A stretch of DNA of 64,000 nt from a virus (lineage: Duplodnaviria > Heunggongvirae > Uroviricota > Caudoviricetes), in IMG/VR virus record IMGVR_UViG_3300043410_000565, positions 92,236 through 156,235 of that record; one strand, 5' to 3'. The translations under genes were made by a program, and so were the position numbers. This document shows, piece by piece, positions 1 through 64,000 of the stretch (positions within the stretch are counted from its first letter, which is position 1; every line of letters starts with the position of its first letter). The notes under the pieces were generated by a model. That model made no database searches. It was not told where the DNA came from and was given only the letters and a program-made list of their open reading frames with translations.

Positions 1-698
1 CTAACATCAGAGGTTGTAACGGTTGGTCTTGCGGTAACGCTGATGCTCTATGTTTCCGTGGGTGTTCTGAACCTACAATGTTATGCTGGTGCGTGAGCGC
101 TTCTTGTAACGGATGTATGTGCGCCCAAGGTGGTATGGGTGGTTCAGCATTCTGTTCTACTACACCATCAATGTTCTGCTGCTTCGGTGGTAACGGTTTC
201 TGTACAACTAAAACCCTAAATGAAAACTGTGGCGTTGTTTGTAACTTCGGTACTGCTAGACCACATATTGCATGCGCTTATGGTGGCGATGTTAACTGCT
301 GTGGACAATTCAACTGTAAGAGTTTCTTCGGTTGCTACCCTAACTGCGTATGCCAATTCCAGCAACACATTTATGTCCCTCCAGGATTAATTGCCGACGG
401 TGGCGCTTGGGTTACATTTAACCACGAAGATACTGGATCATGGGAAACATGGACAGGTTCTGGTTTAGGTGGTTTCTTTACTGCCCTTGATGGTGCTTCT
501 AAGAACCCAACTGCTGGCCACCCATATTCAGCTTGCTGGACTGGTAACAGAGCTTGCGGTTGCTACGAAGCAATGGGATGTATTGGTTTTATTCCAACTG
601 GTATTGGTGGCGTTGGTACTAATGCTTGTCCAGATCACAGAACTCATGGTTATCGTGGTGGTCAAGGTGCTGTTCGTATTAAATTTATTGCGGGATAA
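1..698 (+). CDS. Cysteine/glycine-rich protein, 5'-truncated by the window edge (frame open from nt 3). It is a paralog of 702..1679.
   Basis: The open frame continues upstream of the window. About 13% Cys with repeated CxxC, CC and CAYGGDVN motifs. The C-terminal motif GGQGAVRIKFIAG is shared with the next gene. Confidence 0.6.
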   Translation, partial: NIRGCNGWSCGNADALCFRGCSEPTMLCWCVSASCNGCMCAQGGMGGSAFCSTTPSMFCCFGGNGFCTTKTLNENCGVVCNFGTARPHIACAYGGDVNCCGQFNCKSFFGCYPNCVCQFQQHIYVPPGLIADGGAWVTFNHEDTGSWETWTGSGLGGFFTALDGASKNPTAGHPYSACWTGNRACGCYEAMGCIGFIPTGIGGVGTNACPDHRTHGYRGGQGAVRIKFIAG

Positions 699-701
699 AA
701 C

Positions 702-1679
702 ATGGCGATTTCATTAAAATCAGCTTTACGAGATAGACATCCACAGGATTCTAGAATCGAAGAAAACTTAGAAACAGGTACAATTTACATGTACACTGGT
801 GGTTCATCTAGCGCCAACTTATGGAGTGGCTTCTGCTGGAGAGCTCCTGCGAACGGTACAGCTGTAATCGAAGCATGGGGTGCTGGTGGTCCAGGATCCC
901 GTATGTGCTGCTGCGGCTTCGGTCTTCCAGGAAACTCTGGAGCCTATGTAAAGAAAACTATTAGCGTAACAACTGGTTGTTACGTTTGTGGTACAACTGG
1001 TAACCCACCTTGTTCATCTGCCTTATGTTTCCAAGGTTGCGGCGATTCAACTGGTCTTTGCTGGTTCGGTAATTCTGGAGCTTCTGGTTGTATCTGTGCT
1101 GAAGGTGGTAAAGGTAGTGTATCTATCTGTTCTACTGGTAACTCAATGTACTGTTGCTTTATTGCTGCAGGTTTCTGTGGCAACAGAAAGAACCTATCAG
1201 ACTATTGTGGTATCTTATGTAACTACTGCTCTGGTATGTGGATCGGTTGCGCCTATGGCGGCGATGTAAATAAAAACAGTTTATTCAGCTGCGTTGAAAC
1301 ACGTCAATGTTTGGGTAACTGTCAATGTTACTTCATTACTCACGTGCCTGTTCCAGCTGGTTTATTCACAACAGATGGCAGTTGGGTAATTTATGAGGCT
1401 GACTCTGATGGTGGTGATGCACCAGGTCACTGGTCTGGTAACCAATACCCATCGTTTATTTCTGCTATGAGTTCTCTATCTAGAAACCCTAAGCGTGGTT
1501 CTCATAAATATTCTTGCTGGCGTTCTGATAAGGTCTGCGGATGTTATGAAATGGTTGGTTGCTCTCCATTGCTACCTATTGGTGTTGGTGGTCTACCACC
1601 ACAGCCGTGCGGTGACGTGCGTGACCAGGGATTCCGTGGCGGATGGGGTGCTGTTCGTATCAAATTTATTGCAAGTTAA
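702..1679 (+). CDS. Cysteine/glycine-rich protein, a tandem paralog of the preceding gene and possibly virion or fiber associated.
   Basis: 325 aa with more than 10% Cys. It shares a roughly 150-aa C-terminal domain with the upstream gene (CAYGGDVN ... CGCYE ... GAVRIKFIAS). Starts on an ATG 3 nt after the upstream stop. Confidence 0.65.
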   Translation: MAISLKSALRDRHPQDSRIEENLETGTIYMYTGGSSSANLWSGFCWRAPANGTAVIEAWGAGGPGSRMCCCGFGLPGNSGAYVKKTISVTTGCYVCGTTGNPPCSSALCFQGCGDSTGLCWFGNSGASGCICAEGGKGSVSICSTGNSMYCCFIAAGFCGNRKNLSDYCGILCNYCSGMWIGCAYGGDVNKNSLFSCVETRQCLGNCQCYFITHVPVPAGLFTTDGSWVIYEADSDGGDAPGHWSGNQYPSFISAMSSLSRNPKRGSHKYSCWRSDKVCGCYEMVGCSPLLPIGVGGLPPQPCGDVRDQGFRGGWGAVRIKFIAS

Positions 1680-1696
1680 TTAAAGGATAATTTAAC

Positions 1697-2323
1697 ATGA
1701 AAAAGAATTTTACATTCGTTCTTCCAGACGAACCGTATACAAATAAAACTACATTGAACAATGTTATCAATGCAGTTTACGAAGGACCAAAGTATCTGAT
1801 TTGTAGAGTTAATAAAACTACTCGAATCGTAGAAGGTGTTGTGCGCGAAGCTGATGACCTAGAAACTTTGGCAAATACTCCAGCAGAAGAAGGTTATGAT
1901 CACATTACTCTTAATGCTGACGTGAATACATTTGAAGCTGCGTATTTGACTGATTACTATACTCACGATGTAATCGAAGATCCAACATTCATCCTACCAC
2001 GTGGTTTGGGTGAGTGGACTTATCATTATGACGATTACACTGGTGGTATTAACCAAGCATTCTATCAGTTTACTCTAAAGTTCCAAAATAACGTTTTCTC
2101 TAAACCTGAGTACCGTTTGCACGCTCTTACTCGTGAAAGCGTAATGGCTGGTTCAAAAGTTACAGCAAAAGCTATTAGAGACTCTTTGAAGAATAGCGAT
2201 CACTCAACTGAAGATCGTACTACTTTGGAAGAATACGCTACATGGTTGGAAAACCTAGAAGAGACGTACCACGACGTTGAACACTGGAAGATTCCTTTCC
2301 CAACTACTGTGCCTAAGTATTAA
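1697..2323 (+). CDS. Hypothetical protein
   Basis: 208-aa ORF with RBS AAGGA, immediately followed by a strong intrinsic terminator. Confidence 0.6.
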   Translation: MKKNFTFVLPDEPYTNKTTLNNVINAVYEGPKYLICRVNKTTRIVEGVVREADDLETLANTPAEEGYDHITLNADVNTFEAAYLTDYYTHDVIEDPTFILPRGLGEWTYHYDDYTGGINQAFYQFTLKFQNNVFSKPEYRLHALTRESVMAGSKVTAKAIRDSLKNSDHSTEDRTTLEEYATWLENLEETYHDVEHWKIPFPTTVPKY

Positions 2324-2326
2324 AAC

Positions 2327-2351
2327 AAAGCCCTCTTCGGAGGGCTTTTTA
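2327..2351 (+). terminator. Rho-independent terminator (AAAGCCCTC-TTCG-GAGGGCTTT plus a T run)
   Basis: Perfect 9-bp GC-rich stem with a TTCG tetraloop, followed by TTTTT. Confidence 0.6.
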
Positions 2352-2402
2352 ATTAGCCTATATAATATATCTGAACTGAAGTTCGTTATTGTGGAGATAA
2401 AA

Positions 2403-3350
2403 TTGGAAATTACAAAAAGACCTAAAGCATTTTTTATGAATGGTGGCGCTGGCAGACTATTATGCTCTATCCCAGCCTTTGAAAAGTATGAACAGGAATC
2501 TGGTGATAAAGACTTTATCATTGTGTGCGAAGGTGGCACAGATGTATTTAAAGGTCACCCAACCCTTGATGCCCGTACCTATGACATTTGGCACAAAGGT
2601 TTATTCCAAGATAAGTTAAAACACATGGACATCATGTCCCCTGAACCATATAGAGTTTGGGAATACTACAATCAAAAGTGTAACTTATCCCAAGCATTTG
2701 ATATTGAAATCAACAAAAAAGGTGTTAGAGATTTACCTAAACCTACACTTCGTTTGTCAAAAGAAGAGCTTCTTACTGCTCGCGAGTTGATTGCCAATAT
2801 CAAGAAACAAATCAAAAAAGAAAAGGTTATCGTGTTCCAACCATTCGGTCGTGGAATCACGCAGAAGGATGGTTCATTCGTTGACCCTTCTAACCGCAGT
2901 TTTGAGTTTAAAGATGTAAAAGCTATTATTAAGAAGTTACAACAAAAAGACTTTGGTGTAATTATGATGGCTGAGTTTGGTATTGACCTTAAAGGTGAAA
3001 ACCTAAAGGATGACGTTGCAATGCCAGAAATCCCAAGCATTAGAGTTTGGGCTGCTGTTATTAAATACGCAGATTATTTCTTAGGTTGCGACAGTCTTGG
3101 TCAACACTTAGCATATGCTGTTGGTAAGAAAGCAACTGTTGTTACTGGTCCAACAGACCCTATAAATATCACGTATCCTAACTGTAAGGATTTTGATATT
3201 ATCGACATGGGTGAACTTGATCGCGAATATGAACCGATTCGTATCACTCAAGATGAACGTCTAATGCGTAAGCATGAGTTGATCATGACTATGACCGATG
3301 ATATTGTAAATATTGTTATTAACTCTGTTATGGGAAAGAAAACTAAATGA
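2403..3350 (+). CDS. Glycosyltransferase family 9 (ADP-heptose:LPS heptosyltransferase-like). The start is uncertain: TTG 2403 behind GGAG, or ATG 2436.
   Basis: N-terminal GGAGRLLCSIPAF, QPFGRG, and a C-terminal DSLGQHLAYAVGKKATVVTGPTDP nucleotide-sugar binding motif, all typical of GT9 WaaC/WaaF-like enzymes. Confidence 0.6.
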   Translation: MEITKRPKAFFMNGGAGRLLCSIPAFEKYEQESGDKDFIIVCEGGTDVFKGHPTLDARTYDIWHKGLFQDKLKHMDIMSPEPYRVWEYYNQKCNLSQAFDIEINKKGVRDLPKPTLRLSKEELLTARELIANIKKQIKKEKVIVFQPFGRGITQKDGSFVDPSNRSFEFKDVKAIIKKLQQKDFGVIMMAEFGIDLKGENLKDDVAMPEIPSIRVWAAVIKYADYFLGCDSLGQHLAYAVGKKATVVTGPTDPINITYPNCKDFDIIDMGELDREYEPIRITQDERLMRKHELIMTMTDDIVNIVINSVMGKKTK

Positions 3351-5203
3351 GTGAAGTAAAAACTGGATTACCCTTGAAGACTGGTTATATTGCGGCAATT
3401 GCCCGTGGTCATAACGCAGGTGTTTGTTTGCTTAAAGATGGCAAGGTAGTTTTCTCTATTGAAGAAGAACGTTTGTCTCGCCGCAAATATGATGGTGGAC
3501 CATACGCATCAATGGTTAAGATTTTGGAATATACTGACAAGATCGACTACTTGGTAATTGCCCACACCCAATCCCTAAACGAATCTGCAGGTCGTGTTGA
3601 CTTCTCAGGTGATGACGTTTATACTGGTCTTGCTAGAAAGTTAGGTCTTATTGACCGTAACGTGTTTGGACCACACCCTCAAGTTGTTGACTTGAGTTTC
3701 ATGCACCATAAGTTACACGCTGCTTGTGCATTCTACCGTTCTGGTTGGGAAGACGCTGTTGCTCTTATCGTAGACGGTGCTGGTACTTTTATTGGCATGA
3801 ACGTAAACAACAACCCGATTACTGTTTGGGAAGTTGAGTCTATCGTAGACTGCGCATATCCTTCTAACTTTACAACTCTGTACAAACACTACGGTACTCG
3901 TGAGCCAGTCCCAGGTGCTTTGACTAGATTAGATTCAGCTATGTTTGGTGAACATGGTTCTACGCACGAAGCGTTGATTACTGATCGCGCTGGTATCGTT
4001 AAAGTGTATGAAGCTGTAACTGAGTATTGCGGTTGGTCTAGTATTGAGGCTGGTAAGACTATGGGGCTATTCCCATATGGCGTTGAGAACCCAGCAATTC
4101 CAAAGTTGTTTGAGACTAACAGTATTGCTCCACTATCAAACCGTAACTTGATTGTTCCAACATACCCTAACGGTGCTCGAGTAAACGGTGAATTGTTTGA
4201 GTTCTTGAAGACTGACGATTCTTGCGTTGTTGAAGAATGTGATGATTGTTCTTGCGGACCAAAGGAAGACGTAACTCTCCTACAAAACCGCAGAGATCTA
4301 GCATACGCTTGTCAAACTCAAACCCAGGAACAAGTTGTTGCTTTGATTAGAAAAGCTGCAGAAATGTCTGGTAAGAAGCGTGTCGTTATTAGCGGTGGAT
4401 ATGGTTTAAACTGCGTTGCTAATTACCACTACCTAGAAGCATTGAAAAATGATGGTATCGAGATTTATTGTGAACCAGTTTCTAATGATGCAGGTACTGC
4501 TCTTGGCGCAGCATTAATGTTCCACCGTGGTATTACACACGACATGGAAGTTGAACAACGTGCTGATACTTTATATCTTGGACCAAAGTATGATTATAGC
4601 GAAGCTGATATTAAAGCAATCGCTGACAAATATGAAGCTGAAGTTCTTGATGCCACTCACGCTGATATCGTTGAATTGTTGATTAAGAAAAACATCGTTG
4701 CTCAATTCCAAGGTCGTTCAGAAAATGGTCCACGAGCTTTGGGTAACCGTTCGTTCTTGTTTGATCCACGATTTGAAGATGGTAAAGACTTCGTGAATAG
4801 TGTTAAGCACCGCGAATACTTCCGCCCATTCGCTGGTTCTATTCTTGAAGAACACGCTCACGAGTGGTTCGATCTTCGTGGTATGAAGTCATCGCCAACT
4901 ATGATGTATGCTGTAAACTGTCAGCCAGGGATCGAAGAAAAGATTCCTTCTATCATTCACGTTGATGGTACTTGCCGTATTCAAACTGTTACTCCAGAGC
5001 AGAACAAGCACTACTATGACTTGATCAAAGAGTTCCATAATAAGACTGGAACACCTATCTTGTTCAACACCAGTTTTAACTTAGGTGGCGACCCTCTAGT
5101 GGAAACCCTAGAAGATGCAGTTGCTACTTTAGCTAAGAGTGAAGTTGAATATCTCTACCTGCCAGAATACAGCAAATTAATCAAAGTTTCTAACTACGAA
5201 TAA
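3347..5203 (+). CDS. Carbamoyltransferase (NodU/CmcH family)
   Basis: 618 aa. The N-terminal GHNAGVCLLKDGKVVFSIEEERLSRRK and HHKLHAACAFYRSGWEDAVALIVDGAGT motifs are typical of NodU/CmcH O-carbamoyltransferases. ATGA overlap with the upstream gene. Confidence 0.75.
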   Translation: MSEVKTGLPLKTGYIAAIARGHNAGVCLLKDGKVVFSIEEERLSRRKYDGGPYASMVKILEYTDKIDYLVIAHTQSLNESAGRVDFSGDDVYTGLARKLGLIDRNVFGPHPQVVDLSFMHHKLHAACAFYRSGWEDAVALIVDGAGTFIGMNVNNNPITVWEVESIVDCAYPSNFTTLYKHYGTREPVPGALTRLDSAMFGEHGSTHEALITDRAGIVKVYEAVTEYCGWSSIEAGKTMGLFPYGVENPAIPKLFETNSIAPLSNRNLIVPTYPNGARVNGELFEFLKTDDSCVVEECDDCSCGPKEDVTLLQNRRDLAYACQTQTQEQVVALIRKAAEMSGKKRVVISGGYGLNCVANYHYLEALKNDGIEIYCEPVSNDAGTALGAALMFHRGITHDMEVEQRADTLYLGPKYDYSEADIKAIADKYEAEVLDATHADIVELLIKKNIVAQFQGRSENGPRALGNRSFLFDPRFEDGKDFVNSVKHREYFRPFAGSILEEHAHEWFDLRGMKSSPTMMYAVNCQPGIEEKIPSIIHVDGTCRIQTVTPEQNKHYYDLIKEFHNKTGTPILFNTSFNLGGDPLVETLEDAVATLAKSEVEYLYLPEYSKLIKVSNYE

Positions 5204-5204
5204 T

Positions 5205-5570
5205 ATGCGTCTTGAAGGTAAGCAAGATAGAGGTTGGGGATACGAAGACATCTGGGTTACTAATGACAAATATTGCGGTAAAATGCTGCACTTTACTGTC
5301 GGTAAGAAACTCAGTATGCACTTCCATCGGGAAAAGGAAGAAACTTGGTTCGTTATAAACGGCAAGTTTCTTGTCCGATATATCACCACCCAAGACGGTG
5401 AACTCCATGAAATGGTATTAGAGCCAGGAGATGTTTGGCATAGCCCAGCTCTATTACCACACCAAGTTTATTGTATGGAAGCTGGGGTTATTTGCGAAGT
5501 TTCTACCGCAGACTCGGAAGAAGATAATTTCATAGTAATGCCAGGAGACGTGCAACAAAGTTCAATGTAG
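5205..5570 (+). CDS. Cupin-fold protein
   Basis: Cupin motifs G(x)5HxH(x)3E(x)6G (SMHFHREKEETWFVINGKF) and PGDVWHSP. Confidence 0.6.
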   Translation: MRLEGKQDRGWGYEDIWVTNDKYCGKMLHFTVGKKLSMHFHREKEETWFVINGKFLVRYITTQDGELHEMVLEPGDVWHSPALLPHQVYCMEAGVICEVSTADSEEDNFIVMPGDVQQSSM

Positions 5571-5578
5571 TATAAATA
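5571..5578 (+). promoter_or_regulatory. T4-type late promoter TATAAATA upstream of the neck gene
   Basis: Exact TATAAATA about 30 nt upstream of the 5609 start codon. Confidence 0.5.
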
Positions 5579-5608
5579 TACAATAAGAACATAACTTGGA
5601 TACTCAAA

Positions 5609-6574
5609 ATGGCTGTTGCGTCAAGAGAACAACTAAAACAATATGCACTCCGTGCCCTTGGTGCGCCAGTGTTAGAAATTAACGTCGCAGACGAGCAATT
5701 AGAAGATCGTCTAGACGAAGCGTTAGATTACTGGAACCTATACCACTACGAAGGTGTAGAACAGATGTATTTGAAGCACCGTATTCGTGCTTCCACTCTA
5801 AACCTTCAATCTAATAACGGTACAGATTTCGTTATTGCCGAGAATATTACAGGTGCCACTTCTGGCGCAACTGCACAAGTTTGCCGCGAAGAAGGTAGCC
5901 AGCCAATCGACGCTAAGATCTACGTTAGAAATGTAGTCGGTACATTCGTTGCTGGAGAAACAATCAACGGTTCTTCTGGTCACACTGGCACTTTAGCAGC
6001 TACAAATCCAGTTACTCTTGGCGAGTACGATTTAAAATATGTTACAACGCCAGACTATGTTTACGGTGTTACAAAGTTATTCAATATCGGTCAAGCATCG
6101 TCATCTAAAAATATCTTCGATTTACAATACCAACTTCGCTTAAACGACTTATACGACCTTACTTCTACATCTATCGTATATTACAAAACAGTGATGTCGC
6201 ACTTAGCGATGCTTGACCTTGAATTAAATGGTCACCCTCTATATCGTTTCAACCGTCTACAGAATAGATTGTACCTTGATGTAAACTGGGAAACTGATAT
6301 CATCATCGGTGACTATATTCTTGTGCAAGGATATAGAGCTTTGAACCCCGCTGACTTCACCAAAGTGTATGGTGAGCCATGGTTGAAGCACTATGTAACT
6401 GCCCTCTTCAAACGCCAATGGGCATTGAACATTAAAAAGTTCTCTGGTCTACAATTACCAGGTGGTGTAACACTCGATGGCGATAAGCTATATGCTGAAG
6501 CCACTAAAGAGATTGCTGATCTAGAAGATGAATTGAGAACAAAGTCTGCCCCGTTAGATTTCTTCTTGGGGTAA
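5609..6574 (+). CDS. 13: Neck protein gp13
   Basis: The N-terminus (LRALGAPVLEINVADEQLEDRLDEALDYWNLYH) and C-terminus (LPGGVTLDGDKLYAEA...DFFLG) align with T4 gp13. Confidence 0.85.
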   Translation: MAVASREQLKQYALRALGAPVLEINVADEQLEDRLDEALDYWNLYHYEGVEQMYLKHRIRASTLNLQSNNGTDFVIAENITGATSGATAQVCREEGSQPIDAKIYVRNVVGTFVAGETINGSSGHTGTLAATNPVTLGEYDLKYVTTPDYVYGVTKLFNIGQASSSKNIFDLQYQLRLNDLYDLTSTSIVYYKTVMSHLAMLDLELNGHPLYRFNRLQNRLYLDVNWETDIIIGDYILVQGYRALNPADFTKVYGEPWLKHYVTALFKRQWALNIKKFSGLQLPGGVTLDGDKLYAEATKEIADLEDELRTKSAPLDFFLG

Positions 6575-6577
6575 TTA

Positions 6578-7234
6578 ATGGCAACAAATCCATATTTCAC
6601 GCAAGGCACTTCTAACGAGCAAGATCTAATTGAAGACATCATCATTGAGTCTTTAAAGATCTACGGTAAGGATATGTTGTATATCCCAAGAACGCAAGTA
6701 TCTAATGATAGAATCTTCGGTGAAGACCGTCTATCAAAATTCGAGCACGCTTATCCAATCGAGATGTATTTTGATAATATCGAAAGCCTTGCTGGGCAAG
6801 GTGCTATGATTCAAAAGTTTGGTCTATTAATGGATCAATCTGCGACACTAACTGTTGCTCGTAAACGTTGGAATGATTTGATTGCAGTTCATGGAACAAC
6901 ATACCTATCAAATAGACCAAACGAAGGGGATTTAATTTATTACCCTTTAACTAAAGGTTTGTTTGAAATCAAATTCGTAAAACACCAAGAACCATTCTAT
7001 CAATTAGGTCGTCTGTATACTTACAAACTTGATGTTGAATTGTTCCAGTACTCTTCCGAGAAAATCAATACTGGCGTTCCAGAGATTGACATATTCGAAG
7101 ATCTTAAGACGTTCGACGTTACACAAAATACGGTTGAGGAAGCTACGGGCTTCGCTGATAACCAAACATTCAAAGATAAGGCAGTTTCTGAAAATGCGCT
7201 GTTCGATGAAGCTAACCCGTTCGGAGAAGTCTAA
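6578..7234 (+). CDS. 14: Neck protein gp14
   Basis: Position between gp13 and gp15, and size (218 aa). Confidence 0.65.
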   Translation: MATNPYFTQGTSNEQDLIEDIIIESLKIYGKDMLYIPRTQVSNDRIFGEDRLSKFEHAYPIEMYFDNIESLAGQGAMIQKFGLLMDQSATLTVARKRWNDLIAVHGTTYLSNRPNEGDLIYYPLTKGLFEIKFVKHQEPFYQLGRLYTYKLDVELFQYSSEKINTGVPEIDIFEDLKTFDVTQNTVEEATGFADNQTFKDKAVSENALFDEANPFGEV

Positions 7235-7998
7235 TGTTAAACAATAGCGTATTCTATCATGGTATTACACGAAAGTGTATCATCGGTTTTGGTCGTTTGT
7301 TTAGTAATATTTTTATCGACAGAAAAGCAATTGACCCTGTAAATGGTCAAAATATTCAACGTCTACACGTTCCTCTATCATATGCTCCTAAAGAAAAATG
7401 GTTAGTTCGTTTGGATGAAGATCCAACGTTAGAAAACCAAACTCTAACATCTCTTCCTAGAATGTCTTTTGAAATTATTGCGTACACTTACGACTCTCTG
7501 CGTAAAGTGAATCGTATGCAATTTATGAAAAATGACGCAGCTGGTGGAGAGACTAGCACTGCTATGGTTAGAACCCCTGTTCCATATAACATTGATATGT
7601 CTCTGTATATCGTTACAAAAACTCAAGAAGACGCTCTTCAAATTATTGAACAGATTCTTCCATGGTTCACCCCAGAATACTCTATGACAATTAATGCCGT
7701 AGATGATATGGGTATTAAACTAGATGTTCCAGTCGTTCTAAACTCAGTTATTGTATCAGACGAATTCGAAGGTACATTCCAAGAAAGACGTTTTGTAATT
7801 CACACTATCAACTTCCAAATGAAAGTCTCTCTATTTGGACCAATTTCTCAACAAGGTGTAATCTTGAATTCCAATGCTCATGTTTCTATGAGTATGAATG
7901 AGGGAGATAGCCCCGAGTCCCACTATCAAGCGACTGGCGAGTTCGGTCAAGATGGTGCACAAATTATTAATTCCGATGGGTGGCTAAACGAATTCTAA
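7234..7998 (+). CDS. 15: Tail sheath stabilizer / tail terminator gp15
   Basis: Synteny 13-14-15-17 and size (254 aa, T4 gp15 is about 270 aa). ATG overlaps the upstream stop. Confidence 0.6.
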   Translation: MLNNSVFYHGITRKCIIGFGRLFSNIFIDRKAIDPVNGQNIQRLHVPLSYAPKEKWLVRLDEDPTLENQTLTSLPRMSFEIIAYTYDSLRKVNRMQFMKNDAAGGETSTAMVRTPVPYNIDMSLYIVTKTQEDALQIIEQILPWFTPEYSMTINAVDDMGIKLDVPVVLNSVIVSDEFEGTFQERRFVIHTINFQMKVSLFGPISQQGVILNSNAHVSMSMNEGDSPESHYQATGEFGQDGAQIINSDGWLNEF

Positions 7999-8002
7999 AA
8001 TT

Positions 8003-9580
8003 ATGGCTGAAATTTATAATAGTAATGCGAACTTAAAAGCTGCTGGTATTACCTTCCAATTTACTCCTGCCCAAGTTCAGGAGTATCTTAAGTGCGCCCA
8101 AGACCCAATCTACTTTATCGAGAACTTCTGTTACATTGTTACACTTGACTACGGTTTAAAGCTGTTCAAGCTATACGATTGTCAAAAGAAGAAAATCGAC
8201 ATCATTCACAATAACCGTCGTGTTATTCTTATGGAAGGTCGTCAGCAAGGTAAGACGACTTCTTCTGCTGCCTACATTCTTTGGTACACCCTATTCCATG
8301 ATAACAAAACAGTTGCTATTCTAGCTAACAAAGCTGCAGCTGCCCGTGAAGTTTTGGATCGTTATCAAACGATGTATGAGAACCTACCTAAGTGGATGCA
8401 GCAAGGTGTTACTGGTTGGAACAAGGGTGACATTGAACTAGAAAACGGTTCAAAGGTATTCACTGCTGCTACTGGTAAGTCTGGTATTCGTGGTAAGTCT
8501 GTTAACATGCTATACGTTGACGAAGCTGCGATTATTCCAAACAACGTTGCCGAAGAATTCTTCACTGCGGTTTACCCAACTATTTCTGCGGGTCAAACAA
8601 CTAAGATTCTACTGTCTTCCACTCCACTAGGTTATAACCACTTCTGGCGTTTCTGGAATGATGCTGAGAACGACCGTAATGGTTTCGTTCCATTGTTTAT
8701 TCCATACTGGGAAATCCCAGGACGTGATGCAGCTTGGGCTGAAGAACAGAAGCGTATGCTTGGTGAGCTCAAGTTCAACCAAGAGGTTTTATGTAACTTC
8801 CTAGGTTCTAGCTTAACGCTAATCCGTGCCGACGTTATTGCTAAGATGTCCGTTGATCAGCCTATCTTAAGCAAGGATGGTTTAGACGTATTCCAAAGAC
8901 CACAGAAGAATCACACTTATTGTGGTGTTATTGATATTGCAGCTGGCGTGGAAGGTGACTCTTCTACAATTCAGATGATTGACATTACTGAAACGCCATA
9001 TCGTATCGTAGCGAAATATAAGAGGAATGACATTACACCGTTGTTGTTCCCAACTGTAATTTTCAAAGTCGCGACGGAATACAATAACGCATTTATCTTA
9101 ATTGAAACTAACGTCTCTGACCAAGTGGCTCAGATTATGCACCAAGAACTAGAGTATGAGAATATTCTTATGGTGTCCAGAGCTAACGGTGTGCAGTCTA
9201 TCGGTGGTGGTTTCGGCGGACAGAAGTCTCAGTTAGGTGTTAATACTGACAAACGTGTAAAACGCATCGGTTGTCACAATTTCAAGGCTATGGTTGAAGA
9301 AGATAAACTCTTAATCAATGACCCTGATACTATTTCTGAAATCTCTACATTTATTGAAAAACGTGGCTCTTATGAAGCCGACGAAGGTTATCATGACGAC
9401 TTGGTTATGCCTTTGGTTCTATTTGGATGGCTTACAACTCAAAGTTATTTCAAAGAACTAAATAACATTAACATGCGTAAGATTATGTACGAAAAGCAAA
9501 TTAAGGCTATCGAAGAAGATTTGACTCCGTTTGGATTCTATGATGACGGTAAACCTGAAGCCGATCCTTTGAATTTTTGA
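8003..9580 (+). CDS. 17: Terminase large subunit gp17
   Basis: Walker A GRQQGKTT, ILANKAAAAREVLDR, WNKGDIELENGS and a C-terminal nuclease motif EEGYHDDLVMPLVLFGWL all align with T4 gp17. The protein is about 85 aa shorter at the N-terminus than T4 gp17. Confidence 0.9.
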   Translation: MAEIYNSNANLKAAGITFQFTPAQVQEYLKCAQDPIYFIENFCYIVTLDYGLKLFKLYDCQKKKIDIIHNNRRVILMEGRQQGKTTSSAAYILWYTLFHDNKTVAILANKAAAAREVLDRYQTMYENLPKWMQQGVTGWNKGDIELENGSKVFTAATGKSGIRGKSVNMLYVDEAAIIPNNVAEEFFTAVYPTISAGQTTKILLSSTPLGYNHFWRFWNDAENDRNGFVPLFIPYWEIPGRDAAWAEEQKRMLGELKFNQEVLCNFLGSSLTLIRADVIAKMSVDQPILSKDGLDVFQRPQKNHTYCGVIDIAAGVEGDSSTIQMIDITETPYRIVAKYKRNDITPLLFPTVIFKVATEYNNAFILIETNVSDQVAQIMHQELEYENILMVSRANGVQSIGGGFGGQKSQLGVNTDKRVKRIGCHNFKAMVEEDKLLINDPDTISEISTFIEKRGSYEADEGYHDDLVMPLVLFGWLTTQSYFKELNNINMRKIMYEKQIKAIEEDLTPFGFYDDGKPEADPLNF

Positions 9581-9656
9581 GTGAAAACAACTAAAAACTA
9601 AATAAAATTGTAGACAGTTTTTGTCTAGGCAATCATTATAAACAAGGAGAACAACA

Positions 9657-12563
9657 ATGCCGTTTCAATTATCTCCAGGCGTTGCAGTCGTAGAAAAAGA
9701 CTTTACTTCTATCGTTCCTGCCGTAGCAACCTCCATTGGTGCGTTTGCTGGCCAGTTCGACTGGGGTCCAGTTTTGGAACCAATCACAATTACCTCAGAA
9801 GATGAGTTAGTTCGTCGTTTTGGTACACCAAACAACAATAACTTCCAGTCTTTCTTTACTGCTGCTAACTTCCTATCTTATTCTAATAATCTTCTATTGG
9901 TACGTCAACAGACTACTAACATGAAGAATGCGGTGGTTACACCATCTGGCTCTTTGAGCGCAGTTACTTTAATCAATAATGGTTATGGTTACAATTCCCT
10001 AGAAGCTGCCCCAGCAGTTGTTATTCACACTCAAGGTCTTATCGACTCTATTGAAGTGGTTTCTGGTGGCTCTGGTTATTCTTCTGCTCCAACAGTTACT
10101 GTATTAGACGCAAACGAAGAATTAGTAAGCTGTGTAGCTACTGCTCAAATTTCTAGCGGACACGTTATCGCTATCACTATCTCTAATCCAGGTGCTAATT
10201 ACACTAACCCAACTGTACAAATCACTGGTGGCGGTGGTACTGGTGCTACTGCAGTAGCAACAATTAAAAACGTACAAGAAGATGGTGGCGTTCAACCTGA
10301 AGCTACTGCAGTTCTTTCTGGTGGTGCTATCACTTCTATTGGTATCACTAGCGGTGGTTCTGGTTATACTACTGAACCAACTATTTCTGTTGTTGCCGCA
10401 AGCGGTGATGATGGTGTAGGATGTACTGCTACTGCAGTTCTTTCTGGTTCTGCAATTAACTCTGTTACTGTAACTAACCAAGGTTCTGGTTATACTTCAC
10501 CAACTATCGCGTTTATCGGCGGTGGCGGTTCTGGCGCTCAAGCTAGTGCAGTTCTAGCAGGTGCTGTTACATCAGCTGTTGTTGTAAACGGTGGTTCTGG
10601 TTATCTAACTGCCCCAACTGTTACTATCTCTGGTGGCGGTGGTTCTGGTGCTACTGCAACAGCCACACTAACAGGCGACGCAGTTACTGGTATCTCTATC
10701 GTTTCTGGTGGTTCTGGTTATACTACTGAACCAACTATTACATTCACTGGTGGTTCTGGTACTGGTGCCGTGGCGGATACAGTTGTAAGCTATTCTGTTA
10801 TCAAGTCTATCTCTATCGTTTCTGGTGGTTCTGGTTATACTTCTGCTCCAACAGTAGATATTTCTGATGCTACTGGCGATGGATGTACTGCTACTGCAGT
10901 TATCGGTTCTAGCTCTATCGCTTCTATCTCTGTTACTGGCGGTGGTTCTGGTTACAAGAAGACTCCAATTGTTACTATCACTGGTGGTGGTGGTTCTGGC
11001 GCTGTTGCTGGTTCTATCGTTGTTGGTCCATCTTCTATCCAAAGCATCACTATCACTGAAGGTGGTACTGGTCTATCTGCTCCTCCAACTGTTGTTGTTG
11101 CTGATGCACCAGAAGGTGGCACAAATGCTGTTACTTCAACTTCTATTACAACTGCTGGTGTTGCAATTCTTAACGCTCAGTATTACTCTGCTAACTTCAT
11201 CAACGGTGGTGGTGTTACTGGTGAGTGGGCTGCTAAGTATCCAGGCAAGTTGGGTAACACTCTAAAAGTGTCTATGGCTGACGCTGCAACTTACAATAAT
11301 TGGGCTTACAAAGATGAGTTCGACGCTGCTCCAGGAACTTCTGAAGGTGCTTCCCGTATCGGTGGTTCTAATGACGAACTACACATTATCGTTATCGACG
11401 AAAAGGGTTATATCTCTGGTGTTGAAAACGCTGTTCTAGAAAAGTATGCTTTCGTATCTAAGGCTTCTGATAACAAGAAACCAGACGGTACAAACAACTA
11501 CTACAAAGACGTTATTAACGGTCGTTCTGAGTGGTTGTGGTGGACTGACCACACTGACTCTGTTGTTGGTGGCTATGAAGCTACTAACTGGGGTGGTGTA
11601 ATGGCTGGCACTGCATTCAAGTCTATGACTATGCCGTTGACACAGTCTCTATCTGGTGGTTTTGACGATGCTGTTTCTACTTCTGGTCAACGTATGACTG
11701 CGTATGAGTTATTCTCTAACGCTGAATTGTACGATATCAACTTGATCATGGCTGGTAAGGCATCTCCTGATGTTGCTAACTACATCATCGACAACGTTGC
11801 TCTTGCTCGTCTAGATGCAGTATTGTTTATCTCTCCAGAAGACGTGGACACTGGTGAAGTTATTATCGGTGATAACTCTTCAGCAGTTAACAAGATCATT
11901 GCTTACCGCGATGAACTAGGTTCTAACTCTTACACAGTGCTAGACTCTGGCTTCAAGTACCAATATGACCGCTATAACGACGTGTATCGTTGGGTTCCAT
12001 TGAACGGTGACGTTGCTGGTCTATGCGCTCGTACTGACTACACTAACGATCCATGGTGGTCTCCAGGTGGTCTAAACCGTGGTCAAATCAAGAACGTTGT
12101 TCGCTTGTCTTGCAACCCTAACCAAACTAACCGTGATAACTTGTATCGTAACTCTATTAACCCAGTTGTTACTTTCCCAGGTCAAGGTACTGTTCTGTTC
12201 GGTGATAAGACATTGTTGGCTAAACCATCTGCGTTTGACCGTATTAACGTTCGCCGCTTGTTTATCGTTCTAGAGAAATCTATCGCGACTGCAGCTAAGT
12301 ATCAATTGTTCGAATTTAACGATGCGTTCACTCGTGGTCAGTTCAAGAACCTAATTGAACCGTTCCTACGTGACGTACAAGGTCGTCGTGGTATTACTGA
12401 CTTCCTAGTTAAGTGTGATGAGTCTAACAACAGTGGTGAAGTTATCGATCGTAACGAATTCGTTGCCGATATCTTCGTTAAACCAACTCGTTCTATCAAC
12501 TTTATTACTCTTAACTTCGTTGCCGCTCGTTCAAGCATCGCCTTCAGCGAAATCGGTGGCTAA
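9657..12563 (+). CDS. 18: Tail sheath protein gp18 carrying a large internal tandem-repeat insertion
   Basis: The N-terminus (FAGQFDWGPVLEPI...FLSYSNNLLLVRQQ) and C-terminus (KYQYDRYNDVYRWVPL...DRINVRRLF...SINFITLNFVAA) align with T4 gp18. 968 aa versus 659 aa in T4. Confidence 0.9.
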   Translation: MPFQLSPGVAVVEKDFTSIVPAVATSIGAFAGQFDWGPVLEPITITSEDELVRRFGTPNNNNFQSFFTAANFLSYSNNLLLVRQQTTNMKNAVVTPSGSLSAVTLINNGYGYNSLEAAPAVVIHTQGLIDSIEVVSGGSGYSSAPTVTVLDANEELVSCVATAQISSGHVIAITISNPGANYTNPTVQITGGGGTGATAVATIKNVQEDGGVQPEATAVLSGGAITSIGITSGGSGYTTEPTISVVAASGDDGVGCTATAVLSGSAINSVTVTNQGSGYTSPTIAFIGGGGSGAQASAVLAGAVTSAVVVNGGSGYLTAPTVTISGGGGSGATATATLTGDAVTGISIVSGGSGYTTEPTITFTGGSGTGAVADTVVSYSVIKSISIVSGGSGYTSAPTVDISDATGDGCTATAVIGSSSIASISVTGGGSGYKKTPIVTITGGGGSGAVAGSIVVGPSSIQSITITEGGTGLSAPPTVVVADAPEGGTNAVTSTSITTAGVAILNAQYYSANFINGGGVTGEWAAKYPGKLGNTLKVSMADAATYNNWAYKDEFDAAPGTSEGASRIGGSNDELHIIVIDEKGYISGVENAVLEKYAFVSKASDNKKPDGTNNYYKDVINGRSEWLWWTDHTDSVVGGYEATNWGGVMAGTAFKSMTMPLTQSLSGGFDDAVSTSGQRMTAYELFSNAELYDINLIMAGKASPDVANYIIDNVALARLDAVLFISPEDVDTGEVIIGDNSSAVNKIIAYRDELGSNSYTVLDSGFKYQYDRYNDVYRWVPLNGDVAGLCARTDYTNDPWWSPGGLNRGQIKNVVRLSCNPNQTNRDNLYRNSINPVVTFPGQGTVLFGDKTLLAKPSAFDRINVRRLFIVLEKSIATAAKYQLFEFNDAFTRGQFKNLIEPFLRDVQGRRGITDFLVKCDESNNSGEVIDRNEFVADIFVKPTRSINFITLNFVAARSSIAFSEIGG
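10040..11100 (+). repeat. About 10 to 11 tandem in-frame repeats of roughly 30 codons inside the sheath gene, encoding the unit SGGSGYT(S/T)xPT(V/I)TI(S/T)GGGGSGAxAxAxL
   Basis: The GGSGY(T/S).PT..I..GGG(S/T)GA unit recurs about every 30 to 35 aa from residue ~130 to ~480 of the sheath protein. Confidence 0.7.
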
Positions 12564-12571
12564 TATTAGAT

Positions 12572-12594
12572 GAGGGGAAGAAATTCCCCTCGTT
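12572..12594 (+). terminator. Rho-independent terminator after the sheath gene (GAGGGGAA-GAAA-TTCCCCTC-GTTT)
   Basis: 8-bp GC-rich stem with a GAAA loop, then a T-rich tail. Confidence 0.6.
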
Positions 12595-12633
12595 TAAAAC
12601 GAATAAATAAAAGTAATAACAAGGAGATTTTAA

Positions 12634-13221
12634 ATGGCAAATATTGCTGACTTTAAAGCCCAGATGATCGGTGGTGGTGCACGTCCGAACCAATTCAGAG
12701 TTGAGTTGACATTCCCATCATTCGTTACACTAGGTGTTATTGCTGGTCAGAGAGCACAGTTCCTATGCCGTGCTGCTTCTTTACCTGCATCAACTATTGA
12801 AACAATTTCTATTCCGTATCGCGGTCGTCCAGTGAACTTCGCTGGTGAGCGTTCATTCCAGCCTTGGACTGTTTCGATCTACAACGATACAACTTTCAAC
12901 ATCCGTAATGCTCTTGAGCAATGGCAATCTGGTATTCAACAATACAATACAACTAACGGTCGTACTAACCCTACTGACTATCAAGTTGACTTGTCTGTTC
13001 ACCAACTTGACCGTAACGGTGCAACTATCAAATCGTACAAGTTTACTGACGCTTTCCCAACTAACATTGGCGCGATCACTCTTGACTACGAACAACAAAA
13101 CGCTATTGAACAGTTCGACGTTGAATTCGTTTACAACTTCTTCACTTCTAACGAAGGTGCTGGTGCTAACTTCGGTATTAACGTTGGTATCAATACTCCA
13201 ATTGGTACTTTCCCAGTTTAA
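12634..13221 (+). CDS. 19: Tail tube protein gp19
   Basis: GGGARPNQFRVELTFPSF matches T4 gp19 ARPNLFQVEI. Position after the sheath gene. RBS AAGGAG. Confidence 0.85.
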   Translation: MANIADFKAQMIGGGARPNQFRVELTFPSFVTLGVIAGQRAQFLCRAASLPASTIETISIPYRGRPVNFAGERSFQPWTVSIYNDTTFNIRNALEQWQSGIQQYNTTNGRTNPTDYQVDLSVHQLDRNGATIKSYKFTDAFPTNIGAITLDYEQQNAIEQFDVEFVYNFFTSNEGAGANFGINVGINTPIGTFPV

Positions 13222-13242
13222 TCTTAGAAGGATAAGTATATA

Positions 13243-14979
13243 ATGCAGCTTTTTGGCTTTGAAATCAAACGTGCGAAAGATGAGCAGGTTCTACCGATTC
13301 CTTCGGTAGTTCCTCCATCGAACCAAGACGGCTCCACCGTAGTAAACACTGGCGTAAATGCTGGTGGTTATTACGGCATGGTTGTCGACTTAGATGCATC
13401 CCTTAAAAACGAAAACGACCTTATTCGTCGTTATCGCGAGATTGCCCAATATACTGATTGCGATGCCGCTATTGAAGACATCGTAAACGAGGCACTTATC
13501 TCTGATGAATCTAAACAACCTGTTGAAATTATTCTCGACGAGTTGAAAGTTTCTTCTGGTATTAAAAATAAAATTACAGACGAGTTCAGAGAAGTCCTTA
13601 GACTATTAAAGTTTAATGACCGTGGACATGAGATCTTCCGTCAATGGTATATTGATGGTCGTTTGTATTATCAAGTACTGCTTGACGAAGCTAACGTCAA
13701 AGCTGGTATTCAAGAATTACGTTTTATTGATCCCCGTAAGATCCGTAAAATCAAAAACATCAAGAAGGAGAAAACTCCTCAAGGTGTTGAAATTATCAAG
13801 ACAATGGAAGAGTTCTACCTTTACAACGATAAGGGTATGAGCGAACAATCTACACAAGGTGTAAAACTTCCTTTGGATTCTGTGGTTCATTGCCCATCAG
13901 GTGCCATGGACATGAACTCTGGTATGACGCTTTCTCACTTACATAAAGCGATCAAGCCAACTAACCAATTGAAGATGATTGAAGACTCTTTAGTCATCTA
14001 TCGTATTTCGCGTGCCCCAGAACGTAGAATTTTCTATGTTGACGTTGGTAACTTACCAAAGCTAAAAGCTGAACAGTATGTTAACGACATCATGAACAAG
14101 TTCCGTAACAAGATTGTTTATGACGCAACTACTGGTGAAACACGTGACGATCGCCGTCACCTATCTATGATGGAAGACTTCTGGATGCCTCGCCGTGAAG
14201 GTGGTAAAGGTACTGAGATTTCTACTCTCCCAGGTGGTCAAAACTTAGGTGCGATCGAAGACATCGAATACTTCCAGAACAAACTATACCATTCATTGAA
14301 CGTTCCTGTTAGCCGTATGCAACAGTCTGAAGGTTTCAGTATTGGTCGTTCTAACGAGATTACTCGCGACGAAGTTAAATTCAATAAGTTTATCGTTAGA
14401 CTTCGTAAGAAGTTTGCTGTGCTATTCTTGGAATCTTTGAAGGTTCAATTAGTTGCCAAGAATATTATCAACATTAAAGATTGGGATGAAATCCGTCAGG
14501 GTATTCGTTTCGACTTCTTAGAAGATAACCACTACGCCGAACTAAAAGACGCTGAATTGTTAACACAACGTGTTACTTTGTTGCAACAAATCGAACCGTT
14601 CATTGGTCGTTTCTACTCTGACGAGTGGATCAAACGTAACCTATTGCGTATGACTGATGATCAAATCGAATTGATGGACAAGCAAATTCAAGCAAGTCTA
14701 CAAACTAATATCACGTTCGCTCAGAATAAGGGTGACCAACAGTTGGCTCAACAACAGCCTACTATGGAATTCCAAGCTCAACAGCAACAGGCTCAAATGC
14801 AACAGCAAGCTGCTATGCAACAAGGTCAAGCTGCTCCAGCGGCATCTAAACCAGCTGCCCCAGCTCAAGCTGCCGCTCAACAAGCTAAGTCTCAAGCATC
14901 TGCTGATAAGAGCGAACAAAAAGCCGAAGGTAAAAAGAAACCTACTGGCGAACAAAAAGATTCATTTGATTGGAATTAA
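13243..14979 (+). CDS. 20: Portal vertex protein gp20 with a Q/A-rich C-terminal extension
   Basis: FRQWYIDGRLYY, AIKPTNQLKMIEDSLVIYRISRAPERRIFYVDVGNLP and EDFWMPRREGGKGTEISTLPG all align with T4 gp20. Confidence 0.9.
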   Translation: MQLFGFEIKRAKDEQVLPIPSVVPPSNQDGSTVVNTGVNAGGYYGMVVDLDASLKNENDLIRRYREIAQYTDCDAAIEDIVNEALISDESKQPVEIILDELKVSSGIKNKITDEFREVLRLLKFNDRGHEIFRQWYIDGRLYYQVLLDEANVKAGIQELRFIDPRKIRKIKNIKKEKTPQGVEIIKTMEEFYLYNDKGMSEQSTQGVKLPLDSVVHCPSGAMDMNSGMTLSHLHKAIKPTNQLKMIEDSLVIYRISRAPERRIFYVDVGNLPKLKAEQYVNDIMNKFRNKIVYDATTGETRDDRRHLSMMEDFWMPRREGGKGTEISTLPGGQNLGAIEDIEYFQNKLYHSLNVPVSRMQQSEGFSIGRSNEITRDEVKFNKFIVRLRKKFAVLFLESLKVQLVAKNIINIKDWDEIRQGIRFDFLEDNHYAELKDAELLTQRVTLLQQIEPFIGRFYSDEWIKRNLLRMTDDQIELMDKQIQASLQTNITFAQNKGDQQLAQQQPTMEFQAQQQQAQMQQQAAMQQGQAAPAASKPAAPAQAAAQQAKSQASADKSEQKAEGKKKPTGEQKDSFDWN

Positions 14980-14988
14980 GGAGTTACT

Positions 14989-15180
14989 ATGACTACAACA
15001 TTAGAATTAATTAACGCAATTGCAACTGGTGATGCCGTTGCAACTGAAGACGCTTTTAACGCTGCAATGGCAGAGAAAATTTCTGCAAAGCTAGATGACC
15101 TTAGAGTTACTGTAGCGCATAATATGTTTAACGCTGTTGCACCGCAAGAAGAAACTACTACTGGTACCGAACAAGAGTAA
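14989..15180 (+). CDS. Small acidic protein, possibly a gp67-like prohead core protein
   Basis: 63 aa. Sits where T4 has gene 67 between 20 and 68/21. RBS GGAG. Confidence 0.45.
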   Translation: MTTTLELINAIATGDAVATEDAFNAAMAEKISAKLDDLRVTVAHNMFNAVAPQEETTTGTEQE

Positions 15181-15181
15181 T

Positions 15182-15607
15182 ATGCACTTCAAGCAATTCT
15201 TAGAAAGACACAAACTCAAAGAACAAGAGGAACAAATTGCTTCTCTTGTAGAGGAAGTCACAAAAGAAATTTACGAAGAAATCCCAAATACTAAAGTAGC
15301 CGAGATCATTAAAGAATATCACGAAGTAAAAGTAACTGATACTCTTATTGAATCATACTTGGAATTGGCTTCTTCTAACATCTTCTCAGTAGACCCAGTT
15401 ATCTGTGAATTGCGCAAGTACAACAAATTAGACCGCTTGGTCGAAGGTAAGTTGAATTATACGTTGAATGACGGTACAGTTATTGCTATCAGCGAGTCAA
15501 CGCAAGATTACCTAAATAACTTATTATGTAATCAAAACGAAATAATTGAGTATATGAGAGAGTCAAAACAGAACTTTTTATATGTACTCGAAAGAATCGG
15601 AGAATAA
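15182..15607 (+). CDS. Prohead core protein, gp68-like. ATG 15182 preferred over the ORF-track extension.
   Basis: TAATATG stop-start junction. Size about 141 aa and position match T4 gp68. Confidence 0.45.
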   Translation: MHFKQFLERHKLKEQEEQIASLVEEVTKEIYEEIPNTKVAEIIKEYHEVKVTDTLIESYLELASSNIFSVDPVICELRKYNKLDRLVEGKLNYTLNDGTVIAISESTQDYLNNLLCNQNEIIEYMRESKQNFLYVLERIGE

Positions 15608-15610
15608 CAA

Positions 15611-16072
15611 ATGGCAATGACATTAACTACTGTCAAAAATACAAACCAAGAGACTGTGATTCATTTCACATCTTCAGCTGCTGAGTCTGGTACTATTACC
15701 ATCGCTAACTTAGCTGCAGCTTCTCAAGCACGCAACTCTGATACACCTAACGTCAACATCGTTAAGTTCAGCGTTATGGGTGAACTTGGTTCTAAAGTTA
15801 CAATCAACCGCAATAGCAAAATCGTTATTGCTTGCGCACCAGAGAACGCTCCATATATGGAAGCTAACTCTTGGGGCATCCCAATCAACCTAGACCCAAC
15901 TTATGATATCGTTATTACTAACGGTGTAGCAAAAGACGTTTCTGGTTTCTTGGTATTGCGTAAAGTTGCTGGTTGGTCTACTAAAGTTGAAACTGCCACT
16001 TATGGCGCATATGATGATACGTCACGTGTTGGTGCTAGCACTACATTAGACGGTTCACCAGATAAGGCATAA
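15611..16072 (+). CDS. Hypothetical head-module protein
   Basis: 153-aa ORF lying between the prohead core genes and the protease gene. Confidence 0.5.
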   Translation: MAMTLTTVKNTNQETVIHFTSSAAESGTITIANLAAASQARNSDTPNVNIVKFSVMGELGSKVTINRNSKIVIACAPENAPYMEANSWGIPINLDPTYDIVITNGVAKDVSGFLVLRKVAGWSTKVETATYGAYDDTSRVGASTTLDGSPDKA

Positions 16073-16074
16073 CC

Positions 16075-16728
16075 ATGAAACTAATTAAAGAAGTATTCGA
16101 TACAACTAATCTTATCGTTGAAGATAAGAAGACTGGTAAAAAAGAATATTTTATTGAAGGTATCTTCCTTCAATCAGCTCTAAAAAACCGCAACGGTCGT
16201 ATGTATCCAGAATCAGTTATGGATAGAGAAGTCGGTCGTTATATGCAAGAGTCAGTAAAAATGAATCGCGCATACGGTGAATTAGGTCACCCAGATACTC
16301 CAAGCATTAATCTTGACCGTGTATCCCACATGATCGTTGACCTTCGTAAAGAAGGTACTAACTACATTGGTCGCGCAAAGATTATGGAAACCCCAATGGG
16401 TAATATTGCACGTGGTCTTTTAGATGGCGGCGCAAACCTTGGTGTTTCATCCAGAGCACTTGGTTCATTAAAAATGAACAATGAAGGTGTTAACGTAGTT
16501 CAAGATGACTTCATGTTATCTACTGCCGCTGACATCGTTGCTGACCCATCTGCTCCAGACGCTTATGTCCGTGGTATCATGGAAAGCAAGGAGTGGGCTT
16601 TTGTGGATGGAAAATTTGTGGAAAGAGATATTGAGGAAACTCAAAGGTTTATCAGAAAAGCATCAAGCAAGCAATTGCAAGAAGCCAAAGTGTTAGCCTT
16701 CCAGCATTTCCTGAGTAAAATTAAATAA
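16075..16728 (+). CDS. 21: Prohead core protease gp21
   Basis: NRNGRMYPESVMDREVGRYMQESV...YGELGHPDTPS matches the T4 gp21 signature. Confidence 0.8.
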   Translation: MKLIKEVFDTTNLIVEDKKTGKKEYFIEGIFLQSALKNRNGRMYPESVMDREVGRYMQESVKMNRAYGELGHPDTPSINLDRVSHMIVDLRKEGTNYIGRAKIMETPMGNIARGLLDGGANLGVSSRALGSLKMNNEGVNVVQDDFMLSTAADIVADPSAPDAYVRGIMESKEWAFVDGKFVERDIEETQRFIRKASSKQLQEAKVLAFQHFLSKIK

Positions 16729-16730
16729 TT

Positions 16731-16738
16731 TATAAATA
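16731..16738 (+). promoter_or_regulatory. T4-type late promoter TATAAATA upstream of the scaffold gene
   Basis: Exact TATAAATA 35 nt upstream of the 16773 start. Confidence 0.5.
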
Positions 16739-16772
16739 ATCTTATAGAACTATCCAGTTAGGAGAACAACCG

Positions 16773-17804
16773 ATGTCAATCGAACAAAAAATCGCTGAAC
16801 TTCTTGCTGAGTCTCGCAAGGCTCAGGAGATCCAAGAAGAAAAAGTTAAACCAGACGGTAAAGAAGGTGGTAGCAACTCTACTACTGAAAATGCTAATGC
16901 TGGTGATAAATCTGGTAACCCATCTAAGGGTGACGCAGTTAAACCAACACATGCTGGTGAGAATCCAGACGTAGCACGTAACAACGTGACTGACGAAAAG
17001 CAAGCTGAAGAATCTCATACAGCTGGCGCATTCAATCCAAAGAATGGTGACCGTACTTCTATCCGTAAGGGTGACGCAGTTAAGGCTGGCGTTAAAGAAG
17101 ACATGGACGCACTATTCACTGGTGAAGAACTAACAGAAGAATTCAAAGAAAAAGCAACTACTATTTTTGAAGCAGCCGTTATGGTTCGCGTTCACGAAGA
17201 AGTTGCTCGTCTTGAAGAAGAATTTGCAGCAAAGCTAGAAGAAGCTACTGCAACTCAAATTGAGGGTCTTGTTGAACAAGTTGATGGATACCTTGGCTAT
17301 ATTGCCGAGCAGTGGATTGCACAGAATGAATTAGCCCTTGAAAATGGCATTAAGTCCGAAATCGTTGAGAGCTTCATCACTGGTATGAAGGGTCTATTCG
17401 AAGAACATTATATTGATGTTCCAGAAGAGAAGTATGACGTACTAGGTGAGATGGAACAAACTATTGCTTCTCTAGAAGCAAAACTAAACGAGCAAGTAGA
17501 AACTAATGTTGCTTTAACTAAGCAAGTTTCTGAGTCTACTAAAGCTCAAATCGTAGCAGAAGCTGCTGAAGGTCTATCTGACGTTGAAGTAGAAAAATTC
17601 CAAGGTCTAGTTGAAGAACTAACTTTTGAATCTGCTGAAGCATTCTCTACTAAGGTTAAGACTTTACGTGAGAGCTATTTCACTAAACAAACTACTGAAG
17701 TTAAGTCAGTTGTAACTGACACTCCAGTCGAAACTCTAACTGAAGAGAAGAAAGTAGAAATCGATCCATTAATGGCTCGCTACGTTTCTGCTCTAACTAA
17801 ATAA
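16773..17804 (+). CDS. 22: Prohead scaffold protein gp22
   Basis: Highly acidic, coiled-coil-like 343-aa protein between gp21 and gp23. Confidence 0.7.
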   Translation: MSIEQKIAELLAESRKAQEIQEEKVKPDGKEGGSNSTTENANAGDKSGNPSKGDAVKPTHAGENPDVARNNVTDEKQAEESHTAGAFNPKNGDRTSIRKGDAVKAGVKEDMDALFTGEELTEEFKEKATTIFEAAVMVRVHEEVARLEEEFAAKLEEATATQIEGLVEQVDGYLGYIAEQWIAQNELALENGIKSEIVESFITGMKGLFEEHYIDVPEEKYDVLGEMEQTIASLEAKLNEQVETNVALTKQVSESTKAQIVAEAAEGLSDVEVEKFQGLVEELTFESAEAFSTKVKTLRESYFTKQTTEVKSVVTDTPVETLTEEKKVEIDPLMARYVSALTK

Positions 17805-17830
17805 TCTTTTTATCTTAAAGGAAAATAGAA

Positions 17831-19156
17831 ATGACAACTCGTCAACAACTAATGGAAAAATGGGCACCAGTCCTTAATCACGAAGGTGCACCAAAGATCG
17901 CTGATAACTATCGTAAAGAAGTTACTGCTGTTCTTCTAGAAAACCAAGAGCGCGAAATGCGCAAGCAAGCTGAAGCGCTTTTCGAAACTGCTCCAACTAA
18001 CTCTACTGGTGGCCAAATTGGCGTAGTAGGTTCTGGTGCTGGTATCGGTGGTGTTGCTGGTTTCGACCCAGTGTTGATCAGCTTGGTTCGCCGTGCTATG
18101 CCACAATTGATCGCTTACGATATCGCTGGCGTTCAACCAATGACTCAACCAACTGGCTTGATCTTCGCAATGAAGTCTCGCTACGGTACTCCAGGTGGTG
18201 CTGAAGCTCTATTCAACGAAGCTGACTCTGACTACTCTGGTACTGGTACTCACTCTTCTACTTTAGATGGCGACGTTCTTTCTAGCCAAACTAACGGTAC
18301 TGGTATGGCTACTACTGCTGCTGAACGTCTTGGTCAAGGTGGTTCTGGCGACGGTACTTTCGGTCAAATGGCATTCTCTATCGAGAAGACTTCTGTTACT
18401 GCAAAGACTCGTGCTTTGAAGGCAGAATACTCTATCGAACTAGCACAAGACATGAAGTCTGTGCATGGTTTGGATGCTGAAGGCGAATTGTCTAACATCT
18501 TGTCTGCAGAAATCTTGACTGAAATCAACCGTGAAGTTGTGCGTACTGTGTACCGCACTGCTAAGGTTGGTGCTCAAGTTGGTACTGCTACTGCTGGTAC
18601 TTTCGACTTGGACGTTGACTCTAACGGTCGTTGGTCTGTTGAAAAGTTCAAGGGTCTATTGTTCCAAATCGAACGCGAAGCGAACGCTGTTGGTCAATTG
18701 ACACGTCGTGGTCGCGCGAACTTCATCATCACTTCTGCTGACGTTGCGTCTGCATTGGCGATGGCTGGTGTTCTTGACTACACTCCTGCTTTGAACGGCA
18801 ATAACAGCTTGAACGTAGATGACACTTCTACTACTTTCGCTGGTGTTCTAAACGGCAAGTACAAAGTTTATGTTGATCCATATGCAGCTAACATCTCTGC
18901 TAACCAATACTTCGTTTGCGGTTACAAAGGTACTTCTGCTTTCGACGCTGGCTTGTTCTACTGCCCATACGTTCCTCTACAAATGGTTCGTGCTGTTGAT
19001 CCAAACAGCTTCCAACCAAAGATTGGTTTCAAGACTCGTTACGGTCTAGTTGCTAACCCATTCGTTAACTTGGATGACGGCACTTCTGGTCAAGACAACT
19101 TGACTTCTGATGCAAACTACTACTACCGTAAAGTTAAGGTTACTAACCTAATGTAA
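17831..19156 (+). CDS. 23: Major capsid protein gp23, the short form that lacks the T4 insertion domain
   Basis: LVRRAMPQLIAYDIAGVQPMTQPTGLIFAMKSRYG and ALKAEYSIELAQDMKSVHGLDAEGELSNILSAEILTEINREVV align closely with T4 gp23. Confidence 0.92.
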   Translation: MTTRQQLMEKWAPVLNHEGAPKIADNYRKEVTAVLLENQEREMRKQAEALFETAPTNSTGGQIGVVGSGAGIGGVAGFDPVLISLVRRAMPQLIAYDIAGVQPMTQPTGLIFAMKSRYGTPGGAEALFNEADSDYSGTGTHSSTLDGDVLSSQTNGTGMATTAAERLGQGGSGDGTFGQMAFSIEKTSVTAKTRALKAEYSIELAQDMKSVHGLDAEGELSNILSAEILTEINREVVRTVYRTAKVGAQVGTATAGTFDLDVDSNGRWSVEKFKGLLFQIEREANAVGQLTRRGRANFIITSADVASALAMAGVLDYTPALNGNNSLNVDDTSTTFAGVLNGKYKVYVDPYAANISANQYFVCGYKGTSAFDAGLFYCPYVPLQMVRAVDPNSFQPKIGFKTRYGLVANPFVNLDDGTSGQDNLTSDANYYYRKVKVTNLM

Positions 19157-19203
19157 TCGGCTAAGTCGGTTTTAAAGAAGCCGACGTAGAAGCGGTAATT
19201 TCA

Positions 19204-19228
19204 GGGGATCTTTCGGGATCCCCTTTTT
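19204..19228 (+). terminator. Rho-independent terminator after gp23 (GGGGATC-loop-GATCCCC-TTTTT)
   Basis: Perfect 7-bp GC stem followed by five T. Confidence 0.75.
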
Positions 19229-19235
19229 CATGGAG

Positions 19236-19243
19236 TATAAATA
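19236..19243 (+). promoter_or_regulatory. T4-type late promoter TATAAATA, only 6 nt before the 19249 start codon
   Basis: Exact TATAAATA followed by CTTGTATG. The transcript would be leaderless or nearly so. Confidence 0.55.
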
Positions 19244-19248
19244 CTTGT

Positions 19249-19785
19249 ATGCCTATATCTGATTCACTATACCCAAACAATCTTAACCCGTTATCGCCAA
19301 ACGGATTTAACTTCAGCATCACTAAGTTGCCAGGAGTTTCATTCTTTTGTCAACGTGTTACGATTCCATCAATCACCTTGGCGTCTATTGATAGAGCAAC
19401 ACCGTTTATCAATACACCAATCCCAGGTGAAATTATGTCATTCTCTGAATTGTCTTTACAGTTCTTGATTGACGACAAGATGAGTAACTACAAATCCATT
19501 TTCAATTGGATGGTAGCTTTAGGTTATCCAGAGGACAATAGTCAATATTCTAATTACATGAATACCCAACAAGGTACTGTATACTCTGAATTGGCTAAGA
19601 ACTATTCTGATGCTACTGTGTCAGTTTTAGACGCTCAAAACAATGCAACCAATTCATTCAAGTTCTATGATTTGTTCCCTATCTCTTTAGACCCTATTCA
19701 GTTTGAAGCGACAGCGATGGACGTAAACTATGTAATTGGATCAGCAACTTTTAAATATTCATACTTTACAATCGACAATACTTAA
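19249..19785 (+). CDS. Tail-tube-family (gp19-like fold) protein, possibly a tube terminator or initiator
   Basis: 178 aa. The composition and motifs (FSITKLPGVSFFCQRVTIPSITL) are weakly reminiscent of the gp19/gp54/gp48 tube-like family, which is an inference. It lies between gp23 and uvsY. Confidence 0.45.
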   Translation: MPISDSLYPNNLNPLSPNGFNFSITKLPGVSFFCQRVTIPSITLASIDRATPFINTPIPGEIMSFSELSLQFLIDDKMSNYKSIFNWMVALGYPEDNSQYSNYMNTQQGTVYSELAKNYSDATVSVLDAQNNATNSFKFYDLFPISLDPIQFEATAMDVNYVIGSATFKYSYFTIDNT

Positions 19786-19809
19786 TTTCGCCGAAGGCGT
19801 GGAGATATT

Positions 19810-20247
19810 ATGACACTTGATGAGATACAAAATGAATGGGACAAAGATTCCGAGATCGACGATAACTATCTTGGAGAAACAACAGTAGCTACTCCCAAGC
19901 TACATTCAAAATACTTGAGGTTGCTTATTGGTGTTAAGTTGAAGTACACCAAACTTCAAGCAGACTACAACCAACTCCGTAAAAATAAATTCCGCTATTA
20001 CCGTGGTGAACTCGGTAAAGAGGAGTTGCAACAACTTGGTTGGAATCAGTGGCAAGGTGTTAAACCCCTGAAGAATGAAATGGATGAATTCCTTCAAGGT
20101 GACACTGATCTCAATACACTCAAGGTTCGTGCAGAATACCTTGAAACAATGATTTATCTTTTAGAATCTATATTAGGACAGCTTAAAGCCAGAGACTGGC
20201 AAATTAAATCCGCCATTGAGTGGAAGAGATTCTTAGCTGGAATGTAA
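19810..20247 (+). CDS. uvsY: Recombination mediator UvsY
   Basis: The pattern L.E.Q.EW.KD..ID...L......KYL......K.....LQ.....L..N...YY.GE aligns with T4 UvsY. Lies adjacent to uvsW. Confidence 0.7.
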   Translation: MTLDEIQNEWDKDSEIDDNYLGETTVATPKLHSKYLRLLIGVKLKYTKLQADYNQLRKNKFRYYRGELGKEELQQLGWNQWQGVKPLKNEMDEFLQGDTDLNTLKVRAEYLETMIYLLESILGQLKARDWQIKSAIEWKRFLAGM

Positions 20248-21740
20248 TGTCTACACTATACGCTGAAAAACTAGACGAAGTCTACATGAGAGTTTTTGGC
20301 GATGCTTCTGTTGAAAAGGAGCTCGCTGATTTCTTCACATACGAATACCCAGGAGCTCGCTTCACTCCACAATTCAAAGCACGTCTTTGGGATGGTAAAG
20401 TTCGCCTATATGATCATATCCGTAAGACGTTATACATTGGATTGTATGAATACCTAGAGAAGTTCTGTGAACGTAATGGCTATGAACTACAAACAAAAGG
20501 TAGAGTGTTTGGTGGTAATGAAGAAATTAGCATGGACATCATCAAAGAGTTTACTGATTGGTTAAACTTAAGAGGTCGTGGTAACCCAATTGAAATTCGT
20601 GACTATCAACTTGAAGCTGTACATACTGCGTTAAATAAACAGCGCACGTTACTGTTATCACCAACTGCGTCAGGTAAGTCGCTAATCATCTACAGTACAA
20701 TGCGTTGGCATATTAACAATAAGCGTAAATGCGTTTTGATTGTACCAACTACTTCGCTTGTTGAACAGATGTACGCTGACTTTGAAGATTACTCTTCAGC
20801 TAACGGGTTTGATGTTAAGAACCACTGCCAGAAATTGTACAGCGGTTTCCCTAAAGAGTTTACCAAGGACGTTTTGATTACGACTTGGCAGTCTATCTAC
20901 CTTCAACCTAAATCATGGTTCAAGCAGTTCGATGTTATCTTCGGAGATGAGGCTCACCAGTTTAAAGCTAAGTCTTTAACTACCATCATGGAAAAACTTG
21001 ACACCGTTGAGCACCGTATTGGTACAACTGGTACATTGGACAATAAGAAAATTCACCAGCTAGTTCTAGAAGGTGTGTTTGGTCCAGTCCACCGAGTAAC
21101 CACTACTAAGGCTCTGATGGATTCAGGGAAATTATCTGCGCTAAATATAACGTGCCTGATAATGAAATATAGCGACGAGATTCGTAAAGAACGTAATAAG
21201 AACACGTACCAAGACGAAATGGACTTTCTTGTTGGCAATGAAAAGCGTAACAAGTTTATCCGCAATCTGGCAGTAAATTCTAACGGTAACACGCTGGTTC
21301 TTTTTCAATACGTTGAAAAGCACGGCAAAGTTCTCTACGATCTTATTAAAAATAAAGTAGCCGAAGGACGCCATGTATTCTTTGTACACGGTGGTACTGA
21401 CGTTACGGATCGTGAATCCATTCGCCATATTACAGAAAAAGAAACTGATGCGATCATCATCGCGAGCTATGGAACTTTCTCGACAGGTATTAATATTCCT
21501 TCGATTGAGAACGTTATCTTTGCTTCGCCAAGTAAGTCTAAGATTCGTAACCTTCAATCTATTGGTCGAGGTTTGCGTTTGAAAGATGGAAAGACAGCTT
21601 GTAACTTATACGACATAGCTGATGACTTGCATTGGAAGTCATGGAAGAATCATACGTTGAATCATGCAGCTGAGCGCTACAAAACGTATGTTGAAGAAGA
21701 ATTTAAATTGAAAATGGTGGAAGTGAATTTATATGGATAA
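20247..21740 (+). CDS. uvsW: UvsW DNA helicase (SF2). ATG 20247 at the TAATG junction is preferred.
   Basis: Walker A SPTASGKS, DEAH box GDEAHQF, and a C-terminus (IIIASYGTFSTGINIPSIENVIFASPSKSKIRNLQSIGRGLR) that aligns with T4 UvsW. Confidence 0.9.
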   Translation: MSTLYAEKLDEVYMRVFGDASVEKELADFFTYEYPGARFTPQFKARLWDGKVRLYDHIRKTLYIGLYEYLEKFCERNGYELQTKGRVFGGNEEISMDIIKEFTDWLNLRGRGNPIEIRDYQLEAVHTALNKQRTLLLSPTASGKSLIIYSTMRWHINNKRKCVLIVPTTSLVEQMYADFEDYSSANGFDVKNHCQKLYSGFPKEFTKDVLITTWQSIYLQPKSWFKQFDVIFGDEAHQFKAKSLTTIMEKLDTVEHRIGTTGTLDNKKIHQLVLEGVFGPVHRVTTTKALMDSGKLSALNITCLIMKYSDEIRKERNKNTYQDEMDFLVGNEKRNKFIRNLAVNSNGNTLVLFQYVEKHGKVLYDLIKNKVAEGRHVFFVHGGTDVTDRESIRHITEKETDAIIIASYGTFSTGINIPSIENVIFASPSKSKIRNLQSIGRGLRLKDGKTACNLYDIADDLHWKSWKNHTLNHAAERYKTYVEEEFKLKMVEVNLYG

Positions 21741-22203
21741 AAAATATGTCGTTGTGAAACTGGTTACTGGTGAAACAGTTATGGCAACGTTTGAAGGTGA
21801 AGATGAACATTGCGTGAAGATTGATCACCCTATCCAAATCAGAACTACGATTATCCCAGAGTTGGGAAGAGAATCTATATCGGCATCTCCACTATGCCAA
21901 TTTTCTGATGCTACGACTTTTGTATTTGAAAAGAGTCACATCGTTTATATTAAGAAATTGCATCAACAGTTTGTAAAACATTACAACAGCTTTTTGCAGT
22001 CTTATGAGGAAGCCCTCATTCCAACTACTCGCTCCGAGATCCAAGACAAGTTAAGCGAATACTTCGATGACGCACAGCATCTCACAGTAGATGAAATCAA
22101 CCGTCGAATCGAAATGCTTGAAGCTATCGCTGAAGGGGACATGTCAGAAGAAGAACTAGACGTTATGCTTTCCGTTATGGAAGGTAACGATACAGTACAT
22201 TAG
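21733..22203 (+). CDS. Hypothetical acidic protein
   Basis: 156-aa ORF overlapping the uvsW end by 8 nt. Confidence 0.55.
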   Translation: MDKKYVVVKLVTGETVMATFEGEDEHCVKIDHPIQIRTTIIPELGRESISASPLCQFSDATTFVFEKSHIVYIKKLHQQFVKHYNSFLQSYEEALIPTTRSEIQDKLSEYFDDAQHLTVDEINRRIEMLEAIAEGDMSEEELDVMLSVMEGNDTVH

Positions 22204-22252
22204 AATCACTCATATCAAACCCGACATGGGTATTATCCTACGATGTCAAGTA

Positions 22253-22314
22253 AAAGGCAAGTTTATTTTTGACTATGGTAATCTTGTAATCTCAAGAAAA
22301 TAAAACTTGCCTTT
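22253..22314 (+). repeat. Long inverted repeat (12-bp arms AAAGGCAAGTTT / AAACTTGCCTTT with a 38-nt loop) upstream of gene 55
   Basis: Perfect 12-bp complementary arms at 22253-22264 and 22303-22314. Confidence 0.6.
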
Positions 22315-22335
22315 CAACATGGTTTGAACTATAAT
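22307..22335 (+). promoter_or_regulatory. Sigma70-like promoter for gene 55 (-35 TTGCCT, 17-bp spacer, -10 TATAAT)
   Basis: TTGCCT at 22307-22312 and TATAAT at 22330-22335. The -35 hexamer lies inside the right arm of the inverted repeat. Confidence 0.4.
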
Positions 22336-22373
22336 ATGAACATGCCTCTATATTAAAAGAGGAAATATATTTA

Positions 22374-22931
22374 ATGGCACACTATGTAAACAACGCAGAC
22401 TTTCTTGCTGCCCTTATTGCCCATAAGGAAAAAGTAGAAGAAGCTGAAAAATTAGGTTTACCAAAACCGATCATCCCAAACTACGTGGGAGATTGCATTC
22501 TCAAAATTGCTAATCACCTAGCATATAAACCAAACTTCATCAACTATTCGTATCGCGATGATATGGTTCTGGATGGTATTGAAAACTGTATCCAATACCT
22601 TGATAATTTTAATCCAGATAAGTCGAGCAATCCGTTCGCATATTTCACTCAAATTATTTACTATGCTTTTCTTCGTAGGATTACGAAAGAGAAGAAGCAG
22701 TCATACATCAAAGGTATGCTGATTCAGAACATGCCATTCGATGCTTTCGAGTTACAAGAAGGTGATGATGGTGAATACCATAACCAATACTTAGAGTTCA
22801 TGCAGCAACATGGCACCTTTGATGATTCTTTTATCCAACGTAAAGAGAAAAAGAAGAAATCAAAAACTAATACCCTTGATGAATTCATTGAAGACAAAAA
22901 CGAATATGGTGAGGAAGGTTCTGAAGAATGA
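22374..22931 (+). CDS. 55: Late-transcription sigma factor gp55
   Basis: 185 aa, the same length as T4 gp55. The N-terminus (MAHYVNNADFLAALIAHKEK...YVGDCILKIANHLAYKPNFINYSYRDDM) aligns with T4 gp55. Confidence 0.85.
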   Translation: MAHYVNNADFLAALIAHKEKVEEAEKLGLPKPIIPNYVGDCILKIANHLAYKPNFINYSYRDDMVLDGIENCIQYLDNFNPDKSSNPFAYFTQIIYYAFLRRITKEKKQSYIKGMLIQNMPFDAFELQEGDDGEYHNQYLEFMQQHGTFDDSFIQRKEKKKKSKTNTLDEFIEDKNEYGEEGSEE

Positions 22932-23986
22932 AGGTAGCAATTATCACTGACCAACACTTTGGTGCTCGTAACGATAGTATCGCATTTTTAGATTACTTTG
23001 AAAAGTTTTACAATGACATCTTCTTTCCTACACTTACTGAACATAACATTGATACCGTTCTTGTTCTTGGTGACACCTTTGATCGTCGCAAGTATGTTAA
23101 CTTCTATGCACTCCAAAGAGCGAAAGAGATGTTTTTTGATCGTCTTGCTAACGCAGGTATCACTGTTCATATGCTTGCTGGTAACCATGATACTTACTTC
23201 AAGAATACCAATGACGTAAACTCTCCAGACTTACTGTTAAGAGAATACAATAACATTAACGTGATTGATCACCCTGCTACAATCTACGTTGATGAAACCC
23301 CAATCTGTATGATGCCTTGGATTTGCCCTGAGAACTATAAAGACTCTCTGGATACAATCAATGATACCAAAGCTGAAATCTGTATGGGTCACTTCGAAAT
23401 TGCAGGGTTTGCTATGTACAGAGGTATGGAATCGCATGATGGTCTTTCTAAAGAAACATTTGACAAGTTTGACATGGTTTTTAGCGGGCATTACCATCAC
23501 AAGTCTGATGATGGGCATATCTACTACGTCGGAAACCCCTATGAACTTACTTGGCAAGACTACAACGATCCCCGAGGGTTTCACTTGTTTGATCTTGGAA
23601 GTCGAAAACTCGAATTCATCAGAAATCCTTTTAGTATGTTTGCCAGACTCGAATACGACGATAAAGGAAAAGACCCGATCGAACTTGACGAATGTGATTT
23701 AGAAAACAAGTATGTAAAGTTAGTTGTTGTCAACAAAACTGACTATTATAAATTTGACCGTTTCATTCAAAAGTTATATAATAAGGGTTGCCACGATATT
23801 AAAGTTGTGGAAGATATGTCTGAGTTTAACGAAGGTGAACTAGCAGACGAAACCATTAATCTTGAAGATACATTATCTGTTCTTGGTCATTACGTTGATT
23901 CTGTTGTGACTGATATGGACAAAGAGAAAATTAAAACATATATGCGTGCTTTGTATACCGAAGCCGTAAACATTGAGGTTGTATGA
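22928..23986 (+). CDS. 47: Recombination endonuclease subunit gp47 (Mre11-like)
   Basis: Phosphoesterase motifs IITDQHFG, GDTFDR, GNHD and GHFE. Adjacent to gp46. Confidence 0.85.
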   Translation: MKVAIITDQHFGARNDSIAFLDYFEKFYNDIFFPTLTEHNIDTVLVLGDTFDRRKYVNFYALQRAKEMFFDRLANAGITVHMLAGNHDTYFKNTNDVNSPDLLLREYNNINVIDHPATIYVDETPICMMPWICPENYKDSLDTINDTKAEICMGHFEIAGFAMYRGMESHDGLSKETFDKFDMVFSGHYHHKSDDGHIYYVGNPYELTWQDYNDPRGFHLFDLGSRKLEFIRNPFSMFARLEYDDKGKDPIELDECDLENKYVKLVVVNKTDYYKFDRFIQKLYNKGCHDIKVVEDMSEFNEGELADETINLEDTLSVLGHYVDSVVTDMDKEKIKTYMRALYTEAVNIEVV

Positions 23987-25701
23987 TCACATTTGAATCC
24001 ATTGAATGGAAAAACTTTCTGTCAACTGGCAACTCTGCTAACAAAGTTCTACTGAATAAGTCTACCACTACTTTGATCATTGGTAAAAATGGTGAAGGTA
24101 AGTCCACTATTCTTGACGCTCTTTGTTTTGCTTTGTTTGGTAAACCCTTTCGTAACATTAACAAGGGTCAGCTGATTAACTCGATCAACGGTAAAAACTG
24201 TTTGGTTGAAATCCATTTCAATGTAAACAACAAGTCATATAAAGTTATCCGTGGTATCAAACCTAACAAGTTTGAAATCTGGTGCGATGATGAGTTGCTC
24301 AACCAAGACGCTGCAGCTAAAGACTATCAAAAGGTTCTTGAGCAGCAAATCTTAAAGCTGAACTATAAAACCTTCACACAGGTTGTTATTCTTGGTTCAG
24401 CTTCTTTTGTTCCATTCATGCAGCTATCGTCTGCACAACGTCGTGAAGTTATTGAAGACATCCTTGACATTCGTATCTTCTCGACAATGAACCAGTTGTT
24501 GAAGGAGAAAGCCAGTGATACAAAGTCGGAGATCGCACGGATTGAAGTTGAGATTGCGAACGCGAAGACTAAAGTCGAAGCACAAAATGCAATTATTAAA
24601 ACTATCTCGGATGCGAGGGCAGATAATATTAGATCCATCCAAGAGAAAATCGCAAGCAGCACTCAAGAAGTTGAGCGAAATCAACTCGAGGTTGATGACC
24701 TTATCGGACAAATTGGAAATCTTAAGAATCAGATTGAGGACAAGAAGAAAGTACAAGAAGATATCGAAAAAGCAAAGTCAATCAGAAGTAAGCTGCACAA
24801 CAAGATCGAAACAGCAGAACATCATAAAGAATTTTTTACTTCACATGATGTATGCCCCTCTTGTGCTCAGGGTATCCCACATGAACACAAAGAGTCAATC
24901 CTCAGCGATCTTAACGCAAAGGTTGATGACCAAAATTCTAAAGTTGCTGAACTCGAATCCGTTCTTGGGTCTCTCAATGAAAGACTATCTAACATTAACG
25001 AAGTGTTGGACCAGATTACAGAAAAGAACATCGAGCTATCAACAAAGAACTCCGCTATCACCCTTATTAACAAACAGATTACTTCCCTCGAAAGAGAGAT
25101 TGAAACTCATCAAACGAACACGACAAATCTTGATGAAGAGAAATCCAAGCTGAAACAGTTAGCTGAAGATGCTATGGGTAAGATTAAATCTAAGACTGCC
25201 CTGCAAGAACATCGTAACCTCGAAGAAGTTGCTTCGTTGTTGTTGAAAGATACTGGTATCAAAACTGCTATCATCCGTGAATACCTTCCCGTGATGAACA
25301 AGTTGATCAACAAGTATCTACAAGCAATGGATGCTTACATTCACTTTGAGCTTGATGAGTCTTTCAATGAATCTGTGAAGAGCCGTTTCCGTGATGACTT
25401 CACTTATGCTTCTTTCTCTGAAGGTGAAAAGATGCGTATTGACTTGTCTATCCTTTTTACTTGGCGTCAAATCGCTAAGATGAAAAACAGCGTTAATACT
25501 AATTTACTACTTTTGGATGAGATCTTCGATTCCAGTTTAGATACCGCTGGCACGGACTACTTCTTGAACCTGATGAACACGCTGGGTGAAAATTCCAACG
25601 TCTTTGTCATCTCCCATAAGGGTGATCAGTTGTTCGATAAATTCCGTTCAGTCATCAAATTCGAGAAGCGTAACGACTTTTCGGTCATCGCAACCCCTTG
25701 A
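23983..25701 (+). CDS. 46: Recombination endonuclease subunit gp46 (Rad50/SbcC-like ATPase)
   Basis: Walker A GKNGEGKSTILDAL, a long central coiled coil with a CPSC zinc hook, and a C-terminal LLLDEIFDSSLD (Walker B/D-loop). Confidence 0.85.
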   Translation: MITFESIEWKNFLSTGNSANKVLLNKSTTTLIIGKNGEGKSTILDALCFALFGKPFRNINKGQLINSINGKNCLVEIHFNVNNKSYKVIRGIKPNKFEIWCDDELLNQDAAAKDYQKVLEQQILKLNYKTFTQVVILGSASFVPFMQLSSAQRREVIEDILDIRIFSTMNQLLKEKASDTKSEIARIEVEIANAKTKVEAQNAIIKTISDARADNIRSIQEKIASSTQEVERNQLEVDDLIGQIGNLKNQIEDKKKVQEDIEKAKSIRSKLHNKIETAEHHKEFFTSHDVCPSCAQGIPHEHKESILSDLNAKVDDQNSKVAELESVLGSLNERLSNINEVLDQITEKNIELSTKNSAITLINKQITSLEREIETHQTNTTNLDEEKSKLKQLAEDAMGKIKSKTALQEHRNLEEVASLLLKDTGIKTAIIREYLPVMNKLINKYLQAMDAYIHFELDESFNESVKSRFRDDFTYASFSEGEKMRIDLSILFTWRQIAKMKNSVNTNLLLLDEIFDSSLDTAGTDYFLNLMNTLGENSNVFVISHKGDQLFDKFRSVIKFEKRNDFSVIATP

Positions 25702-25713
25702 TTCTACAGGGGT
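25691..25713 (+). terminator. Stem-loop after gp46 (AACCCCT-loop-AGGGGTT) with no clear T tract
   Basis: 7-bp GC-rich inverted repeat immediately 3' of the stop codon. Confidence 0.4.
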
Positions 25714-25718
25714 TCAAG

Positions 25719-25762
25719 AAATCGCTTGCCTTTAATTCCAAAATGAGCTATAATACTTGTAT
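25719..25762 (+). promoter_or_regulatory. Conserved early promoter P1 (AAATCGCTTGCCTTTAATTCCAAAATGAGCTATAATACTTGTAT)
   Basis: -35 TTGCCT, 17-bp spacer, -10 TATAAT. The roughly 45-bp block is shared with P2-P5. Confidence 0.7.
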
Positions 25763-25779
25763 TGATAGGAGATTTTATT

Positions 25780-27912
25780 ATGGAAATTCAGGCAACCGAC
25801 CTTTCCGCTCGACTGCTGGCAACTGAAAACCTTACGGTGGTTCGCAACAATGCACCCACCGCATCGTTTGACATCAAATCCCGTGTACTAACCCTTCCGA
25901 TGTGGAAGGACATGACCCCTGAGATTGAGGATATGCTCGTGGGTCATGAAGTTGGCCACGCACTCTATACCCTCGACAAATACATCAAACCGATTCAGGA
26001 CAACCCAAAACTGAAGTCGTACATGAACATTCTCGAAGACGTTCGTATCGAGAAGCTGATCAAACGCAAGTATCCTGGTTTGCGCAAGCGCATGAACGAA
26101 GGTTACAAACAACTCAATGACAAAGACTTCTTTGGTGTATCCAAAGTTGCTTCTCTTGACGCACTCAACCTTATTGACCGCATCAACCTGTACTTTAAAG
26201 CAGGTTTCCAGTGCGGTGTTAAGTTCGATCAAGACGAGAAGCCTTTCGTCAACCGTGCCGAGCGCACCGAAACCATCGACGAAGTTATCCAACTTGCCAA
26301 CGACATCTACACGTTTGCTAAAGAGCAAGCCGAAAAGAAAAAGCAAGAACGTGCAGCCGCAGGTGAAGGTGATGACGATTCTGAAGCAGATGAAGTTGAC
26401 TACCTTGATGACCTAGACTTGGATGGTGATGACTGGCAAGAAGAAGATAACGACAAACCCGAAGAAGGTGAGAAGTCAGCTAAAGGCAAAGGTGCTGGTC
26501 AAAATACAACTGAAGAAGACCTTGAGTCTGTAACCGACCGTGCGTTCTCTGAGCGTCTTGAAGAGTTGGCTGATCAATCTACTGAGTATCGCTATCACAA
26601 AATTGAGCCACTCGGTTTTGATCCAATCATTGGTTTCAAGCAAGTGTTGAAAGACTTGGACTTTGACTTCAACAACGTGTCTATTGGTTCATACTACCAC
26701 AACCGTGTTTATGGTTCCAAGACCGAAGAACAATTCACACAAAAGCAACAAGCTGCTGTGAACAAGTTTAAGACTGACTCTGTTAGTTCGGTAAACTACT
26801 TGGTCAAAGAATTTGAAATGAAGAAGTCTGCTCAGCTGTATAAGCGTGCTCAGGTTTCTAAGATCGGTTCTTTGGATATGCGTAAGGTTTTTGCCTACCA
26901 ACTCCAAGACGATTTGTTCAAGCGTGTGACTACTATCCCGCAAGGTAAAAACCACGGCATGATCATGTTGATCGACTGGTCTGGTTCTATGTCTGACGTT
27001 ATCGAAGATACCATCAAACAGGTTATCAACCTTGCTATGTTCTGTAACAAGGCTCAGATTCCTTATCGCGTGTTTGCTTTCACTAGCCAATACGTTGACC
27101 GCGACAGCGATGTTTATCATAAGCGTTACAAGAAGTCCGTTGAGATTCGTGATCGTTGGATGAGAGACCAAAACGATTCCGTGATTGATGCTGGTCACTT
27201 CAACCTGTTGGAATTGTTCTCAAATCGTATGTCTACATCTGAGTTCAATGGTATGATCAAGAAGTTGCTTGACCCTCGTGTTTTCTGGCACAAAGGTTAT
27301 GACCTTGGCGGCACTCCGCTGAACGAAGCATTGCTTTGGGTTTACAACAACGTTGGCGAGTACATGAAGAACAATCGTATTGAGAAGATGAACTTCATTA
27401 CTTTGTCTGATGGTTGCGGTGGTTCATTGCAAGCGTCTGGTGGTATCAGCCGTTACAGCTATGGCAACAAAGTTAAGCACCTCTTGCGCGACCCAGTTAC
27501 CAAGAAGACTTATGCTTTCGGTTACGATGCTGGTCAACAAACTGAAACCTTGTTGAAGATGATCAAAGACCGTTACGACATCCGCGCGATTGGTTTCTAC
27601 ATCTGTTCAAACCGTCGTAGTAGTTTGAATGCTGCCATCAAAGATAACCTGTATGGTTTCGCTGGAAACGCAGACAACGTTATTGATGAAATGCGCAAAG
27701 AGTTTAAGAACCAAGGTTTTTACTCAATGCAAGGTACTGGTCGCGACGATCTGTTCATCGTTCCCGCTGAATCGACTAAAATCGATGAAAGCGAACTGAA
27801 AGTTGAGTCTGATATGTCTGCTCGTCGTTTGGCTACAAATCTTGGAAAGTTCCTGAACACCAAGAAAACCAGCCGTATTTTGTTGAGCCGATTCATCGGG
27901 TACGTTGCCTAA
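25780..27912 (+). CDS. CobT-like protein with a C-terminal von Willebrand factor A (vWA) domain. ATG 25780 is preferred over the TTG ORF-track start.
   Basis: MIDAS motif LIDWSGSMSD, an acidic D/E-rich central linker, RBS AGGAG. It pairs with the downstream MoxR/CobS-like ATPase. Confidence 0.75.
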   Translation: MEIQATDLSARLLATENLTVVRNNAPTASFDIKSRVLTLPMWKDMTPEIEDMLVGHEVGHALYTLDKYIKPIQDNPKLKSYMNILEDVRIEKLIKRKYPGLRKRMNEGYKQLNDKDFFGVSKVASLDALNLIDRINLYFKAGFQCGVKFDQDEKPFVNRAERTETIDEVIQLANDIYTFAKEQAEKKKQERAAAGEGDDDSEADEVDYLDDLDLDGDDWQEEDNDKPEEGEKSAKGKGAGQNTTEEDLESVTDRAFSERLEELADQSTEYRYHKIEPLGFDPIIGFKQVLKDLDFDFNNVSIGSYYHNRVYGSKTEEQFTQKQQAAVNKFKTDSVSSVNYLVKEFEMKKSAQLYKRAQVSKIGSLDMRKVFAYQLQDDLFKRVTTIPQGKNHGMIMLIDWSGSMSDVIEDTIKQVINLAMFCNKAQIPYRVFAFTSQYVDRDSDVYHKRYKKSVEIRDRWMRDQNDSVIDAGHFNLLELFSNRMSTSEFNGMIKKLLDPRVFWHKGYDLGGTPLNEALLWVYNNVGEYMKNNRIEKMNFITLSDGCGGSLQASGGISRYSYGNKVKHLLRDPVTKKTYAFGYDAGQQTETLLKMIKDRYDIRAIGFYICSNRRSSLNAAIKDNLYGFAGNADNVIDEMRKEFKNQGFYSMQGTGRDDLFIVPAESTKIDESELKVESDMSARRLATNLGKFLNTKKTSRILLSRFIGYVA

Positions 27913-27944
27913 GCCTGTAGGAGTAAGGCTCTTGAGGTCTCAAA

Positions 27945-27988
27945 AAAGAGCTTTACTTTAATTCCAAAATAGACTATAATACTTGTAT
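27945..27988 (+). promoter_or_regulatory. Conserved early promoter P2 (GAGCTTTACTTTAATTCCAAAATAGACTATAATACTTGTAT)
   Basis: -35 TTTACT, 17-bp spacer, -10 TATAAT. Near-identical to P1 over the spacer and the region downstream of -10. Confidence 0.7.
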
Positions 27989-28014
27989 AGTCTGATAAAT
28001 TATGGAGAAATGTG

Positions 28015-29157
28015 ATGAGTGATGCCGTCTTTCAGCGTGAGTTTGAACTGAAACTCGATGAGATGTACCCTGATGTTAAGTCAACTGGTACAGTGAAGAA
28101 TCAAGAATTGCTTTCGGTTATGAAAGCACTTGGTACGACCAAACAACCTAAGTGGTTGATGGTCAATAAAGTCAGTCGTGGTTTGTATGCCATCCCTGGC
28201 AGTAAGTCTAATGTTGTTATGAAGGAAGAACCTGTGAGTTCATTTGAAGTTGATTACACGAACACTGATTCGTTGATTCCCAAGAAAGACCCTAACTTTG
28301 TTCCATTCGGTAATTTTACCGATCTTGAGAACATTATCAAGTCTCAAATTTTCTATCCTGCCTATATCAGTGGTCCAACTGGTAATGGTAAGTCTACGAT
28401 GGTGGAACAGATTTGTGCCAAGCACAAACGTCCCCTGATTCGTGTCAACCTGAACATGATGGTTGACGAAGAACAATTGATTGGTTCCAAAACCTTGCAA
28501 GAAGGCAACGTTGAGATCGTTGAAGGACCAGTCCTTATCGCCATGCGTTCTGGCACTACTCTGTTGCTGGACGAAATTGACGCAGGTGCTGCTAACACCC
28601 TGCTTTGCTTGCAACCTATTCTCGAGGGCAAGCCATACTACTTCAAGCTGAAGAATGAAATGATCATTCCAGCCAAGGGTTTTAACATTATCGCAACTGC
28701 CAACACCAAAGGTAAAGGTTCAGACGATGGTCGCTATATTGGTACCAACATTCTGAACGAAGCCTTCTTGGAGCGTTTCGCTGTTACGTTCAACCAAGAA
28801 TATCCTTCTGCTAAGATTGAAGGTAAGATTGTTCAAAACCTGATGACCTCGTACGAATGTCTGGATGAAACCTTTGCCGATAACTTGGTGAAGTGGGCTG
28901 ATGCCATCCGTAAGACTTTCGATGACGGTGGTGTTGATGAAACAATTACGACTCGTCGTATGACCCACATCGTTCGTGCCTTTGCGATTTTCAAGAAGCA
29001 AGACAAGGCTATCGAACTTTGTTGCAATCGTTTCGATGCTGCAACGAAAGCTGCATTCATCGACTTGTATGACAAGATTGCAAGCCCTGAGCCTGAGGTG
29101 TTGACCCCTGTTGCACCTGTGTCTCTCAACCCAGAATCGGACGAAATTCCGTTCTAA
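28015..29157 (+). CDS. CobS/MoxR-like AAA+ ATPase with an N-terminal wHTH-like extension
   Basis: Walker A GPTGNGKST, Walker B LLLDEIDA, sensor region TANTKGKG. The N-terminal 65 aa share the motif PxWLxxNKxxxGLYxxP with the 29245 gene. Confidence 0.8.
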   Translation: MSDAVFQREFELKLDEMYPDVKSTGTVKNQELLSVMKALGTTKQPKWLMVNKVSRGLYAIPGSKSNVVMKEEPVSSFEVDYTNTDSLIPKKDPNFVPFGNFTDLENIIKSQIFYPAYISGPTGNGKSTMVEQICAKHKRPLIRVNLNMMVDEEQLIGSKTLQEGNVEIVEGPVLIAMRSGTTLLLDEIDAGAANTLLCLQPILEGKPYYFKLKNEMIIPAKGFNIIATANTKGKGSDDGRYIGTNILNEAFLERFAVTFNQEYPSAKIEGKIVQNLMTSYECLDETFADNLVKWADAIRKTFDDGGVDETITTRRMTHIVRAFAIFKKQDKAIELCCNRFDAATKAAFIDLYDKIASPEPEVLTPVAPVSLNPESDEIPF

Positions 29158-29199
29158 AAATCGCTTGACTTTAATTCAAAGTTCAGGTATAATTAATGT
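29156..29199 (+). promoter_or_regulatory. Conserved early promoter P3 (AAATCGCTTGACTTTAATTCAAAGTTCAGGTATAATTAATGTAT)
   Basis: Consensus -35 TTGACT, 17-bp spacer, -10 TATAAT. Followed by a GGGG(N7)CCCC palindrome in the 5' UTR. Confidence 0.75.
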
Positions 29200-29244
29200 A
29201 TGGGGTGAAATTCCCCGTTCTTGAAAACTGATAAAGGATATATT

Positions 29245-29745
29245 ATGTTGAAGTTCTCTGCTCTTTCCCTCGCTCAAAAGAAGTGTGTTGTTGCTCTCAT
29301 CGAGCATACCCCTGCTCTTAAAAAGACTGGTCAAATTACGCTGAAGGAAGTTACATCAATCACTCAAGATCTCGCTCAAATGCGCGAGCAGGGTGCTATG
29401 AAGATTGGCTATCCTAACTGGCTGTTCAAAGCCAATAAGATCGAGAAGGGTTTGTATCAACTCCCAGTTCCTACTGCCGCAGAATTGTCTGCGTACCAGC
29501 AAGAAATGGATGCTAAGTTGAACCCTGTTAAGAAAGCCAAGGCAAAAGTTGCCAAGCTGGCTCAAGCGAAAGTTGTTAAAGCGAAGGCTGTGAAGCCTGC
29601 GAAGAAAGTTGCTGCAAAGGCAACTGAGGACGAAAGTGATATCAGTGGTTCTCGTTTGAACCGTATCATCGAGGAATCTGTTGAGTACGACCAAGACGTC
29701 GAAGACTTCAACGCTATCCTCCGTGAAAACGGCATCGAAGTCTAA
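29245..29745 (+). CDS. Histone-H1-like (Ala/Lys/Pro-rich) DNA-binding protein with an N-terminal wHTH-like module. ATG 29245 behind AAGGA is preferred.
   Basis: Central KKAKAKVAKLAQAKVVKAKAVKPAKKVAAKA tract. The N-terminal motif PNWLFKANKIEKGLYQLPVP is shared with the AAA+ gene. Confidence 0.65.
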   Translation: MLKFSALSLAQKKCVVALIEHTPALKKTGQITLKEVTSITQDLAQMREQGAMKIGYPNWLFKANKIEKGLYQLPVPTAAELSAYQQEMDAKLNPVKKAKAKVAKLAQAKVVKAKAVKPAKKVAAKATEDESDISGSRLNRIIEESVEYDQDVEDFNAILRENGIEV

Positions 29746-29751
29746 TTCACA

Positions 29752-29790
29752 ATCCGTGTAGGTATCACCATCGCCTACACGGATCATTTT
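29752..29790 (+). terminator. Stem-loop (11-bp perfect arms ATCCGTGTAGG / CCTACACGGAT, 11-nt loop) followed by a CATTTTCG tail
   Basis: Perfect inverted repeat immediately after the 29745 stop. Confidence 0.55.
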
Positions 29791-29820
29791 CGTCATGATG
29801 GTATATTATGGAGGACATTT

Positions 29821-30078
29821 ATGTCTAAACACGCTAAACTTTTGAATCACCTACAAAACGGTCACGAAGTGACTTCAAAGCAAATCACTGGCACTTTCGG
29901 TTTGAAGAATGCTGGTCGCGCAGTTCACTATCTCCGTGAACAAGGTCACTGCGTTTATGCAAACCGTGTAACTCTTTCTGATGGCACTGAAGGTACAAAG
30001 TATCGTATTGGTAAGCCATCTCGTTCTATGGTTGCTATTGCTAATGCAGTTATGGGTTCAGCTGCGTTTACTCGATAA
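29821..30078 (+). CDS. Small basic wHTH-like protein
   Basis: 85 aa with RBS GGAGG. The segment TSKQITGTFGLKNAGRAVHYLREQGH...TKYRIGKP resembles the shared N-terminal module of the two upstream genes. Confidence 0.5.
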   Translation: MSKHAKLLNHLQNGHEVTSKQITGTFGLKNAGRAVHYLREQGHCVYANRVTLSDGTEGTKYRIGKPSRSMVAIANAVMGSAAFTR

Positions 30079-30383
30079 TGAGCGAAAACCTTCCTACTGG
30101 TCGTAAGTTCGATGGCGATAAACTTCGCTACGATCTTATTCCACCTCTAGCCCAAGAGGAGATGGTGAAGGTTTTGACGTTTGGTGCTCAGAAATATGCT
30201 CCCGATAATTGGCAGCTTGTTCCTGACTCCAAGCGTCGTTACTTTGCCGCAATGCAACGTCATGTATGGGCGTGGAAAATGGGAGAACAGGTTGACCCAG
30301 AATCTGGTATCCATCACTTGGCTCATGCTATGTGTTGCTTGATGTTCTTGTATGAACATGATGTAAAATATTCAAAGGAATAA
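30078..30383 (+). CDS. Putative nucleotide pyrophosphohydrolase-like (dATP/dGTP PPHyd / DUF550-like) protein
   Basis: DKLRYDLIPP...FGAQKY...W and HLAHAMCCLMFLYE are reminiscent of this family. The call rests on motifs only. TAATG junction. Confidence 0.4.
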   Translation: MSENLPTGRKFDGDKLRYDLIPPLAQEEMVKVLTFGAQKYAPDNWQLVPDSKRRYFAAMQRHVWAWKMGEQVDPESGIHHLAHAMCCLMFLYEHDVKYSKE

Positions 30384-30385
30384 CT

Positions 30386-31318
30386 GTGAAAAAATTTATT
30401 ATGATTTTGGCTCTCTTTGCTACTTCTGCATTCGCCGAGCCTTCCTTCGATCAAATTCAATCCCTTATCGGTCAGCAAAAATACGCTGCCGCTGAACAAG
30501 GTCTTGAACAGATTATCAAGAACCATCCTAACTCAGCCAAAGCCTATTACTCAATGGCTCAAGCGCAAGCTGGTTTGGGTAACCAAGACAAAGCACGTTA
30601 TGCCTTAAACAAGGCAACTGGTTTAGATCCTGCTCTGTCTTTTGCTTCTGCGAGTCAAGTACGTTCTCTTGAAGAAGCCCTTACACCTCAAGTAAAAAAG
30701 ATCGAGGTGATTGAGGAAAGCCATTGGCTCAGAAATACATTTATCGCTTTACTTGTTGCATCTGGTCTTGCTTTGCTGTTTGCTTGGTATATCCGTCGTA
30801 ACGAAGACGAAGACAAACGTGATGGCAGCTTCAAACCTGTAACTCCAGTGAGCCCAACCCCTTCCCCTTACAAGGAAGAACCGTTTGAGCCAGTCACAGT
30901 TAAAAAGAATACAGTGTACAAGAAAGCTGAAACACCAACACCTTCTTACACCCCTTCGTATTCAACACCTGCTCCAGCTGCTCATACTACAACCGTTGTT
31001 AATAACAGCAACGATGGTCTTTTGACTGGTATGATTCTGGGCAACATGATGTCTGGTCACCACCACGATCATGAACGTATTATCGAAAAGGAAGTTATCC
31101 GTGAAGTACCTGTCAAATCTTATGAGTCGCCTGGTGTCCGCACTTCGTCGCGGGATAGTGATTCTATTAGCAGCAGTTGGGATTCTGACTCTAGCAGTTC
31201 TCGGAGTTCGTCTTCTAGCTGGAGTTCTAGTTCTAGCAGTGATTCCTCTTGGAGTAGCAGCGATAGTTCTTCTAGCAGCTGGGACTCTGGTTCTAGTTCT
31301 AGCGACTCGTCTTGGTAA
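30386..31318 (+). CDS. Secreted or membrane-anchored protein with a TPR-like N-domain, a transmembrane segment and a Ser/Asp/Trp low-complexity tail. GTG start.
   Basis: Sec signal MKKFIMILALFATSAFA|EP, hydrophobic helix FIALLVASGLALLFAWYI, and a C-terminal (S)nW repeat region. RBS AAGGAA. Confidence 0.6.
   Translation: MKKFIMILALFATSAFAEPSFDQIQSLIGQQKYAAAEQGLEQIIKNHPNSAKAYYSMAQAQAGLGNQDKARYALNKATGLDPALSFASASQVRSLEEALTPQVKKIEVIEESHWLRNTFIALLVASGLALLFAWYIRRNEDEDKRDGSFKPVTPVSPTPSPYKEEPFEPVTVKKNTVYKKAETPTPSYTPSYSTPAPAAHTTTVVNNSNDGLLTGMILGNMMSGHHHDHERIIEKEVIREVPVKSYESPGVRTSSRDSDSISSSWDSDSSSSRSSSSSWSSSSSSDSSWSSSDSSSSSWDSGSSSSDSSW
31136..31318 (+). repeat. Low-complexity coding repeat (Ser-rich with periodic Trp/Asp) at the 3' end of the 30386 gene
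   Basis: Reiterated tctagc/agcagt codon units encoding SSSSWSSSSSSDSSW. Confidence 0.5.
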
Positions 31319-31342
31319 ATTTTTGAAAAAGGAAAATATATA

Positions 31343-32686
31343 ATGGAAATCGCAATTCTCCCTACCGTCCTAGCAGTACTGGCTATCGCTACTGTTCTTC
31401 TCTCTGCAATCTGGGTTGTTAACCTTCGTCGTGTTGTTTCAACCAATGAAGTTCACATTATCCAAAGCGCATCTAAAACCGTTTCGTTTGGTAAAGACCA
31501 AGAAGCTGGCAATACTTACTATGAGTGGCCAAGCTGGATTCCTGTAATTGGTATCAACGTTATCAAGTTGCCTGTGTCTGTGTTCAGCCTTCGCTTGAAA
31601 GACTATGAAGCATATGACAACGGTCGCTTGCCTTTCGTACTTGACCTTGAAGCGTTCTTCCGTATTGAAAACTCTAACGTTGCCGCTCAACGTGTTGCTG
31701 GTTATCAAGAACTGAATGCTCAGCTGTTGTCTATCCTTCAAGGTGCTGCTCGTACCATCCTTGCTTCTAAGACTATCGAAGAAATCATGCAAGGTCGTTC
31801 TGAGTTCGGTGATGCCTTTACCAAAGAAGTTAATGAGCAGTTGAAGGCTTGGGGTGTTACCACTGTTAAGAATATCGAGTTGATGGATATTCGCGACAGC
31901 CGTGAAAGCCAAGTTATCCAGAACATCATGGATAAGAAGAAGTCTGAAATTGAGAAAGAATCTCGTATCGTAGTTGCCGCAAACAAGAAGGCTGCTCAGA
32001 ATGCTGAAATTGACGCAGCACGAGAAATTGAACTTAACAAGCAGGTTGCCGCTGAACAAGTTGGTATCCGTACAGCTGAAAAAGAAAAAGCCGTTGGTAT
32101 CGCTAACGAAAAATCTCAGCAAGATATTAAGGCTCAACAAAAGGTTACAACTGAAAAGGCTATGGAAGTTGCCCGTGTTCAAGAAGTTAAGGCAGCTGAA
32201 ATTGCCAAGGACGTGAACGTGGTTAAAGCTGAAGAACAAAAGCAGACTGACGTTATCTCTGCTGAAGGTCAGAAGCAACGTACTGTGTTGGTTGCTGAAG
32301 GTAACTTGGAAGCTGAAAAGCGTAAGGCTGAAGCTGTGCTGGTGAACGGTCAAGCTAAAGCTGAATCCGAGAAGCTGTTGCAACTTGCCCCTGTTGAAGC
32401 TCAGATTGTTCTGGCTAAAGAAATTGGCGAGAACCAAAGCTACCAACAATACCTTATCACTATCCGTCAAGTTGAAGCTAACCAAGCTATCGGTGTTGAA
32501 CAAGCCCGTGCTTTGGATAAGGCTGATATCAAGGTTATCGCTAACAGCGGTACAGTGACTGGTGGTATTAGTTCCCTTGGTGAATTGTTCACCTCTCAAG
32601 GTGGCAGTAATGTAGGTGCTGCTCTTGAAGGACTTGCTCAAAGCGAAGTCGGCAAGCAATTGCTGGATAAGTTTGTAAGCAAATAA
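31343..32686 (+). CDS. SPFH/band-7 (flotillin/YqiK-like) membrane protein
   Basis: N-terminal TM helix and an SPFH core (FSLRLKDYEAYDNGRLPFVLDLEAFFRIEN...ILASKTIEEIMQGR). A long EA/K-rich coiled coil follows (flotillin repeats) with a C-terminal oligomerisation tail. Confidence 0.75.
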   Translation: MEIAILPTVLAVLAIATVLLSAIWVVNLRRVVSTNEVHIIQSASKTVSFGKDQEAGNTYYEWPSWIPVIGINVIKLPVSVFSLRLKDYEAYDNGRLPFVLDLEAFFRIENSNVAAQRVAGYQELNAQLLSILQGAARTILASKTIEEIMQGRSEFGDAFTKEVNEQLKAWGVTTVKNIELMDIRDSRESQVIQNIMDKKKSEIEKESRIVVAANKKAAQNAEIDAAREIELNKQVAAEQVGIRTAEKEKAVGIANEKSQQDIKAQQKVTTEKAMEVARVQEVKAAEIAKDVNVVKAEEQKQTDVISAEGQKQRTVLVAEGNLEAEKRKAEAVLVNGQAKAESEKLLQLAPVEAQIVLAKEIGENQSYQQYLITIRQVEANQAIGVEQARALDKADIKVIANSGTVTGGISSLGELFTSQGGSNVGAALEGLAQSEVGKQLLDKFVSK

Positions 32687-32688
32687 AC

Positions 32689-32717
32689 TTGACTTGTAGC
32701 TGATTTTCAGCTACAAT
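32689..32717 (+). promoter_or_regulatory. Possible sigma70-like promoter upstream of gene 45 (-35 TTGACT, 17-bp spacer, TACAAT)
   Basis: TTGACT at 32689-32694 and TACAAT at 32712-32717. The spacer contains the 7-bp hairpin GTAGCTG/CAGCTAC. Confidence 0.3.
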
Positions 32718-32748
32718 TCTACCTATACCTTTTTAATATGGAGAAATA

Positions 32749-33414
32749 ATGAAACTGTCCAAAGACACCCTTGCACTTTTTAAGAACTATGCTGGTATTA
32801 ATAGCAACTTGCTGTTGAAGGCTGGCAGTAAACTGTCAACAATCTCTTCTCAGAAGAACGTCATGTCTGACGTAACTGTTACTGAGACTTTCCCAGTAGA
32901 CTTTGGTATCTACGACCTTAACGAATTCCTCGGCGCAATGTCTATCTTTGAAGATCCCGAGTTGGAGTTCAGCGATAAGGTTTGTAAGATTACTCAGGGT
33001 AACATGAGCATCAAATACTTTGCAGCTGATGCCTCTGTTCTGACTGCTCCAACTAAGAGCATCACTTTCCCTGAAGCTGAAGTTAATTTCGAACTCAGCA
33101 ATCAGATGTTGACTATGATTCAACGTACTGCTTCTGTCTTGAAGTCAGCTGACGTTTCTATCGTTGGTGAAGCTGGACAAATTACTATCGTTGTTGGCGA
33201 TAAAAAGAACGCTACTGGTAACAGCTTCAGCGAACCAGTTGGTACAACTGATAAGACTTTCAAGGTAAACCTGAAGGTTGAAAACCTTAAGATGATCCCT
33301 GGTGATTATTCTGTTAGTGTCTCGAGCAAGAAGATCTCTCGCTTCAAGTCTAGCACTAACGGTGACTTGGTTTATTATGTTGCTGTAGAAGCGGATTCCA
33401 CCTTCGACTTCTAA
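32749..33414 (+). CDS. 45: Sliding clamp gp45
   Basis: The N-terminus (MKLSKDTLALFKNYAGINSNLLLK) and C-terminus (YYVAVEADSTFDF) closely match T4 gp45. Confidence 0.92.
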   Translation: MKLSKDTLALFKNYAGINSNLLLKAGSKLSTISSQKNVMSDVTVTETFPVDFGIYDLNEFLGAMSIFEDPELEFSDKVCKITQGNMSIKYFAADASVLTAPTKSITFPEAEVNFELSNQMLTMIQRTASVLKSADVSIVGEAGQITIVVGDKKNATGNSFSEPVGTTDKTFKVNLKVENLKMIPGDYSVSVSSKKISRFKSSTNGDLVYYVAVEADSTFDF

Positions 33415-33427
33415 GTGTGAACTTTTG

Positions 33428-33455
33428 GGGGAGCTTCGGCTCCCCATTTTTATTT
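33428..33455 (+). terminator. Rho-independent terminator after gene 45 (GGGGAGC-TTCG-GCTCCCC-ATTTTTATTTT)
   Basis: 7-bp GC stem, TTCG loop and a T-rich tail. Confidence 0.75.
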
Positions 33456-33471
33456 TATTATGGAGTTATTA

Positions 33472-34424
33472 TGATTGAACAGCAAAAAGACCAATTCCTG
33501 TGGGTTGAGAAGTATCGCCCGCAAAACATTGACGACTGTATCCTTCCTGAGTCATTGAAGAAAACTTTTAAGGACTACGTCGCTCAAGGTCAACTCCCAC
33601 ATATGCTTTTGTGTGGCACAGCTGGTATTGGTAAGACTACTATTGCCAAAGCCTTGTGTAATGAGATTGGCGCAGAATATATTATCCTGAACGGTTCAGA
33701 CACTGGCGGTCACATTGACACGCTGCGTACAACCATTAAGGGTTTCGCTACATCAGTTTCTTTAACTGATTCTAAGAAGGTTGTTATTCTAGACGAGGCT
33801 GATTACCTACAAGCCAACTCTACTCAACCTGCTCTCCGTAACTACATGGAAGAGTTCTCGGCTAACTGCCGCTTCATCTTTACTTGTAACTATAAGAACA
33901 AGATTATCGAGCCTCTGCATTCTCGATGTGCGGTTGTTGAGTTTAAGATCGACAACAAAGATAAGCAACAGATTGCTGCTCAGTTCTTCAAACGTGCCAC
34001 TGCTATTTTAAAGCAGGAAGGTATTGAGTTTGACCCGAAGGTTGTCGCTGAACTGGTCACTAAATACTTCCCTGATTGGCGTCGTGTGTTGAACGAACTT
34101 CAACGCTACTCTGTTTCTGGTAAGATTGATTCTGGTATCTTGGTCAACATGACTCATGATTCATTTAAAGATTTGATCGCTGCCATGAAAGAACGTAACT
34201 TCAGCGAAGTGCGTAAGTGGGTTGCTAAGAATTCGGATGCTGATACTACTGCGTTGTTCCGTGAGTTCTACGACAACTCTGTGGAATATGTTGAGTCATC
34301 TACTATTCCTAGTTTGGTTTTGGTTCTTGCTGAATACCAATACAAGGCTGCGTTCGTTGCTGACCATGAGTTGAACATCATGGCTGCTATGACAGAGATT
34401 ATGATTCAATGTAAGTTCAAGTGA
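33472..34424 (+). CDS. 44: Clamp loader large subunit gp44 (AAA+). ATG 33472 is preferred, because the ORF-track extension runs through the terminator.
   Basis: N-terminal MIEQQKDQFLWVEKYRP matches T4 gp44. Walker A GTAGIGKTT and Walker B ILDEAD. Confidence 0.85.
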
Positions 34425-34431
34425 GGTTGAT

Positions 34432-34764
34432 ATGGATATCTTAGTTTTAATTGTGGTTGCCCTTATCTTCTTTTATGCAGGTTGGCAATCACGTGAAGCA
34501 TATGCTATGCATGTCGTCAGACGTATCCTCGAAGAAGCTGAAGAAATGCAAGAGCCTGAAGAAGAGCCTCGTCAAAAGATGGTTCTGGAAAAGCACAATG
34601 ATGTTATCTATGCATACACGGATGATAATCATGAGTTCATGGCTCAAGGTAAAGACTTGTTTGAGTTGGATACAGCTATTCAAGCACGTTATCCTGGCAA
34701 GAAGTTTGCTATCCGAGAAGACAACCTAAAAGAGATTGCGGTAGAATATCATGAGTCCGTTTGA
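34432..34764 (+). CDS. Small membrane protein, hypothetical
   Basis: 110 aa with an N-terminal hydrophobic helix (ILVLIVVALIFFYAGW). Confidence 0.5.
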   Translation: MDILVLIVVALIFFYAGWQSREAYAMHVVRRILEEAEEMQEPEEEPRQKMVLEKHNDVIYAYTDDNHEFMAQGKDLFELDTAIQARYPGKKFAIREDNLKEIAVEYHESV

Positions 34765-35131
34765 TTTTATTAATGCAATTAACACGACGAAGGAAGACCT
34801 ATTATCGAATGATCCGTCATTAAGTAAAGAATACAAGCCATACATTATAAATATGGGCTTGTCATATTTCCACGACACAGTTGCTCAAGCTAATGCCATG
34901 AACCAGTACAGTTCTATCCCTGCGGAATGGCAATTCGCGTTTTTACTAAATAGTATCACCAAGAAGAAAAGATTCTCAAAGTGGCATAAGGCAGACAAAG
35001 CCACTGAATCTATAACTCTGGTGCAGGAATATTACGGGTATTCCAGTGAAAAGGCGAAAGACGTTTTGAACGTTCTTTCTGATGATCAATTGAATCTAAT
35101 AAAAGAAAAATTAAATAAAGGTGGAAAATAA
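34751..35131 (+). CDS. 62: Putative clamp loader small subunit gp62
   Basis: Synteny (44-62-regA). It is 126 aa, shorter than T4 gp62. Confidence 0.45.
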   Translation: MSPFDFINAINTTKEDLLSNDPSLSKEYKPYIINMGLSYFHDTVAQANAMNQYSSIPAEWQFAFLLNSITKKKRFSKWHKADKATESITLVQEYYGYSSEKAKDVLNVLSDDQLNLIKEKLNKGGK

Positions 35132-35562
35132 TGTCAGAAATGATTTACTATGACTGGACACCCGATTCTATGTTAGAGGTTACTCTTGCTGAACCAGATA
35201 ACTTCCTGAAGGTTCGCGAGACTCTTACTCGCATCGGAATTGCTTCCAAGAAAGACAACACGCTATATCAATCTTGCCATATCTTACATAAGCAAGGTCG
35301 TTATTTTATCGTTCACTTCAAAGAACTCTTTGCCCTAGACGGTAAAGATTCTAATATCACTTCAGGTGATATTGAGCGTAGAAATGCTATCGCTGGGCTG
35401 CTTCAAGACTGGGATCTATTAAAGATCGTACAGGCTAGTAAAGCAGAGCAGAAAGCATCACTATCCCAGATTAAAGTCGTAGCCTTCAAAGAGAAGAACG
35501 AGTGGAATCTAGTGGCGAAGTATAATATTGGTAAAAAAGTTCGACCTGTCGAGCAAAACTGA
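35131..35562 (+). CDS. regA: Translational repressor RegA
   Basis: FLKVRETLTRIGIASKKDNTLYQSCHILHKQGRYFIVHFKELF...KNEWNLVAKYNIG aligns closely with T4 RegA. Confidence 0.9.
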   Translation: MSEMIYYDWTPDSMLEVTLAEPDNFLKVRETLTRIGIASKKDNTLYQSCHILHKQGRYFIVHFKELFALDGKDSNITSGDIERRNAIAGLLQDWDLLKIVQASKAEQKASLSQIKVVAFKEKNEWNLVAKYNIGKKVRPVEQN

Positions 35563-35570
35563 TATAAATA
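35563..35570 (+). promoter_or_regulatory. T4-type late promoter TATAAATA directly after the regA stop
   Basis: Exact TATAAATA. It would launch a roughly 230-nt leader ahead of hsp20. Confidence 0.5.
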
Positions 35571-35576
35571 TTTTTG

Positions 35577-35807
35577 TCCCATCGGGATGGGAAGACCGTG
35601 ATGGCTGTGCTTACGGTATACAAAACAGCCACTAATTTGTCCCACCTTGGGACTGTTTGACGTTACAGCAAAAGGCGTCCGCCAGCATAAGCGATACAAA
35701 TGCCGTGCAATTGAACTGGTTCACGTCAGTAACCCCTGTATAAAGTAAGCAGGATCCTCTACGCCAAATGGGTAGAGAAATTTTTAACTCGCTTAATAGG
35801 AGAAAAC
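35577..35807 (+). other. Structured noncoding leader or intergenic RNA upstream of hsp20, with several GC-rich hairpins. Not a tRNA.
   Basis: Hairpins CCCATC-GG-GATGGG, TGGCTGTG...CACAGCCA-like, GTCCCA-CCT-TGGGAC and CTCTAC...GTAGAG. No ORF of 30 aa or more. Confidence 0.35.
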
Positions 35808-36290
35808 ATGACAAGCAAACAATTCATCCCTTCATTCTTCAGCCAAGACGTCTTCAAGGACTTCGACAAGGTATTCCTTGGTTTTGACGACCAGTTCGCC
35901 AAAATGCAAAAGTTCCACGATGACTTCGCGAAGAACATCCCTAACTATCCTCCATACAATATCAAGAAGATTGATGACACACATTACGTCATCGAGATTG
36001 CTGTTGCTGGCTTCGGTCAGACTGACCTTGACATTGAGATCAATGGTGGCACTCTAACAGTTAAGGGTAATGTTAATTCAGCAGAAGCTGAAGACAACTT
36101 CTTATTCAAGGGTATTGCTGCTCGTGCTTTCACTCGTACTTTCGCGCTTAACGACCAAGTGGAAGTTAAGGACGCTGAAATCTTCAACGGTATGCTTAAG
36201 ATTGCTCTTGAGCGTTTGATCCCTGAAGAAAAGAAAGCAAAGAAAGTGCCAGTAAAGTCAAAGGGTGACAAGACTCTTCTACAAGAGTAA
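35808..36290 (+). CDS. Small heat shock protein (Hsp20 / alpha-crystallin family)
   Basis: Alpha-crystallin domain YNIKKIDDTHYVIEIAVAGFGQTDLDIEINGGTLTVKGN...GIAARAFTRTFAL. RBS AGGAG. Confidence 0.85.
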   Translation: MTSKQFIPSFFSQDVFKDFDKVFLGFDDQFAKMQKFHDDFAKNIPNYPPYNIKKIDDTHYVIEIAVAGFGQTDLDIEINGGTLTVKGNVNSAEAEDNFLFKGIAARAFTRTFALNDQVEVKDAEIFNGMLKIALERLIPEEKKAKKVPVKSKGDKTLLQE

Positions 36291-36295
36291 GAGGT

Positions 36296-36313
36296 AGGGG
36301 AGGAAACTCCCCT
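36296..36313 (+). terminator. GNRA-capped hairpin (AGGGGAG-GAAA-CTCCCCT) after hsp20, with a weak T tract
   Basis: Perfect 7-bp stem with a GAAA loop. Confidence 0.35.
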
Positions 36314-36321
36314 TATCAATT

Positions 36322-36885
36322 ATGTTAGTACGCAAATTAACTGTATTAGATAAACAACGCATCATCCACAACTTAGTACAACTTCAAGGTGAAGACCGAA
36401 GATTAAGATTTGGTGCAATGTGTAATGATGATTACATCGTAAACTATGTTACAAAATCTTTCGAACAAGAATCCAAGTGGTTCGGTGTTGATCATATTGA
36501 TGGTCATCTTGTTGCTACTTGTCATGTAGCAATTTATAACGGTGAAGCAGAACTGGGTTGTTGTGTTGATGAAGACTTCCGTGGCGAAGGTTTAGCCCAA
36601 CAGATGTTCGATAGAGCCGTGACATGGTTACGCACTAAAGGCATAACAAACGTCTTTATGCATTGCCTAACTGAAAATGCTGCTATGCGTCATATCGCTC
36701 GAAAGAATGAGATGACCGTTGTTAGTGGTTACGGTGACACGGACGCCAACGTTGAAGTTGAACCCGCAACTCCAGCAACTTTCTTAGAAGATCAGTACAT
36801 GGACAGAATCGCAATGTATGACATGTATTATAAAAACAGCTATCGACTGTTTGACTTTTACTGGAATCGACAAACTCATACCTAA
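36322..36885 (+). CDS. GNAT-family acetyltransferase-like protein
   Basis: CHVAIYNGEAELGCCVDEDFRGEGLAQQMF resembles the GNAT motif A (R/Q-x-x-G-x-G/A). Confidence 0.5.
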   Translation: MLVRKLTVLDKQRIIHNLVQLQGEDRRLRFGAMCNDDYIVNYVTKSFEQESKWFGVDHIDGHLVATCHVAIYNGEAELGCCVDEDFRGEGLAQQMFDRAVTWLRTKGITNVFMHCLTENAAMRHIARKNEMTVVSGYGDTDANVEVEPATPATFLEDQYMDRIAMYDMYYKNSYRLFDFYWNRQTHT

Positions 36886-36893
36886 ATAAAGGT

Positions 36894-37100
36894 ATGATGA
36901 AAGCAAAAATAACTCCAAACCTCTTATCGTTTATCACAGTTAGACGAGGGGATTGGATTTTAAAATTATCTGTGTTTAAAACAAAACATGTTTTACTTAT
37001 TGCTCAGAATTATTATGCCACTGAACAGATTATAATTAAACATTTTAAACATCATGAAGAAGCTGCAGATTTTATTGAAACCCTAATAATTGAGGAATAG
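36894..37100 (+). CDS. Hypothetical small protein
   Basis: 68-aa ORF in the operon. AT-rich. Confidence 0.4.
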   Translation: MMKAKITPNLLSFITVRRGDWILKLSVFKTKHVLLIAQNYYATEQIIIKHFKHHEEAADFIETLIIEE

Positions 37101-37101
37101 T

Positions 37102-37407
37102 ATGAACAAAGTAAAAGTATTTAAATTAATCAATGGTGAAGAACTTATTGCAGAAGTTTTAGCAGAACATTCTGATAATTATGATCTAAAGAATCCAGCG
37201 AATATTATGTTACAACCGACTCAAAACGGTCAAATGGGTGTTGGTATCGCACCATACATGCCATATGTAACTGGCGATATTAAACTGTTCTATGTTGCAG
37301 TTGCAGCCGCAGGAACCCCTGAACAAAGCATGATTAACGAGTATAATCGGATCTTTGGGAGCGGTATCGAAGTCGTATCAGCCAGTGCCCTAGCTGGACT
37401 CAGATAA
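37102..37407 (+). CDS. Hypothetical protein. ATG 37102 behind AGGAATAG is preferred.
   Basis: 101-aa ORF followed by a strong terminator. Confidence 0.5.
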   Translation: MNKVKVFKLINGEELIAEVLAEHSDNYDLKNPANIMLQPTQNGQMGVGIAPYMPYVTGDIKLFYVAVAAAGTPEQSMINEYNRIFGSGIEVVSASALAGLR

Positions 37408-37414
37408 GCCCTCT

Positions 37415-37440
37415 AAACCACCCTCTCGGGTGGTTTTTTA
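37415..37440 (+). terminator. Rho-independent terminator (AAACCACCC-TCTC-GGGTGGTTT-TTTA)
   Basis: 9-bp stem followed by TTTTTTA. Confidence 0.8.
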
Positions 37441-37445
37441 CATCA

Positions 37446-37490
37446 AAAATCGCTTTACTTTAATTCAGAAATAGGGTATAATTAATGTAT
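37446..37490 (+). promoter_or_regulatory. Conserved early promoter P4 (AAATCGCTTTACTTTAATTCAGAAATAGGGTATAATTAATGTATG)
   Basis: -35 TTTACT, 17-bp spacer, -10 TATAAT. The downstream ATG at 37489 lies only 6 nt after -10. Confidence 0.7.
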
Positions 37491-37698
37491 GAAGCTGATA
37501 AAAGAAACTACTGTTTGGAAAGACGTCCCACGTCAACCCAACCATACCTATCTCACAAGCGATAGTATGGACAAGATCTATGCTTACTTCAAGTGGCATA
37601 ATCCGAAAGACTTTGTTATGCTGAAGACACCTTTGCGTATTGACCGACGCTATCGTACCTTCAAAGTGCTCCAATCTGGAATTAAGGATATAAAATGA
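37489..37698 (+). CDS. Small early protein, hypothetical, probably translated from a leaderless mRNA
   Basis: 69 aa. The start codon coincides with the predicted +1 of P4. ATGA overlap with the ligase gene. Confidence 0.5.
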   Translation: MKLIKETTVWKDVPRQPNHTYLTSDSMDKIYAYFKWHNPKDFVMLKTPLRIDRRYRTFKVLQSGIKDIK

Positions 37699-38990
37699 AT
37701 TTGAATGCTTTCTTTGAACAACTTGCCTCCAATGCCTCTCGTAACTATAAGATTGAGCAGCTTGAAGCGAATCGTGATAATGCGACTCTCCGTGAAGTTG
37801 TGCGTCTAGCACTTGACCCTTTCACCCAGTTCTATATCCGCAAGATTCCAAAGTACACTCCAAATACAACTGGCCATGGTGCATCTATCGCATCCATGCT
37901 CCCTGCTTTGTATGAATTGCGTGAACGTATTAAAACTGGCAATGCTGCTATCGAACATCTTAAAAATGTTCTCGAAGCATTGAAAGAAGATGACGCAAAG
38001 GTAATGGAACGAATTATTCAGAAGGATCTAAAATGTGGAGTATCAACGTCAACCGCAAACGCAGTGTGGACTGGCTTGCTGAAAGAATATCCAGTAATGT
38101 TGTGCAGCCAGTTCGAGGAAAAGCTGGTAAACAAAATCAAGTTCCCCGCACTGGTACAACTCAAAATGGACGGCATGCGCTTCAACGCAATCGTTCGGGA
38201 TGGTAAAGTAGAATATCGGAGCCGAAATGGAAAAGAAATCCAACTGTTGGGAAATCTCGACGCTGACTTTATCGCTCTTGCTGGCGACGTTGACTGCGTG
38301 TTTGATGGTGAGTTGCTTGTCACTTCTGATACTGGGATCTTGGATCGCCAGACAGGCAACGGTATTCTGAACAAAGCCAACAAGGGTACAATTACCGCAG
38401 GTGAAGCCTCGCTGGTTCGTGCCACTGTTTGGGATGTTATCCCCTTCTTGTACTTTCAAGATGGTGTATGTAACACTCCCTATGGTACTCGCTTCAATTC
38501 GTTGAACACCCTGATCAACAAGGTTGAGCCTGAGAAGGTTGCTACTGTTAAGAGTTGGGAAGTTGAAGACTACGAAACTGCCAAAGCCTTGTTTGAAGAA
38601 ATGCTTCAACGTGGTGAAGAAGGTATCATTCTGAAAGACAAAGCAGGTATCTGGGAAGACAAGCGTTCTAAGACTCAGATTAAATTCAAGGGTGAACTTG
38701 AATGTGACCTGAAGATTGTTGGCATCGAAGAAGGCACTGGCAAGTATGCTGGTATGCTCGGTGCTATTCAATGCGAATCTTCTGATGGTGTTATTAAGGT
38801 TTCCGTTGGTTCAGGTTTTACTGATGCTCAACGCAAGTCCCTTGGTAAAGAAATCATCGGTAAGGTAGCAGCGGTCAAGTACAACATGCGTATCAGTAAC
38901 CGAGCAGGTGAAGAGTCGTTGTTCTTGCCTATCGTTTTGGAAATTCGTTTTGATAAGGATGAAGCAGATGCCAGCACTCAGATTAAATGA
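37695..38990 (+). CDS. 30: ATP-dependent DNA ligase (gp30-like)
   Basis: Motif I QLKMDGMRF (KxDG), motif V IEGIILK-like (EGIILKDK) and an OB domain. 431 aa. Confidence 0.85.
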   Translation: MNLNAFFEQLASNASRNYKIEQLEANRDNATLREVVRLALDPFTQFYIRKIPKYTPNTTGHGASIASMLPALYELRERIKTGNAAIEHLKNVLEALKEDDAKVMERIIQKDLKCGVSTSTANAVWTGLLKEYPVMLCSQFEEKLVNKIKFPALVQLKMDGMRFNAIVRDGKVEYRSRNGKEIQLLGNLDADFIALAGDVDCVFDGELLVTSDTGILDRQTGNGILNKANKGTITAGEASLVRATVWDVIPFLYFQDGVCNTPYGTRFNSLNTLINKVEPEKVATVKSWEVEDYETAKALFEEMLQRGEEGIILKDKAGIWEDKRSKTQIKFKGELECDLKIVGIEEGTGKYAGMLGAIQCESSDGVIKVSVGSGFTDAQRKSLGKEIIGKVAAVKYNMRISNRAGEESLFLPIVLEIRFDKDEADASTQIK

Positions 38991-39006
38991 TCGTCGTAAA
39001 TTCGAT

Positions 39007-39165
39007 ATGAACAATGAGAAAGATGTAGAGATCTACAAACACTTTCTCATGAACAATGACTGGAAGCATGTAGGGAGTTGCCCCTTTGAACTGGAGTATC
39101 CTTACAATAGCGTTCCAGACATGATTAAAGATAAATTGGTAAGAAAGTTTTTAGGTGTAAAATGA
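39007..39165 (+). CDS. Small hypothetical protein. The start is ambiguous: ATG 38968 or 39007.
   Basis: In-frame ORF ending in a TGA that overlaps the next ATG (ATGA). Confidence 0.35.
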   Translation: MNNEKDVEIYKHFLMNNDWKHVGSCPFELEYPYNSVPDMIKDKLVRKFLGVK

Positions 39166-39632
39166 ACAAGATGTACGTGTTGGTTGGTGTTCCTGGTTCT
39201 GGTAAGTCCACTTGGGTGGCTAATCAGAAGTGGGCGAAAGGTATGCCTATTGTATCCACTGACCGATTCGTGGATGCTTATGCAGAACAAGAAGGTAAAA
39301 CATACTCAGAAGTCTTTCAAGAGTATATGCCTATTGCCGTGAAGTTGATGGCTAACCAAGTCTTGATTTGTCAAGCGAACAAAAAAGATTTGATTTGGGA
39401 TCAAACTTCAACTACAATAGAAACACGTGCCAAGAAATTGCGCATGTTACCTGACTACTACAAAATTGCAGTTGTGTTTAAGACACCACCAACTGCTGAG
39501 TTACAGAAGCGTTTGGCTTCTCGCCCAGGAAAGAATGTCCCATGGGATGTTGTGTCTAAGATGGCTTCTCAATTAGAAGCTGAGCCACCTTCTTTGGAAG
39601 AAGGTTTTGATGAGATTTGGTATGCGGAGTAA
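39162..39632 (+). CDS. P-loop kinase, polynucleotide-kinase-like (kinase domain only)
   Basis: Walker A VGVPGSGKSTW, which resembles the T4 Pnk N-terminal kinase domain. 156 aa. Confidence 0.6.
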   Translation: MNKMYVLVGVPGSGKSTWVANQKWAKGMPIVSTDRFVDAYAEQEGKTYSEVFQEYMPIAVKLMANQVLICQANKKDLIWDQTSTTIETRAKKLRMLPDYYKIAVVFKTPPTAELQKRLASRPGKNVPWDVVSKMASQLEAEPPSLEEGFDEIWYAE

Positions 39633-39634
39633 TT

Positions 39635-40171
39635 ATGTCTGAAGTTGAAAAACACGATGCTTTTATTAAGCGTCTAGAAGAAATCTATCCACGAGCAATG
39701 CGCAATGTGTATTGCGGTGTATCCATCAACGAAGGTTGGTATCATATCACCGCATTGCTCCTGAATCAAATGTACAACCACGTTGCTGCAAAACGTCGCC
39801 GTCGAGCGCATGATCTTATGTTGAATCGTGCCATCAAGAAAGGTTATGATGCCACGCTAAAGATTATCGCTGGTGATAAAGAGCCAAGCCAATATATGAT
39901 TGAACGTGCTCAAGAGTATGTGGAAAATGGTCCATATGAACCTGAGCCATATGTTCACCACATTGAGGTTCATCAGATCAAAGAGAAGTTCGGTGGACTC
40001 CGTTTCTACTTTGAAGGTGGTGATGATTACTGTCGTGGTCTAGAAACAATGGCTGAGATTTGGGCTGGACGTACATGTGAAGTTTGTGGTGAAACTGGTC
40101 GCCAACGTTCTGGTGGTTGGGTTCGTACCTTGTGTGATACACACGAAGCTGAATATCAAAAGAGAAAATAA
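39635..40171 (+). CDS. Hypothetical protein with a C-terminal zinc ribbon
   Basis: CEVCGETG...LCDTHEAEY CxxC...CxxH motif. TAATTATG junction. Confidence 0.5.
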   Translation: MSEVEKHDAFIKRLEEIYPRAMRNVYCGVSINEGWYHITALLLNQMYNHVAAKRRRRAHDLMLNRAIKKGYDATLKIIAGDKEPSQYMIERAQEYVENGPYEPEPYVHHIEVHQIKEKFGGLRFYFEGGDDYCRGLETMAEIWAGRTCEVCGETGRQRSGGWVRTLCDTHEAEYQKRK

Positions 40172-40506
40172 TGCGTGAATATAATCCTGACCGTTGGGTC
40201 ATGTTGAAGTTTAACCACAACGGTGAAGTGATTTATAAGATCCTCGGTTCGTGGTATGGTGGTTATGCCCGTGGTGACAGCTGGAAGCTGAACAGCGGTG
40301 TAACCAAGATTGAAGAAGACGGACAGACTTTTCTGTTCCATGGTTCAAGTGGTAGCGTGTATCGTTGCCATAAGAACGGGTATGGTATGAGTGGTTACAC
40401 CTCTGGTGTTTACGCTAGTTTCCAGAAGGAAGTCAGCGAAGCTGAGGGTGTGACGCTTGAGTTGCTGCCTGAAGAAACTAATTTTATGGAGATTCATTAT
40501 GAGTAA
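40171..40506 (+). CDS. Hypothetical protein
   Basis: 111-aa ORF in the operon. TAATG junction. Confidence 0.5.
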   Translation: MREYNPDRWVMLKFNHNGEVIYKILGSWYGGYARGDSWKLNSGVTKIEEDGQTFLFHGSSGSVYRCHKNGYGMSGYTSGVYASFQKEVSEAEGVTLELLPEETNFMEIHYE

Positions 40507-40942
40507 GTCGTGGATATTAGAAGTTCAAGAGACTCCAATTGGCGAACAGTTTATTGCTTTCCCTGATGAAGCAATTGCTGAACTCGGTTGGCGAGACGGT
40601 GATACTATTGAGTGGTTGGATAACGGTGATGGTTCTTGGACTATCAAAAAGAAAGAACCAAAGGTTTGGGTTATGGTTGAAGCCATCCAATCTTTCCGTA
40701 TGCGCTACATGGTAGAAGTTCCTGCTGACCATCCAGAGTATGCTTTGGATACAGTCACAATGCAAGAGGCTAAAGAGTTCTCTCAATACGCACTTCCTGA
40801 GGTTATTAATTCTCATCGAGTAATGACTGAAGATAAAGCACTTGAGCTTTGTGATATTGATAATGATTATACTAGGTCTTGGAATAAAGAACAAAAGATC
40901 AAAGCGTTCTTTACCAAAGACGGTGAAAAGGTAGACCGATAA
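40499..40942 (+). CDS. Hypothetical protein. ATG 40499 is preferred.
   Basis: 147-aa ORF. ATGA-type overlaps at both ends. Confidence 0.5.
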   Translation: MSKSWILEVQETPIGEQFIAFPDEAIAELGWRDGDTIEWLDNGDGSWTIKKKEPKVWVMVEAIQSFRMRYMVEVPADHPEYALDTVTMQEAKEFSQYALPEVINSHRVMTEDKALELCDIDNDYTRSWNKEQKIKAFFTKDGEKVDR

Positions 40943-41502
40943 TGTTTATGTTCGACGTTGAAACCCTCGGAGTTGATTCCAACTCCGTGGTACTATCTGC
41001 TGGTCTCATCTACTTTGAAGGTGGTGAGACTTATCAAGAACTGCTAGACAAAGCATGCTTTGTAAAGTTCAAAGCCAAAGAACAGATCGCTGCTAAACGT
41101 GTAGTTGACCTTGGTACTCTTGAGTGGTGGAAGAACCAACATGAGTATGTTCGTGGTTGCGCTCTTGAACCTTCCCCTGATGACCTTACAGTTGAGCAAG
41201 GGTTTACAATCTTGCATAACTACATGAACAAGGTTCCAAATGCTCAAAAGAAAACTATGTGGGCACGTGGTTCTCTCGATCAAATTGTAATTGATCACTT
41301 GGCAAAGAAATTTGACTGCCAACCAATTACAGGGTATAATATGTGGAGAGATGTAAGAACGGCTGTTGATATTTTATACGGTACAACTAATGGTTATGTT
41401 GAGGTTGATAAACCTGACTTCCAACGTGCTGCTGTAATCAAACACCACCCCGTTCATGATTGCGCTCTCGATATTATGCAATTAATGTATGGAAAAAGTT
41501 AA
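40942..41502 (+). CDS. dexA: DnaQ-like 3'-5' exonuclease (DexA-like)
   Basis: N-terminal Exo I motif MFMFDVETLG resembles T4 DexA MFDFIIDFETMG. Downstream H..D motif HHPVHD. Confidence 0.6.
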   Translation: MFMFDVETLGVDSNSVVLSAGLIYFEGGETYQELLDKACFVKFKAKEQIAAKRVVDLGTLEWWKNQHEYVRGCALEPSPDDLTVEQGFTILHNYMNKVPNAQKKTMWARGSLDQIVIDHLAKKFDCQPITGYNMWRDVRTAVDILYGTTNGYVEVDKPDFQRAAVIKHHPVHDCALDIMQLMYGKS

Positions 41503-41641
41503 TCAATATGGTATCCCGCTCCACGCTTGTAATGGTTATCGTCACGATGAGCATTGGTGGACTTGGGCTAAGTGGGTAACAGAAAACTGTGAACGACTTG
41601 GTACTGACGGAACCAAAGTATATTATAAGAGAAAGTCTTAA
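41489..41641 (+). CDS. Small ORF (50 aa) not in the ORF track, possibly a Cys/His metal-binding peptide
   Basis: ATG 41489 to a TAA that overlaps the gp43 ATG (TAATG). Sequence MEKVNQYGIPLHACNGYRHDEHWWTWAKWVTENCERLG. Confidence 0.35.
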   Translation: MEKVNQYGIPLHACNGYRHDEHWWTWAKWVTENCERLGTDGTKVYYKRKS

Positions 41642-44127
41642 TGGAATTTTACACAAACGTGCAAGTCGCTGGTGACAAAATCCTAGTTCGTGGTTACGAA
41701 CATGGACGACCTTACCAGCGACGCATTGATTTTATGCCAACGCTTTTTGTTAATTCAAAAGGTAGATCTAAATGGCAGACTCTGGACGGCACTTACGTTG
41801 ATGAAGTGCAGCCAGGGAGCATTCGTGAGTCGCGTGACTTCATGAAGCGTTACGATGGAGTGCAAGGCTTCAACGTTTATGGTCAGACCAACTACGGTCT
41901 TCAATACATCAGTGATACATACGACTATGATATCAACTGGGATATGGAACAAATCAAAGTCTTTACGATCGACATCGAAACTAAGACTGAAGAAGGCTTC
42001 CCTAACATTGTCACAGCCAACGAAGAAATTACTTTGATCACGGTTAAAGACCTAGCATCAAAGCGCATCATCACTTTCGGTGTTGGTCCTTTCGTTCATA
42101 ATCGTGATGATTTAGTTTACTGTAACTGCGCTTCAGAGCAACACTTGCTAAAAGAGTTTATCATCTGGTGGCAACAGAACTATCCTGACATCATCACGGG
42201 GTGGAATACTGACTTCTTCGACGTACCATATTTGATTCGTCGAATGATTCGTGAGCTTGGCGAGGCACTTGCCAAAAAGATTTCACCATGGGGTATGATT
42301 ACTGAACGCAAAACATTCATCAAAGGTAATGAAGAAATTCATTATGATATTTCTGGTATTGCTCAGCTTGACTATCTCGAGTTGTACAAAAAATATACTT
42401 ACTCCAAGCAAGAGTCCTACCGTTTGGATTACATTGCAGAGCAGGAACTAGGCGACAAGAAGAAGGAGAATCCTGGCGATACTTTCCGTGACTTCTATAC
42501 AAACCACTGGCAACAGTTCGTGGAATACAACATCCATGACGTTGAACTGGTTGATAAGTTAGAAGATAAGATGCGTCTAATCGAACTTCACTTGACCATG
42601 GCTTATCAAGCCAAGATTAATTATGAAGATGTTTACTCGCAAGTTCGTATGTGGGATGCGATTATCTACAATCACCTTCGTAAGAAGAACATTGTTATCC
42701 CGATGAAGGAACACAGCGGTAAGTCTGAACAGTTCGAGGGTGCTTTCGTTAAAGACGTTCAAGTTGGTTTACATAAGTGGGTTGTGTCTTTTGACTTGAA
42801 CTCTCTGTATCCTCACTTGATCATGCAATACAATATCTCTCCTGAGACTTTGTCTCACGAGAAACTCCCAGTCACGGTTGACAAACTGTTGGCTAAAGAA
42901 ATTGATACATCACACGCACACAAACGTGATATGACCGTGACTGCGAACGGCTGGTGCTATCGTAAAGACATCAAAGGGTTTATGCCTGAGTTGATGGAAA
43001 CGATGTATGCTAACCGTTCAAAGTTCAAGAAGCAGATGCTTGGTGTTCAACAAAAGTACGAACACGACAAAGGTAATAACGACCTGCGTAAAGAAATCAG
43101 CCGACTGAATAACCTTCAGATGGCTATGAAGATTGCTTTGAACTCTGCTTACGGTGCCATGGGTAACCAGTATTTCCGATACTTCGATATTCGTATGGCT
43201 GAAGGTATTACGACTTCTGGTCAGCTTTCCATTCAATGGATGGCTAACGAGTTCAACCGATACCTGAACAAGATCCTGAAGACTGATAACAAAGACTTCG
43301 TTATTGCCATTGATACTGACTCAATCTATCTGACTTTGGAAGACTTGGTTGAACACTTCGCTGGCGATAAAGATACCGATGGTAAGATCAAATACATGGA
43401 CAAGGTTTGCGAGGAAATCTTCCAACCGTTCATTGATAACACTTACCAGAAACTCGCCGAGTACATGAACGCTTATTCTCAGAAGATGATTATGAAGCGT
43501 GAAGTTTTGGCTGACAAAGGTATCTGGATTGCCAAGAAGAACTATGTGCTTAACGTGCATAACTCTGAAGGTGTTCAGTATGCAACTCCAAAGCAAAAGG
43601 TTCTTGGTTTGGCCATGGTTCGTTCTTCGACTCCAGCCGTCATTCGTAAAGAACTAAAGAAGTCCATCAACGTTATTCTAGATGGTAGCGAGAAGGTTGT
43701 ACAGAAGTATATCGCAGACTACAAGAATGAGTTCTTGACATACCCTGTTGAAGCTATTGCTTTTCCACGAGGTGTGTCTGGTTTGAAGCAGTATGCTGGG
43801 TCTCCGATCTATCAGAAGGGTTGTCCGATTGCTGTCCGTGCGGCACTACTATATAATCACTACGTTAAGAAATTTGGTATTGACAAGAAATATCCATTGA
43901 TTCGTGAGGGTGACAAGATTAAATTCGTTTATCTAAGAACACCAAACCCATTTCACGAAAACGTCATTGCCTTCCTGCAAGAACTTCCAAAAGAGTTCAA
44001 GCTGGATTCTTTCATAGACTACGACACACAATTTGACAAGACATTTGTAGAACCATTAAAAACAATTATTGAACCGTTGAACTGGCGTGCTGAGGAAACA
44101 GCATCCCTTGAAGACTTCTTCGGATAA
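41641..44127 (+). CDS. 43: DNA polymerase gp43 (family B)
   Basis: Exo motifs FDIET and YNIHDV, pol motif A DLNSLYP, motif C IAIDTDSIY, KKNY motif. 828 aa. Confidence 0.92.
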   Translation: MEFYTNVQVAGDKILVRGYEHGRPYQRRIDFMPTLFVNSKGRSKWQTLDGTYVDEVQPGSIRESRDFMKRYDGVQGFNVYGQTNYGLQYISDTYDYDINWDMEQIKVFTIDIETKTEEGFPNIVTANEEITLITVKDLASKRIITFGVGPFVHNRDDLVYCNCASEQHLLKEFIIWWQQNYPDIITGWNTDFFDVPYLIRRMIRELGEALAKKISPWGMITERKTFIKGNEEIHYDISGIAQLDYLELYKKYTYSKQESYRLDYIAEQELGDKKKENPGDTFRDFYTNHWQQFVEYNIHDVELVDKLEDKMRLIELHLTMAYQAKINYEDVYSQVRMWDAIIYNHLRKKNIVIPMKEHSGKSEQFEGAFVKDVQVGLHKWVVSFDLNSLYPHLIMQYNISPETLSHEKLPVTVDKLLAKEIDTSHAHKRDMTVTANGWCYRKDIKGFMPELMETMYANRSKFKKQMLGVQQKYEHDKGNNDLRKEISRLNNLQMAMKIALNSAYGAMGNQYFRYFDIRMAEGITTSGQLSIQWMANEFNRYLNKILKTDNKDFVIAIDTDSIYLTLEDLVEHFAGDKDTDGKIKYMDKVCEEIFQPFIDNTYQKLAEYMNAYSQKMIMKREVLADKGIWIAKKNYVLNVHNSEGVQYATPKQKVLGLAMVRSSTPAVIRKELKKSINVILDGSEKVVQKYIADYKNEFLTYPVEAIAFPRGVSGLKQYAGSPIYQKGCPIAVRAALLYNHYVKKFGIDKKYPLIREGDKIKFVYLRTPNPFHENVIAFLQELPKEFKLDSFIDYDTQFDKTFVEPLKTIIEPLNWRAEETASLEDFFG

Positions 44128-44143
44128 GACACAAAGGACAAAT

Positions 44144-44392
44144 ATGAAACTATTAAAATTCCACGCAACATGGTGCCAACCATGTAAAATGTTAAGCAAG
44201 GTTATGGAAGACGTTGACCTTGGCGTACCAGTCGAGAACGTGGACATCGACGAAAATATGGAACTAGCCAAGAAGTATGGTGTACGTGGTGTACCAATGC
44301 TTGCGTTAGTTGAAGACGATGGTACTGTCGTCCGCACTAGAAGCGGTATGATGATGGAAGCCGAATTAGTTAAATTCGTGAAAGGTGAATAA
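44144..44392 (+). CDS. Thioredoxin. ATG 44144 behind AAGGA is preferred over the ORF-track extension into gp43.
   Basis: Active site FHATWCQPCKML (WCxPC). 83 aa. Confidence 0.75.
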   Translation: MKLLKFHATWCQPCKMLSKVMEDVDLGVPVENVDIDENMELAKKYGVRGVPMLALVEDDGTVVRTRSGMMMEAELVKFVKGE

Positions 44393-45462
44393 TGAGCTTA
44401 CTAGACAAAATCAAAAAGAACTCTACAATCAAGGATACTTCTATCCTTGCTAAATCTAAGTTCTTTACTAAGAAGGACATGGTTCCAACTTCAATCCCAG
44501 TTATCAACGTTGCGTTGTCTGGTCGTTTCGATGGTGGCTTGACCCCAGGACTTACAATGTGGGCTGGTCCATCTAAGCACTTTAAAACTGCCTTCAGCTT
44601 GTTAATGGCTAAAGCATATCAGGACAAGTACGATGACGCTGTTGTTCTTTTCTATGATTCTGAGTTTGGTACTCCTCAGTCCTATTTTGATGCTTTCGGT
44701 ATTGATACTGAACGAGTTGTTCACACACCGATCACAGACATCGAACAATTGAAGTTCGACATTATGCAGCAGATGAATGCAATTGAACGTGGTGAACACG
44801 TTATTGTTATCATCGACTCTATTGGTAACTTGGCTTCTAAGAAAGAAGTTGAAGATGCGTTAGACGGTAAGTCTGTTGCAGATATGTCCCGTGCTAAGCA
44901 GTTGAAGTCGTTATTCCGTATGGTAACACCTCACTTGACTTTGAAAGACATTCCAATGGTAGTTGTTAACCACACCTACAAAGAAATTGGTTTGTATCCT
45001 AAAGACATCGTTGGTGGTGGTACTGGTTCATATTACTCTGCTGATAACATCTACATCTTAGGTCGTCAGCAAGAAAAAGAAGGTACTGAAGTCGTTGGTT
45101 ACAACTTCATTATCAACGTTGAAAAATCTCGTCATGTTAAAGAAAAATCTAAAATTCCTGTCAGTGTATCTTTCGATGGTGGCATTAGCAAGTGGAGCGG
45201 TCTACTTGATCTTGCACTTGAATCCGGACACGTTGTCAAGCCTAGCAATGGTTGGTATTCAAAAGTAGACGTTAGCACTGGTGTCATTGAAGACAAGAAG
45301 TGGCGTATCAAAGATACTGATTCCAAAGAGTTCTGGATGCCTATCTTACAAGATAAAGCGTTCTATGACTTTGTTAAGGACAAGTATTCAATTGGTCAAA
45401 TTGAAATGGTATCTGATGAATCTATCGACAAGGCTCTTTCAGAGTTGGAACACGAAGAATGA
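44392..45462 (+). CDS. uvsX: Recombinase UvsX (RecA-like)
   Basis: Walker A WAGPSKHFKT, RecA-fold loops, and synteny with uvsX-40-41. Confidence 0.9.
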   Translation: MSLLDKIKKNSTIKDTSILAKSKFFTKKDMVPTSIPVINVALSGRFDGGLTPGLTMWAGPSKHFKTAFSLLMAKAYQDKYDDAVVLFYDSEFGTPQSYFDAFGIDTERVVHTPITDIEQLKFDIMQQMNAIERGEHVIVIIDSIGNLASKKEVEDALDGKSVADMSRAKQLKSLFRMVTPHLTLKDIPMVVVNHTYKEIGLYPKDIVGGGTGSYYSADNIYILGRQQEKEGTEVVGYNFIINVEKSRHVKEKSKIPVSVSFDGGISKWSGLLDLALESGHVVKPSNGWYSKVDVSTGVIEDKKWRIKDTDSKEFWMPILQDKAFYDFVKDKYSIGQIEMVSDESIDKALSELEHEE

Positions 45463-45779
45463 TCAGACCATACGAACTCTTGGATGAAGACTTTGAAGGA
45501 AATCAGTTAATTCGCTTGACTTCCAACGAATATTCAGGTATAATTTATACTTATGGTAGAGTTCGTTTGCTTGAAGAAGAAGACCAACTGCGTGTTCAGT
45601 TTGAATATGATATTCAAGAGAACCCAGTTGGTGTTCTTGACCCAAGCAAGTTCAGGAATCACATTGGTGATATCCTGATTGATCTACTCGAAGAAAACCT
45701 ATTAAAGAATAACGTAGTATACACTGGCGGAACTGATGAGAATCGAACAACAAATTCTGAGCAATTTGATTCACAATGA
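45459..45779 (+). CDS. Hypothetical protein, gp40-like by position
   Basis: 106-aa ORF between uvsX and gene 41, as in T4. Confidence 0.4.
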   Translation: MIRPYELLDEDFEGNQLIRLTSNEYSGIIYTYGRVRLLEEEDQLRVQFEYDIQENPVGVLDPSKFRNHIGDILIDLLEENLLKNNVVYTGGTDENRTTNSEQFDSQ

Positions 45780-47133
45780 AAATTATTGTCGTAAGGTAAT
45801 TCCATTCCTAAAGCGTGAGTATTTTTCTGATCGTAAAGAATCGGTGATCATTAATGAGATCGCGGAATTCTTCAACAAATATAACAAACCTCTAACCAAA
45901 GATATCCTAGCAATTGAAGTGAGTAACGCCAAAGGTGTTACTGATAAAGAAGTTGGCGATATCGGTGAATATATTAAAACTCTTTCAGATGCGCCAGTCA
46001 ACGAAGACTGGTTGATGGAATCAACTGAGAAGTTTTGTAAGGATCGCGCAGTTTATCTGGCGATCATGGGTTCAATTAAAATCTTTGAGGGTAAAGACCC
46101 TTTACATAATCAAGATGCTATTCCTTCTCTCTTATCTGATGCTCTTGCCGTGTCTTTTGATAACCACATTGGTCACGACTACCTTGAAGACTTCGCCAAC
46201 CGTTTTGAGTTCTACCACCGTGTCGAGGAGAAGATTCCTTTCGATCTTGACATGTTCAACAAAATCACCAAAGGTGGATTGAGTCGTAAGACTTTGAACA
46301 TCGCACTGGCTGGTACTGGTGTTGGTAAGTCTCTGTTCATGTGTCACGTTGCCGCTGCTGCTTTAAGAGAAGGTAAGAACGCACTGTACATTACTATGGA
46401 AATGGCTGAAGAGCGCATCGCTGAACGTATTGATGCGAACTTGTTGAACCTATCCATGGATGAACTTAAAGTTGTCGATAAGGATATCTTTGAATCCCGT
46501 ATTGAGAAACTTAAGAAGAAGACGCAAGGTAAACTAATCGTCAAAGAATATCCAACTGCTTCTGCGCACTCTGGACACTTCCGTGCTTTGCTTGAAGAAC
46601 TTAAACTCAAGCGTGAGTTTGTTCCAGATATCGTGTTTATAGATTATCTAAATATTTGTTCCTCGCAAAGGATGAAAGCTGGAGCAAACGTAAACTCGTA
46701 TACATTTGTGAAAGCAATCGCAGAAGAGCTTCGTGGATTGGCTGTCGAGTATAATGTACCTATCGTATCAGCAACACAAACGACTCGTTCTGGTTATGCT
46801 AACTCAGACCCAGGACTTGAAGATACTTCAGAATCGTTTGGTTTGCCAGCAACGGCTGACTTTATGTTTGCTTTAGTTTCAAGTGAAGAACTTGAAAATC
46901 TAAATCAGATTATCGTCAAGCAATTGAAGAATCGCTACAACGATCCAAATTATTATAAACGGTTTGTGATTGGTATTGATCGTAGCAAAATGAAATTATA
47001 TGATGTGGAAGCATCTGCGCAAGAAGGTTTAGCGGATTCTGGTCACGTTAAAGATGACAAGCCTCTTTTTGATAAGAGTGGGTTTGGTTCCAGAATGCAA
47101 GCTGAACGTGATTTTAGCGGATTTAAGTTTTAA
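45736..47133 (+). CDS. 41: Replicative DNA helicase gp41 (DnaB family)
   Basis: The N-terminus aligns with T4 gp41. Walker A ALAGTGVGKS, YITMEMAEE. 465 aa. Confidence 0.85.
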   Translation: MRIEQQILSNLIHNENYCRKVIPFLKREYFSDRKESVIINEIAEFFNKYNKPLTKDILAIEVSNAKGVTDKEVGDIGEYIKTLSDAPVNEDWLMESTEKFCKDRAVYLAIMGSIKIFEGKDPLHNQDAIPSLLSDALAVSFDNHIGHDYLEDFANRFEFYHRVEEKIPFDLDMFNKITKGGLSRKTLNIALAGTGVGKSLFMCHVAAAALREGKNALYITMEMAEERIAERIDANLLNLSMDELKVVDKDIFESRIEKLKKKTQGKLIVKEYPTASAHSGHFRALLEELKLKREFVPDIVFIDYLNICSSQRMKAGANVNSYTFVKAIAEELRGLAVEYNVPIVSATQTTRSGYANSDPGLEDTSESFGLPATADFMFALVSSEELENLNQIIVKQLKNRYNDPNYYKRFVIGIDRSKMKLYDVEASAQEGLADSGHVKDDKPLFDKSGFGSRMQAERDFSGFKF

Positions 47134-47144
47134 GGAGAAACGAA

Positions 47145-48518
47145 ATGAGTATTGATGCTGGCAGAAATGTAAAAGTTGTCGTATTAGAATCAAGCGAAGT
47201 AACACCTCGCCCAGATTTGGTTGGTACATGGTTGGATGAGAATCACTACCATACGTTGGTTGAGTCTGACATGGACTTGTACCTACCACCATCTTGCGCC
47301 ACTGATTTGTCTGATGTTAGTTGTAACAAAGAATGTGGTGGCTGTAAGTCTGCGTTGAACGAAAAGAACATCGTGTTCAAGTTCCGTAAGAACTACTTCA
47401 GTGATGAAATGGTTAAGTCTGCATACGAAGGTCTTCGCGATGCAGCTACTGAAACACAGAACCGTGGCACTGCCGCTGGTCCACGTGGTGAGAAGCTACA
47501 AGGTCGTGATTGGGTTACTGCATACCAATGGGACATCATTGATGCCTTCAAGAAGGGTGCTGGTAACTTACTCGGCGAAGACCCAATTGAAGTCATCCAA
47601 ACTAAATATGGCGAAAACCGTGACCAAGCGTCTAACCGTGCTCAAGTCTGGTTGCGCGACAGCGTTGACGAAGCTGGCTTCCATTTCGATGATTGGGTTG
47701 AAACTACTCGTCGTAAACCTGCAGCTGAAGCATCAGAAGATGCAGCTTGGGTTGAGAACAATCTAATCTCTAAGACTACTTACGCAAACCCAGTGAACTC
47801 TGGCATTGCTGGTTGGTATGATCGTTATCCACGTATCCCTTATGGTCGTGCTACATCTTACACTGAGAAGCAATTTGATAAGTTCAAGAAATCTTACCCA
47901 TACCTTCAGCATCTGTCTAAGGCATTCGCTGAATTGCTACCATGGCGTTATGGTAACCAGAAAGCTGCAGCTGATAAAGTTGATCAACGTTTCTTGGTTC
48001 CAAACACTCCATTCTCTACAATCACTGTTAACCGTAACTTCCGTACAGCTGCTCACTATGACCCAGCGAACATGGATGATGGCTTTGCTAACATTTGTGT
48101 ATTCAGTAACTCTGACTCTTATAGAGGTGCTTACCTTGTTTTCCCTGAAATTGGTTATGCTGTTAACATTCGTCCAGGTGACCTATTGTTTGTTAACAAT
48201 ATGGCTGGTCTACACGGCAATACTGAGTTGATCCTTGATGACCCTAATGCTGAGCGTATCTCTATCATTGCGTTCTTCCACGAAGGAATGTTGACTCTTG
48301 GTTCTATGGAGTATGAAAATGCTCGTCGTAAGTTTGTTGACCACTGCAAGAACGATGTGAACAACCCTCACTATCGTCCACGCTTCAACGGCGTGTATGC
48401 TGGTATGTGGGAAAGCCAAGAATGGTTTGACTTCTGTAAGAAAGAAGTTGGCGAAGCTGAAACAATTAAGATGCATCCAGAAGCTAACGCATCTTCACTT
48501 GATGAGTTCTTTGCCTAA
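47145..48518 (+). CDS. 2OG-Fe(II) dioxygenase (double-stranded beta-helix) with a Cys-rich N-terminal region, possibly TET/JBP-like
   Basis: HxD (AAHYD) ... H (GLHGNTE) ... RxS (ERISIIAFF) in a DSBH arrangement. N-terminal C..C...C..CGGC cluster. Confidence 0.6.
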   Translation: MSIDAGRNVKVVVLESSEVTPRPDLVGTWLDENHYHTLVESDMDLYLPPSCATDLSDVSCNKECGGCKSALNEKNIVFKFRKNYFSDEMVKSAYEGLRDAATETQNRGTAAGPRGEKLQGRDWVTAYQWDIIDAFKKGAGNLLGEDPIEVIQTKYGENRDQASNRAQVWLRDSVDEAGFHFDDWVETTRRKPAAEASEDAAWVENNLISKTTYANPVNSGIAGWYDRYPRIPYGRATSYTEKQFDKFKKSYPYLQHLSKAFAELLPWRYGNQKAAADKVDQRFLVPNTPFSTITVNRNFRTAAHYDPANMDDGFANICVFSNSDSYRGAYLVFPEIGYAVNIRPGDLLFVNNMAGLHGNTELILDDPNAERISIIAFFHEGMLTLGSMEYENARRKFVDHCKNDVNNPHYRPRFNGVYAGMWESQEWFDFCKKEVGEAETIKMHPEANASSLDEFFA

Positions 48519-49201
48519 TGTGTGCCGTAATTGGAGCCTTGATCAAAAGTCCTTCTAGCAAGGACTTCGAAGCCCTGAAGCGTGTGTTCGTCGAATCAAA
48601 GATTCGTGGTATGCATGCTACAGGCTTGGCTTACATTAAAGGTGGCGATGTTATCATTGATCGTAAACCTGTGCCAGCCGACCAGTTTCCATTCGACTTT
48701 CCTTCATATGTAAACGAGGATGGTAACTTATATCTAATCGGACACTGTCGTTATTCAACAAGTGATTTGGAGTTTAACCAACCTATTGGTAATGATGGTC
48801 ATGCTATTGTACACAATGGTGTTATCACTCAAGAGCTTCCAGAGAACTGGAAAGCCAAGTATGGTTATAACTGCCAAACCAGAAACGACAGCGAGTTGAT
48901 TCAACACTCTAATGACCCATTGGTTGAGTTTGATGATATGTCAATGGCTGTGTGTGAGATAACATCTTGTACAAAAGAACTTTTGGTTTATCGTAACGGT
49001 AAGCGACCATTATATTTGACTACTCTGTCAAATGGTAGTATAATTACTTCTACGGCTGATATTCCTAAACGTGCAGGTTTATACTTACCAACGATGGAAG
49101 TTCCAATGGATACATACATTACATTTGACTCAGCATTAACTATGAAACTACAACGTGTCATCACTGGACACAAGGATCTACAGAATGTACAACAAAAGTG
49201 A
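48518..49201 (+). CDS. Class-II (Ntn) glutamine amidotransferase
   Basis: N-terminal nucleophile MCAVIG, then GHCRYSTSD...NQP, HNGVITQ and DSELI motifs. Confidence 0.7.
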   Translation: MCAVIGALIKSPSSKDFEALKRVFVESKIRGMHATGLAYIKGGDVIIDRKPVPADQFPFDFPSYVNEDGNLYLIGHCRYSTSDLEFNQPIGNDGHAIVHNGVITQELPENWKAKYGYNCQTRNDSELIQHSNDPLVEFDDMSMAVCEITSCTKELLVYRNGKRPLYLTTLSNGSIITSTADIPKRAGLYLPTMEVPMDTYITFDSALTMKLQRVITGHKDLQNVQQK

Positions 49202-50057
49202 TTTTACATACGGTATGGAGATAGAGTGGGGAGATGTTCCCCGCTCTTTTTCAATTCCAGAGAACCTTGGTTCTTGGGAATACTCCGAGCGTGACATTAT
49301 CAATTTGCGTGCACCATATGCAAACGTGTGCGCTGACCCATTAGGTGTTGAACCGCCAATGGGTGGTGAGATTAACACTAAGCCAACTAGAACTTGGCAA
49401 GAACAAGTTGATCGTTACTTTGAACTGAAAGAGTTATTCAATGAACAAGGTCATGACCCAACTGTTGGTGTTACTGCTCACACCCATATTCATTGTCGGG
49501 TTCCACGCTTGCGTGATGATATTGATGCTTTGAAACGACTAACCAAGTACGTCAAAGAGAATCAAGCTGCAGCTATTGAACACGTCTATGGCTTCTTTGA
49601 GCATAACCAGATGAAGGGTGCCAAAGGTTCTAAGATGTATCTCAAGTTTGATGGTGGTCGCCCAATGCCTGATTACATGAGCGATAACATTATCAACCTA
49701 GCAACTGACTTTGATTCTTTCATCAAGATGCACGCTGCTGGTAAAGATGGAGTATCAATGGGTCGCCCATTCCGCTTTGCTATTAACATGTATGCGTTGA
49801 AACATATTGATACAGTTGAGTTCCGTTTGTTCCGTGGCACGTTAGATCGTACTGAATTGGAATCATGCTTCCGCTTTGTTGAAGACTTCCTTGACGCAGC
49901 TTTGAATGATGGTCCAAGCGTCAATGAACTTATCTCTGAAAGAGGTTACAAGTTCCCTCCAATGCAATGGGACTTGGCTCAGTTCATAGGCTGGGAGAAA
50001 ACTAAACACCCAGAAGAACGTGGTAAGAAAGTGAGAACATACGTTGAAGTTGAATAA
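49185..50057 (+). CDS. Amidoligase-like (glutamine-synthetase-fold, PF12224-like) protein. ATG 49185 is preferred.
   Basis: N-terminal GMEIEW (GxExE), GGEINT, HTHIHC and TVEFRLFRG are reminiscent of phage amidoligases. Always linked here to the GAT-II gene. Confidence 0.45.
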   Translation: MYNKSDFTYGMEIEWGDVPRSFSIPENLGSWEYSERDIINLRAPYANVCADPLGVEPPMGGEINTKPTRTWQEQVDRYFELKELFNEQGHDPTVGVTAHTHIHCRVPRLRDDIDALKRLTKYVKENQAAAIEHVYGFFEHNQMKGAKGSKMYLKFDGGRPMPDYMSDNIINLATDFDSFIKMHAAGKDGVSMGRPFRFAINMYALKHIDTVEFRLFRGTLDRTELESCFRFVEDFLDAALNDGPSVNELISERGYKFPPMQWDLAQFIGWEKTKHPEERGKKVRTYVEVE

Positions 50058-50595
50058 GTGTACTCGCGATCAGTTCATCAAAGCTATCTCTGATGACAAG
50101 GCTGACAAGTTTGCTAAGACTTTCGTGGCCAAAGCAGACATGCAGGATCAGTGGGATGATTGTATCGGTGCCTTCAATGAAGAAGGTGAACTGATGGCTG
50201 CTATCATCACCACTATTTCTAAGCGTAAACCTTTCGTTGCTAACCTACAACTCCTTCACACCTTTGCTAAACACAGAGGTCAGGGAGCAGCCAAAGCATT
50301 ATGTGAAGCATCCCTTCGTCATGTTAAAAGTAAGCAAGCGTTATACTTCCGTGTATCATCAGAACCAGAATCAGTTGGTTTCTATGAGAAGATTGGTTTC
50401 AAGTTCTGGGGTAAGCAAAAGTCTGGTTGCCAGTTGAGTATTTTCCGAATTGACGGTGATACCTTCTTCGAGGGAGACTACGACTATACAGACCAGATGA
50501 TCAACAATGCGATCCATAAGAAGGGTAAAGGTGGGTGTGTAGAGGTGTTTGACCTAGTTACGACCCAGCAACCCCTGACTCTAGAAGGGTTTTGA
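50044..50595 (+). CDS. GNAT-family acetyltransferase-like protein. The start is a non-ATG (TTG) and uncertain.
   Basis: Motif A-like HRGQGAAKALCEAS. 183-aa ORF. Confidence 0.5.
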   Translation: MKLNKCTRDQFIKAISDDKADKFAKTFVAKADMQDQWDDCIGAFNEEGELMAAIITTISKRKPFVANLQLLHTFAKHRGQGAAKALCEASLRHVKSKQALYFRVSSEPESVGFYEKIGFKFWGKQKSGCQLSIFRIDGDTFFEGDYDYTDQMINNAIHKKGKGGCVEVFDLVTTQQPLTLEGF

Positions 50596-50637
50596 GGGTA
50601 TTTACTTTTATTCAAGAATATAGTATAATATATCTAT
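50593..50637 (+). promoter_or_regulatory. Conserved early promoter P5 (GGTATTTACTTTTATTCAAGAATATAGTATAATATATCTAT)
   Basis: -35 TTTACT, 17-bp spacer, -10 TATAAT. The spacer TTTAATTCAGAAATAG of P4 appears here as TTTTATTCAAGAATATAG. Confidence 0.6.
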
Positions 50638-50656
50638 AACTTGAAAAGGATTTATT

Positions 50657-51958
50657 ATGACAGTTCCATATGCAGCGTTCGTTTACGGTTGGAGAAACAT
50701 TGAGAACGGCAAAATGTATATCGGATTCCGCAAGAGTTCGGAGATCTATGATGGATATGTAACATCATCCGCTGACGAAGAACTTCAAGCCGACTGGTCA
50801 TTCGGTATTCTCCACCGATCTATTCTTTTCCGTGGGACAGCTGAAGATGCTATCACCATGGAGCGCAAACTGCTCAAGCATATTGATGCTCGTCGCAATC
50901 CATTGTTCTATAATAAGTCGAACGGTGGAGGCGCAGGCATCCGCGATTACACTACAATCACTGATGAAGAAGCCAAAGTTGGTATTGATTGGATCAATGG
51001 TATTGACCCAATTGAAGTACACGATATGTACGACTTGGTTGATAACACCTTGGTTCTTGGAATCTTAGAAAGTATCAAAGCAGGAAAGTGGCAGCGTGTA
51101 GAGGTTCCAGTTAAGGAAATTGCGACTTATAAACAGAACCAAGTTCGATTGATGATGATTGATCACAATCACCGTAAAGAGATCGCAGCTTACATGATGG
51201 AAGACCCTGTCGAAGCCCGCAAACATATTTCTCCAATCATTGTGGTTGTTGATAATTATGGGGTTCGCTGGATTATTGACGGCAACCATACATCTGGTGC
51301 GGTTCAAGACGCAGGTTGGATCACTGCTCCCGTTATCTTTATCAACTCAAGTGAGTTCAATAACAAGCAGTCTAACATTGACCAGTTTGGTATCTTGGCG
51401 AACCACAACCCTAAAGTTAAGAAGGGTAACAAAGCAGAAGACTGCCAACGTGCTGTTATCAACTTGTATAATAACAACCTTGCTTCTTCTGATGATGGTG
51501 AACATACTATCTTCCGCAGTGAGAAGTTTAAGCAAACTTGCCTTGCTGTGTTTAAAGGTATTTGGACTAACAAGACAATCGTGTCTAACTTAGATAAAGC
51601 TATCAACCGTGTCCGCACAGAAAAGGCTATTGCTGATTTGAACTTTCAGTTGTACTCTAAGAAGGATCTTGACGCTATCGTTAAACCTATCCAACAAAGC
51701 AACCCCTCGTTGGCTGTTATTAGTGTAACTTCTGGTTCGGTATATAACTCTGGTATCGGTGGTATTCTTAATAAGATGGGTGGTCTTGATACTTGGGAAG
51801 GTGTTCTTGTGGTTCACCATAGTGGTATCAGTGAATATGAATCGTGGGCTGACTCTGAAACAAAATTGAAAGCAGCTATGAAGCGTGTTCACCCGAACTG
51901 TAAAATTAAATACGTCCTCTTGAATTCGTTCAAGAAACAAACTAAGATTAAGGTGTGA
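50657..51958 (+). CDS. GIY-YIG nuclease fused to a ParB/Srx-like domain, i.e. a Seg-like free-standing homing endonuclease candidate
   Basis: N-terminal FVYGWRNIENGKMYIGFRKSS (GIY-YIG) and central IIVVVDNYGVRWIIDGNHTSGAV (ParB-like DGxHR). RBS AAGGA. Confidence 0.6.
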   Translation: MTVPYAAFVYGWRNIENGKMYIGFRKSSEIYDGYVTSSADEELQADWSFGILHRSILFRGTAEDAITMERKLLKHIDARRNPLFYNKSNGGGAGIRDYTTITDEEAKVGIDWINGIDPIEVHDMYDLVDNTLVLGILESIKAGKWQRVEVPVKEIATYKQNQVRLMMIDHNHRKEIAAYMMEDPVEARKHISPIIVVVDNYGVRWIIDGNHTSGAVQDAGWITAPVIFINSSEFNNKQSNIDQFGILANHNPKVKKGNKAEDCQRAVINLYNNNLASSDDGEHTIFRSEKFKQTCLAVFKGIWTNKTIVSNLDKAINRVRTEKAIADLNFQLYSKKDLDAIVKPIQQSNPSLAVISVTSGSVYNSGIGGILNKMGGLDTWEGVLVVHHSGISEYESWADSETKLKAAMKRVHPNCKIKYVLLNSFKKQTKIKV

Positions 51959-52977
51959 TGGATTACAGACTAAAAGAAAACAGAAGAGAAGCCTTTATCC
52001 GCTGGTACGCATGGTCATTAAAATACGATGACTGTGACCCAGCGGTTTGGGCTACGAACTATCTACACAATCGCTATGAACATAATGACGAAGAACGAAT
52101 TTGGTTTGCGTGGTTATATGGTAACACATATCAACTACCAACTGCTTGGGTTCTTAAGAATGAGTTCCCTGACTTTGAACTAGCCACAGTTGACCGTATC
52201 ACTCAATGGAATACTGCTAACTACAAACGTCTACGATATCAAACTGACACGAAGTGGAACAAAGGTCACTTACCTGCCATGTTTGAGTCATATCAAAACT
52301 TTATTGGAAACAGGACACAACGTGAAACACTCGAATCGTACTACGTCGGTAATGCTATGGAAAACTTTGATGCTCTGTGGAGCGTTCTTAAATCAAGGCT
52401 TCATAAGTTTGGTCGTTATTCTACTTGGTTCTATATGCAGCATCTTAAGCACACTGCTGGTATTAACATTGAGCCTAGTTCTCTTATGTTGGATGATTAT
52501 GATGGTTCCCGTTCTCATCGTAATGGATTACTTTTTGCCGCTGGGCGTGATGACGATGTTGATCGAAAACTCACTGGAAGCGAGTATGCAGACCTTGAAA
52601 GATTTGGCGAGGGAATCAGGGTTGAAATGCTAGACAGGTTCCCTGAACTTGCAGATCAGATTGACTTCTTCACTATGGAAACCTGCCTATGTTCTTTCAA
52701 GAAAATCTTTAGAGCAAAGCACGGTCGTTATCTTGGTTATTACTTAGACCGTCAAGCTGAAGAGATTATCAAAGCTGAAGGTGATGGATGGTATGGTATT
52801 GATTGGGACGTTATGTGGCAATCAAGAAACGAAACTATTGACCTTCGCTTAGATCACAAGAATGGTATCATCAAAGAAAAGTTTACTTATTTCCTGAACT
52901 CAGGTAAAATAGATAACTTAGAGTGGATGTTTGACGATGAAGAAAAACCCTTAATGGGATTGGAGAATTTTATATGA
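51958..52977 (+). CDS. Hypothetical protein (340 aa)
   Basis: ORF with a TGATG junction. Trp/Tyr-rich. Confidence 0.5.
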   Translation: MDYRLKENRREAFIRWYAWSLKYDDCDPAVWATNYLHNRYEHNDEERIWFAWLYGNTYQLPTAWVLKNEFPDFELATVDRITQWNTANYKRLRYQTDTKWNKGHLPAMFESYQNFIGNRTQRETLESYYVGNAMENFDALWSVLKSRLHKFGRYSTWFYMQHLKHTAGINIEPSSLMLDDYDGSRSHRNGLLFAAGRDDDVDRKLTGSEYADLERFGEGIRVEMLDRFPELADQIDFFTMETCLCSFKKIFRAKHGRYLGYYLDRQAEEIIKAEGDGWYGIDWDVMWQSRNETIDLRLDHKNGIIKEKFTYFLNSGKIDNLEWMFDDEEKPLMGLENFI

Positions 52978-53399
52978 ACCCAGATGATGTATTGGACATA
53001 GATATTAGCGGCTTGAGGATTAATGCTGGTAGTATCAGCGGACTAACCCCAGCGCCGATATTACCAAACAGTTGGAGTGCGTCTAATGTTACAGCTGCTG
53101 CAACTCCGCTGCCAAAGATTACACGCACGGTAGATGAGATTATGGATGAACATAGCCTCAACCGTATCGCTGTTGACCATAAGGTAACTGCTCAAGAATT
53201 ACTGAAGCTGCAGGAAGTTGCCCCTGATTATGCTTCTGAGATTAAAGAGAACATCGCTAAGAACTTAGCACGTGATATTGCTAAGAAGGTTATGTTCAAA
53301 AAGAAACACGACAAAGATGCTGACGTTCATCACTTCATTGGTCGTGTTTGGGTATTCACTGATGAAGAATTGAAAGAGCTACTACAAAATGTTCATTGA
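52974..53399 (+). CDS. Hypothetical protein
   Basis: 141-aa ORF with an ATGA overlap. Confidence 0.45.
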   Translation: MNPDDVLDIDISGLRINAGSISGLTPAPILPNSWSASNVTAAATPLPKITRTVDEIMDEHSLNRIAVDHKVTAQELLKLQEVAPDYASEIKENIAKNLARDIAKKVMFKKKHDKDADVHHFIGRVWVFTDEELKELLQNVH

Positions 53400-53994
53400 A
53401 AAAATTAAAGCCAATGATGAGATTAATATTCAACTCATCCGCAACGAGAAGAAAGTCCGTAAGCTGATTGCCGTTGGTGGTAGTCCAGGGACTGGTAAGA
53501 CCACATTGTTCCGTAAGTATATGGAAAGTAAAGTATTCCAACCAGTTGAGCCAGCCAAGCTAGTTTCAGCCATGTATAATACTGAGCGTGACCTATACAT
53601 TCTTGGTAAGTATGAAGAAGGTGAAGTGTTCGCTGGCACTGACCGTCTTTCTATGGCAGTTCAGCCAGCTATGCAGGAATGGATTGCTTCCCATAACTGT
53701 AACGTCTTGTTTGAGGGTGACCGAATCTTCAACCAGTCTTTCCTAGAATTCGCTATGGGTCTGCCCGATACCGAGCTTCATATCGTATTCCTGAACGCAC
53801 CTAAGACCGTATTAGAACAACGATACCAAGACCGTGGCTCCGACCAGTCTGAACAATTCCTAAGAGGTCGAGAAACTAAATATAGTAATCTGTTATCGAA
53901 CTTTGACTTGATGCCTTATATTACTGAGTTTGCGAATACTAACTTAGAGGAACAAGCGAAAGTCTTAGCCTTCCTAGAGGGTAAATTAGGATAA
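53389..53994 (+). CDS. P-loop nucleotide/nucleic-acid kinase
   Basis: Walker A VGGSPGTGKTTL and a Walker B-like LFEGD. 201 aa. Confidence 0.6.
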   Translation: MFIEKIKANDEINIQLIRNEKKVRKLIAVGGSPGTGKTTLFRKYMESKVFQPVEPAKLVSAMYNTERDLYILGKYEEGEVFAGTDRLSMAVQPAMQEWIASHNCNVLFEGDRIFNQSFLEFAMGLPDTELHIVFLNAPKTVLEQRYQDRGSDQSEQFLRGRETKYSNLLSNFDLMPYITEFANTNLEEQAKVLAFLEGKLG

Positions 53995-54019
53995 GGATTA
54001 GGCTTTCTAGGAGGTCATT

Positions 54020-54721
54020 ATGCGTTTCCTAGAACAATCCGACTTTAACTGGATGGAGTTACTCAACTTCTATGAGCCTCCATTTAGAGCTAAACTCAAC
54101 CCATCAAAAATTTGGAGAGACCTAGACGAGTATGAAAATGACTCAGTCGGTCTCTCCAACTACTTTAAGAAGTGGAGAACTAAAGTAGAGTTCAGAGAAC
54201 CAATGCGCAAGTCATGGCGCAAAAGTGTTGCTGTGGGTGGTGAGTATGCCCCAGATGAACGCCAATGCTGCATACAAATATACGCAGTAAACTTTGACAA
54301 ACATGAGTTCACTATGCAGACTTGGAACCGATTCAAGTACCGTGTTATTCAAACCCTTATGCATGAGATGATCCACTTCATGCAGTACGACCGTCGCTAC
54401 GACGAGTCAAGTAATTATGTCCTACCACACAAGAAGGTTGGTCATTCACTCAAAGATGCCGAGCGTGCATACTTATCTGAGTTCGATGAGATTCAAGCAT
54501 ACGCTCACTGTGTATATCTAGACCTGAAGGTTAATCACCCATCTAGAGAAGTTTCTGAATTCTTATCCATGCCAAAACTTAAAACTAGATGTCCATCTAG
54601 CACTCTTAAGTATATCCTAAAAACTTTCAACTACGACAGTAGGAATAACAAAGCCATTCATAAGCTGTTCCAGCAGATAATGAAGTGGGATAGAAAGTAT
54701 AAACTAAATAGTCAGTATTAG
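54020..54721 (+). CDS. SprT-like / HExxH zinc metallopeptidase-like protein
   Basis: TLMHEMIHFMQYD (HExxH). RBS GGAGG. Confidence 0.5.
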   Translation: MRFLEQSDFNWMELLNFYEPPFRAKLNPSKIWRDLDEYENDSVGLSNYFKKWRTKVEFREPMRKSWRKSVAVGGEYAPDERQCCIQIYAVNFDKHEFTMQTWNRFKYRVIQTLMHEMIHFMQYDRRYDESSNYVLPHKKVGHSLKDAERAYLSEFDEIQAYAHCVYLDLKVNHPSREVSEFLSMPKLKTRCPSSTLKYILKTFNYDSRNNKAIHKLFQQIMKWDRKYKLNSQY

Positions 54722-54735
54722 TTAAGGATTTATTA

Positions 54736-56058
54736 ATGGCAAAACTGACTGTTAAAGATTTTAAAGGTAAGCACGGTGAAACCCGTATCATTGCCTTGCT
54801 AGAAAAATTAATTGAAGGCTCTAAGTCACCATTCACCACATCTGATGGTAAACTACAACCATTCAATCGTATTTCATATCCAGACCCTCGTACTGGTAAA
54901 TTAGTTTCTAAGAATGCAGTTGATATGGCTGACTCGGCAGACATCGCTGCAGTTATTCGCGCAGGTTCAGTTTCATTTAAACAAATCAACTTAACATATG
55001 AACGAAACGGGCAGGTTTCTGCTCTGATGCCTTTAAGCGAAATTATGAAAACCGAAGACTTCGGTGGCAAGAGTAACCGTGGGGATATGGCTGAGATTAT
55101 CTTCAGCGCTGCCATTGCTTGTCGTTTCTTAAATAAGAACCAAGCAGTTATTGATGGTGACGTTATTGAGATGATCAAGATGTTGAACGACACTGATAAG
55201 AAACAAATTATTGGTCCACTAAAATCTCCAAATAAAGAACCAAAGATCGTTGATGATTTGTATTGGGAAATTAACTCAGCTTTGATCAACGTTAAAGCAT
55301 TAAAGAATCCACGCCACCTTAATAGTTTAAAGGGTATCATTCGTTCAAGCGTCAAGTATGCTAACTCATCTACTGTGGCAAACAACGCGAAGATTGTTTA
55401 CGAAAACAGTTTGTATAACAGAATTGATGTTAAAGCAGTTGGTACTGTAGCCCAGAACGACACGAAGGTTGACGTTTACGTTCTCATTGACAATAAGAAG
55501 ATTGATATTAACGTATCCTTAAAAGCTGCTGGAGCAAAACAGTTTGGTCAAGTTGGTGGTGGTGGTTTAGATAAACAAAAAGTCTTATGGGCTTCCTTAC
55601 TAGACCTGAAGGTATCACCTGCGCTTGAAAAGAAGTATTACGTTACATTAAAAACTGACGGGTTGATTGCTGCAAATACTGAAGTGTATAAAGGTATGAC
55701 TGCAGAGTTCAATCATAAGATGACATCAAACCGAGAAGCGTTGTATACTAGCCTTTCTGACGGTATCATATTCTTTGGGACTCGTAACGATCCAACCGTG
55801 GATATGGTTAACCTATCAAACAAGGAAGCCATGATCTATAAATTTGGCAATCTATCCCAAGCGCTGAGGTTAAAGAACAGAGAACTTAAAGCTGTGTTCG
55901 TTTCAAATAAAACAAAACCAGAAGTCAGAATTCAAGACTCCAAGACTGGGGCTATCCTTATTACTGTACGACTGAAGGGTGAAACCAAAAACAACTACGT
56001 CAGACATTACATTGAAAAAGGTAAATTGATGACAGAACTAATCGCTCTCGTAGCCTAA
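54736..56058 (+). CDS. Hypothetical protein (440 aa), possibly nuclease-like
   Basis: Long ORF with RBS AAGGA. It overlaps a minus-strand ORF that I treat as spurious. Confidence 0.5.
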   Translation: MAKLTVKDFKGKHGETRIIALLEKLIEGSKSPFTTSDGKLQPFNRISYPDPRTGKLVSKNAVDMADSADIAAVIRAGSVSFKQINLTYERNGQVSALMPLSEIMKTEDFGGKSNRGDMAEIIFSAAIACRFLNKNQAVIDGDVIEMIKMLNDTDKKQIIGPLKSPNKEPKIVDDLYWEINSALINVKALKNPRHLNSLKGIIRSSVKYANSSTVANNAKIVYENSLYNRIDVKAVGTVAQNDTKVDVYVLIDNKKIDINVSLKAAGAKQFGQVGGGGLDKQKVLWASLLDLKVSPALEKKYYVTLKTDGLIAANTEVYKGMTAEFNHKMTSNREALYTSLSDGIIFFGTRNDPTVDMVNLSNKEAMIYKFGNLSQALRLKNRELKAVFVSNKTKPEVRIQDSKTGAILITVRLKGETKNNYVRHYIEKGKLMTELIALVA

Positions 56059-56068
56059 ATATACCAAT

Positions 56069-57244
56069 ATGCTAAACTTCCTAGACTTCCTTAAAGAATC
56101 AGCCGACGATGGCGCTAAACTAAAGCACATCCACCACGCTGAAGATCGCCCATTCCTACACGGTTCAGAGGGTTTCGAACACGCTGAAGGTGCGCTAAAG
56201 CAAGCCCATGACGATATGAAGTCTGGTCACACTAGCAATAACCTTACAGAGAAGTTCGACGGTTCTCCATCTATCGTATTTGGCCACCACCCTACCACTA
56301 AGAAGTTCTTCGTTGCTTCTAAGTCGGCGTTCAACAAGAACCCTAAAATCAATTACACACCTGAAGATATTGACAAGAACCACGGGCATGCTCCTGGTCT
56401 AGCGTCTAAGCTAAAAGACTCTTTGGCTAATCTTAAAAAGGTTGCACCAAAGAAAGGTGTTTACCAAGGCGACTTGATGCATACTTCTGAAGACCATCAG
56501 GTTCATCCAGATGGTTCTGTATCGTTTACTCCAAACACTATCACGTATACAGCCCACGGTAAAGAAGCGGAGAAGGTTAAGCGTTCAAAGGTTGGTGTTG
56601 TGGTTCATACAAAATATGAAGGCAAGTCTTTAGATGATATGAAGGCTACCCCAAATGTAAGCGATGAAGAGTTTAAGCAACACCCAGACGTTCACCTTCA
56701 TACTGCTAACTTCGACACGAAGAAGGTAAACTATCCACCAGAAGCTCAGAAGAAGTTTGAAGAACACATGCACAAAGCACGTGATATTCATATGAAGAAC
56801 CCAGATATGTACAAACATATCGCACGTCACGGTGGCGACGGTGGCCATCTAGCAACTTATATCAACCAAACAGTTCGTGACGGTTCTAAACCAAATACAG
56901 AAGACTTTAAGAAGCACGTAATGGATAAGTACCAGAAGATGGCTGATAAGGTTAAGACTGATAAATCTAAAGAAGAAAAGATTGGTCAAGGTGAAGGTCA
57001 ATTAGCTCATATCGACGCTCACAAAGAGCACTATGATGCAGCGTTTAAAATGCACCAGCACCTACAATCTGCTAAAAATACATTAGTCAACTCGCTTGAA
57101 TCTTCTAAGGGTGGTTACGATTATCACATTAACGGTGAAGAATCTAAACCAGAAGGCTATGTTGTTAATCACAAAGGCGAACCAACTAAGTTAGTAAACC
57201 GTGCTGAGTTTGCTCGTCAGAACTTATTAAAGGTGCGCAAGTAA
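56069..57244 (+). CDS. RNA ligase 1-like (RnlA family) nucleotidyltransferase, His-rich
   Basis: Motif I LTEKFDGSP (T4 Rnl1 LTKEDGSL), motif IV KPEGYVVNHKG (T4 Rnl1 EGYVAVMKDG) and a lysine-rich motif V. Confidence 0.6.
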   Translation: MLNFLDFLKESADDGAKLKHIHHAEDRPFLHGSEGFEHAEGALKQAHDDMKSGHTSNNLTEKFDGSPSIVFGHHPTTKKFFVASKSAFNKNPKINYTPEDIDKNHGHAPGLASKLKDSLANLKKVAPKKGVYQGDLMHTSEDHQVHPDGSVSFTPNTITYTAHGKEAEKVKRSKVGVVVHTKYEGKSLDDMKATPNVSDEEFKQHPDVHLHTANFDTKKVNYPPEAQKKFEEHMHKARDIHMKNPDMYKHIARHGGDGGHLATYINQTVRDGSKPNTEDFKKHVMDKYQKMADKVKTDKSKEEKIGQGEGQLAHIDAHKEHYDAAFKMHQHLQSAKNTLVNSLESSKGGYDYHINGEESKPEGYVVNHKGEPTKLVNRAEFARQNLLKVRK

Positions 57245-57855
57245 TGTTTAACTTTACAAATTACTTAAGAGAACAAGCTAACCAACGTCATGGTGTTTTG
57301 GCGTTTGGTCGTATGAACCCTCCAACTGTTGGTCATGAGAAGCTAGTTGATAAAGTTCACCAGATCGCAGATAAGCATGACGCTATTCACGCTGTTGTTC
57401 TTTCTCATAGCCAAGACGCTAAGAAGAACCCATTAGATGTAGCCACTAAAGTTAAGCACGCTAAGAAAGCATTCCCAAATACTAATATCGTTGGTGCCTC
57501 TAAAGAGCAGCCAACTATTATGCATCACGCTTCAGCTATGTACGCTGCTGGTGCTCGTCACCTTCACGTTGTAGCTGGTTCTGATCGTGAAGAAGAATAC
57601 AAGAAACTACTGAGCACATATAATGGTAAAGAAGGAAAGCACGGTTACTATAACTTCAAGTCTATCACTATTCATTCTGCAGGTCATCGTGACCCAGACG
57701 CTGAAGGTGCTGAAGGTATGTCTGCTTCGAAGATGAGAGAACATGCTGCCGCTGGTAATCAGAAAGAGTTTCATTCTGGTCTACCCAGCCATATGTCTGA
57801 GAAAGATAAAGCTGCTGTTTATCACGACGTCAGAAAAGGTATGGGTCACGAATGA
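57244..57855 (+). CDS. NMNAT-like / cytidylyltransferase-fold nucleotidyltransferase
   Basis: HxGH motif FGRMNPPTVGHEKLV. 203 aa. Paralogous to the N-terminus of the 59321 gene. Confidence 0.6.
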   Translation: MFNFTNYLREQANQRHGVLAFGRMNPPTVGHEKLVDKVHQIADKHDAIHAVVLSHSQDAKKNPLDVATKVKHAKKAFPNTNIVGASKEQPTIMHHASAMYAAGARHLHVVAGSDREEEYKKLLSTYNGKEGKHGYYNFKSITIHSAGHRDPDAEGAEGMSASKMREHAAAGNQKEFHSGLPSHMSEKDKAAVYHDVRKGMGHE

Positions 57856-58013
57856 AATCGTTTAAAGAGTTCGTAAAAGAACATATCGAAAAAGTCAAGG
57901 GTGGTTATGAAGTTGAGAGTGAACACGGTAATAAGAATCTAGGTAAGTCACCTACAAAGGCAGGGGCTTTGAAACGTCTTCGCCAAATCGAATACTTCAA
58001 GCATAAAGGATAA
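57852..58013 (+). CDS. Small Lys-rich ORF (53 aa) not in the ORF track
   Basis: ATGA overlap with the upstream gene. Sequence MKSFKEFVKEHIEKVKGGYEVESEHGNKN... Confidence 0.35.
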   Translation: MKSFKEFVKEHIEKVKGGYEVESEHGNKNLGKSPTKAGALKRLRQIEYFKHKG

Positions 58014-58016
58014 CCC

Positions 58017-59282
58017 ATGTCACAAGAACAAGACTATTTCGTAAATGTAGTAAATAGTGTACCTACTCAGTACGCAGACTCAGCACAATTAACTTCATTC
58101 TCTAGACTTCGCACTGCAGAATCTCGTCTACTTGGCGATTACCGTTACATGTACGGTTCTGGCACAAGTATTATGATGAATGATCTATTGGCCAATGGTG
58201 GAACATTAACTCCAGAGTTTGATAAGTGTCAAGTCCTTGCGTCTGTCACTGCTGCTTCTGGTAGTAAAGCTGTACGACAAACTAAAAAGTATCACCCATA
58301 CACTTCTGGTACATCAACCATGAGCTTCATGACTTTCTGCATGAATCCAGCTAAAGCTAATTTGGTTCAATCAGTGGGTTGTTTTGATGAGTTGAACGGT
58401 ATTTTCTTTAGAATGAATGGCACAACTCCTGAGATTGTTATCCGTAAAGGTGGCGTTGATAATGAAGTTATCCCTCAATCTCAATGGAATCAAGATACTT
58501 TAACTGAACTTGACTTCAGCAAGGTTTTGATTCTTACTATGGACTATCAGTGGCTCGGTGTTGGTCGTGTTCGTGTTGGTTTCGTTCACGATGGCGTTGT
58601 ACGTTACGCTCATTACTTCTCGCACGACAACCTTACAACTGAAGTTTATATGTACCAACCGAGTTTACCATTCCGTTGGGAAATTTATAATACTGCAGCT
58701 ACATCTGGCTCAAGTACGCTGAAGATAATCTGCGCATCAGTATTCGTTGAAGGTACTTTCTCTCCGAACAGCTACACTAAGTCAGTCAGCACTGGCCAGT
58801 CAGCAGTGGCTGTTTCAAACGCTCAAGGTACAACTGGCGTTGCTGTTTTGGCTGTTCGCTTAATGAATAGTCTACAGGGTAAGCAAAATAGATCTCATGA
58901 TATGCTAAAGGCAATGTCTTTATTTGCCACTAACGATGCACACTACAAGTTAGTTGTATTGCAAGACACAAGTAAATTCTTGTCTGCACCTACTTGGACT
59001 GCAGTCCCAGGATATGGTTGGAGTGAATATGCTACTGGTATAAACATGGCTTCTGGTTGGGCTACAGATAATAATTTCGTTGTATTAAAGGACGGTTTTA
59101 TCACAGGTTCAGGTAGTGGTATTGGCGCTACGCCAACTGTTTCACTTGATGATAATACCCTGAACTCAATCTTCCAAAACTATGATAGTACAGGTAGTCA
59201 AATCTTCGCAGTTATTGTAGATCGCCTTGGAACAAACAATACTGATATTAGAGCTAGTTTAGATTGGCTGGAAGTTAAATAA
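58017..59282 (+). CDS. Hypothetical beta-rich protein (421 aa)
   Basis: ORF with Ser/Thr/Gly-rich composition. No clear catalytic motif. Confidence 0.5.
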   Translation: MSQEQDYFVNVVNSVPTQYADSAQLTSFSRLRTAESRLLGDYRYMYGSGTSIMMNDLLANGGTLTPEFDKCQVLASVTAASGSKAVRQTKKYHPYTSGTSTMSFMTFCMNPAKANLVQSVGCFDELNGIFFRMNGTTPEIVIRKGGVDNEVIPQSQWNQDTLTELDFSKVLILTMDYQWLGVGRVRVGFVHDGVVRYAHYFSHDNLTTEVYMYQPSLPFRWEIYNTAATSGSSTLKIICASVFVEGTFSPNSYTKSVSTGQSAVAVSNAQGTTGVAVLAVRLMNSLQGKQNRSHDMLKAMSLFATNDAHYKLVVLQDTSKFLSAPTWTAVPGYGWSEYATGINMASGWATDNNFVVLKDGFITGSGSGIGATPTVSLDDNTLNSIFQNYDSTGSQIFAVIVDRLGTNNTDIRASLDWLEVK

Positions 59283-59320
59283 AGCTAAATAATACTGTTA
59301 CTATTATACTGATGGATTAA

Positions 59321-61567
59321 ATGAAGAACTATAAAGAACTACTAAGCGAACTGCCATCCAAGACCGTTGTTTTTACATGCGGTAAATTCAATCCCCCGAA
59401 CGTGGGTCATGAACTTGAGATCAAGGTAGTCCGTAAGTTAGCGAGTCAGCGCAAAGCTGATCACTTCATTTTTGTATCCTCGATACAAGACGCTAAAAAG
59501 AATCCATTAGAAATTAGTAAAAAGATGCAGTATTTGGGAAGCCTATTTCCAAATACAAAATTCGTACATAAAGAGATAGATGCTATCGGCACTATCCTTA
59601 AGAAGTACAAAAGTGTCACTTTAGTTACTCCAGCTGATAGTGTGGAATACTATAAGAAGGCACTGAAGAAAGTTGGTATTACTGACGTTGAGATTGTTAA
59701 GGCTGGCGATACTTGCCCCGACGAAGATGATAAGCTAGTGAAGCTGGCATCTAAGGGTGACTATACATCGTTCAAGAATAATCTACCAACGACAGTTAGA
59801 GATTTAGACGGTAAGCGTCTAATGAATGATATTAGAATTGGTATGAACCTTGATCCGATCAAGGAACAAATTAATCTAGTTAAAGACGATCTACGTGAAC
59901 AGTATTTCCGTGGTGAACTTTTTAACGAAGGTGATATCGTCGAAAGCGATAACACCGTTTATAAAATTATCAAACGTGGCTCTAATCATTTGCTGTTACA
60001 GAATGAGTCTGGTTTAAAAGTGAGTAAGTGGATTCAAGACGTACAATTAACAGAAAGAGAATTTATGTTAGACGAAAAATTAATTCAAGAAGCTGATGCA
60101 GCAGTTGCAACTGGGTTAGCTGGTGGCAACAAAGAAGCTAAGAAGGCTCAAGCTGATACAGCTAAGATGAAACTTGCTCTTGATCAAGCCAAAGAAAAAG
60201 AAGACCTAGCCAAGCAACAAGAGCGTGAGCGCACTAATCTTAAGAACATGGCTGAAGGTGCAGATTCTCCTGTTGTTGATACTTCCAAGAAGTATAACAT
60301 CGCTAAATCTATCATGAGCCTAAGTGACTTCCGCAAGTCAACTGGTCAAATGACTAAAGATGAAACTGAAATTGCAGACAAAGTAAAAGACGGTCTAGTT
60401 GGTAACGCACATATGGGTGATAACCACGGTCTACGCCATATGAAGGTTAAGCACCATCTTGGTGAAGCCAGTGCTGCAGCAAAGCTACAAAAAGCGTTTC
60501 AACGTGAACAAGATAAGATTGCTTCTGAACGTAAAGCTGGTGAACAATTATTAAACCCAAAACCAACAGTTCCAACTAAGCCAGTTGCTGAAGGTAACGG
60601 TTACGATGATAACCGTACTGGTTTCGCTAAGAAGCCTCGTGAAGACGACGAGTACCATAACGAACCAAAACCAAAGTTCAAAGCTAGATCTACTATGGAT
60701 CGCCCACATACTGTCCACATTGATGGTAAGCCATGGAAGAGATTCGACAACGGTCACCAAGCCCACGCTGCTGCAAAAACTCTACAAGCTAAAGGCAAAA
60801 AGGCAACTGCTATCGCTCACTTCAAAGAAGAAACTGATGAGCAACAAGCCACACGTAACGCTCAACTAAAGCGTTTCAAAGACCAAGCTAAAGATTCTAA
60901 ACTAACTGAAGCTCAATACGCTGGTTTAGAAAAAGAAAGCAAGCCAGGAAAGGTTAAGACTGCTATCGTTAAGACTCACCCTAAAGCTGTAGAGTCTGAA
61001 ACTGTAGAAGGTTGGGAAGACGAAAAGAAGCCAGTCAAAGAAGAATTCGACGAGATCAATGATGACGAGTTTTTCCAACAAGTACAAGCCGACATGGATG
61101 CTTTAACTGAAGAAGATTTCTACGAAGCGTATGATGATGAAGAACTTGCAATCATTGACGAAGATACTGGCGAAGAAATCGAAGCTGTAGACTCTGTAAC
61201 TGAAGAGGCTTTGATGGAAGTTCTATCTCGCATCGAACGTATCCGTGCAAAGGCTCGTATGCGTCGTAGCCAAACTAAACGTCAACGCAGAGAGAAAGTT
61301 GCTCTACGTCAACTATCAACTCCTCAAGTAGCAAACAAGAGAGCTCGCCGCATGGCTATCTCTGCTATGAAGAAACGTCTACTGAAGGGTCGTAACCCGC
61401 AGAAAGTTTCTGTTGGCGAAAAGGAACGTGTAGAACGTTTCATCGCTCAACGAAGAAAAGTTGTTGACCGTCTATCAGCTCGTATGGTTTCTCGTGTTAA
61501 GCAAGTTGAAAAGGCACGCATGTCTCACAAGAAATTCACTAAACCTAATAATGGAGTAGCATTTTGA
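59321..61567 (+). CDS. Large protein with an N-terminal NMNAT-like nucleotidyltransferase domain and a roughly 500-aa highly charged disordered C-terminus
   Basis: HxGH motif CGKFNPPNVGHELEI, then low-complexity K/E/A/R-rich sequence ending in a basic RRSQTKRQRR segment. Confidence 0.6.
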   Translation: MKNYKELLSELPSKTVVFTCGKFNPPNVGHELEIKVVRKLASQRKADHFIFVSSIQDAKKNPLEISKKMQYLGSLFPNTKFVHKEIDAIGTILKKYKSVTLVTPADSVEYYKKALKKVGITDVEIVKAGDTCPDEDDKLVKLASKGDYTSFKNNLPTTVRDLDGKRLMNDIRIGMNLDPIKEQINLVKDDLREQYFRGELFNEGDIVESDNTVYKIIKRGSNHLLLQNESGLKVSKWIQDVQLTEREFMLDEKLIQEADAAVATGLAGGNKEAKKAQADTAKMKLALDQAKEKEDLAKQQERERTNLKNMAEGADSPVVDTSKKYNIAKSIMSLSDFRKSTGQMTKDETEIADKVKDGLVGNAHMGDNHGLRHMKVKHHLGEASAAAKLQKAFQREQDKIASERKAGEQLLNPKPTVPTKPVAEGNGYDDNRTGFAKKPREDDEYHNEPKPKFKARSTMDRPHTVHIDGKPWKRFDNGHQAHAAAKTLQAKGKKATAIAHFKEETDEQQATRNAQLKRFKDQAKDSKLTEAQYAGLEKESKPGKVKTAIVKTHPKAVESETVEGWEDEKKPVKEEFDEINDDEFFQQVQADMDALTEEDFYEAYDDEELAIIDEDTGEEIEAVDSVTEEALMEVLSRIERIRAKARMRRSQTKRQRREKVALRQLSTPQVANKRARRMAISAMKKRLLKGRNPQKVSVGEKERVERFIAQRRKVVDRLSARMVSRVKQVEKARMSHKKFTKPNNGVAF

Positions 61568-62007
61568 TGGAAGAACTAACAGCCTCTTTACATATTGCTC
61601 TTGCTAATACATTCGTTATGTATTTCAAGGCTCACTCTTACCACTGGAATATTGAAGGGAAAGACTTCCCTCAATACCATGGTTTCCTAGATGAACTGTA
61701 TAACGATCTACACGATGCTGTAGATCCCACTGCAGAACGTATTCGTGTTATCGGTCAATATTCTCCACATAGTCTGAAAGACCTTCTAGAGTCTGCAACT
61801 ATTGAGGAAGACGAAGATAAACCAGATACTCCAGAAGCTATGTTTACAAACCTTTTAGATGCAAACTCTAAAGTGATTGATAGCCTAAATAAAGTATTCG
61901 AGTTAGCTACGTCAGCTAAGAAGCAAGGTATTGCAGATTTCGCAGCTGGTCGTTTAGACGCTCATGATAAACACGGTTGGTTCTTAAAATCAATCTTAAA
62001 GGGTTAA
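61567..62007 (+). CDS. Dps / ferritin-like DNA-binding protein
   Basis: LHIALANTFVMYFKAHSYHWNIEGKDFPQYHGFLDELY matches the Dps ferroxidase-centre signature. TGATG junction. Confidence 0.75.
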   Translation: MEELTASLHIALANTFVMYFKAHSYHWNIEGKDFPQYHGFLDELYNDLHDAVDPTAERIRVIGQYSPHSLKDLLESATIEEDEDKPDTPEAMFTNLLDANSKVIDSLNKVFELATSAKKQGIADFAAGRLDAHDKHGWFLKSILKG

Positions 62008-62008
62008 A

Positions 62009-62899
62009 ATGTCATTAAAAGAAGATACAGTTTCTGCCGATCGTAAAGAACGTATTATTTTCGATCCAGAAGCATGGAAGAGTAAAGATAAATCTGGTCG
62101 TAAGACTTCAGCTATCACTTCCCGTCAAAACTTTGACAATGAGAAATTTACTCGTAATGAAAAAGAAAAAGTTGACGAAGGAACTATCCAACCAAGTGGT
62201 GATTCTAAAGTAGACTCAGCTGGTCCAACTCAGTCTGATACTATCGCAGATACTAAACCAAAGAAATCAAACAACCCGCAGATTGAGTTCGTTTCTGGAA
62301 CTGCTCAACCTAACGGTTCATCAAGTACTGCTACTGGTAATGCACAAGGTGTAGCTACTGGTAGAAAAATTGCGGAGGCTATTGTGAAAAAAGCACTAAC
62401 ACAGGTTAAGGCAGACAAAAATGTCGGAACAGAAGAAATCCCATTCGACGGACCATATACTAAATCTCCTGATACTGTGGTTGATAAGTCTGGTGCTAAG
62501 CATACTCCTATGTCACGTGTTCGCAATTTGGCAAGACAAGCAATGAAAAAACAAACTAATGAGAGCTGTGATACTGAAAAGGATCACAAAAAGAAACCTG
62601 TTAAAAAAGAGGAGACAGATATGTCTGAAAAACTAACATACGCTCAATTCGTTGAGCAACTACTAGAATATACACCTGGTCCTGGCGGCAGAACTGTTGT
62701 TAAGGGTCGTTCATACGGTGCTAATTATGATGCAGGTGAAGATGAAGATAAACCAGCAAAGCCAGCTGCTGACGCTCCAAAGCGTGGTCGTGGTCGCCCA
62801 GCAGGTTCTAAGTCTGGTGCAAACCAAAAAGTAACAACAGGTAAGTCTTACGGTGGTATTGCTACTCACTCTTTGAACCTACCAAACTCTAACAGATAA
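62009..62899 (+). CDS. Basic protein with a C-terminal AT-hook (PKRGRGRPAGSK)
   Basis: GRP AT-hook core. Lys-rich and largely low-complexity. Confidence 0.5.
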   Translation: MSLKEDTVSADRKERIIFDPEAWKSKDKSGRKTSAITSRQNFDNEKFTRNEKEKVDEGTIQPSGDSKVDSAGPTQSDTIADTKPKKSNNPQIEFVSGTAQPNGSSSTATGNAQGVATGRKIAEAIVKKALTQVKADKNVGTEEIPFDGPYTKSPDTVVDKSGAKHTPMSRVRNLARQAMKKQTNESCDTEKDHKKKPVKKEETDMSEKLTYAQFVEQLLEYTPGPGGRTVVKGRSYGANYDAGEDEDKPAKPAADAPKRGRGRPAGSKSGANQKVTTGKSYGGIATHSLNLPNSNR

Positions 62900-62913
62900 T
62901 CAAGGAGAAAAAT

Positions 62914-63495
62914 ATGTCACTATGGACAATGACTGACGAAGAAGCTGGTAAGCCAAAGTATCTAAGCGATACTCTACGCAATGACCAATCTGTTTCTGAC
63001 CTAGACGCAACTTTTGGTGTTGCTGCTACTGAAGAAGCTGTAACTGCTAACAAGGCAAAAGGTGTTCAGCACCCAGGATGGGTAACTGTACGCACTTACA
63101 CTGATGCACAAGGTAACACTCGCTACAAGTCTGAGACTTTAGTTGCAGCTGGTTCTATGACTAGCGATGCTTCTGACGACTCTACTGTTGCTGACCTAGC
63201 TATCACTATCGGTACTCAACCACAGAATGCTTCTGTAACTGCTCCTGCAGCTGCTACATTCTCTGTTGTTGCTACTATCAACTCTGCTCTACCACTAAGC
63301 TATCAGTGGCAGATTCAGCAAGAGGGTGCTGGCGCATGGGCTGATATCAGCGGTGCAACTTCTGCCTCTTACACAACTGGTGCAACAGCAACTGGTGATG
63401 CCGCTGGCGCAACTGACGGTGATAAGTACCGTGTTGTAGTGTCTGCAACTGGTGTAACTGCTACTTCTAACGCAGCTACCCTAACTGTAGCCTAA
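62914..63495 (+). CDS. Ig-like-domain protein, possibly a Hoc-like capsid decoration or adhesin
   Basis: The C-terminal roughly 100 aa show the Ig-like pattern SYQWQ...G..W.DISGATSASYT...DGDKYRVVVS...TSNAATLTV. Confidence 0.55.
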   Translation: MSLWTMTDEEAGKPKYLSDTLRNDQSVSDLDATFGVAATEEAVTANKAKGVQHPGWVTVRTYTDAQGNTRYKSETLVAAGSMTSDASDDSTVADLAITIGTQPQNASVTAPAAATFSVVATINSALPLSYQWQIQQEGAGAWADISGATSASYTTGATATGDAAGATDGDKYRVVVSATGVTATSNAATLTVA

Positions 63496-63512
63496 TAAAT
63501 AATCATGAAGTT

Positions 63513-63539
63513 GGGAGGGACTTGTTCCCTCCCGTTTTA
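63513..63539 (+). terminator. Rho-independent terminator (GGGAGGGA-CTTGT-TCCCTCCC-GTTTT)
   Basis: 8-bp GC stem followed by a T tract. Confidence 0.75.
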
Positions 63540-63550
63540 TGTGAGAAAGT

Positions 63551-63949
63551 ATGGTTGAAAAATTGAACGAGAATAACTTTTTACTCTTTGCTATGAATCA
63601 CTACGATAATCCGCAGTGTCATAGTTTAGAAGAGTTTGATGAGGATCTTAAAAAGTTTCTATATCTCAAAAAGCTATTAACTCGTTACAAGAAAGACGGT
63701 GATTTAAAAGATCGTTTGATCCTTAATCATATCATCGTGCTATATAATGTATTCGGACAAAATGCCACCCGCATGTTGTTTTACAAGGTGGATAAAGATT
63801 ATTGGGATGTGCTTGTAACGTTCTTACTTTATCTTGGTCATATGCCCGAAACAATACCAGAATACAACCTTATACTTTCTGACATAAAACTAGACGAAAA
63901 AGTTATTGCCGTCCTAAGGAACTTTACCAATGAATCAGCTTCTAGATAG
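63551..63949 (+). CDS. Hypothetical protein
   Basis: 132-aa ORF. Confidence 0.5.
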   Translation: MVEKLNENNFLLFAMNHYDNPQCHSLEEFDEDLKKFLYLKKLLTRYKKDGDLKDRLILNHIIVLYNVFGQNATRMLFYKVDKDYWDVLVTFLLYLGHMPETIPEYNLILSDIKLDEKVIAVLRNFTNESASR

Positions 63950-64000
63950 ACAATATGCTCTGCGTATCCTTAAACTGTTATCAACAGATTTCAAGGACAT
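63929..64000 (+). CDS. Start of a further gene, truncated at the window end
   Basis: ATG 63929 opens a frame (MNQLLDRQYALRILKLL...) that is still open at 64000. Confidence 0.3.

Follow-up and report, generated by a model that had tools for sequence, protein, structure and literature searches.

The gene cassette at 2,403 to 5,570 of the window (the whole 64,000-nucleotide stretch of DNA analyzed here, from a T4-like aquatic phage), which lies among the tail-fibre and neck genes, derives by deletion from the known cyanomyovirus heptose ('LPS') cluster. Its first two genes, encoding a glycosyltransferase (GT) and a carbamoyltransferase (CT), probably form a two-enzyme module that makes a carbamoylated sugar on some acceptor, a reading to which we assign a rough probability of 0.75. 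The third gene, encoding a cupin, is an orphaned remnant of a nucleotide-heptose unit (nucleotidyltransferase, PfkB kinase, cupin and SDR epimerase). The features of the locus are as follows:

up to 698, + strand: C-terminal part of a Cys-rich paralogue, in a frame open to the window edge
702-1679, + strand: Cys-rich paralogue (ORF)
1697-2323, + strand: 208-aa conserved hypothetical protein (hyp208; ORF), between the Cys-rich genes and the terminator
2327-2350, + strand: intrinsic terminator, AAAGCCCTC-TTCG-GAGGGCTTT followed by a T-run, closing the upstream Cys-rich/hyp208 genes
2359-2366, + strand: TATATAAT box, sigma-70 -10-like, 36 nt 5' of the GT start, read from the sequence
2393-2396, + strand: GGAG ribosome-binding site of GT, read from the sequence and conserved 5' of GT in related loci
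2403-3350, + strand: GT9-like GT-B glycosyltransferase (GT), 315 aa
3347-5203, + strand: NodU/CmcH/TobZ-type O-carbamoyltransferase (CT), 618 aa
5205-5570, + strand: small metal-binding cupin (HxH...E...H), 121 aa
5571-5578, + strand: T4-type late-promoter motif TATAAATA, abutting the cupin stop, 30 nt 5' of the gp13 ATG

The original prediction, which is partly supported as a whole, described three co-directional, overlapping genes between the Cys-rich proteins and the neck genes. All three ORFs are present on the + strand, with the neck genes gp13, gp14 and gp15 immediately downstream, but the overlap is limited to the GT stop and the CT start (ATGA), CT and the cupin being separated by a single base (TAA-T-ATG), and hyp208 intervenes after the Cys-rich genes. 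The GT start is the TTG at 2403, aligned with the ATG start of a 96%-identical relative; gene callers picked an alternative start, ATG 2436, on the Logan contigs of the same phage.

Judging by its sequence, the assignment of CT as a NodU/CmcH-type carbamoyltransferase, as originally proposed, is secure and unambiguous. The protein contains both Pfam domains with scores far above the threshold (Carbam_trans_C, 1.1e-57; Carbam_trans_N, 2.3e-21) and matches PHROG 1601 (3e-164), and its relatives in the PDB are 7xb6 (1.5e-55) and GdmN, NovN and TobZ (approximately 1e-42 to 1e-45). The motifs GHN, HHxxH, DGAG, SxDGGT, GPRALGNRS and NTSFN are invariant; the Kae1-like HxxxH/D/D metal motifs and the YrdC-like GPRALGNRS and NTSFN are shared with the NodU/TobZ group (NodU, NolO, CmcH, TobZ, NovN and GdmN), to any characterised member of which CT shows at most about 30% identity, and a short Cys-rich insertion, SCVVEECDDCSC, is peculiar to the CT clade. 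Most of the characterised O-carbamoyltransferases of this group act on sugar hydroxyls.

The proposal that GT is a GT9 heptosyltransferase-like enzyme holds at the fold and profile level, with caveats: Pfam Glyco_transf_9 (PF01075) gave 16.2 bits (E 0.0067), below the cut-off of 22 bits, and the catalytic Asp is absent. The assignment is therefore based on profile-profile comparison and fold search rather than on the Pfam score. The comparison of the GT family with E. coli WaaC/F/Q/U using hhalign yielded a probability of 97.2% (E 3.3e-11, 257 columns; 0.1% for a GT4 control), and the best Foldseek matches of the AF2 model (pLDDT 81, pTM 0.83) in the PDB are all GT9-type (3tov, WaaC, WaaF) or TibC (8e-11 to 7e-7). 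The matching PHROG (8954, 4e-139) is of unknown function; some relatives with 69% identity have a precomputed PF01075 match and are named heptosyltransferases by JGI. With WaaC/WaaF/WaaQ (CAZy GT9, PF01075), GT shares the GT-B fold, a full-length profile-profile match, the D-S/T-G-x-x-H-x-A donor-site motif and the GPT-P turn; it retains the donor-site motif GCDSLGQH, and its D230 and H235 align with D261 and H266 of WaaC. Unlike WaaC, GT has Arg165 instead of Lys192, an N-terminal (acceptor) domain shorter by about 60 residues and, across the family, Arg18 in the position of the catalytic Asp13.

This last replacement makes the chemistry of GT uncertain. In each of the phage members examined, among them the homologues from Vibrio and Aeromonas phages and a second paralogue, GG(A/L/I)GR takes the place of the GT9 G-D, and TagF and POFUT1 are among the lower-ranked fold matches, as could be expected if GT were not a conventional inverting glycosyltransferase: it might bind a nucleotide sugar and present it to CT, or it might employ another mechanism, either phosphotransfer of the TagF kind or a retaining or SN1-like reaction of the kind seen in POFUT1. 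We consider this improbable, given that the donor-site residues are conserved as they are in active GT9 enzymes, that either of the other invariant acidic residues, E81 or D161, could serve as the base, and that very strong purifying selection acts along the whole protein.

The GT-CT pair is the invariant core of the locus, with selection as strict as that on the terminase: dN/dS relative to the closest relative is 0.028 for GT and 0.058 for CT, compared to 0.028 for the terminase, which points to functional importance of both genes; the strong purifying selection on GT argues for some real function, without fixing which. GT and CT are adjacent in all 91 evaluable related loci, namely 78 of the 80 from IMG/VR, the two exceptions being contig ends, and 13 of 13 derived from MAGs, down to 36% identity. 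This adjacency and the stop/start overlap point to coupling of GT and CT. The pair has so far been seen on phage and phage-like contigs only; when 185,579 species genomes were scanned for the motif, the GT family was detected only on 13 MAG contigs.

Beyond the gene identities, fold, motifs, synteny, deletions and purifying selection established here, we propose a tentative scheme for the pair. GT would move a nucleotide-activated sugar, most likely of the ADP-heptose type, onto a conserved macromolecular acceptor, and the translationally coupled CT would then O-carbamoylate a hydroxyl of the transferred sugar, using carbamoyl phosphate and ATP via carbamoyl-AMP. Transfer and carbamoylation are suggested by the intact domains and motifs of CT and by the GT9 fold and donor-site motif of GT.

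The closest known counterpart is the cyanomyovirus LPS/heptose cluster (T4-GC 302-308) of P-SSM2, S-SSM7 and S-SSM6a, found also in S-CAM1, S-CAM3, P-SSM5 and Sf-FS3. Its orthologues of GT (46-57% at the amino acid level), CT (47-62%) and the cupin (38-42%) come in the same order and at the same position, 3' of tail-fibre genes, small fibre-domain proteins and Cys-rich-like hypothetical proteins. The cyanomyovirus GT homologues, annotated only as hypothetical proteins, carry a low-complexity C-terminal tail of 60-100 aa that the window GT lacks; literature searches found no experiments on genes of this cluster. The cyanomyoviruses have additional genes, lost from the window, for a nucleotidyltransferase, a kinase, GmhA and an epimerase, located between CT and the cupin and beyond the latter. 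In close relatives, the gene order is GT-CT-nucleotidyltransferase-kinase-cupin-epimerase, with the cupin of the relatives always located between PfkB and the epimerase, and comparison with these loci shows that both cupin junctions in the window are gene-precise deletions, by which the nucleotidyltransferase, kinase and epimerase genes were lost. The same reduced arrangement was detected on independent contigs from two sequencing runs.

The third gene product was correctly recognized as a cupin in the original prediction (Cupin_2, 29 bits against a cut-off of 27.2; Cupin_1 also matched; PHROG 7851) and is predicted to bind metal. It shares the single-domain HxH...E...H form with sugar-acting metallo-cupins, such as D-lyxose/mannose isomerases, the C-terminal domain of type II phosphomannose isomerase and the cupin domain of CapF/WbjC, and the fold matches of its AF2 model (pLDDT 86) include 7nzp, 2y0o, 3kmh and CapF at 4e-9 to 6e-8; in the relatives, the cupin has an SDR enzyme as its partner, which is also the case in CapF. 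Weak family matches were obtained with MannoseP_isomer, GMP_PMI and WbuC. Since quercetinase and oxalate decarboxylase are matched just as well, the fold is compatible with more than one function; the label 'cysteine dioxygenase' used in RefSeq and PHROG is unsupported. The window cupin departs from the family at 8 of the 56 columns with a conservation of 90% or more, compared with 0-2 in 28 other homologues, and has lost its GAGGAG ribosome-binding site. It is a fast-diverging gene rather than a partner of the GT-CT pair.

These losses could be taken to mean that the whole cassette is decaying 'stuffer' DNA, non-functional here after the donor genes were deleted, an idea raised for LPS clusters by Sullivan et al. 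(PMC3037559). We give this very little credence: GT and CT are intact and their low dN/dS values pertain to the branch that includes the deletions, the reduced arrangement recurs on independent contigs, and most of the related loci lack adjacent sugar genes while GT-CT is still intact. Decay limited to the cupin is plausible.

A heptose-type sugar is the probable, moderately supported donor of GT, since genes for CTP_transf_like, PfkB, (GmhA), cupin and epimerase proteins adjoin the pair in close relatives and in all seven isolate species that carry it, in line with the heptosyltransferase names given by JGI. The only well-known glycan that joins GT9 heptosyl transfer with heptose carbamoylation is the 7-O-carbamoyl-heptose of Pseudomonas aeruginosa, Hep(Cm)-Hep-Kdo (PMC3147165); the likeness is in the enzyme pairing, the bacterial sugar being attached to lipid A-Kdo. 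What counts against the sugar-transfer scheme is that no donor-synthesis genes are present within 10 kb of the pair in the window or in approximately 70 of the 80 related loci. Given that the donor-making genes are cleanly deleted, the donor would be supplied by the host or by genes that lie beyond the window.

For the acceptor, the original prediction named host LPS and a virion component as possibilities. We favour glycosylation of fibre proteins over remodelling of the host envelope, and tentatively propose that the acceptor is a virion protein encoded in the upstream tail-fibre module, that is, a small fibre-domain protein, a Cys-rich paralogue or a fibre. The order p107-p109-CysRich (two or three copies)-hyp208-GT-CT is observed in about 60 of the 80 related loci; p107 and p109 match tail-fibre protein domains. 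GT-CT is located almost always downstream of tail-fibre-domain and Cys-rich proteins and, in every lineage, within the tail-fibre or structural region, with giant fibre-like genes also following in other lineages. Weak homologues of the genes in 1-2323, whose products are candidate acceptors or co-functioning fibre-module proteins, occupy the same position in S-CAM1 and P-SSM2, and Cys-rich homologues are detectable only in isolates that have the pair. Giant tail proteins are encoded beside the distant homologues of GT from Vibrio and Aeromonas phages of 79 kb, and the 13 MAG contigs with the GT family all show the GT-CT adjacency of the phage loci. A virion acceptor is also suggested by the shortened N-terminal domain of GT, together with the loss of the Asp used on LPS acceptors, and by TibC, a protein heptosyltransferase that is structurally about as close to GT as WaaC is (4rap and 4rb4, 3e-8 to 7e-7). 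TibC and AAH heptosylate the adhesins TibA and AIDA-I in the cytoplasm, and a modification of fibre proteins by GT would likewise occur there, ahead of assembly. GT is smaller (315 aa against about 400 aa), and its five cysteines are scattered, with no CxxC and thus no cluster able to form the iron-finger, reportedly described in TibC by Yao et al. in 2014. Glycosylation of mycobacteriophage virions, said to have been described by Freeman et al. in 2023 (cited in PMC12801897), is comparable to the favoured model, as are the glycosylated fibrils of giant viruses: both kinds of virus apply glycosyltransferases of their own, and giant viruses also their own sugar-nucleotide pathways, to their virion proteins. 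Both cases differ from the pair in GT families, sugars and hosts and in lacking carbamoylation.

The arrangement of regulatory elements counts against a virion acceptor. The strong terminator noted originally is borne out: the 2327-2350 hairpin (9-bp stem, UUCG loop, U-run; also listed on the - strand by the terminator scan) folds at -14.8 kcal/mol (z -3.3; 1 of 200 shuffles folds equally well), and terminator-like hairpins just 5' of the GT ribosome-binding site occur in at least 29 of 79 related loci, compared to 9 of 79 shuffled controls. Upstream of GT, TATAAT is present within 110 nt in 40 of 79 related loci (shuffle mean 13.8, maximum 23) and TATATAAT in 25 (mean 1.7, maximum 6), mostly 28-43 nt before the start, whereas the T4 late motif TATAAATA is found in 3 of 79, showing no enrichment. 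The TATATAAT box, a candidate non-late promoter of the cassette, has no -35 element and is absent from the promoter consensus scan. The TATAAATA at 5571-5578 marks the downstream boundary: two relatives (L004 and L114) have it, with the same spacer before gp13, at the end of the epimerase gene. The cassette thus looks like a separate transcription unit of a non-late type, divided by the terminator from the upstream structural genes and with a sigma-70-type -10 box, whereas its structural neighbours have the late motif; moreover, Cys-rich/hyp208 genes are missing from some loci that retain GT-CT. The terminator and the -10 box give a moron-like layout, to which an early or host-directed role is suited no less well. 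It is also a known pattern that enzymes modifying a receptor are encoded beside receptor-binding proteins, e.g., gtr next to the P22 tailspike, so the position of the cassette is compatible with a host target, too.

Remodelling of the host envelope, whereby the pair would, in the infected cell, put a carbamoylated heptose-type sugar on the LPS or a different outer-membrane glycan of the host, thereby blocking superinfection or preventing re-adsorption of progeny to infected cells and debris, is the main alternative, albeit a doubtful one. It is the standard reading of cyanophage 'LPS gene clusters', T4-GC 304-308 being classed as LPS genes (PMC3037559; PMC12801897), and fits the LPS core heptosyltransferases WaaC and WaaF as the closest characterised relatives of GT, the carbamoylated heptose of the P. 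aeruginosa inner core, the insulation of the cassette by the terminator, and the moron/AMG category of CT in PHROGs. In S-CAM1 and P-SSM2, TATAAATA is present at the flanking fibre genes but not in the GT-to-epimerase block, and in S-SM2 and S-T4 the cupin/heptose genes are part of AMG islands close to hli and pstS that also encode other glycosyltransferases. However, the GT family was detected on phage-like contigs only and is old, with no recent acquisition from hosts, phages that infect different hosts share a conserved GT acceptor domain despite the high variability of host surface glycans, the Asp with which WaaC deprotonates the LPS acceptor has given way to Arg and part of the N-terminal domain is missing, and the pair is constantly found amid tail-fibre genes. 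Furthermore, Snyder et al. reportedly found in 2009 that the LPS of marine Synechococcus lacks heptose and most of the Kdo, which speaks against a host-envelope target.

The same window encodes, at 47-54 kb, a TET/JBP-type DNA hypermodification cluster (Tet_JBP, amino acid:DNA transferase and P-loop kinase3). This cluster raises a third possibility, that GT and/or CT decorate 5-hydroxymethyl-pyrimidines of phage DNA, along the lines of the MetaGPA 5hmC carbamoyltransferase (eLife 2021, PMC8670742) and the T4 glucosyltransferases. The MetaGPA enzyme, a phage-encoded member of the same superfamily as CT, has been demonstrated to make 5-carbamoyloxymethylcytosine from 5hmC, and a promoter layout of non-late type would be appropriate for an enzyme that modifies DNA. 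Nevertheless, DNA modification, tested here as the function of the pair, is very unlikely. CT shows 24% identity to the 5hmC enzyme (E 1e-14) and is far closer to sugar and natural-product enzymes (1.5e-55 to 1e-42); the MetaGPA enzyme accompanies thymidylate-synthase-like hydroxymethylases whereas CT accompanies a glycosyltransferase and tail-fibre genes, and carbamoyltransferases flanked by glycosyltransferases in MetaGPA are on unmodified contigs (PMC8670742). No DNA glycosyltransferase is among the fold matches of GT, the cassette lies 44 kb from the TET/JBP-type cluster, the TET protein is encoded by none of the GT-CT isolates, and the genera listed with matches to the amino acid:DNA transferase include none of these isolates.

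Thus, the GT-CT pair, for which we favour the carbamoylation of a sugar on a virion protein, is already present in known cyanophages, where it is uncharacterised, and the copy in the window is a trimmed version of that cluster.

The window comes from a T4-like myovirus, and the genes and signals in and around the predicted glycan-modification cassette are arranged as follows:

to 698, C-terminal part of a Cys-rich protein, its frame open to the window edge
702-1679, Cys-rich paralog, 325 aa
1697-2323, hypothetical gene, 208 aa (hyp208)
2327-2350, hairpin after the stop codon of hyp208 (9-bp stem, UUCG loop, U-run)
2359-2366, -10-like box TATATAAT
2403-3350, + strand, GT9-like glycosyltransferase (GT); TTG start at 2403, aligned with the ATG of a 96%-identical relative, with GGAG upstream at 2393-2396
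3347-5203, + strand, NodU/TobZ-type O-carbamoyltransferase (CT)
5205-5570, + strand, cupin
5571-5578, + strand, T4 late-promoter motif TATAAATA, directly after the cupin stop codon and 30 nt before gp13
5609-6574, gp13, followed by gp14, gp15, the large terminase subunit and the tail sheath

The original observation holds with minor corrections, and its interpretation in part. The strong terminator that the original prediction placed upstream of the cassette is borne out by the hairpin (dG -14.8 kcal/mol, z -3.3). The description of the three genes as overlapping applies to GT and CT, where the stop and start codons overlap (ATGA), but not to CT and the cupin gene, which are one base apart.

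Orthologs of GT, CT and the cupin are found in the same order in P-SSM2, P-SSM5, S-SSM7/S-SSM6a, S-CAM1, S-CAM3 and Sf-FS3; in these phages, heptose-pathway genes are interspersed and tail-fiber genes lie on both sides. Cyanophage records have contained the GT and CT genes since P-SSM2 was sequenced, where they appear as "hypothetical protein + carbamoyltransferase" in "LPS clusters". The set belongs to the LPS clusters that Sullivan et al. treated in 2010 (PMC3037559), raising the idea of stuffer DNA, and no experimental study of it was found in the literature searched. A megablast search of 50,697 phage records with the cassette returned no match, so the window does not belong to a sequenced phage. 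Sequenced cyanophages already contain this gene set, of which the cassette is a new and trimmed member. We rejected the cyanophage label for the phage itself because its major capsid protein (17831-19156) is about 63-64% identical to those of cyanomyoviruses (S-CREM1, S-H38, P-TIM40) and of the Methylophilales phage Melnitz alike. No photosynthesis genes were detected among the scanned window ORFs, and the host may be other than a cyanobacterium.

Comparison with two close relatives, L004 (~84% DNA identity) and L114, in which the order is GT-CT-NT-PfkB-cupin-epimerase-gp13 (NT, nucleotidyltransferase), reveals two deletions in the window. In the first, NT and PfkB are gone exactly from the CT stop codon to the cupin ATG, so that the GAGGAG ribosome-binding site of the cupin gene is lost as well; in the second, the epimerase gene has been removed from codon 2 onward, up to a point just short of the late-promoter motif. 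Two Logan contigs, which come from separate sequencing runs, have the reduced arrangement as well, and tblastn searches with proteins from three phages found no heptose-pathway homologs in the 64-kb window. By this comparison, the cassette is a deletion derivative of the known cyanophage cluster. The orphaned cupin (dN 0.23 against L004) deviates at 8 of the 56 columns that are at least 90% conserved, compared with 0-2 in 28 other homologs, and has this pattern in common only with its 88%-identical relative, which suggests relaxed or shifted constraint on its sequence.

The cupin assignment itself was upheld (Cupin_2, 29 bits against a cut-off of 27.2): the 121-aa protein is an HxH...E...H metallo-cupin in which H39, H41, E46 and H86 are invariant across 30 homologs. 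Its modeled beta-barrel (pLDDT 86) matches a mixture of D-lyxose/mannose isomerases, the CapF cupin, oxalate decarboxylase and quercetinase, and the fold search does not discriminate among isomerase, epimerase and dioxygenase classes. PHROGs and RefSeq label this cupin as a cysteine dioxygenase (CDO). CDO has a 3-His iron site without the cupin Glu; with E46 present and invariant and no CDO family among the Pfam and NCBIfam matches, we rejected this label, a bacterial putative CDO being one of many equal fold matches. In the relatives, the cupin gene is always one of four that form a unit with a CTP_transf_like nucleotidyltransferase, a PfkB kinase and an SDR epimerase, located right after GT-CT or elsewhere in the genome, and in isolates such as S-SM2 and S-T4 it lies beside GmhA-like genes and other glycosyltransferases. 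From this gene context, the cupin is assigned to a nucleotide-heptose-type pathway. Three related loci (L096, 4915-7127; L097; L098) carry the unit away from GT-CT, among NAMPT, AhpC/peroxiredoxin and CMD genes, and the sugar-nucleotide unit is therefore a mobile block within the genomes of these phages.

For GT, the GT9 assignment did not pass the proposed Pfam check, and it is profile-profile and fold comparison that sustains the relationship. The match to PF01075 is below threshold (16.2 bits against a cut-off of 22, E 0.0067; residues 205-245 only) and those to the NCBIfam heptosyltransferase models reach 15-19 bits (cut-offs 170-467); a precomputed PF01075 match is present in some GT relatives with 67-70% identity. 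A single-sequence phmmer search of the PDB gave only noise, and an HMM of the 77-member GT family retrieved WaaF and WaaC only at E 0.01-0.05, so that more sensitive profile-profile and fold searches were needed. With hhalign, the 77-member family aligned with E. coli WaaC/WaaF/WaaQ/WaaU over 257 columns (probability 97.2%, E 3.3e-11), compared with a probability of 0.1% for a GT4 control. The AF2 model of GT (pLDDT 81, pTM 0.83) shows the GT-B fold with two Rossmann domains, and in a Foldseek search of the PDB ranks 1-31 were almost all occupied by 3tov, WaaC, WaaF and TibC (E 8e-11 to 7e-7), the next enzyme class being TagF, from 2e-5, and other GT-B classes at least 100-fold worse. The best named matches among viral models are phage proteins annotated as 'RfaF' and 'Aah/TibC'.

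The donor site of the heptosyltransferases is preserved in GT: D230 and H235, invariant in the 77 family members, align with WaaC D261 and H266 (the D-S/T-G-x-x-H site), and the phosphate-binding Lys192 of WaaC corresponds to the nearly invariant Arg165, a conservative change. Asp13 in the G-D motif of WaaC is the catalytic base. By hhalign and MAFFT alike, G12-D13 of WaaC aligns with G17-R18 of GT, where the Arg belongs to a GG(A/L/I)GR motif; it is at least 90% conserved in the family and is also found in the second paralog present at some loci and in homologs from Vibrio and Aeromonas phages. In addition, the N-terminal acceptor domain lacks about 60 residues compared with WaaC. We refer to GT as GT9-like and not as a regular GT9 heptosyltransferase because the catalytic Asp is replaced and the Pfam threshold is missed while the donor site and the fold are kept. 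GT also differs from TibC/AAH (BAHT) in the absence of a cysteine cluster: its five Cys residues (C21, C42, C93, C229, C261) are scattered, form no CxxC and are not invariant in the broad family alignment. In TibC/AAH, which reportedly assemble as dodecamers, such a cluster is reported to form an iron-finger (Yao et al. 2014). We define here a GT9-like clade with an altered catalytic motif, found only on phage-like contigs. The orthologs from S-SSM7 (L001, 6767-8014), S-CAM1 (L002, 6844-7983) and P-SSM2 (L003, 6889-8001) carry a low-complexity, Pro/Gln/Ser/Lys-rich C-terminal tail of 60-100 aa that is absent from the window protein and its close relatives. More distant homologs (24-27% identity) that keep GG-L-GR are encoded, without a carbamoyltransferase, in ~79-kb Aeromonas and Vibrio phages, e.g., Aeromonas phage HJ05 (L010, 5995-6918) and Vibrio phage K479 (L011, 5887-6738); in K479, one neighboring gene encodes a protein longer than 1,700 aa and the other, only 8 nt away, a 1,643-aa 'tail protein'.

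The carbamoyltransferase assignment is secure, and here the Pfam check came out as anticipated: CT matches Carbam_trans_C with 194.7 bits (cut-off 27) and Carbam_trans_N with 77 bits (cut-off 24; family models PF02543 and PF16861). It further matches the PHROG 'Nol-like carbamoyltransferase' family at 3e-164, and its relatives in the PDB are the unnamed carbamoyltransferase 7xb6 (1.5e-55), GdmN, NovN and TobZ. The motifs H120-H121-x-x-H124, D143-G-A-G, S379-x-D381-G-G-T, G461-PRALGNRS and N574-TSFN are invariant in seven phage orthologs and align with those of an experimentally active 5hmC enzyme. Going by the TobZ literature, we take these residues to form a Kae1-like metal site (HxxxH, D, D) and a YrdC-like carbamoyl-adenylate site. 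Around residues 299-312 (window 4230-4270), CT carries a short acidic, Cys-rich insertion, SCVVEECDDCSC, which it has in common with L004 and which is absent from other orthologs; this may be a small metal-binding knuckle.

Given that a phage NodU-type enzyme carbamoylates 5hmC (PMC8670742) and that the window encodes a TET/JBP cluster, we considered whether GT and/or CT might modify phage DNA. The genes of this DNA-hypermodification-type cluster (47145-57855, + strand), identified with Pfam, are:

47145-48518, + strand, Tet_JBP 2OG-Fe dioxygenase (4e-23)
48518-49201, + strand, GATase_6
51955-52977, + strand, amino acid:DNA transferase ADDT (1e-21)
53389-53994, + strand, P-loop nucleotide kinase3 (5e-9)
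56069-57244, + strand, DUF6267 (2e-97)
57244-57855, + strand, CTP_transf_like protein

The cluster suggests hypermodified thymidine or cytosine in the DNA of this phage; no thymidylate-synthase-like protein was detected among the Pfam-scanned window ORFs (at least about 180 aa), and the closest TET homologs come from the T4-like phages Cr30, DLP_6 and C48C1, not from marine cyanomyovirus isolates. A role of the cassette in this modification is nevertheless very unlikely. CT is only 24% identical to the 5hmC enzyme (E 1e-14) and much nearer to enzymes that act on sugars and natural products; the TET protein is absent from all isolates that carry GT-CT, and these isolates are absent from the genera listed for amino acid:DNA transferase matches; and 44 kb separate the cassette from the cluster. 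Unlike the 5hmC carbamoyltransferase of the MetaGPA clade, which co-occurs with a thymidylate-synthase-like hydroxymethylase, CT has a glycosyltransferase and fiber genes as its neighbors. Elsewhere in the window (28012-32686), genes between the recombination genes and the clamp/clamp-loader genes encode an AAA_5 ATPase (28012-29157), a TPR-repeat protein (30386-31318) and an SPFH/Band 7 protein (31343-32686), and an antisense ORF of 406 aa (31439-32659) overlaps the SPFH gene.

The association of GT and CT is invariant in all evaluable loci. Of the 80 IMG/VR loci (56-96% GT identity), 78 have CT directly after GT and the other two are contig ends; all 13 further MAG loci (36-61% identity) have GT-CT as well. 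When 185,579 bacterial and archaeal species, each represented by a single genome, were scanned with a GT family motif derived from 15 sequences, the 13 MAG contigs were the only matches; since no isolate genome matched and all 13 contigs carry the phage-type GT-CT, the family appears to be phage-restricted. It is large, with thousands of metagenomic homologs: about 3,000 at E <= 0.001 in a protein collection clustered at 90% and 419 representatives at the same threshold in a library clustered at 50%. The dN/dS values against L004 are 0.028 for GT, 0.058 for CT, 0.028 for the terminase and 0.086 for gp13. Only about 6 of the 80 loci have heptose-pathway genes within a distance of 10 kb. The order p107-p109-Cys-rich (two to three copies)-hyp208-GT-CT is seen in about 60 of the 80, where p107 and p109 are small upstream proteins that match tail-fiber and tailspike protein domains; loci without Cys-rich genes mostly keep p107 and p109, and in other lineages giant fiber-like genes are also found downstream of GT-CT. 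These comparisons show that the GT-CT pair, and not the sugar pathway, is the conserved and strongly selected functional unit and is tied to the tail-fiber module, the sugar-nucleotide genes being accessory and losable or relocatable.

Several features of this neighborhood recur. About 17 of the 80 IMG/VR loci, together with one locus from a MAG, have a second GT paralog after CT, in the order GT-CT-GT (L034, L040-L042, L046, L048-L050, L054, L055, L060, L066, L074, L078, L079, L081, L090, L102), and each of the seven evaluable loci with a duplicated hyp208 has two copies of GT as well. The Cys-rich genes (window 1-1679; L004, 6332-9271) encode three tandem paralogs, each about 325 aa long and with a very high content of Cys and Gly, that end with GG(W/Q)GAVRIKFIA(S/G) and match no Pfam family, only PHROG 4205 (dN/dS 0.106); they are kept upstream of GT-CT in most related loci. 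In tblastn searches against phages, hyp208 yielded nothing and the Cys-rich protein only a short match in S-CAM1. Just left of the window, on the minus strand of the same phage's DNA (L008, 1-1724), two radical SAM genes are divergent from the fiber/Cys-rich array; the scanned one has a SPASM domain, and the other, cut by the locus end, a faint precomputed SPASM match. These neighbors raise the possibility of thioether or other cross-links in the Cys-rich paralogs.

Transcription signals were compared in 79 loci that are mutually related, so that the counts are not independent. Directly ahead of the ribosome-binding site of GT, a hairpin resembling a terminator was found in at least 29 (9 of 79 in shuffled controls; a lower bound, because the scan misses hairpins visible by eye, e.g., in L016 and L018), a TATAAT box within 110 nt upstream of GT in 40 (shuffle mean 13.8) and the TATATAAT box upstream of GT in 25 (shuffle mean 1.7), both boxes mostly 28-43 nt from the GT start, and TATAAATA is not enriched there (3 loci). 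In S-CAM1 and P-SSM2, late motifs are present at the flanking fiber genes and none within the GT-to-epimerase block. A moron, as an independently transcribed insert in a late operon, would have its own promoter and terminator among the structural genes; in the window, the terminator lies upstream of the cassette and not downstream, and the box enriched upstream of GT is present. The only late motif inside the cassette block (3161) falls in the GT gene, at a distance of 186 nt from the CT start, and L004 has it too. Taken from these motifs, the cassette looks like a separate, non-late transcription unit. A canonical sigma-70 promoter was rejected, as there is no -35 element and the consensus scan did not return it. 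On transcript timing in P-SSM2, the one study consulted used only qPCR of three marker genes. Across the window, TATAAATA has six matches, all on the + strand (3161, 5571, 16731, 19236, 34846 and 35563), at least three of them just upstream of gene starts (gp13 at 5609 and ORFs at 16773 and 19249); six against 3.0 expected is not significant as a count alone.

As a GT-B enzyme with a GT9 donor pocket, GT would transfer a sugar to an acceptor, and the coupled CT would O-carbamoylate the transferred sugar. We consider this chemistry quite probable. The Asp-to-Arg replacement leaves room for unconventional chemistry of GT, which we regard as improbable. A heptose-type donor appears reasonably likely, because close relatives and all seven isolate species with the pair also have genes of the heptose pathway next to it, and because GT9-type transfer combined with carbamoylation has a precedent in the Hep(Cm) of the Pseudomonas core (PMC3147165).

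The original prediction named two candidate targets, host LPS and a virion component. Remodeling of the host envelope would fit the insulation of the cassette and its transcription layout, which is not of the late type; the closest characterized relatives of GT act on LPS, and receptor-modifying genes can adjoin receptor-binding genes. We hold this to be somewhat less likely and tentatively favor a protein of the virion fiber module as the acceptor. The reasons are that fiber genes constantly surround the pair, that the family occurs only on phage-like contigs, that its acceptor domain is kept in phages infecting different hosts, that the catalytic Asp of LPS-type enzymes is lost, that the GT fold is as near to TibC as to WaaC, and that the distant homologs in other phages adjoin tail genes. 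The small fiber-domain proteins, the Cys-rich paralogs or the fibers would be the candidate acceptors of the carbamoyl-heptose. As the most far-reaching reading, with a probability of roughly 0.35, we propose that GT-CT serves T4-like phages of marine and fresh waters as a virion-glycosylation system of their own, absent from cellular genomes, that places O-carbamoylated heptose on proteins of the tail-fiber module through Arg-for-Asp catalysis unlike that of every characterized GT9 enzyme.

If this proposal is correct, carbamoyl-heptose would for the first time be linked to a protein, and myoviruses of the cyanophage/pelagiphage type would have their first known system for virion glycosylation. 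The window represents a natural deletion variant in which GT-CT has been kept despite the loss of the adjacent donor-synthesis genes, and the choice between virion and host as the target can be tested in the cultured phages P-SSM2, S-SSM7 and S-CAM1. Should the product decorate the host, the pair would constitute a widespread mechanism of superinfection exclusion; should it decorate the virion, it would bear on the host recognition, particle stability and stickiness of very abundant ocean viruses.

Follow-up and report, generated by a model that had tools for sequence, protein, structure and literature searches.

The five repeated sites P1 to P5, found in a 64,000-nt stretch of phage DNA (the window), are probably strong promoters for the host primary (sigma-70-type) sigma factor, of the T4-like early kind and arranged like PeSL cassettes, in which a sigma-70-like early promoter has a stem-loop immediately before it and a Shine–Dalgarno sequence and an ATG after it (available text of PMC2839356 and PMC4122927). 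Direct reading confirmed the sites where a sequence-only reading had placed them, with TATAAT at 25749, 27975, 29188, 37477 and 50624, each directed at a start codon. When the pattern CTTTAATTC-N10-TATAAT was scanned with at most one mismatch, five matches were found in the window, all on the + strand, compared with an expected 0.02 (sd 0.14), and none of 100 shuffled sequences reached five. A generic sigma-70/terminator scanner reported 43 promoter-like sites against 39.7 expected and did not separate the five from background; Rfam and tRNA scans of the window gave no matches.

The −35 hexamers are TTGCCT, TTTACT, TTGACT, TTTACT and TTTACT in P1 to P5, respectively, and the spacer to TATAAT is exactly 17 bp in every case. 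It opens with TTAATTC in P1–P4 and TTTATTC in P5, while T−17, T−1 and A+1 are common to all five sites. The −35 region thus contains TTTAC at three sites and TTGAC or TTGCC at two, and position −36 is C (68% in orthologues) rather than G. TG at −15/−14, the extended −10 (TGn), is found at none of the five, T−17 and G−13 being conserved instead. Further upstream, AAATCGC occurs in P1, P3 and P4, AAAGAGC in P2 and GGGTAT in P5, and an A-rich UP-like element around −40 to −44 is present in P1–P4 and missing from P5. This anatomy, read at all five sites, bears out the description in the sequence-only reading of sigma-70-type promoters with conservation far past the hexamers. Its term 'near-identical' was an overstatement, the pairwise identity over −50 to +4 being 35–43 of 54 positions (65–80%) among P1–P4 and 27–32 of 54 (50–60%) between P5 and the others.

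All features of the individual sites lie on the + strand. P1 (−50 to +1, 25711–25761) has the A-rich sequence AAGAAATCGC, the −35 at 25726–25731, the block TTAATTC at 25732–25738, the −10 at 25749–25754 and a predicted start at A 25761. A 19-nt leader with GGAG precedes the CobT-like gene (phrog_459; 25780–27912, ATG 25780). In P2 (27937–27987) the A-tract is CAAAAAAGAGC, followed by the −35 (27952–27957), TTAATTC (27958–27964), TATAAT (27975–27980), a predicted start at A 27987 and, after a GGAG leader, the CobS-like AAA+ gene (28015–29157, ATG 28015). P3 (29150–29200), with AAAAATCGC, has its −35 at 29165–29170, TTAATTC at 29171–29177, TATAAT at 29188–29193 and a predicted start at A 29200. 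It faces the Lys/Ala-rich 'H1-like' gene (29245–29745, ATG 29245) across a 45-nt leader whose 5′ hairpin (29202–29216) is preserved with a different sequence in three relatives (L122–L124). P4 (37439–37489) also carries AAAAATCGC, with the −35 at 37454–37459, TTAATTC at 37460–37466 and TATAAT at 37477–37482; it serves a 69-aa ORF (37489–37698) that overlaps the start of the ligase gene (37695–38990). Since the predicted start of P4 is the A of ATG 37489, the mRNA of the 69-aa ORF is predicted to be leaderless; at least 12 distinct relatives retain this 6-nt gap from TATAAT to ATG with varying sequence. The most diverged copy, P5 (50586–50636), has no A-tract; its −35 is at 50601–50606, TTTATTC at 50607–50613, TATAAT at 50624–50629 and the predicted start at A 50636, ahead of an AAGGA leader and the GIY-YIG-like gene (50657–51958, ATG 50657). 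The leaders of P1, P2, P3 and P5 thus span 19–45 nt with GGAG or AAGGA.

The promoter family tends to follow a stem-loop. At P1, AACCCCT-N9-AGGGGTT (25692–25714) lies across the stop codon of gp46 and lacks a U-run; folding of the 45 nt that precede the −35 gives −11.4 kcal/mol, and the hairpin resembles the AACCCTAC..GTAGGGTT type of the clade. The weak P2 stem-loop, AGCCT-N9-AGGCT (27912–27930; −11.5 kcal/mol, z = −0.4, not significant alone), overlaps the 3′ end of the CobT-like gene (stop codon 27910–27912). The P3 stem-loop, AGAA-CGGA..UCCG-UUCU (29133–29155; −7.0 kcal/mol, z = −1.6), lies within the 3′ end of CobS and reaches its stop codon (29155–29157). P4 is preceded by a canonical intrinsic terminator, AAACCACCC-TCTC-GGGTGGTTT with a T-run (37415–37439; −14.0 kcal/mol, z = −2.7), which is conserved in close relatives and was equalled in stability by 1 of 200 shuffles. 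A weak possible stem-loop at P5 (50570–50593; −11.1 kcal/mol) lies in the 3′ end of a GNAT gene and, with z = +0.5, is not supported alone. Within the window, therefore, P4 is clear and the sole convincing terminator, P1 and P3 are moderate, and P2 and P5 are at the level of shuffled sequence. Over 265 unique IMG/VR copies, however, the mean folding energy of the 45 nt upstream is −9.5 kcal/mol, compared with −6.6 and −4.7 kcal/mol for controls of equal GC, and 30% fold at −12 kcal/mol or lower as against 4% and 1% of the controls.

The window represents the core region of a T4-like myovirus. Its gene set includes gp55, homologues of gp17–gp23 and of gp41–gp47 (gp46/47, gp45/44/62, gp43 and gp41), RegA and UvsX, and the gp23 homologue shares 63% identity with its counterparts in cyanophages and phage Melnitz. 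The gp55-type late sigma factor (22374–22931, + strand; phrog_234, E = 1.7e-59) marks the phage as T4-like and sets a late promoter class apart from that of P1–P5. TATAAATA late promoters were located in intergenic gaps at 5571, 16731, 19236 and 35563, upstream of structural genes, and the structural module contains none of P1–P5. The label 'early' in the sequence-only reading fits a T4-like phage, where such promoters are so called; the timing itself would follow by analogy with T4. A megablast of 20 kb against INPHARED gave no close isolate, only a 240-bp patch with 79% identity to Vibrio phages. The fit of P1–P5 to the host sigma factor is an assumption. A contig scan for clues to the host with TTKACTTTAATTC-N10-TATAAT gave single scattered matches, mostly in AT-rich Firmicutes MAGs, and no multi-copy lineage.

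In the 64-kb window neither a position-weight scan nor a looser regular expression gave a sixth copy. A scan of IMG/VR gave at least 120 loci, and more than 260 distinct promoter copies occur across related contigs. At positions that the pattern leaves unspecified, these loci show TT[T/G]A (76/74/90/63%), the A-tract, G−13 and T-A-T at the start. In IMG/VR the clade is represented by at least 240 loci with CobS and at least 598 with the ligase, from uncultured phages of roughly 160–175 kb. One relative of 168 kb carries 10 copies in 21 kb of a small-ORF/tRNA region, each adjoining a AACCCTAC..GTAGGGT hairpin, and some of its copies precede tRNA genes. Homologues of window proteins were lacking at 27 of 47 loci with a good motif; at least three of these (L020, L050 and L073) come from contigs whose lengths, 168 and 174 kb, are T4-like, the loci themselves being small-ORF or tRNA stretches, and the syntenic core block is present on one of these contigs.

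Promoters were present upstream of CobT, CobS and the H1-like gene at orthologous positions in about 80 related IMG/VR contigs. The three genes are syntenic in all 80 related loci, with no indels at the P1–P3 junctions, and the relatives with orthologous promoters include some with CobS identity down to 75%. The P1 orthologue follows gp46, and that of P2 is found in 65 of 77 relatives. A sequence logo of 47 unique CobS-upstream promoters shows A−26 and T−25 at 100% and T−29 and T−28 at 98%, with A at −45 to −42 in 68–91% and −22 to −19 random; the spacer block TTWATT varies no more than the hexamers do, and the H1-like and CobT junctions follow the same pattern. At P4, the gap from o37090 to the ligase ranges from 95 bp to ~1.2 kb among relatives. 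P5 is conserved in L281–L283, variant in L284–L288 and L292, and missing in L290–L291. Of the genes said to be accessory in the sequence-only reading, CobT, CobS and the H1-like gene are core (80 of 80 syntenic) and the ligase and its preceding small ORF are widespread; the GIY-YIG gene is the only one that forms part of a rare module.

These comparisons bear on the proposal that the repeats reflect recent duplication or mobility of promoter–gene cassettes in this genome rather than selection on promoter function. P1 and P2 do share 13 of 16 otherwise free positions and P3 and P4 share 11 of 16, P2 and P3 are nearly identical in L122, and RB49 and phi1 are known to form PeSL mini-circles (available text of PMC2839356). 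Within-genome pairs are also more alike than across-genome pairs (16.7 versus 14.9 of 34 free positions, a difference confounded by genome relatedness). However, the positions of genes and promoters are shared by 80 relatives, whose CobS identity goes as low as 75%, the same positions are conserved in all lineages while their neighbours are randomised, and none of the 80 loci lacks a P1–P3 cassette with a clean junction at the repeats. The orthologous positions and shared conserved positions thus point to old promoters with some gene conversion. Recent duplication is very unlikely, and we reject it on the synteny across the 80 loci.

The same genomes contain a second sigma-70-like class, represented by 53 unique gp45-upstream promoters with good −35 and −10 hexamers. 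These have an A-rich stretch in place of the spacer block, TTWAWT being present in 1 of 53, and conserved flanks of their own. A phage-specific factor might conceivably read the spacer block: TTWATTS, perhaps with GC at −37/−36, would be bound by a protein, either phage-encoded or injected from the virion, that activates the class or shuts it off and so gives it a timing distinct from the gp45 type, much as the early/middle switch of T4 does but independently of MotA. In favour of this are the hexamer-level conservation of A−26, T−25, T−29 and T−28 in the 47 unique orthologues, the restriction of the block to one class, the still unknown mechanism by which T4 early promoters are shut off (PMC2988021) and the lack of identifiable MotA-type middle promoters in marine T4-like phages (PMC9004378). 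Nevertheless, hexamers, spacing and start all lie close to the consensus for sigma-70 polymerase acting unaided, the window yielded no candidate factor, TTTACTTT recurs in T4 early promoters, for which no such factor is known, and an AT-rich stretch beside the −35 could act via DNA shape alone. We consider such factor dependence unlikely. It is similarly doubtful that TTWATTS (−29 to −23) marks one of the two sigma-70-type classes of this large MotA-less T4-like clade as the operator of a switching protein; if it did, it would be a new way of timing early versus delayed-early transcription.

With promoters for the host primary sigma factor, unmodified host holoenzyme would occupy P1–P5 right after DNA entry. 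In the proposed arrangement a stem-loop or terminator comes first, followed by an A-rich UP-like stretch, −35 TTKNCT, an optimal 17-bp spacer and TATAAT, then an A/T-rich discriminator, a T(−1)A(+1) start and a short leader with a Shine–Dalgarno sequence before the ATG, which at P4 is itself the predicted start. Each promoter would serve one unit, namely the CobT-like gene, the CobS-like gene, the H1-like gene with those following, the small ORF with the ligase and, for P5, the second half of a DNA-modification cluster. The upstream hairpin may shield each unit from read-through, although this is clear for P4 only. The extra positions G−37, C−36, TTWATTS, T−17 and G−13 are under purifying selection clade-wide, and most likely they tune polymerase binding or mark a promoter class. 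The ~45-bp repeats are probably also homology patches for recombination between cassettes; a shuffling role of the PeSL type is not evident at P1–P3, because these junctions are free of indels in 80 relatives.

Promoters of this kind are already described in T4-like phages, and the finding itself is expected biology for such a phage; the clade here is uncultured and has an extra conserved spacer block. The results provide a promoter model for annotating transcription units in this large clade, extend PeSL-type cassettes to it, and set two sigma-70-like classes with different conserved flanks beside the TATAAATA late class. The two classes make the ordering of pre-replicative genes in T4-like phages without MotA/AsiA testable, and the spacer block offers mutagenesis a clean target.

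T4 early promoters have been described as 'uber' UP/−35/TGn/−10 promoters with additional consensus regions (Hinton 2010, PMC2988021), with GTTTAC in the −35 region, G/T at −33 and an A-rich −40 to −44 (Nolan 2006, PMC1524935). P1–P5 resemble them in being sigma-70-dependent by sequence, in a −35 that is TTTAC at three of the five sites, with G/T variation at −33, in a consensus that runs past the hexamers, in the A-rich UP-like region around −45 to −40 and, across the family, in lying upstream of non-structural and tRNA genes. The RefSeq entry of T4 annotates no promoters; a regular expression run on 129 kb of NC_000866 gave 12 matches, several of them probably not real promoters; in this rough check the best matches shared TTTACTTT, T−17 and G−13 with P1–P5. 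The differences are that most T4 early promoters have the extended −10 TG, which P1–P5 lack, that C−36 with G−37 replaces the G−36 of T4, and that the conserved block extends to −23 (AATTC), whereas T4 is variable from −27 in this small sample. A literature search for cyanophage early-promoter motifs gave no usable result.

The sites have a GCTT core and a sigma-70 −10 element in common with T4 middle promoters; the sequence-only reading had raised a MotA box and sigma appropriation. If CGCTTTAC were a MotA box, P1–P5 would be MotA/AsiA-type middle promoters, and GCTT(T/G)A is indeed similar to the core TGCTTtA (PMC1524935). The motif, however, lies at −37 to −32 rather than being centred at −30 (GCTT at −37 to −34, not −30 to −27), GCTTKA is 19 bp from TATAAT instead of 11–13 bp, and it overlaps a canonical −35 hexamer at 17 bp, which middle promoters do not have. 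Among the scanned proteins of this 64-kb window, which is ~100 kb short of the full genome, none matched MotA or AsiA in PHROGs, and related marine T4-like phages are without MotA-type promoters (PMC9004378). With position and spacing both wrong, we reject the MotA box as extremely improbable.

PeSLs have been described in RB49/phi1, T4/PST and KVP40/nt-1 and, where found in the core, adjoin plastic genes (available text of Arbiol 2010, PMC2839356, and Comeau 2014, PMC4122927). The present sites depart from them in the stem, which is AACCC(C)T..AGGG(G)TT here, GGGG..CCCC in RB49 and A3-4G3..C3T3-4 in nt-1; in the weakness of three of the five window stem-loops; in that the genes beside P1–P3 belong to the clade core and the 80 relatives show no indels there; and in a TTWATTS as conserved as the hexamers, such a block not being mentioned for PeSLs in the available text of PMC4122927 and PMC2839356. 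They agree in the order of stem-loop, AT-rich stretch, sigma-70-like −35, N17, −10, Shine–Dalgarno sequence and ATG, in the large number of conserved copies within one genome (5 in the core window here and 10 in the 21 kb of the relative), in a consensus particular to each phage pair and in core copies next to non-essential genes. They also share the tandem layout flanking single genes (P1-CobT-P2-CobS-P3), an indel hotspot at one junction (P4) and hints of exchange between copies.

Alignment on TATAAT brings the five repeated promoter sites, all on the + strand, into register. P1, upstream of the CobT-like gene, has TTGCCT as its −35 hexamer, TATAAT at 25749 and a predicted start at A 25761; the corresponding values are TTTACT, 27975 and A 27987 for P2 (CobS-like gene), TTGACT, 29188 and A 29200 for P3 (H1-like gene), TTTACT, 37477 and A 37489 for P4 (a 69-aa ORF and the ligase), and TTTACT, 50624 and A 50636 for P5 (GIY-YIG-like gene), each start being placed 7 nt after TATAAT. 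The distance from the −35 hexamer to TATAAT is exactly 17 bp in all five, the spacer begins with TTAATTC in P1–P4 and TTTATTC in P5, and T at −17 and T-A at −1/+1 are common to every site. The upstream element is AAATCGC in P1, P3 and P4, AAAGAGC in P2 and GGGTAT in P5. When the window was scanned with CTTTAATTC-N10-TATAAT, allowing at most one mismatch, five matches were obtained where 0.02 would be expected, and each lies on the + strand; neither a position-weight scan nor a looser expression gave a sixth copy in the window. The family recognised in the sequence-only reading is real. Its description as near-identical was generous, identity over −50 to +4 being 35–43 of 54 positions among P1–P4 and 27–32 of 54 for P5. 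The observation is confirmed, and the interpretation placed on it is partly supported. All five sites lie within the non-structural half of the window, and the leaders of P1, P2, P3 and P5 are 19–45 nt long, with GGAG or AAGGA ahead of the ATG. On this analysis, P1–P5 are probably T4-type early promoters in cassettes resembling the promoter-early stem-loop (PeSL) cassettes of T4-like phages; their early timing and strength are properties that we infer.

The surrounding genes, all on the + strand, form a T4-like myovirus core. PHROG and Pfam scans identified the late sigma factor gp55 (22374–22931, E = 1.7e-59), gp47, gp46, the CobT-like/phrog_459 protein, the CobS-like AAA+ protein, gp45, gp44, gp62, RegA, Hsp20, an ATP-dependent ligase, UvsX and gp41, and the ORF at 41641–44127, flanked by the exonuclease and thioredoxin/UvsX genes, is on that ground taken as a putative DNA polymerase (gp43). 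Inspection of the translations by eye also suggests terminase, sheath and portal proteins and others of the structural set, and the major capsid protein shares 63% identity with its homologues in cyanomyoviruses and the OM43 phage Melnitz. No close isolate was present in INPHARED, and scanning bacterial genomes yielded no clue to the host; IMG/VR sample 3300047560 contains a fragment (L201) with 100% identity. The structural region opens with two adjacent paralogous ORFs (78–698 and 702–1679) of very high Cys and Gly content, in which CxxC-like spacing recurs. Six copies of the T4 late promoter TATAAATA are present on the + strand. Four are intergenic, at 5571 (before a baseplate gene), 16731 (the scaffold gene), 19236 (the ORF at 19249) and 35563 (Hsp20); all but the last precede structural genes. 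Taken with gp55, these intergenic copies indicate that the phage probably runs a T4-like late programme.

The same expression, CTTTAATTC-N10-TATAAT, matched at least 120 loci in IMG/VR. Among the 123 unique matches listed, the upstream positions that it leaves unspecified are T (76%), T (74%), T or G (57 and 33%) and A (63%), completing the −35 hexamer, and there is an A-tract farther upstream, G at −13 and T-A-T at −1/+1/+2; most of the matches are therefore real promoters of the P1–P5 type. A CobS protein search found at least 240 loci with 74–95% identity, of which 80 (L121–L200) were kept. The order gp47-gp46-CobT-CobS-H1-like-o29821-MazG-(0–3 kb variable)-gp45-gp44 holds in all 80, so the CobT, CobS and H1-like genes, previously taken as accessory, belong to the core of the clade. 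A strict expression recovers the CobS-upstream promoter in 65 of 77 loci, and most of the remainder have CATAAT as the −10 element. The gp46/CobT and CobS/H1-like junctions of relatives carry the same promoter type. This orthologous conservation contradicts the proposal that promoter–gene cassettes were recently duplicated, and we reject it. P1 and P2 share 13 of 16 free positions and P3 and P4 share 11 of 16; the P2 and P3 of relative L122 hardly differ. In a set of 47 genomes, P2–P3 identity at free positions averages 16.7 of 34 within a genome against 14.9 of 34 for shuffled pairings, a comparison confounded by genome relatedness. Such sharing may be a sign of exchange between promoter copies; their recombination, too, is inferred.

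The junction at P4 differs among relatives: distant ones have 0.3–1.2 kb of other ORFs between o37090 and the ligase, and there the small ORF before the ligase is translationally coupled to the inserted ORFs and not leaderless. The slot between MazG and gp45 ranges from ∼75 bp to 3 kb among L121–L200. It is filled in the window by a TPR/Ser-rich secreted protein (30386–31318) and an SPFH/Band-7 protein (31343–32686), both absent from most of these relatives, and at the DNA level isolated phages match only within the SPFH gene (Vibrio phages, 79%). P5 sits in the middle of an apparent DNA base hypermodification cluster (47145–53994, + strand) encoding a Tet/JBP 2OG oxygenase (PF12851), a glutamine amidotransferase, an ORF without assigned function, a GNAT protein, the GIY-YIG-like protein, an amino acid:DNA transferase (ADDT, PF18724) and P-loop nucleotide kinase 3 (PF18751). 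Only ∼15 IMG/VR loci conserve the cluster as a unit; the GIY-YIG gene is found in only 15 relatives, always inside one module. Its product, also called ParB-like in the earlier reading, has no Pfam match at E ≤ 0.01.

Upstream structure differs between the copies. P4 follows a canonical terminator (9-bp stem and T-run, z = −2.7 against shuffled sequence), P1 and P3 follow moderate hairpins, and no hairpin better than shuffled sequence lies upstream of P2 or P5. In relatives, the junction promoters are often directly 3′ of a hairpin, for example CCCTNCA..TGTAGGGTT. One 168-kb relative has ten promoter copies in a 21-kb stretch, six of which adjoin a AACCCTAC-loop-GTAGGGT stem; of the remaining four, two fall between tRNA genes. 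For the 45 nt 5′ of the promoter, the mean folding energy across 265 unique copies is −9.5 kcal/mol, against −6.6 and −4.7 kcal/mol for two controls of equal GC, and 30% of copies reach −12 kcal/mol or lower, against 4% and 1%. A motif, TAAGTTGTTGATTTTACAGGGG, recurs at gene ends just 5′ of the hairpin and promoter in L127, L142, L160, L176, L182 and other relatives; the P1 region carries the related CCCCTTGATTCTACAGGGG at 25696–25712.

At P4 the predicted start is the A of the ATG of the 69-aa ORF (37477–37698 region), which begins exactly 6 nt after TATAAT and overlaps the ligase start codon; because of this 6-nt distance, the P4 transcript is predicted to be leaderless. The gap is kept in at least 12 distinct relatives, while its six nucleotides differ, and T4 has a like overlap between its small gene 30.1 and the start of the ligase. 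Directly after the predicted P3 start is a hairpin (29202–29216, GGGGTGAAATTCCCC). Its retention with other stem sequences (GGAATTGGAAATTCC, GGAAAGTCAAGTTCC, GGAATTGGAAGTTCC) in the close relatives L122–L124 suggests that the 5′ end of the H1-like mRNA carries a stem-loop with a function. Two non-coding gaps are unusually long: the 245 nt between regA and Hsp20 (35563–35807), which fold better than shuffles (z = −2.3), and the 138 nt before the DNA polymerase gene (41503–41640, z = −1.8). An Rfam scan matched neither. T4 gp43 has a translational operator, and the latter gap might be a similar one.

The promoters carry a spacer block, TTWATTS at −29 to −23. In 47 unique CobS-upstream sequences, T-29 and T-28 are 98% and A-26 and T-25 100% conserved, −27 is A or T, T-24 is 79% conserved and −23 is G or C; −22 to −19 are random, and T-18, T-17, G-16 and G-13 are conserved again. 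The promoters upstream of gp45 (53 unique copies, L121–L200) have instead AAATAAAT-TTGNC with an A-rich stretch after the −35, and only one of the 53 contains TTWAWT. Their arrangement is AAATAAATTTGNC-N17-TATAAT without the TTWATT block, followed by a conserved TATACATAGTA; the window copy (32687–32748) is TTGACT-N17-TACAAT and overlaps a hairpin. Thus, the sigma-70-type promoters of these phages do not generally need the block. The clade has two classes of sigma-70-like promoter that differ in their conserved flanks, in addition to the late class. The block could act through DNA shape to optimise polymerase binding. That a phage protein reads it we consider unlikely; no candidate protein was found in the window. 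The 170-bp gap before gp55 (22204–22373) holds a forward TTGCCT-N17-TATAAT (22307–22335) and a reverse-strand TTGCCT-N17-GATAAT (22260–22232), though there is no − strand gene.

A resemblance to the T4 MotA box had also been proposed. In T4, (a/t)(a/t)(a/t)TGCTTtA has its centre at −30, 11–13 bp from the −10 (PMC1524935), whereas GCTTKA at P1–P5 occupies −37 to −32, separated by 19 bp from TATAAT and overlapping a proper −35, so the MotA reading fails on both position and spacing. Among the relatives, Melnitz and the cyanophages, for example, have no identifiable middle promoters either (PMC9004378).

The window promoters match the published descriptions of T4 early promoters and PeSLs. T4 early promoters belong to the ‘uber’ UP/−35/TGn/−10 class, and their alignments show extra consensus regions (Hinton, PMC2988021); T4-like phages have GTTTAC at −36 to −31, with G or T at −33, and are A-rich at −40 to −44 (Nolan et al., PMC1524935). 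In Arbiol et al. and Comeau et al. (PMC2839356, PMC4122927), a PeSL is an early promoter of sigma-70-like type with a stem-loop just 5′ of it and a Shine–Dalgarno sequence and ATG after it; PeSLs are repeated genome-wide, the consensus varying from one phage pair to another, and serve as sites of homologous exchange, and those in the core adjoin plastic genes. In a rough scan of 129 kb of T4, a small sample, the best matches share TTTACTTT, T-17 and G-13 with the window class but are variable from −27 onward, whereas the elements described here carry a clade-specific, strongly conserved spacer block.

Follow-up and report, generated by a model that had tools for sequence, protein, structure and literature searches.

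Positions 47145-54721 of a 64,000-nucleotide stretch of DNA (hereafter the window) from an uncultured T4-like phage most likely encode a cassette that oxidises thymine in the phage's own DNA and then adds a nitrogen-linked, amide-bearing side chain to it. The probability that this is a post-replicative thymidine hypermodification cassette operating by the full five-step scheme outlined here can be put at roughly 0.6. First, a TET/JBP-family dioxygenase would hydroxylate thymine in phage DNA to 5-hydroxymethyluracil (5hmU). Second, a P-loop kinase would, as suggested by homology, phosphorylate 5hmU to 5-phosphomethyl-U. Third, following the mechanism of its family, an amino-acid:DNA transferase (AADT, formerly aGPT-Pplase2) would attack C6 with its conserved Cys, expelling the phosphate and placing a nucleophile on the exocyclic methylene. 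Fourth, this nucleophile would be ammonia, obtained from glutamine by a stand-alone class-II glutamine amidotransferase (GAT) and yielding 5-aminomethyl-dU, with GAT and AADT behaving as a split amidotransferase of PurF-like logic. Fifth, and speculatively, a glutamine-synthetase (GS)-fold amidoligase would use ATP to ligate a carboxylic acid onto the amine (plausibly glutamate, the by-product of the GAT, as in the chemistry of PuuA, GmaS and PafA, which is a guess) and a GNAT would N-acylate the result, the acyl acceptor being likewise a guess. Thymine would end up carrying a bulky, amide-linked group, shielding phage DNA from host nucleases.

Gene order and modularity

The four forward-strand ORFs that a first-pass annotation had proposed after gp41 are all present where it placed them, and its assignments to TET/JBP dioxygenase, class-II GAT, amidoligase-like and GNAT families all hold. 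These genes overlap by 1, 17 and 14 nt, an arrangement compatible with translational coupling. Their synteny, seen in more than 100 IMG/VR contigs, is far beyond chance, and the order gp41-TET-GAT-amidoligase-GNAT-(insert)-AADT-(o141)-kinase-o233 is kept in about 90 IMG/VR contigs. Among 34 loci recruited through their AADT and having enough upstream DNA, TET and GAT were found in every one. What lies between GAT and AADT varies: a sole GNAT-like protein with the amidoligase absent (20 of 34), amidoligase plus GNAT as in the window (12 of 34), or a GT, an Amidoligase_2 protein and an LMW phosphatase (one or two loci). Since GAT is universal in this set and the intervening content is not, GAT belongs to the core of the cassette and the amidoligase is modular.

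Two conserved genes of the cassette flank the kinase. A small ORF between AADT and kinase, o141 (52974-53399, forward strand; 141 aa), is found in about half of the cassettes with 35-82% identity across related loci, its C-terminal half being the conserved part, and gave no match in Pfam and PHROG searches. The last gene (54020-54721, forward strand) encodes a zincin-like protein with a conserved HExxH motif (H115, E116 and H119 are invariant); it follows the kinase in most loci, and 8 of 13 members have weak, sub-threshold SprT-like matches (best E 0.0088).

Predicted oxidation and activation of thymine

The first gene (47145-48518, forward strand), preceded by an AAGGAG ribosome-binding site 3' of the gp41 stop codon, encodes a 457-aa Fe(II)/2OG 5-methylpyrimidine dioxygenase (5mYOX) of the TET/JBP family. 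It matches Pfam Tet_JBP (PF12851) over residues 236-380 (E 4.4e-23, 81.7 bits for a cut-off of 34.9) and PHROG 24024 (E 4e-143). The first-pass annotation would have given up its reading for a prolyl hydroxylase or PhyH profile, and it is TET/JBP that came out. H304-x-D306, H357 and R371-x-S373 align with H1382/D1384, H1881 and R1896/S1898 of TET2, and the iron triad and 2OG-binding Arg among these residues (H304, D306, H357 and R371, with S373) are kept across 68 homologues. By contrast, the Cys-rich N-region to which that annotation had drawn attention proved not to be a family feature, C51, C60, C64 and C67 not being conserved among homologues; the protein carries an N-terminal extension of roughly 230 aa. 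No C5-methyltransferase, ThyA or ThyX motif was found in the 64-kb window, and a C5-methyltransferase or dUMP hydroxymethylase could be encoded elsewhere in the genome, beyond these 64 kb. The prediction that the enzyme converts thymine to 5hmU on DNA draws on its family, on the activities published for relatives from phages, on the lack of a C5-methyltransferase in the window and on the kinase and AADT encoded in the cassette.

The general idea of a nucleobase hypermodification distinct from hmC glucosylation was sound, but the two genes that are decisive for it lie further downstream and had been missed. The first (51958-52977, forward strand, starting at the ATG at 51958) encodes an AADT that matches Pfam ADDT (PF18724; E 1.1e-21, 78.1 bits for a cut-off of 26.2). 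Its nearest characterised relative is the serine-using ViI gp247, with whose orthologue in phage Ag3 it shares 29% identity along its full length (317 residues aligned, E 2e-30). The motif E242-T-C244 is invariant, and in the alignment with that orthologue C244 matches its conserved Cys, in keeping with the essential Cys and neighbouring Glu of the family (Cys247 in PaMx11 gp46; Lee et al., 2021, PMC8989533). The second (53389-53994, forward strand) encodes a putative 5hmU DNA kinase, a P-loop protein with a conserved Walker A motif (GGSPGTGKTT) that matches Pfam Ploopntkinase3 (PF18751; 36.3 bits for a cut-off of 27), gave no Pfam match to HMUDK_HMUD1 (PF18748) and is only 25% identical (E 2e-6) to PaMx11 gp49, which is named 5-HMUDK. 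The presence of AADT and P-loop kinase downstream is what places the cluster in the paradigm leading from 5hmU through 5-phosphomethyl-U to an adduct.

A proposed glutaminase partner for the AADT

The second gene (48518-49201, forward strand) encodes a 227-aa stand-alone class-II (Ntn) GAT domain that matches GATase_6 (37.6 bits for a cut-off of 27). The initiator Met is directly followed by a Cys in the window GAT, as it is in no fewer than 95% of the 71 distinct homologues compared, among which the motifs IRGmHATG, GHCRYSTSDL, HNGVI and NDsEL are conserved. By analogy with GlmS and PurF, GHCRYSTS, with its Arg, HNGVI and NDSEL are presumed to form the glutamine site. Stand-alone GAT-II-like proteins can be amidohydrolases as well, EgtC being an example.

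An idea of the acceptor of this GAT came from a survey of the 150 best representatives (50%-identity clusters) of AADT relatives, eight of which are fusions of 555-647 aa with an N-terminal GAT and a C-terminal AADT. Six of the eight begin with MCG[IV]xG. Across all eight, the GAT part shares 28-37% identity with the window GAT (best E 1.4e-35). Because these eight representatives fuse an orthologous GAT to AADT, the AADT is likely to be the acceptor (synthase) partner domain. Among the same 150 representatives, GAT was fused to AADT only, no GAT-amidoligase fusion being found. One of the GAT-AADT fusions is adjoined by an HMUDK_HMUD1 kinase and a thymidylate-synthase homologue, and kinase-AADT and TET-AADT fusions were found as well, which ties all the core genes to one pathway. 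In the phage group studied here, the GAT and AADT genes are never adjacent, the tailoring module lying between them. The window GAT is predicted, from these comparisons, to be the glutaminase partner of the AADT.

PurF, the glutamine PRPP amidotransferase, offers a precedent: in it, ammonia from an N-terminal Cys glutaminase domain takes the place of a phosphate-type leaving group on an activated carbon. The same N-to-C domain order is seen in the GAT-AADT fusions; what differs is that the acceptor domain would be an AADT working on a base within polymeric DNA and that in the window the two halves are separate polypeptides. The nucleophiles that AADTs accept at the exocyclic methylene are diverse, including mercaptoethanol and hydride (PMC8989533). 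The comparative evidence, notably the invariant co-occurrence of GAT and AADT and their natural fusions, points to GAT-derived ammonia rather than a free amino acid or polyamine as the nucleophile.

It is nevertheless conceivable, if unlikely, that the AADT appends a free amino acid, the carboxylate of which would be amidated by the amidoligase with ammonia from the GAT and the amine of which would be acetylated by the GNAT. The donor could, for example, be serine, attached by its hydroxyl as it is in ViI, or else glycine or glutamate, attached by the amine; the side chain would end up neutral, as an N-acetyl-aminoacyl-amide. This would fit with the characterised AADTs, which all use an amino acid or polyamine and none ammonia (PMC8989533), as well as with the kinship to ViI gp247. 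An O-linked amino acid would also provide exactly one carboxylate and one amine for two tailoring enzymes, and ammonia is usable by GS-fold enzymes. However, the commonest variant of the cassette has a GAT without amidoligase or any other ATP-dependent partner, the GAT is fused to AADT in eight protein clusters and to amidoligase in none, and the window AADT is nearer to the fused AADTs (37-45% identity) than to the ViI-type serine transferase (29%).

The putative tailoring module

The third gene (49185-50057, forward strand) belongs to this swappable module and encodes a 290-aa GS-fold carboxylate-amine ligase, a divergent Amidoligase_2. It scores below threshold with the PF12224 profile (14.4 bits for a cut-off of 22, E 0.035), none of its more than 500 homologues has a precomputed Pfam domain and a comparison with PDB sequences gave no match. 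The assignment comes from a GS/GCL fold together with a homology bridge to bona fide Amidoligase_2 members. The protein has invariant acidic, His and Arg residues and is better conserved than the DNA polymerase of the phage among the contigs recovered. It is predicted, on sequence grounds, to catalyse ATP-dependent ligation of a carboxylate to an amine. It differs from PuuA, GmaS and PafA (the Pup ligase) in having only 290 aa, and it shares no more than 15% identity with any protein of solved structure.

The fourth gene (50044-50595, forward strand) encodes a GNAT N-acyltransferase that matches Acetyltransf_10 (E 5.8e-12, 46.2 bits for a cut-off of 23.6) and Acetyltransf_1 (E 5.8e-8, 33.5 bits for a cut-off of 20.7). 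It is homologous to the 221-aa GNAT-like protein of the cassette variant C and weakly similar to PaMx11 gp48, the 5-NmdU acetyltransferase (E 1e-4), this likeness being confined to the generic motif A region.

The first-pass annotation had paired GAT with amidoligase and let them amidate oxidised 5-methylpyrimidines, the TET enzyme oxidising iteratively to 5-carboxy-U (or 5caC) and the pair producing a 5-carbamoyl-pyrimidine independently of AADT and kinase. Phage 5mYOX enzymes support iterative oxidation in vitro (PMC13229309), and in Vibrio phage 2.275.O a distant homologue of the amidoligase has 7-deazaguanine genes and an Ntn aminohydrolase as neighbours, another setting in which a base carboxylate is turned into an amide. 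Several features make this route highly improbable in the window. The invariant kinase and AADT require 5hmU rather than 5caU, the GAT does not co-vary with the amidoligase and has AADT as its fusion partner, and in most relatives amidoligase and GNAT are replaced by a lone GNAT-like protein, which would make no sense for a carboxylate substrate. The other possibility raised, that the GAT/amidoligase/GNAT trio tags a protein, peptidoglycan or a metabolite and merely neighbours a DNA pathway, is scarcely credible since, although many phages with neither TET nor AADT have a pair of GAT and Amidoligase_2, for which a part in cell-wall modification or metabolite synthesis has been suggested (in work citing Iyer et al., 2009), the trio sits in overlapping reading frames between TET and AADT, its GAT is invariant with AADT and elsewhere fused to it, and three alternative modules share this one slot inside the DNA pathway.

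An optional inserted gene

Downstream of the GNAT gene lies a putative promoter-like element found by consensus scan (TTTACT-17-TATAAT, 50601-50629, forward strand), followed by ORF5 (50657-51958, forward strand). ORF5 has three parts, namely a domain like a GIY-YIG nuclease at its N-terminus, then a ParB/Noc-type N-terminal domain (CTP-binding fold) and lastly an alpha/beta domain at its C-terminus, an architecture of which no description was found in the literature. The catalytic Tyr/Tyr/Glu/Asn set of the GIY-YIG domain is complete and invariant (Y10, Y21, E69 and N86), and an equivalent of I-TevI R27 is not obvious. The ParB/Noc domain has a QxR box and G-N-H-T in place of the GERR box. 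The free-standing GIY-YIG homing endonucleases of T4-like phages, such as the Seg proteins and I-TevI, differ from ORF5, whose DNA-binding part is of the ParB/Noc type plus alpha/beta.

Compared with a relative (L007) whose TET is 94% identical and whose cassette has no ORF5-type gene, the 1.3 kb of ORF5 make up a clean indel separating the -10-like box from the ATG of the AADT gene. The promoter-like element is kept in L007, where it abuts that ATG, and in relatives without ORF5 it stands directly before the AADT gene. ORF5 is therefore most likely a mobile, homing-endonuclease-like element without which the pathway can do.

A functional role, either as the ParB-type activator on which clade-C1 T-dioxygenases depend when dsDNA is the substrate or as a nuclease directed against unmodified host DNA, by analogy with the GIY-YIG EndoII of T4, appears rather doubtful. 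ParB homologues are found together with 27% of 5mYOX contigs, and they activate their cognate enzymes (O'Toole et al., 2026, PMC13229309); the QxR box of ORF5 and the occupation of this slot by a family member in roughly 40% of related cassettes would agree with such a role. The ParB-dependent subclass is defined by a ParB NBD and CTD alone, consistently beside the dioxygenase, and ORF5 falls outside it because of the extra GIY-YIG domain, the clean indel and the divergence of its alleles, which are merely 25-30% identical in near-identical cassettes. The altered GERR box also speaks against a functional role.

Comparison with characterised systems

The association of these genes has already been reported (Lee et al., 2021, PMC8989533; O'Toole et al., 2026, PMC13229309), and phage clade-C 5mYOX have been described as T-dioxygenases that are associated with GATases, with P-loop kinases and with AADTs (PMC13229309). 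The same gene set is seen in sequences 22-25 of Fig. 2 in Lee et al. (2021) and in the clade C1 neighbourhoods of O'Toole et al. (2026): a Tet_JBP protein replacing dUMP hydroxymethylase, a P-loop kinase, an AADT, a GATase and an amidoligase, with no adjoining C5-methyltransferase. In those reports, GATase and amidoligase are listed without an assigned function and the final base is not known. The cassette differs from these clusters by the N-terminal extension of its dioxygenase and by a ParB-domain gene that is a GIY-YIG fusion and dispensable among close relatives.

Salmonella phage ViI (Ackermannviridae), in which the gp247 serine:DNA transferase leads to 5-NeOmdU, has the closest characterised AADT, with an aligned catalytic Cys; its pathway employs a dUMP hydroxymethylase, serine and a PLP decarboxylase, without TET, GAT, amidoligase or GNAT (PMC8989533, Table 1). 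PaMx11, in which 5-NmdU and its acetylation are known (PMC8989533), resembles the cassette in combining a kinase (gp49, 5-HMUDK), an AADT (gp46) and an acetyltransferase (gp48) and in passing through 5-aminomethyl-dU, which is then N-acylated to 5-acetylaminomethyl-dU. In PaMx11, however, 5hmdU is made before replication, and 5-NmdU arises by addition of glycine and cut-back by a flavoenzyme, the FAD lyase gp47. The cassette has no FAD enzyme, and direct amination by GAT-derived ammonia is proposed instead; the window AADT gave no detectable profile match to gp46.

Implications

Thymine hypermodification as an anti-restriction strategy is of a known kind, but the steps ascribed here to the GAT, the amidoligase and the acetyltransferase are as yet uncharacterised. 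We tentatively suggest, as a possibility rather than an expectation, that a split PurF-like GAT/AADT acting on polymeric DNA produces 5-aminomethyl-dU in one step, that a GS-fold ligase adds an amide (e.g. gamma-glutamyl) and that a GNAT caps it. If true, this would be a hypermodified thymine of a kind not yet described, and in the cassette an amidotransferase and a GS-fold ligase would, for the first time, be shown to work on bases of DNA.

Organization of the cassette

Downstream of the genes for gp43 polymerase, thioredoxin, UvsX and gp41 helicase lie four + strand genes that overlap by 1, 17 and 14 nt, the first being preceded by a strong AAGGAG ribosome-binding site. This first gene (window 47145-48518) encodes a TET/JBP dioxygenase, hereafter TET (Pfam PF12851, E 4.4e-23), in which H304-x-D306, H357 and R371-x-S373 line up with the residues that bind iron and 2OG in human TET2. 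It is followed by genes for a stand-alone class-II glutamine amidotransferase (GAT, 48518-49201) with Cys2 and the conserved glutaminase motifs, a GS-fold amidoligase (49185-50057) and a GNAT (50044-50595). The first-pass annotation had recognized these four genes and is confirmed at these coordinates, except that the 'Cys-rich' N-region it singled out in TET is a stretch that is not conserved among homologues. A second, unrelated GNAT acetyltransferase is encoded amid replication genes at 36322-36885 (Acetyltransf_1, E 5.7e-10).

The cassette extends past this cluster, with a 61-nt gap and then five further genes, the first of which is ORF5 (discussed below). The amino-acid:DNA transferase (AADT) that follows on the + strand (true start ATG 51958; Pfam ADDT, E 1.1e-21) is 29% identical (E 2e-30) to the orthologue of the ViI serine:DNA transferase in Ackermannviridae, and its invariant E242-T-C244 corresponds to the essential Glu/Cys of the AADT family. 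A small 141-aa ORF (52974-53399), which overlaps AADT by 4 nt and the kinase gene by 11 nt, occurs in roughly half of the cassettes; conservation is confined to its C-terminal half (GRvWvFt..El), the N-terminal half being variable, and it has no match to any known family. The P-loop kinase encoded between this ORF and the last gene has a Ploopntkinase3 match and is 25% identical to PaMx11 gp49 (E 2e-6). A conserved 233-aa HExxH protein (54020-54721) with invariant H115, E116 and H119 ends the cassette, and 8 of 13 homologues have weak SprT-like matches (best E 0.0088).

Sequence and profile searches of the PDB gave no match for the amidoligase, AADT or GAT, nor did a PDB search with ORF5 as a single sequence. 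No match was obtained by hhalign between the AADT profile and PaMx11 gp46, hence no residues could be mapped onto 8Z2M. AF2 models were built from shallow alignments (26-29 sequences). No C5-methyltransferase, ThyA or ThyX motifs were found in the 64-kb window, the part of the genome covered by this computational analysis.

On the 3' side of the cassette, the stretch 56069-62007 codes for a DUF6267 protein (E 1.8e-97), a ferritin/Dps-like protein (61564-62007) and two cytidylyltransferase-like proteins, one at 57244-57855 and the other forming the N-terminus of 59321-61567. In many contigs, synteny with the cassette extends to DUF6267 and the first of these nucleotidyltransferases. TET is by far the least conserved gene of the cassette, with a median identity of 47% versus 75-83% for its neighbours, and in three compared loci (L036, L037 and L104) it is down to 52-55% identical to the window despite 91-95% identity for the amidoligase, GNAT and AADT. 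This pattern points to a swapping of alleles or to a fast-evolving dioxygenase.

A probable mobile element in the cassette

ORF5 (50657-51958, + strand) has three parts, a GIY-YIG nuclease-like domain at the N-terminus, a CTP-binding-fold domain of the ParB/Noc N-terminal type and a C-terminal alpha/beta domain. Relative to L007, an IMG/VR contig with a 94% identical TET, it is a clean 1.3-kb insertion, located between the AADT start codon and a conserved promoter-like TTTACT-17-TATAAT element (the promoter and terminator scan as a whole being at chance level). In other near-identical cassettes, the slot is either empty or filled with alleles only 25-30% identical, and because of this and the clean insertion ORF5 is best read as mobile and homing-endonuclease-like. 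The reading is of consequence, since some phage T-dioxygenases require a ParB-like activator (O'Toole et al. 2026, PMC13229309). With ORF5 cleanly absent from the L007 cassette, the idea of an obligatory activator of this kind was rejected; judged from these comparisons, ORF5 does not behave as a partner that TET must have and co-evolves with, although it could still activate it.

Core and modular genes

TET and GAT are both present in all 34 loci that were recruited with AADT and have enough upstream DNA. The slot between GAT and AADT is filled in 20 of them by a lone GNAT-like protein of 221-240 aa, the commonest variant, in 12 by an amidoligase and a GNAT as in the window, and in one or two by a glycosyltransferase-like protein, an Amidoligase_2 and a low-molecular-weight phosphatase. 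In these loci, GAT is thus invariant together with TET, AADT and the kinase, and the amidoligase is modular. That GAT and amidoligase, the combination on which the first-pass annotation had built its proposal, form an obligatory pair was rejected on the basis of the loci that retain GAT without an amidoligase. The median identity of the amidoligase (83% versus 71.5% for the polymerase) is biased upward because the loci were partly recruited with amidoligase peptide patterns (about 90 IMG/VR loci, on T4-like phage contigs, were retrieved via TET or amidoligase patterns).

Further insertions (a 2OG oxygenase, a B12/radical-SAM enzyme and HNH proteins) are variably present. A 498-aa B12-binding radical-SAM protein lies between AADT and the small ORF in some cassettes, and a 198-aa 2OG-Fe(II)_Oxy_5 protein between TET and GAT in others (loci L068, at 12009-13505, L074, L139, L143 and L147 carry one of these insertions); both are candidate additional tailoring enzymes. 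A distant amidoligase homologue (27% identity, E 3e-10) in Vibrio phage 2.275.O (L106, MG592671, 5866-10126) adjoins 7-deazaguanine genes for a QueF-like reductase, a 'queuosine biosynthesis protein', an Ntn 'nucleophile aminohydrolase' and GTP cyclohydrolase I. The pairing of an amidoligase with an Ntn-hydrolase therefore recurs in another type of DNA-base modification cluster.

Gene fusions offer a second view of these partnerships. When AADT relatives were sought in 1.84 billion protein clusters, the 150 best representatives included eight GAT-AADT fusions, with GAT (MCGIVG-type N-terminus) preceding AADT, and their GAT and AADT domains are respectively 28-37% and 37-45% identical to those of the window. 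The same 150 include four AADT-kinase, one or two TET-AADT and one LMW-phosphatase-AADT fusions, and none with an amidoligase or GNAT. One GAT-AADT fusion has an HMUDK_HMUD1 kinase and a homologue of thymidylate synthase as neighbours, and the annotation shows no further hypermodification candidate in its vicinity.

A predicted pathway

The association of TET_JBP, kinase, AADT, GATase and amidoligase genes has already been published for metaviromes (PMC8989533; PMC13229309) and T-dioxygenase activity has been demonstrated for relatives (PMC13229309); the system is hence not new in kind, and the cassette is an uncharacterised variant of published thymidine hypermodification clusters. The clade-C 5mYOX enzymes of phages act post-replication, hydroxylating T within DNA (PMC13229309), 5-HMUDK phosphorylates 5hmU and AADT forms a Cys-C6 adduct, expelling the phosphate so that a nucleophile adds to the exocyclic methylene (PMC8989533). 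The first three steps here would follow this paradigm, from T to 5hmU (TET), 5-phosphomethyl-U (kinase) and an AADT adduct. We put the probability of thymidine hypermodification via 5hmU and 5-phosphomethyl-U at about 0.85.

What sets in afterwards is less certain. From the class-II amidotransferase architecture of the GAT-AADT fusions, we infer that the AADT nucleophile would be glutamine-derived ammonia supplied by GAT, a moderately probable role, and that the product would be 5-aminomethyl-dU. PaMx11 makes the same intermediate, but by a longer route. The amidoligase would then, most plausibly, ligate a carboxylic acid to the primary amine of 5-aminomethyl-dU, although its action on a DNA-borne amine is a tentative assignment, and GNAT would acylate the product; in the commonest variant, the lone GNAT-like protein would acylate 5-aminomethyl-dU itself. 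Glutamate is an attractive guess for the acid, since GAT releases it as a by-product and PuuA, GmaS and PafA provide an analogy. More speculatively, the HExxH protein could be a protease removing stalled covalent AADT-DNA (Cys-C6) adducts.

All characterised pathways begin with an amino acid or polyamine (PMC8989533). A route in which AADT adds an amino acid, with amidation and acetylation occurring later, is nevertheless unlikely, being hard to square with GAT-AADT fusions and with the retention of GAT where the amidoligase is missing. The same two observations weigh against the earlier proposal that GAT and amidoligase amidate 5caU or 5caC, which is now quite improbable. That the GAT/amidoligase/GNAT trio has a non-DNA target is the least credible alternative. 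The monoisotopic masses calculated for the candidate nucleosides are 257.101 for 5-aminomethyl-dU (5-NmdU), 299.112 for 5-AcNmdU, 386.144 for gamma-Glu-aminomethyl-dU, 428.154 for the N-acetylated form of the latter and 271.080 for 5-carbamoyl-dU; N-acetyl-O-serinamide-methyl-dU, a product of the serine route, has the same mass as its isomer gamma-Glu-aminomethyl-dU (386.144).

Relatives in cultured phages

The full cassette was found in no cultured phage of the collection searched, where the amidoligase is absent save for two distant matches, and none of 50,697 phage records was matched in a Megablast search with the first four genes. Three T4-like phages, DLP6, Cr30 and C48C1, have TET homologues (40-43% identity). 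Caulobacter phage Cr30 (L002) has TET (42%), AADT (ADDT, E 1e-52) and the kinase (39%) and lacks GAT, amidoligase and GNAT; it also encodes a weak TET-associated glycosyltransferase-like protein and an inositol-1-phosphate synthase. In phage C48C1 (L003), TET is followed by a UDP-galactopyranose mutase. From their gene content, the end chemistries of these two phages look different and sugar-based; in both, TET wrongly bears the annotation 'SNF2 DNA repair protein'. For Stenotrophomonas phage DLP6 (L001, TET 43%), the published description includes a test of its DNA against 18 restriction enzymes, with inhibitor controls, and its ambiguous wording seems to say that digestion failed (PMC5349666). 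The kinase matches several hundred mycobacteriophage genomes (304 records), where it is annotated as adenylate kinase or small terminase, and AADT matches 27, close to the left genome end (e.g. Fortunato and BirdsNest; KX589269 1765-2775, MN813686 1476-1940). These mycobacteriophages are candidates for so far unreported thymidine hypermodification.

Implications

The literature searched proposes no function for GAT, the amidoligase or GNAT. The GAT-AADT Rosetta stone makes the role of GAT and amidoligase, an explicit question since 2021, directly testable, and the comparative data turn it into concrete questions. Is GAT plus AADT a glutamine-dependent 5-aminomethyl-dU synthase? Does a GS-fold ligase acylate DNA? 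Hypermodification pathways are a source of enzymes writing new chemistry onto DNA polymers and, if the proposed scheme is true, two enzyme classes would be added to those known to act on DNA nucleobases, together with a new base. Because the T-dioxygenase starts on ordinary DNA, enzymatic tools for DNA labelling at thymine would also follow. Hypermodified thymidine protects the DNA of phages against restriction and against nucleases of other kinds. The T4-like phages to which the cassette belongs are an uncultured but abundant group, with at least 588 AADT-clade stretches retrieved from IMG/VR via AADT patterns.
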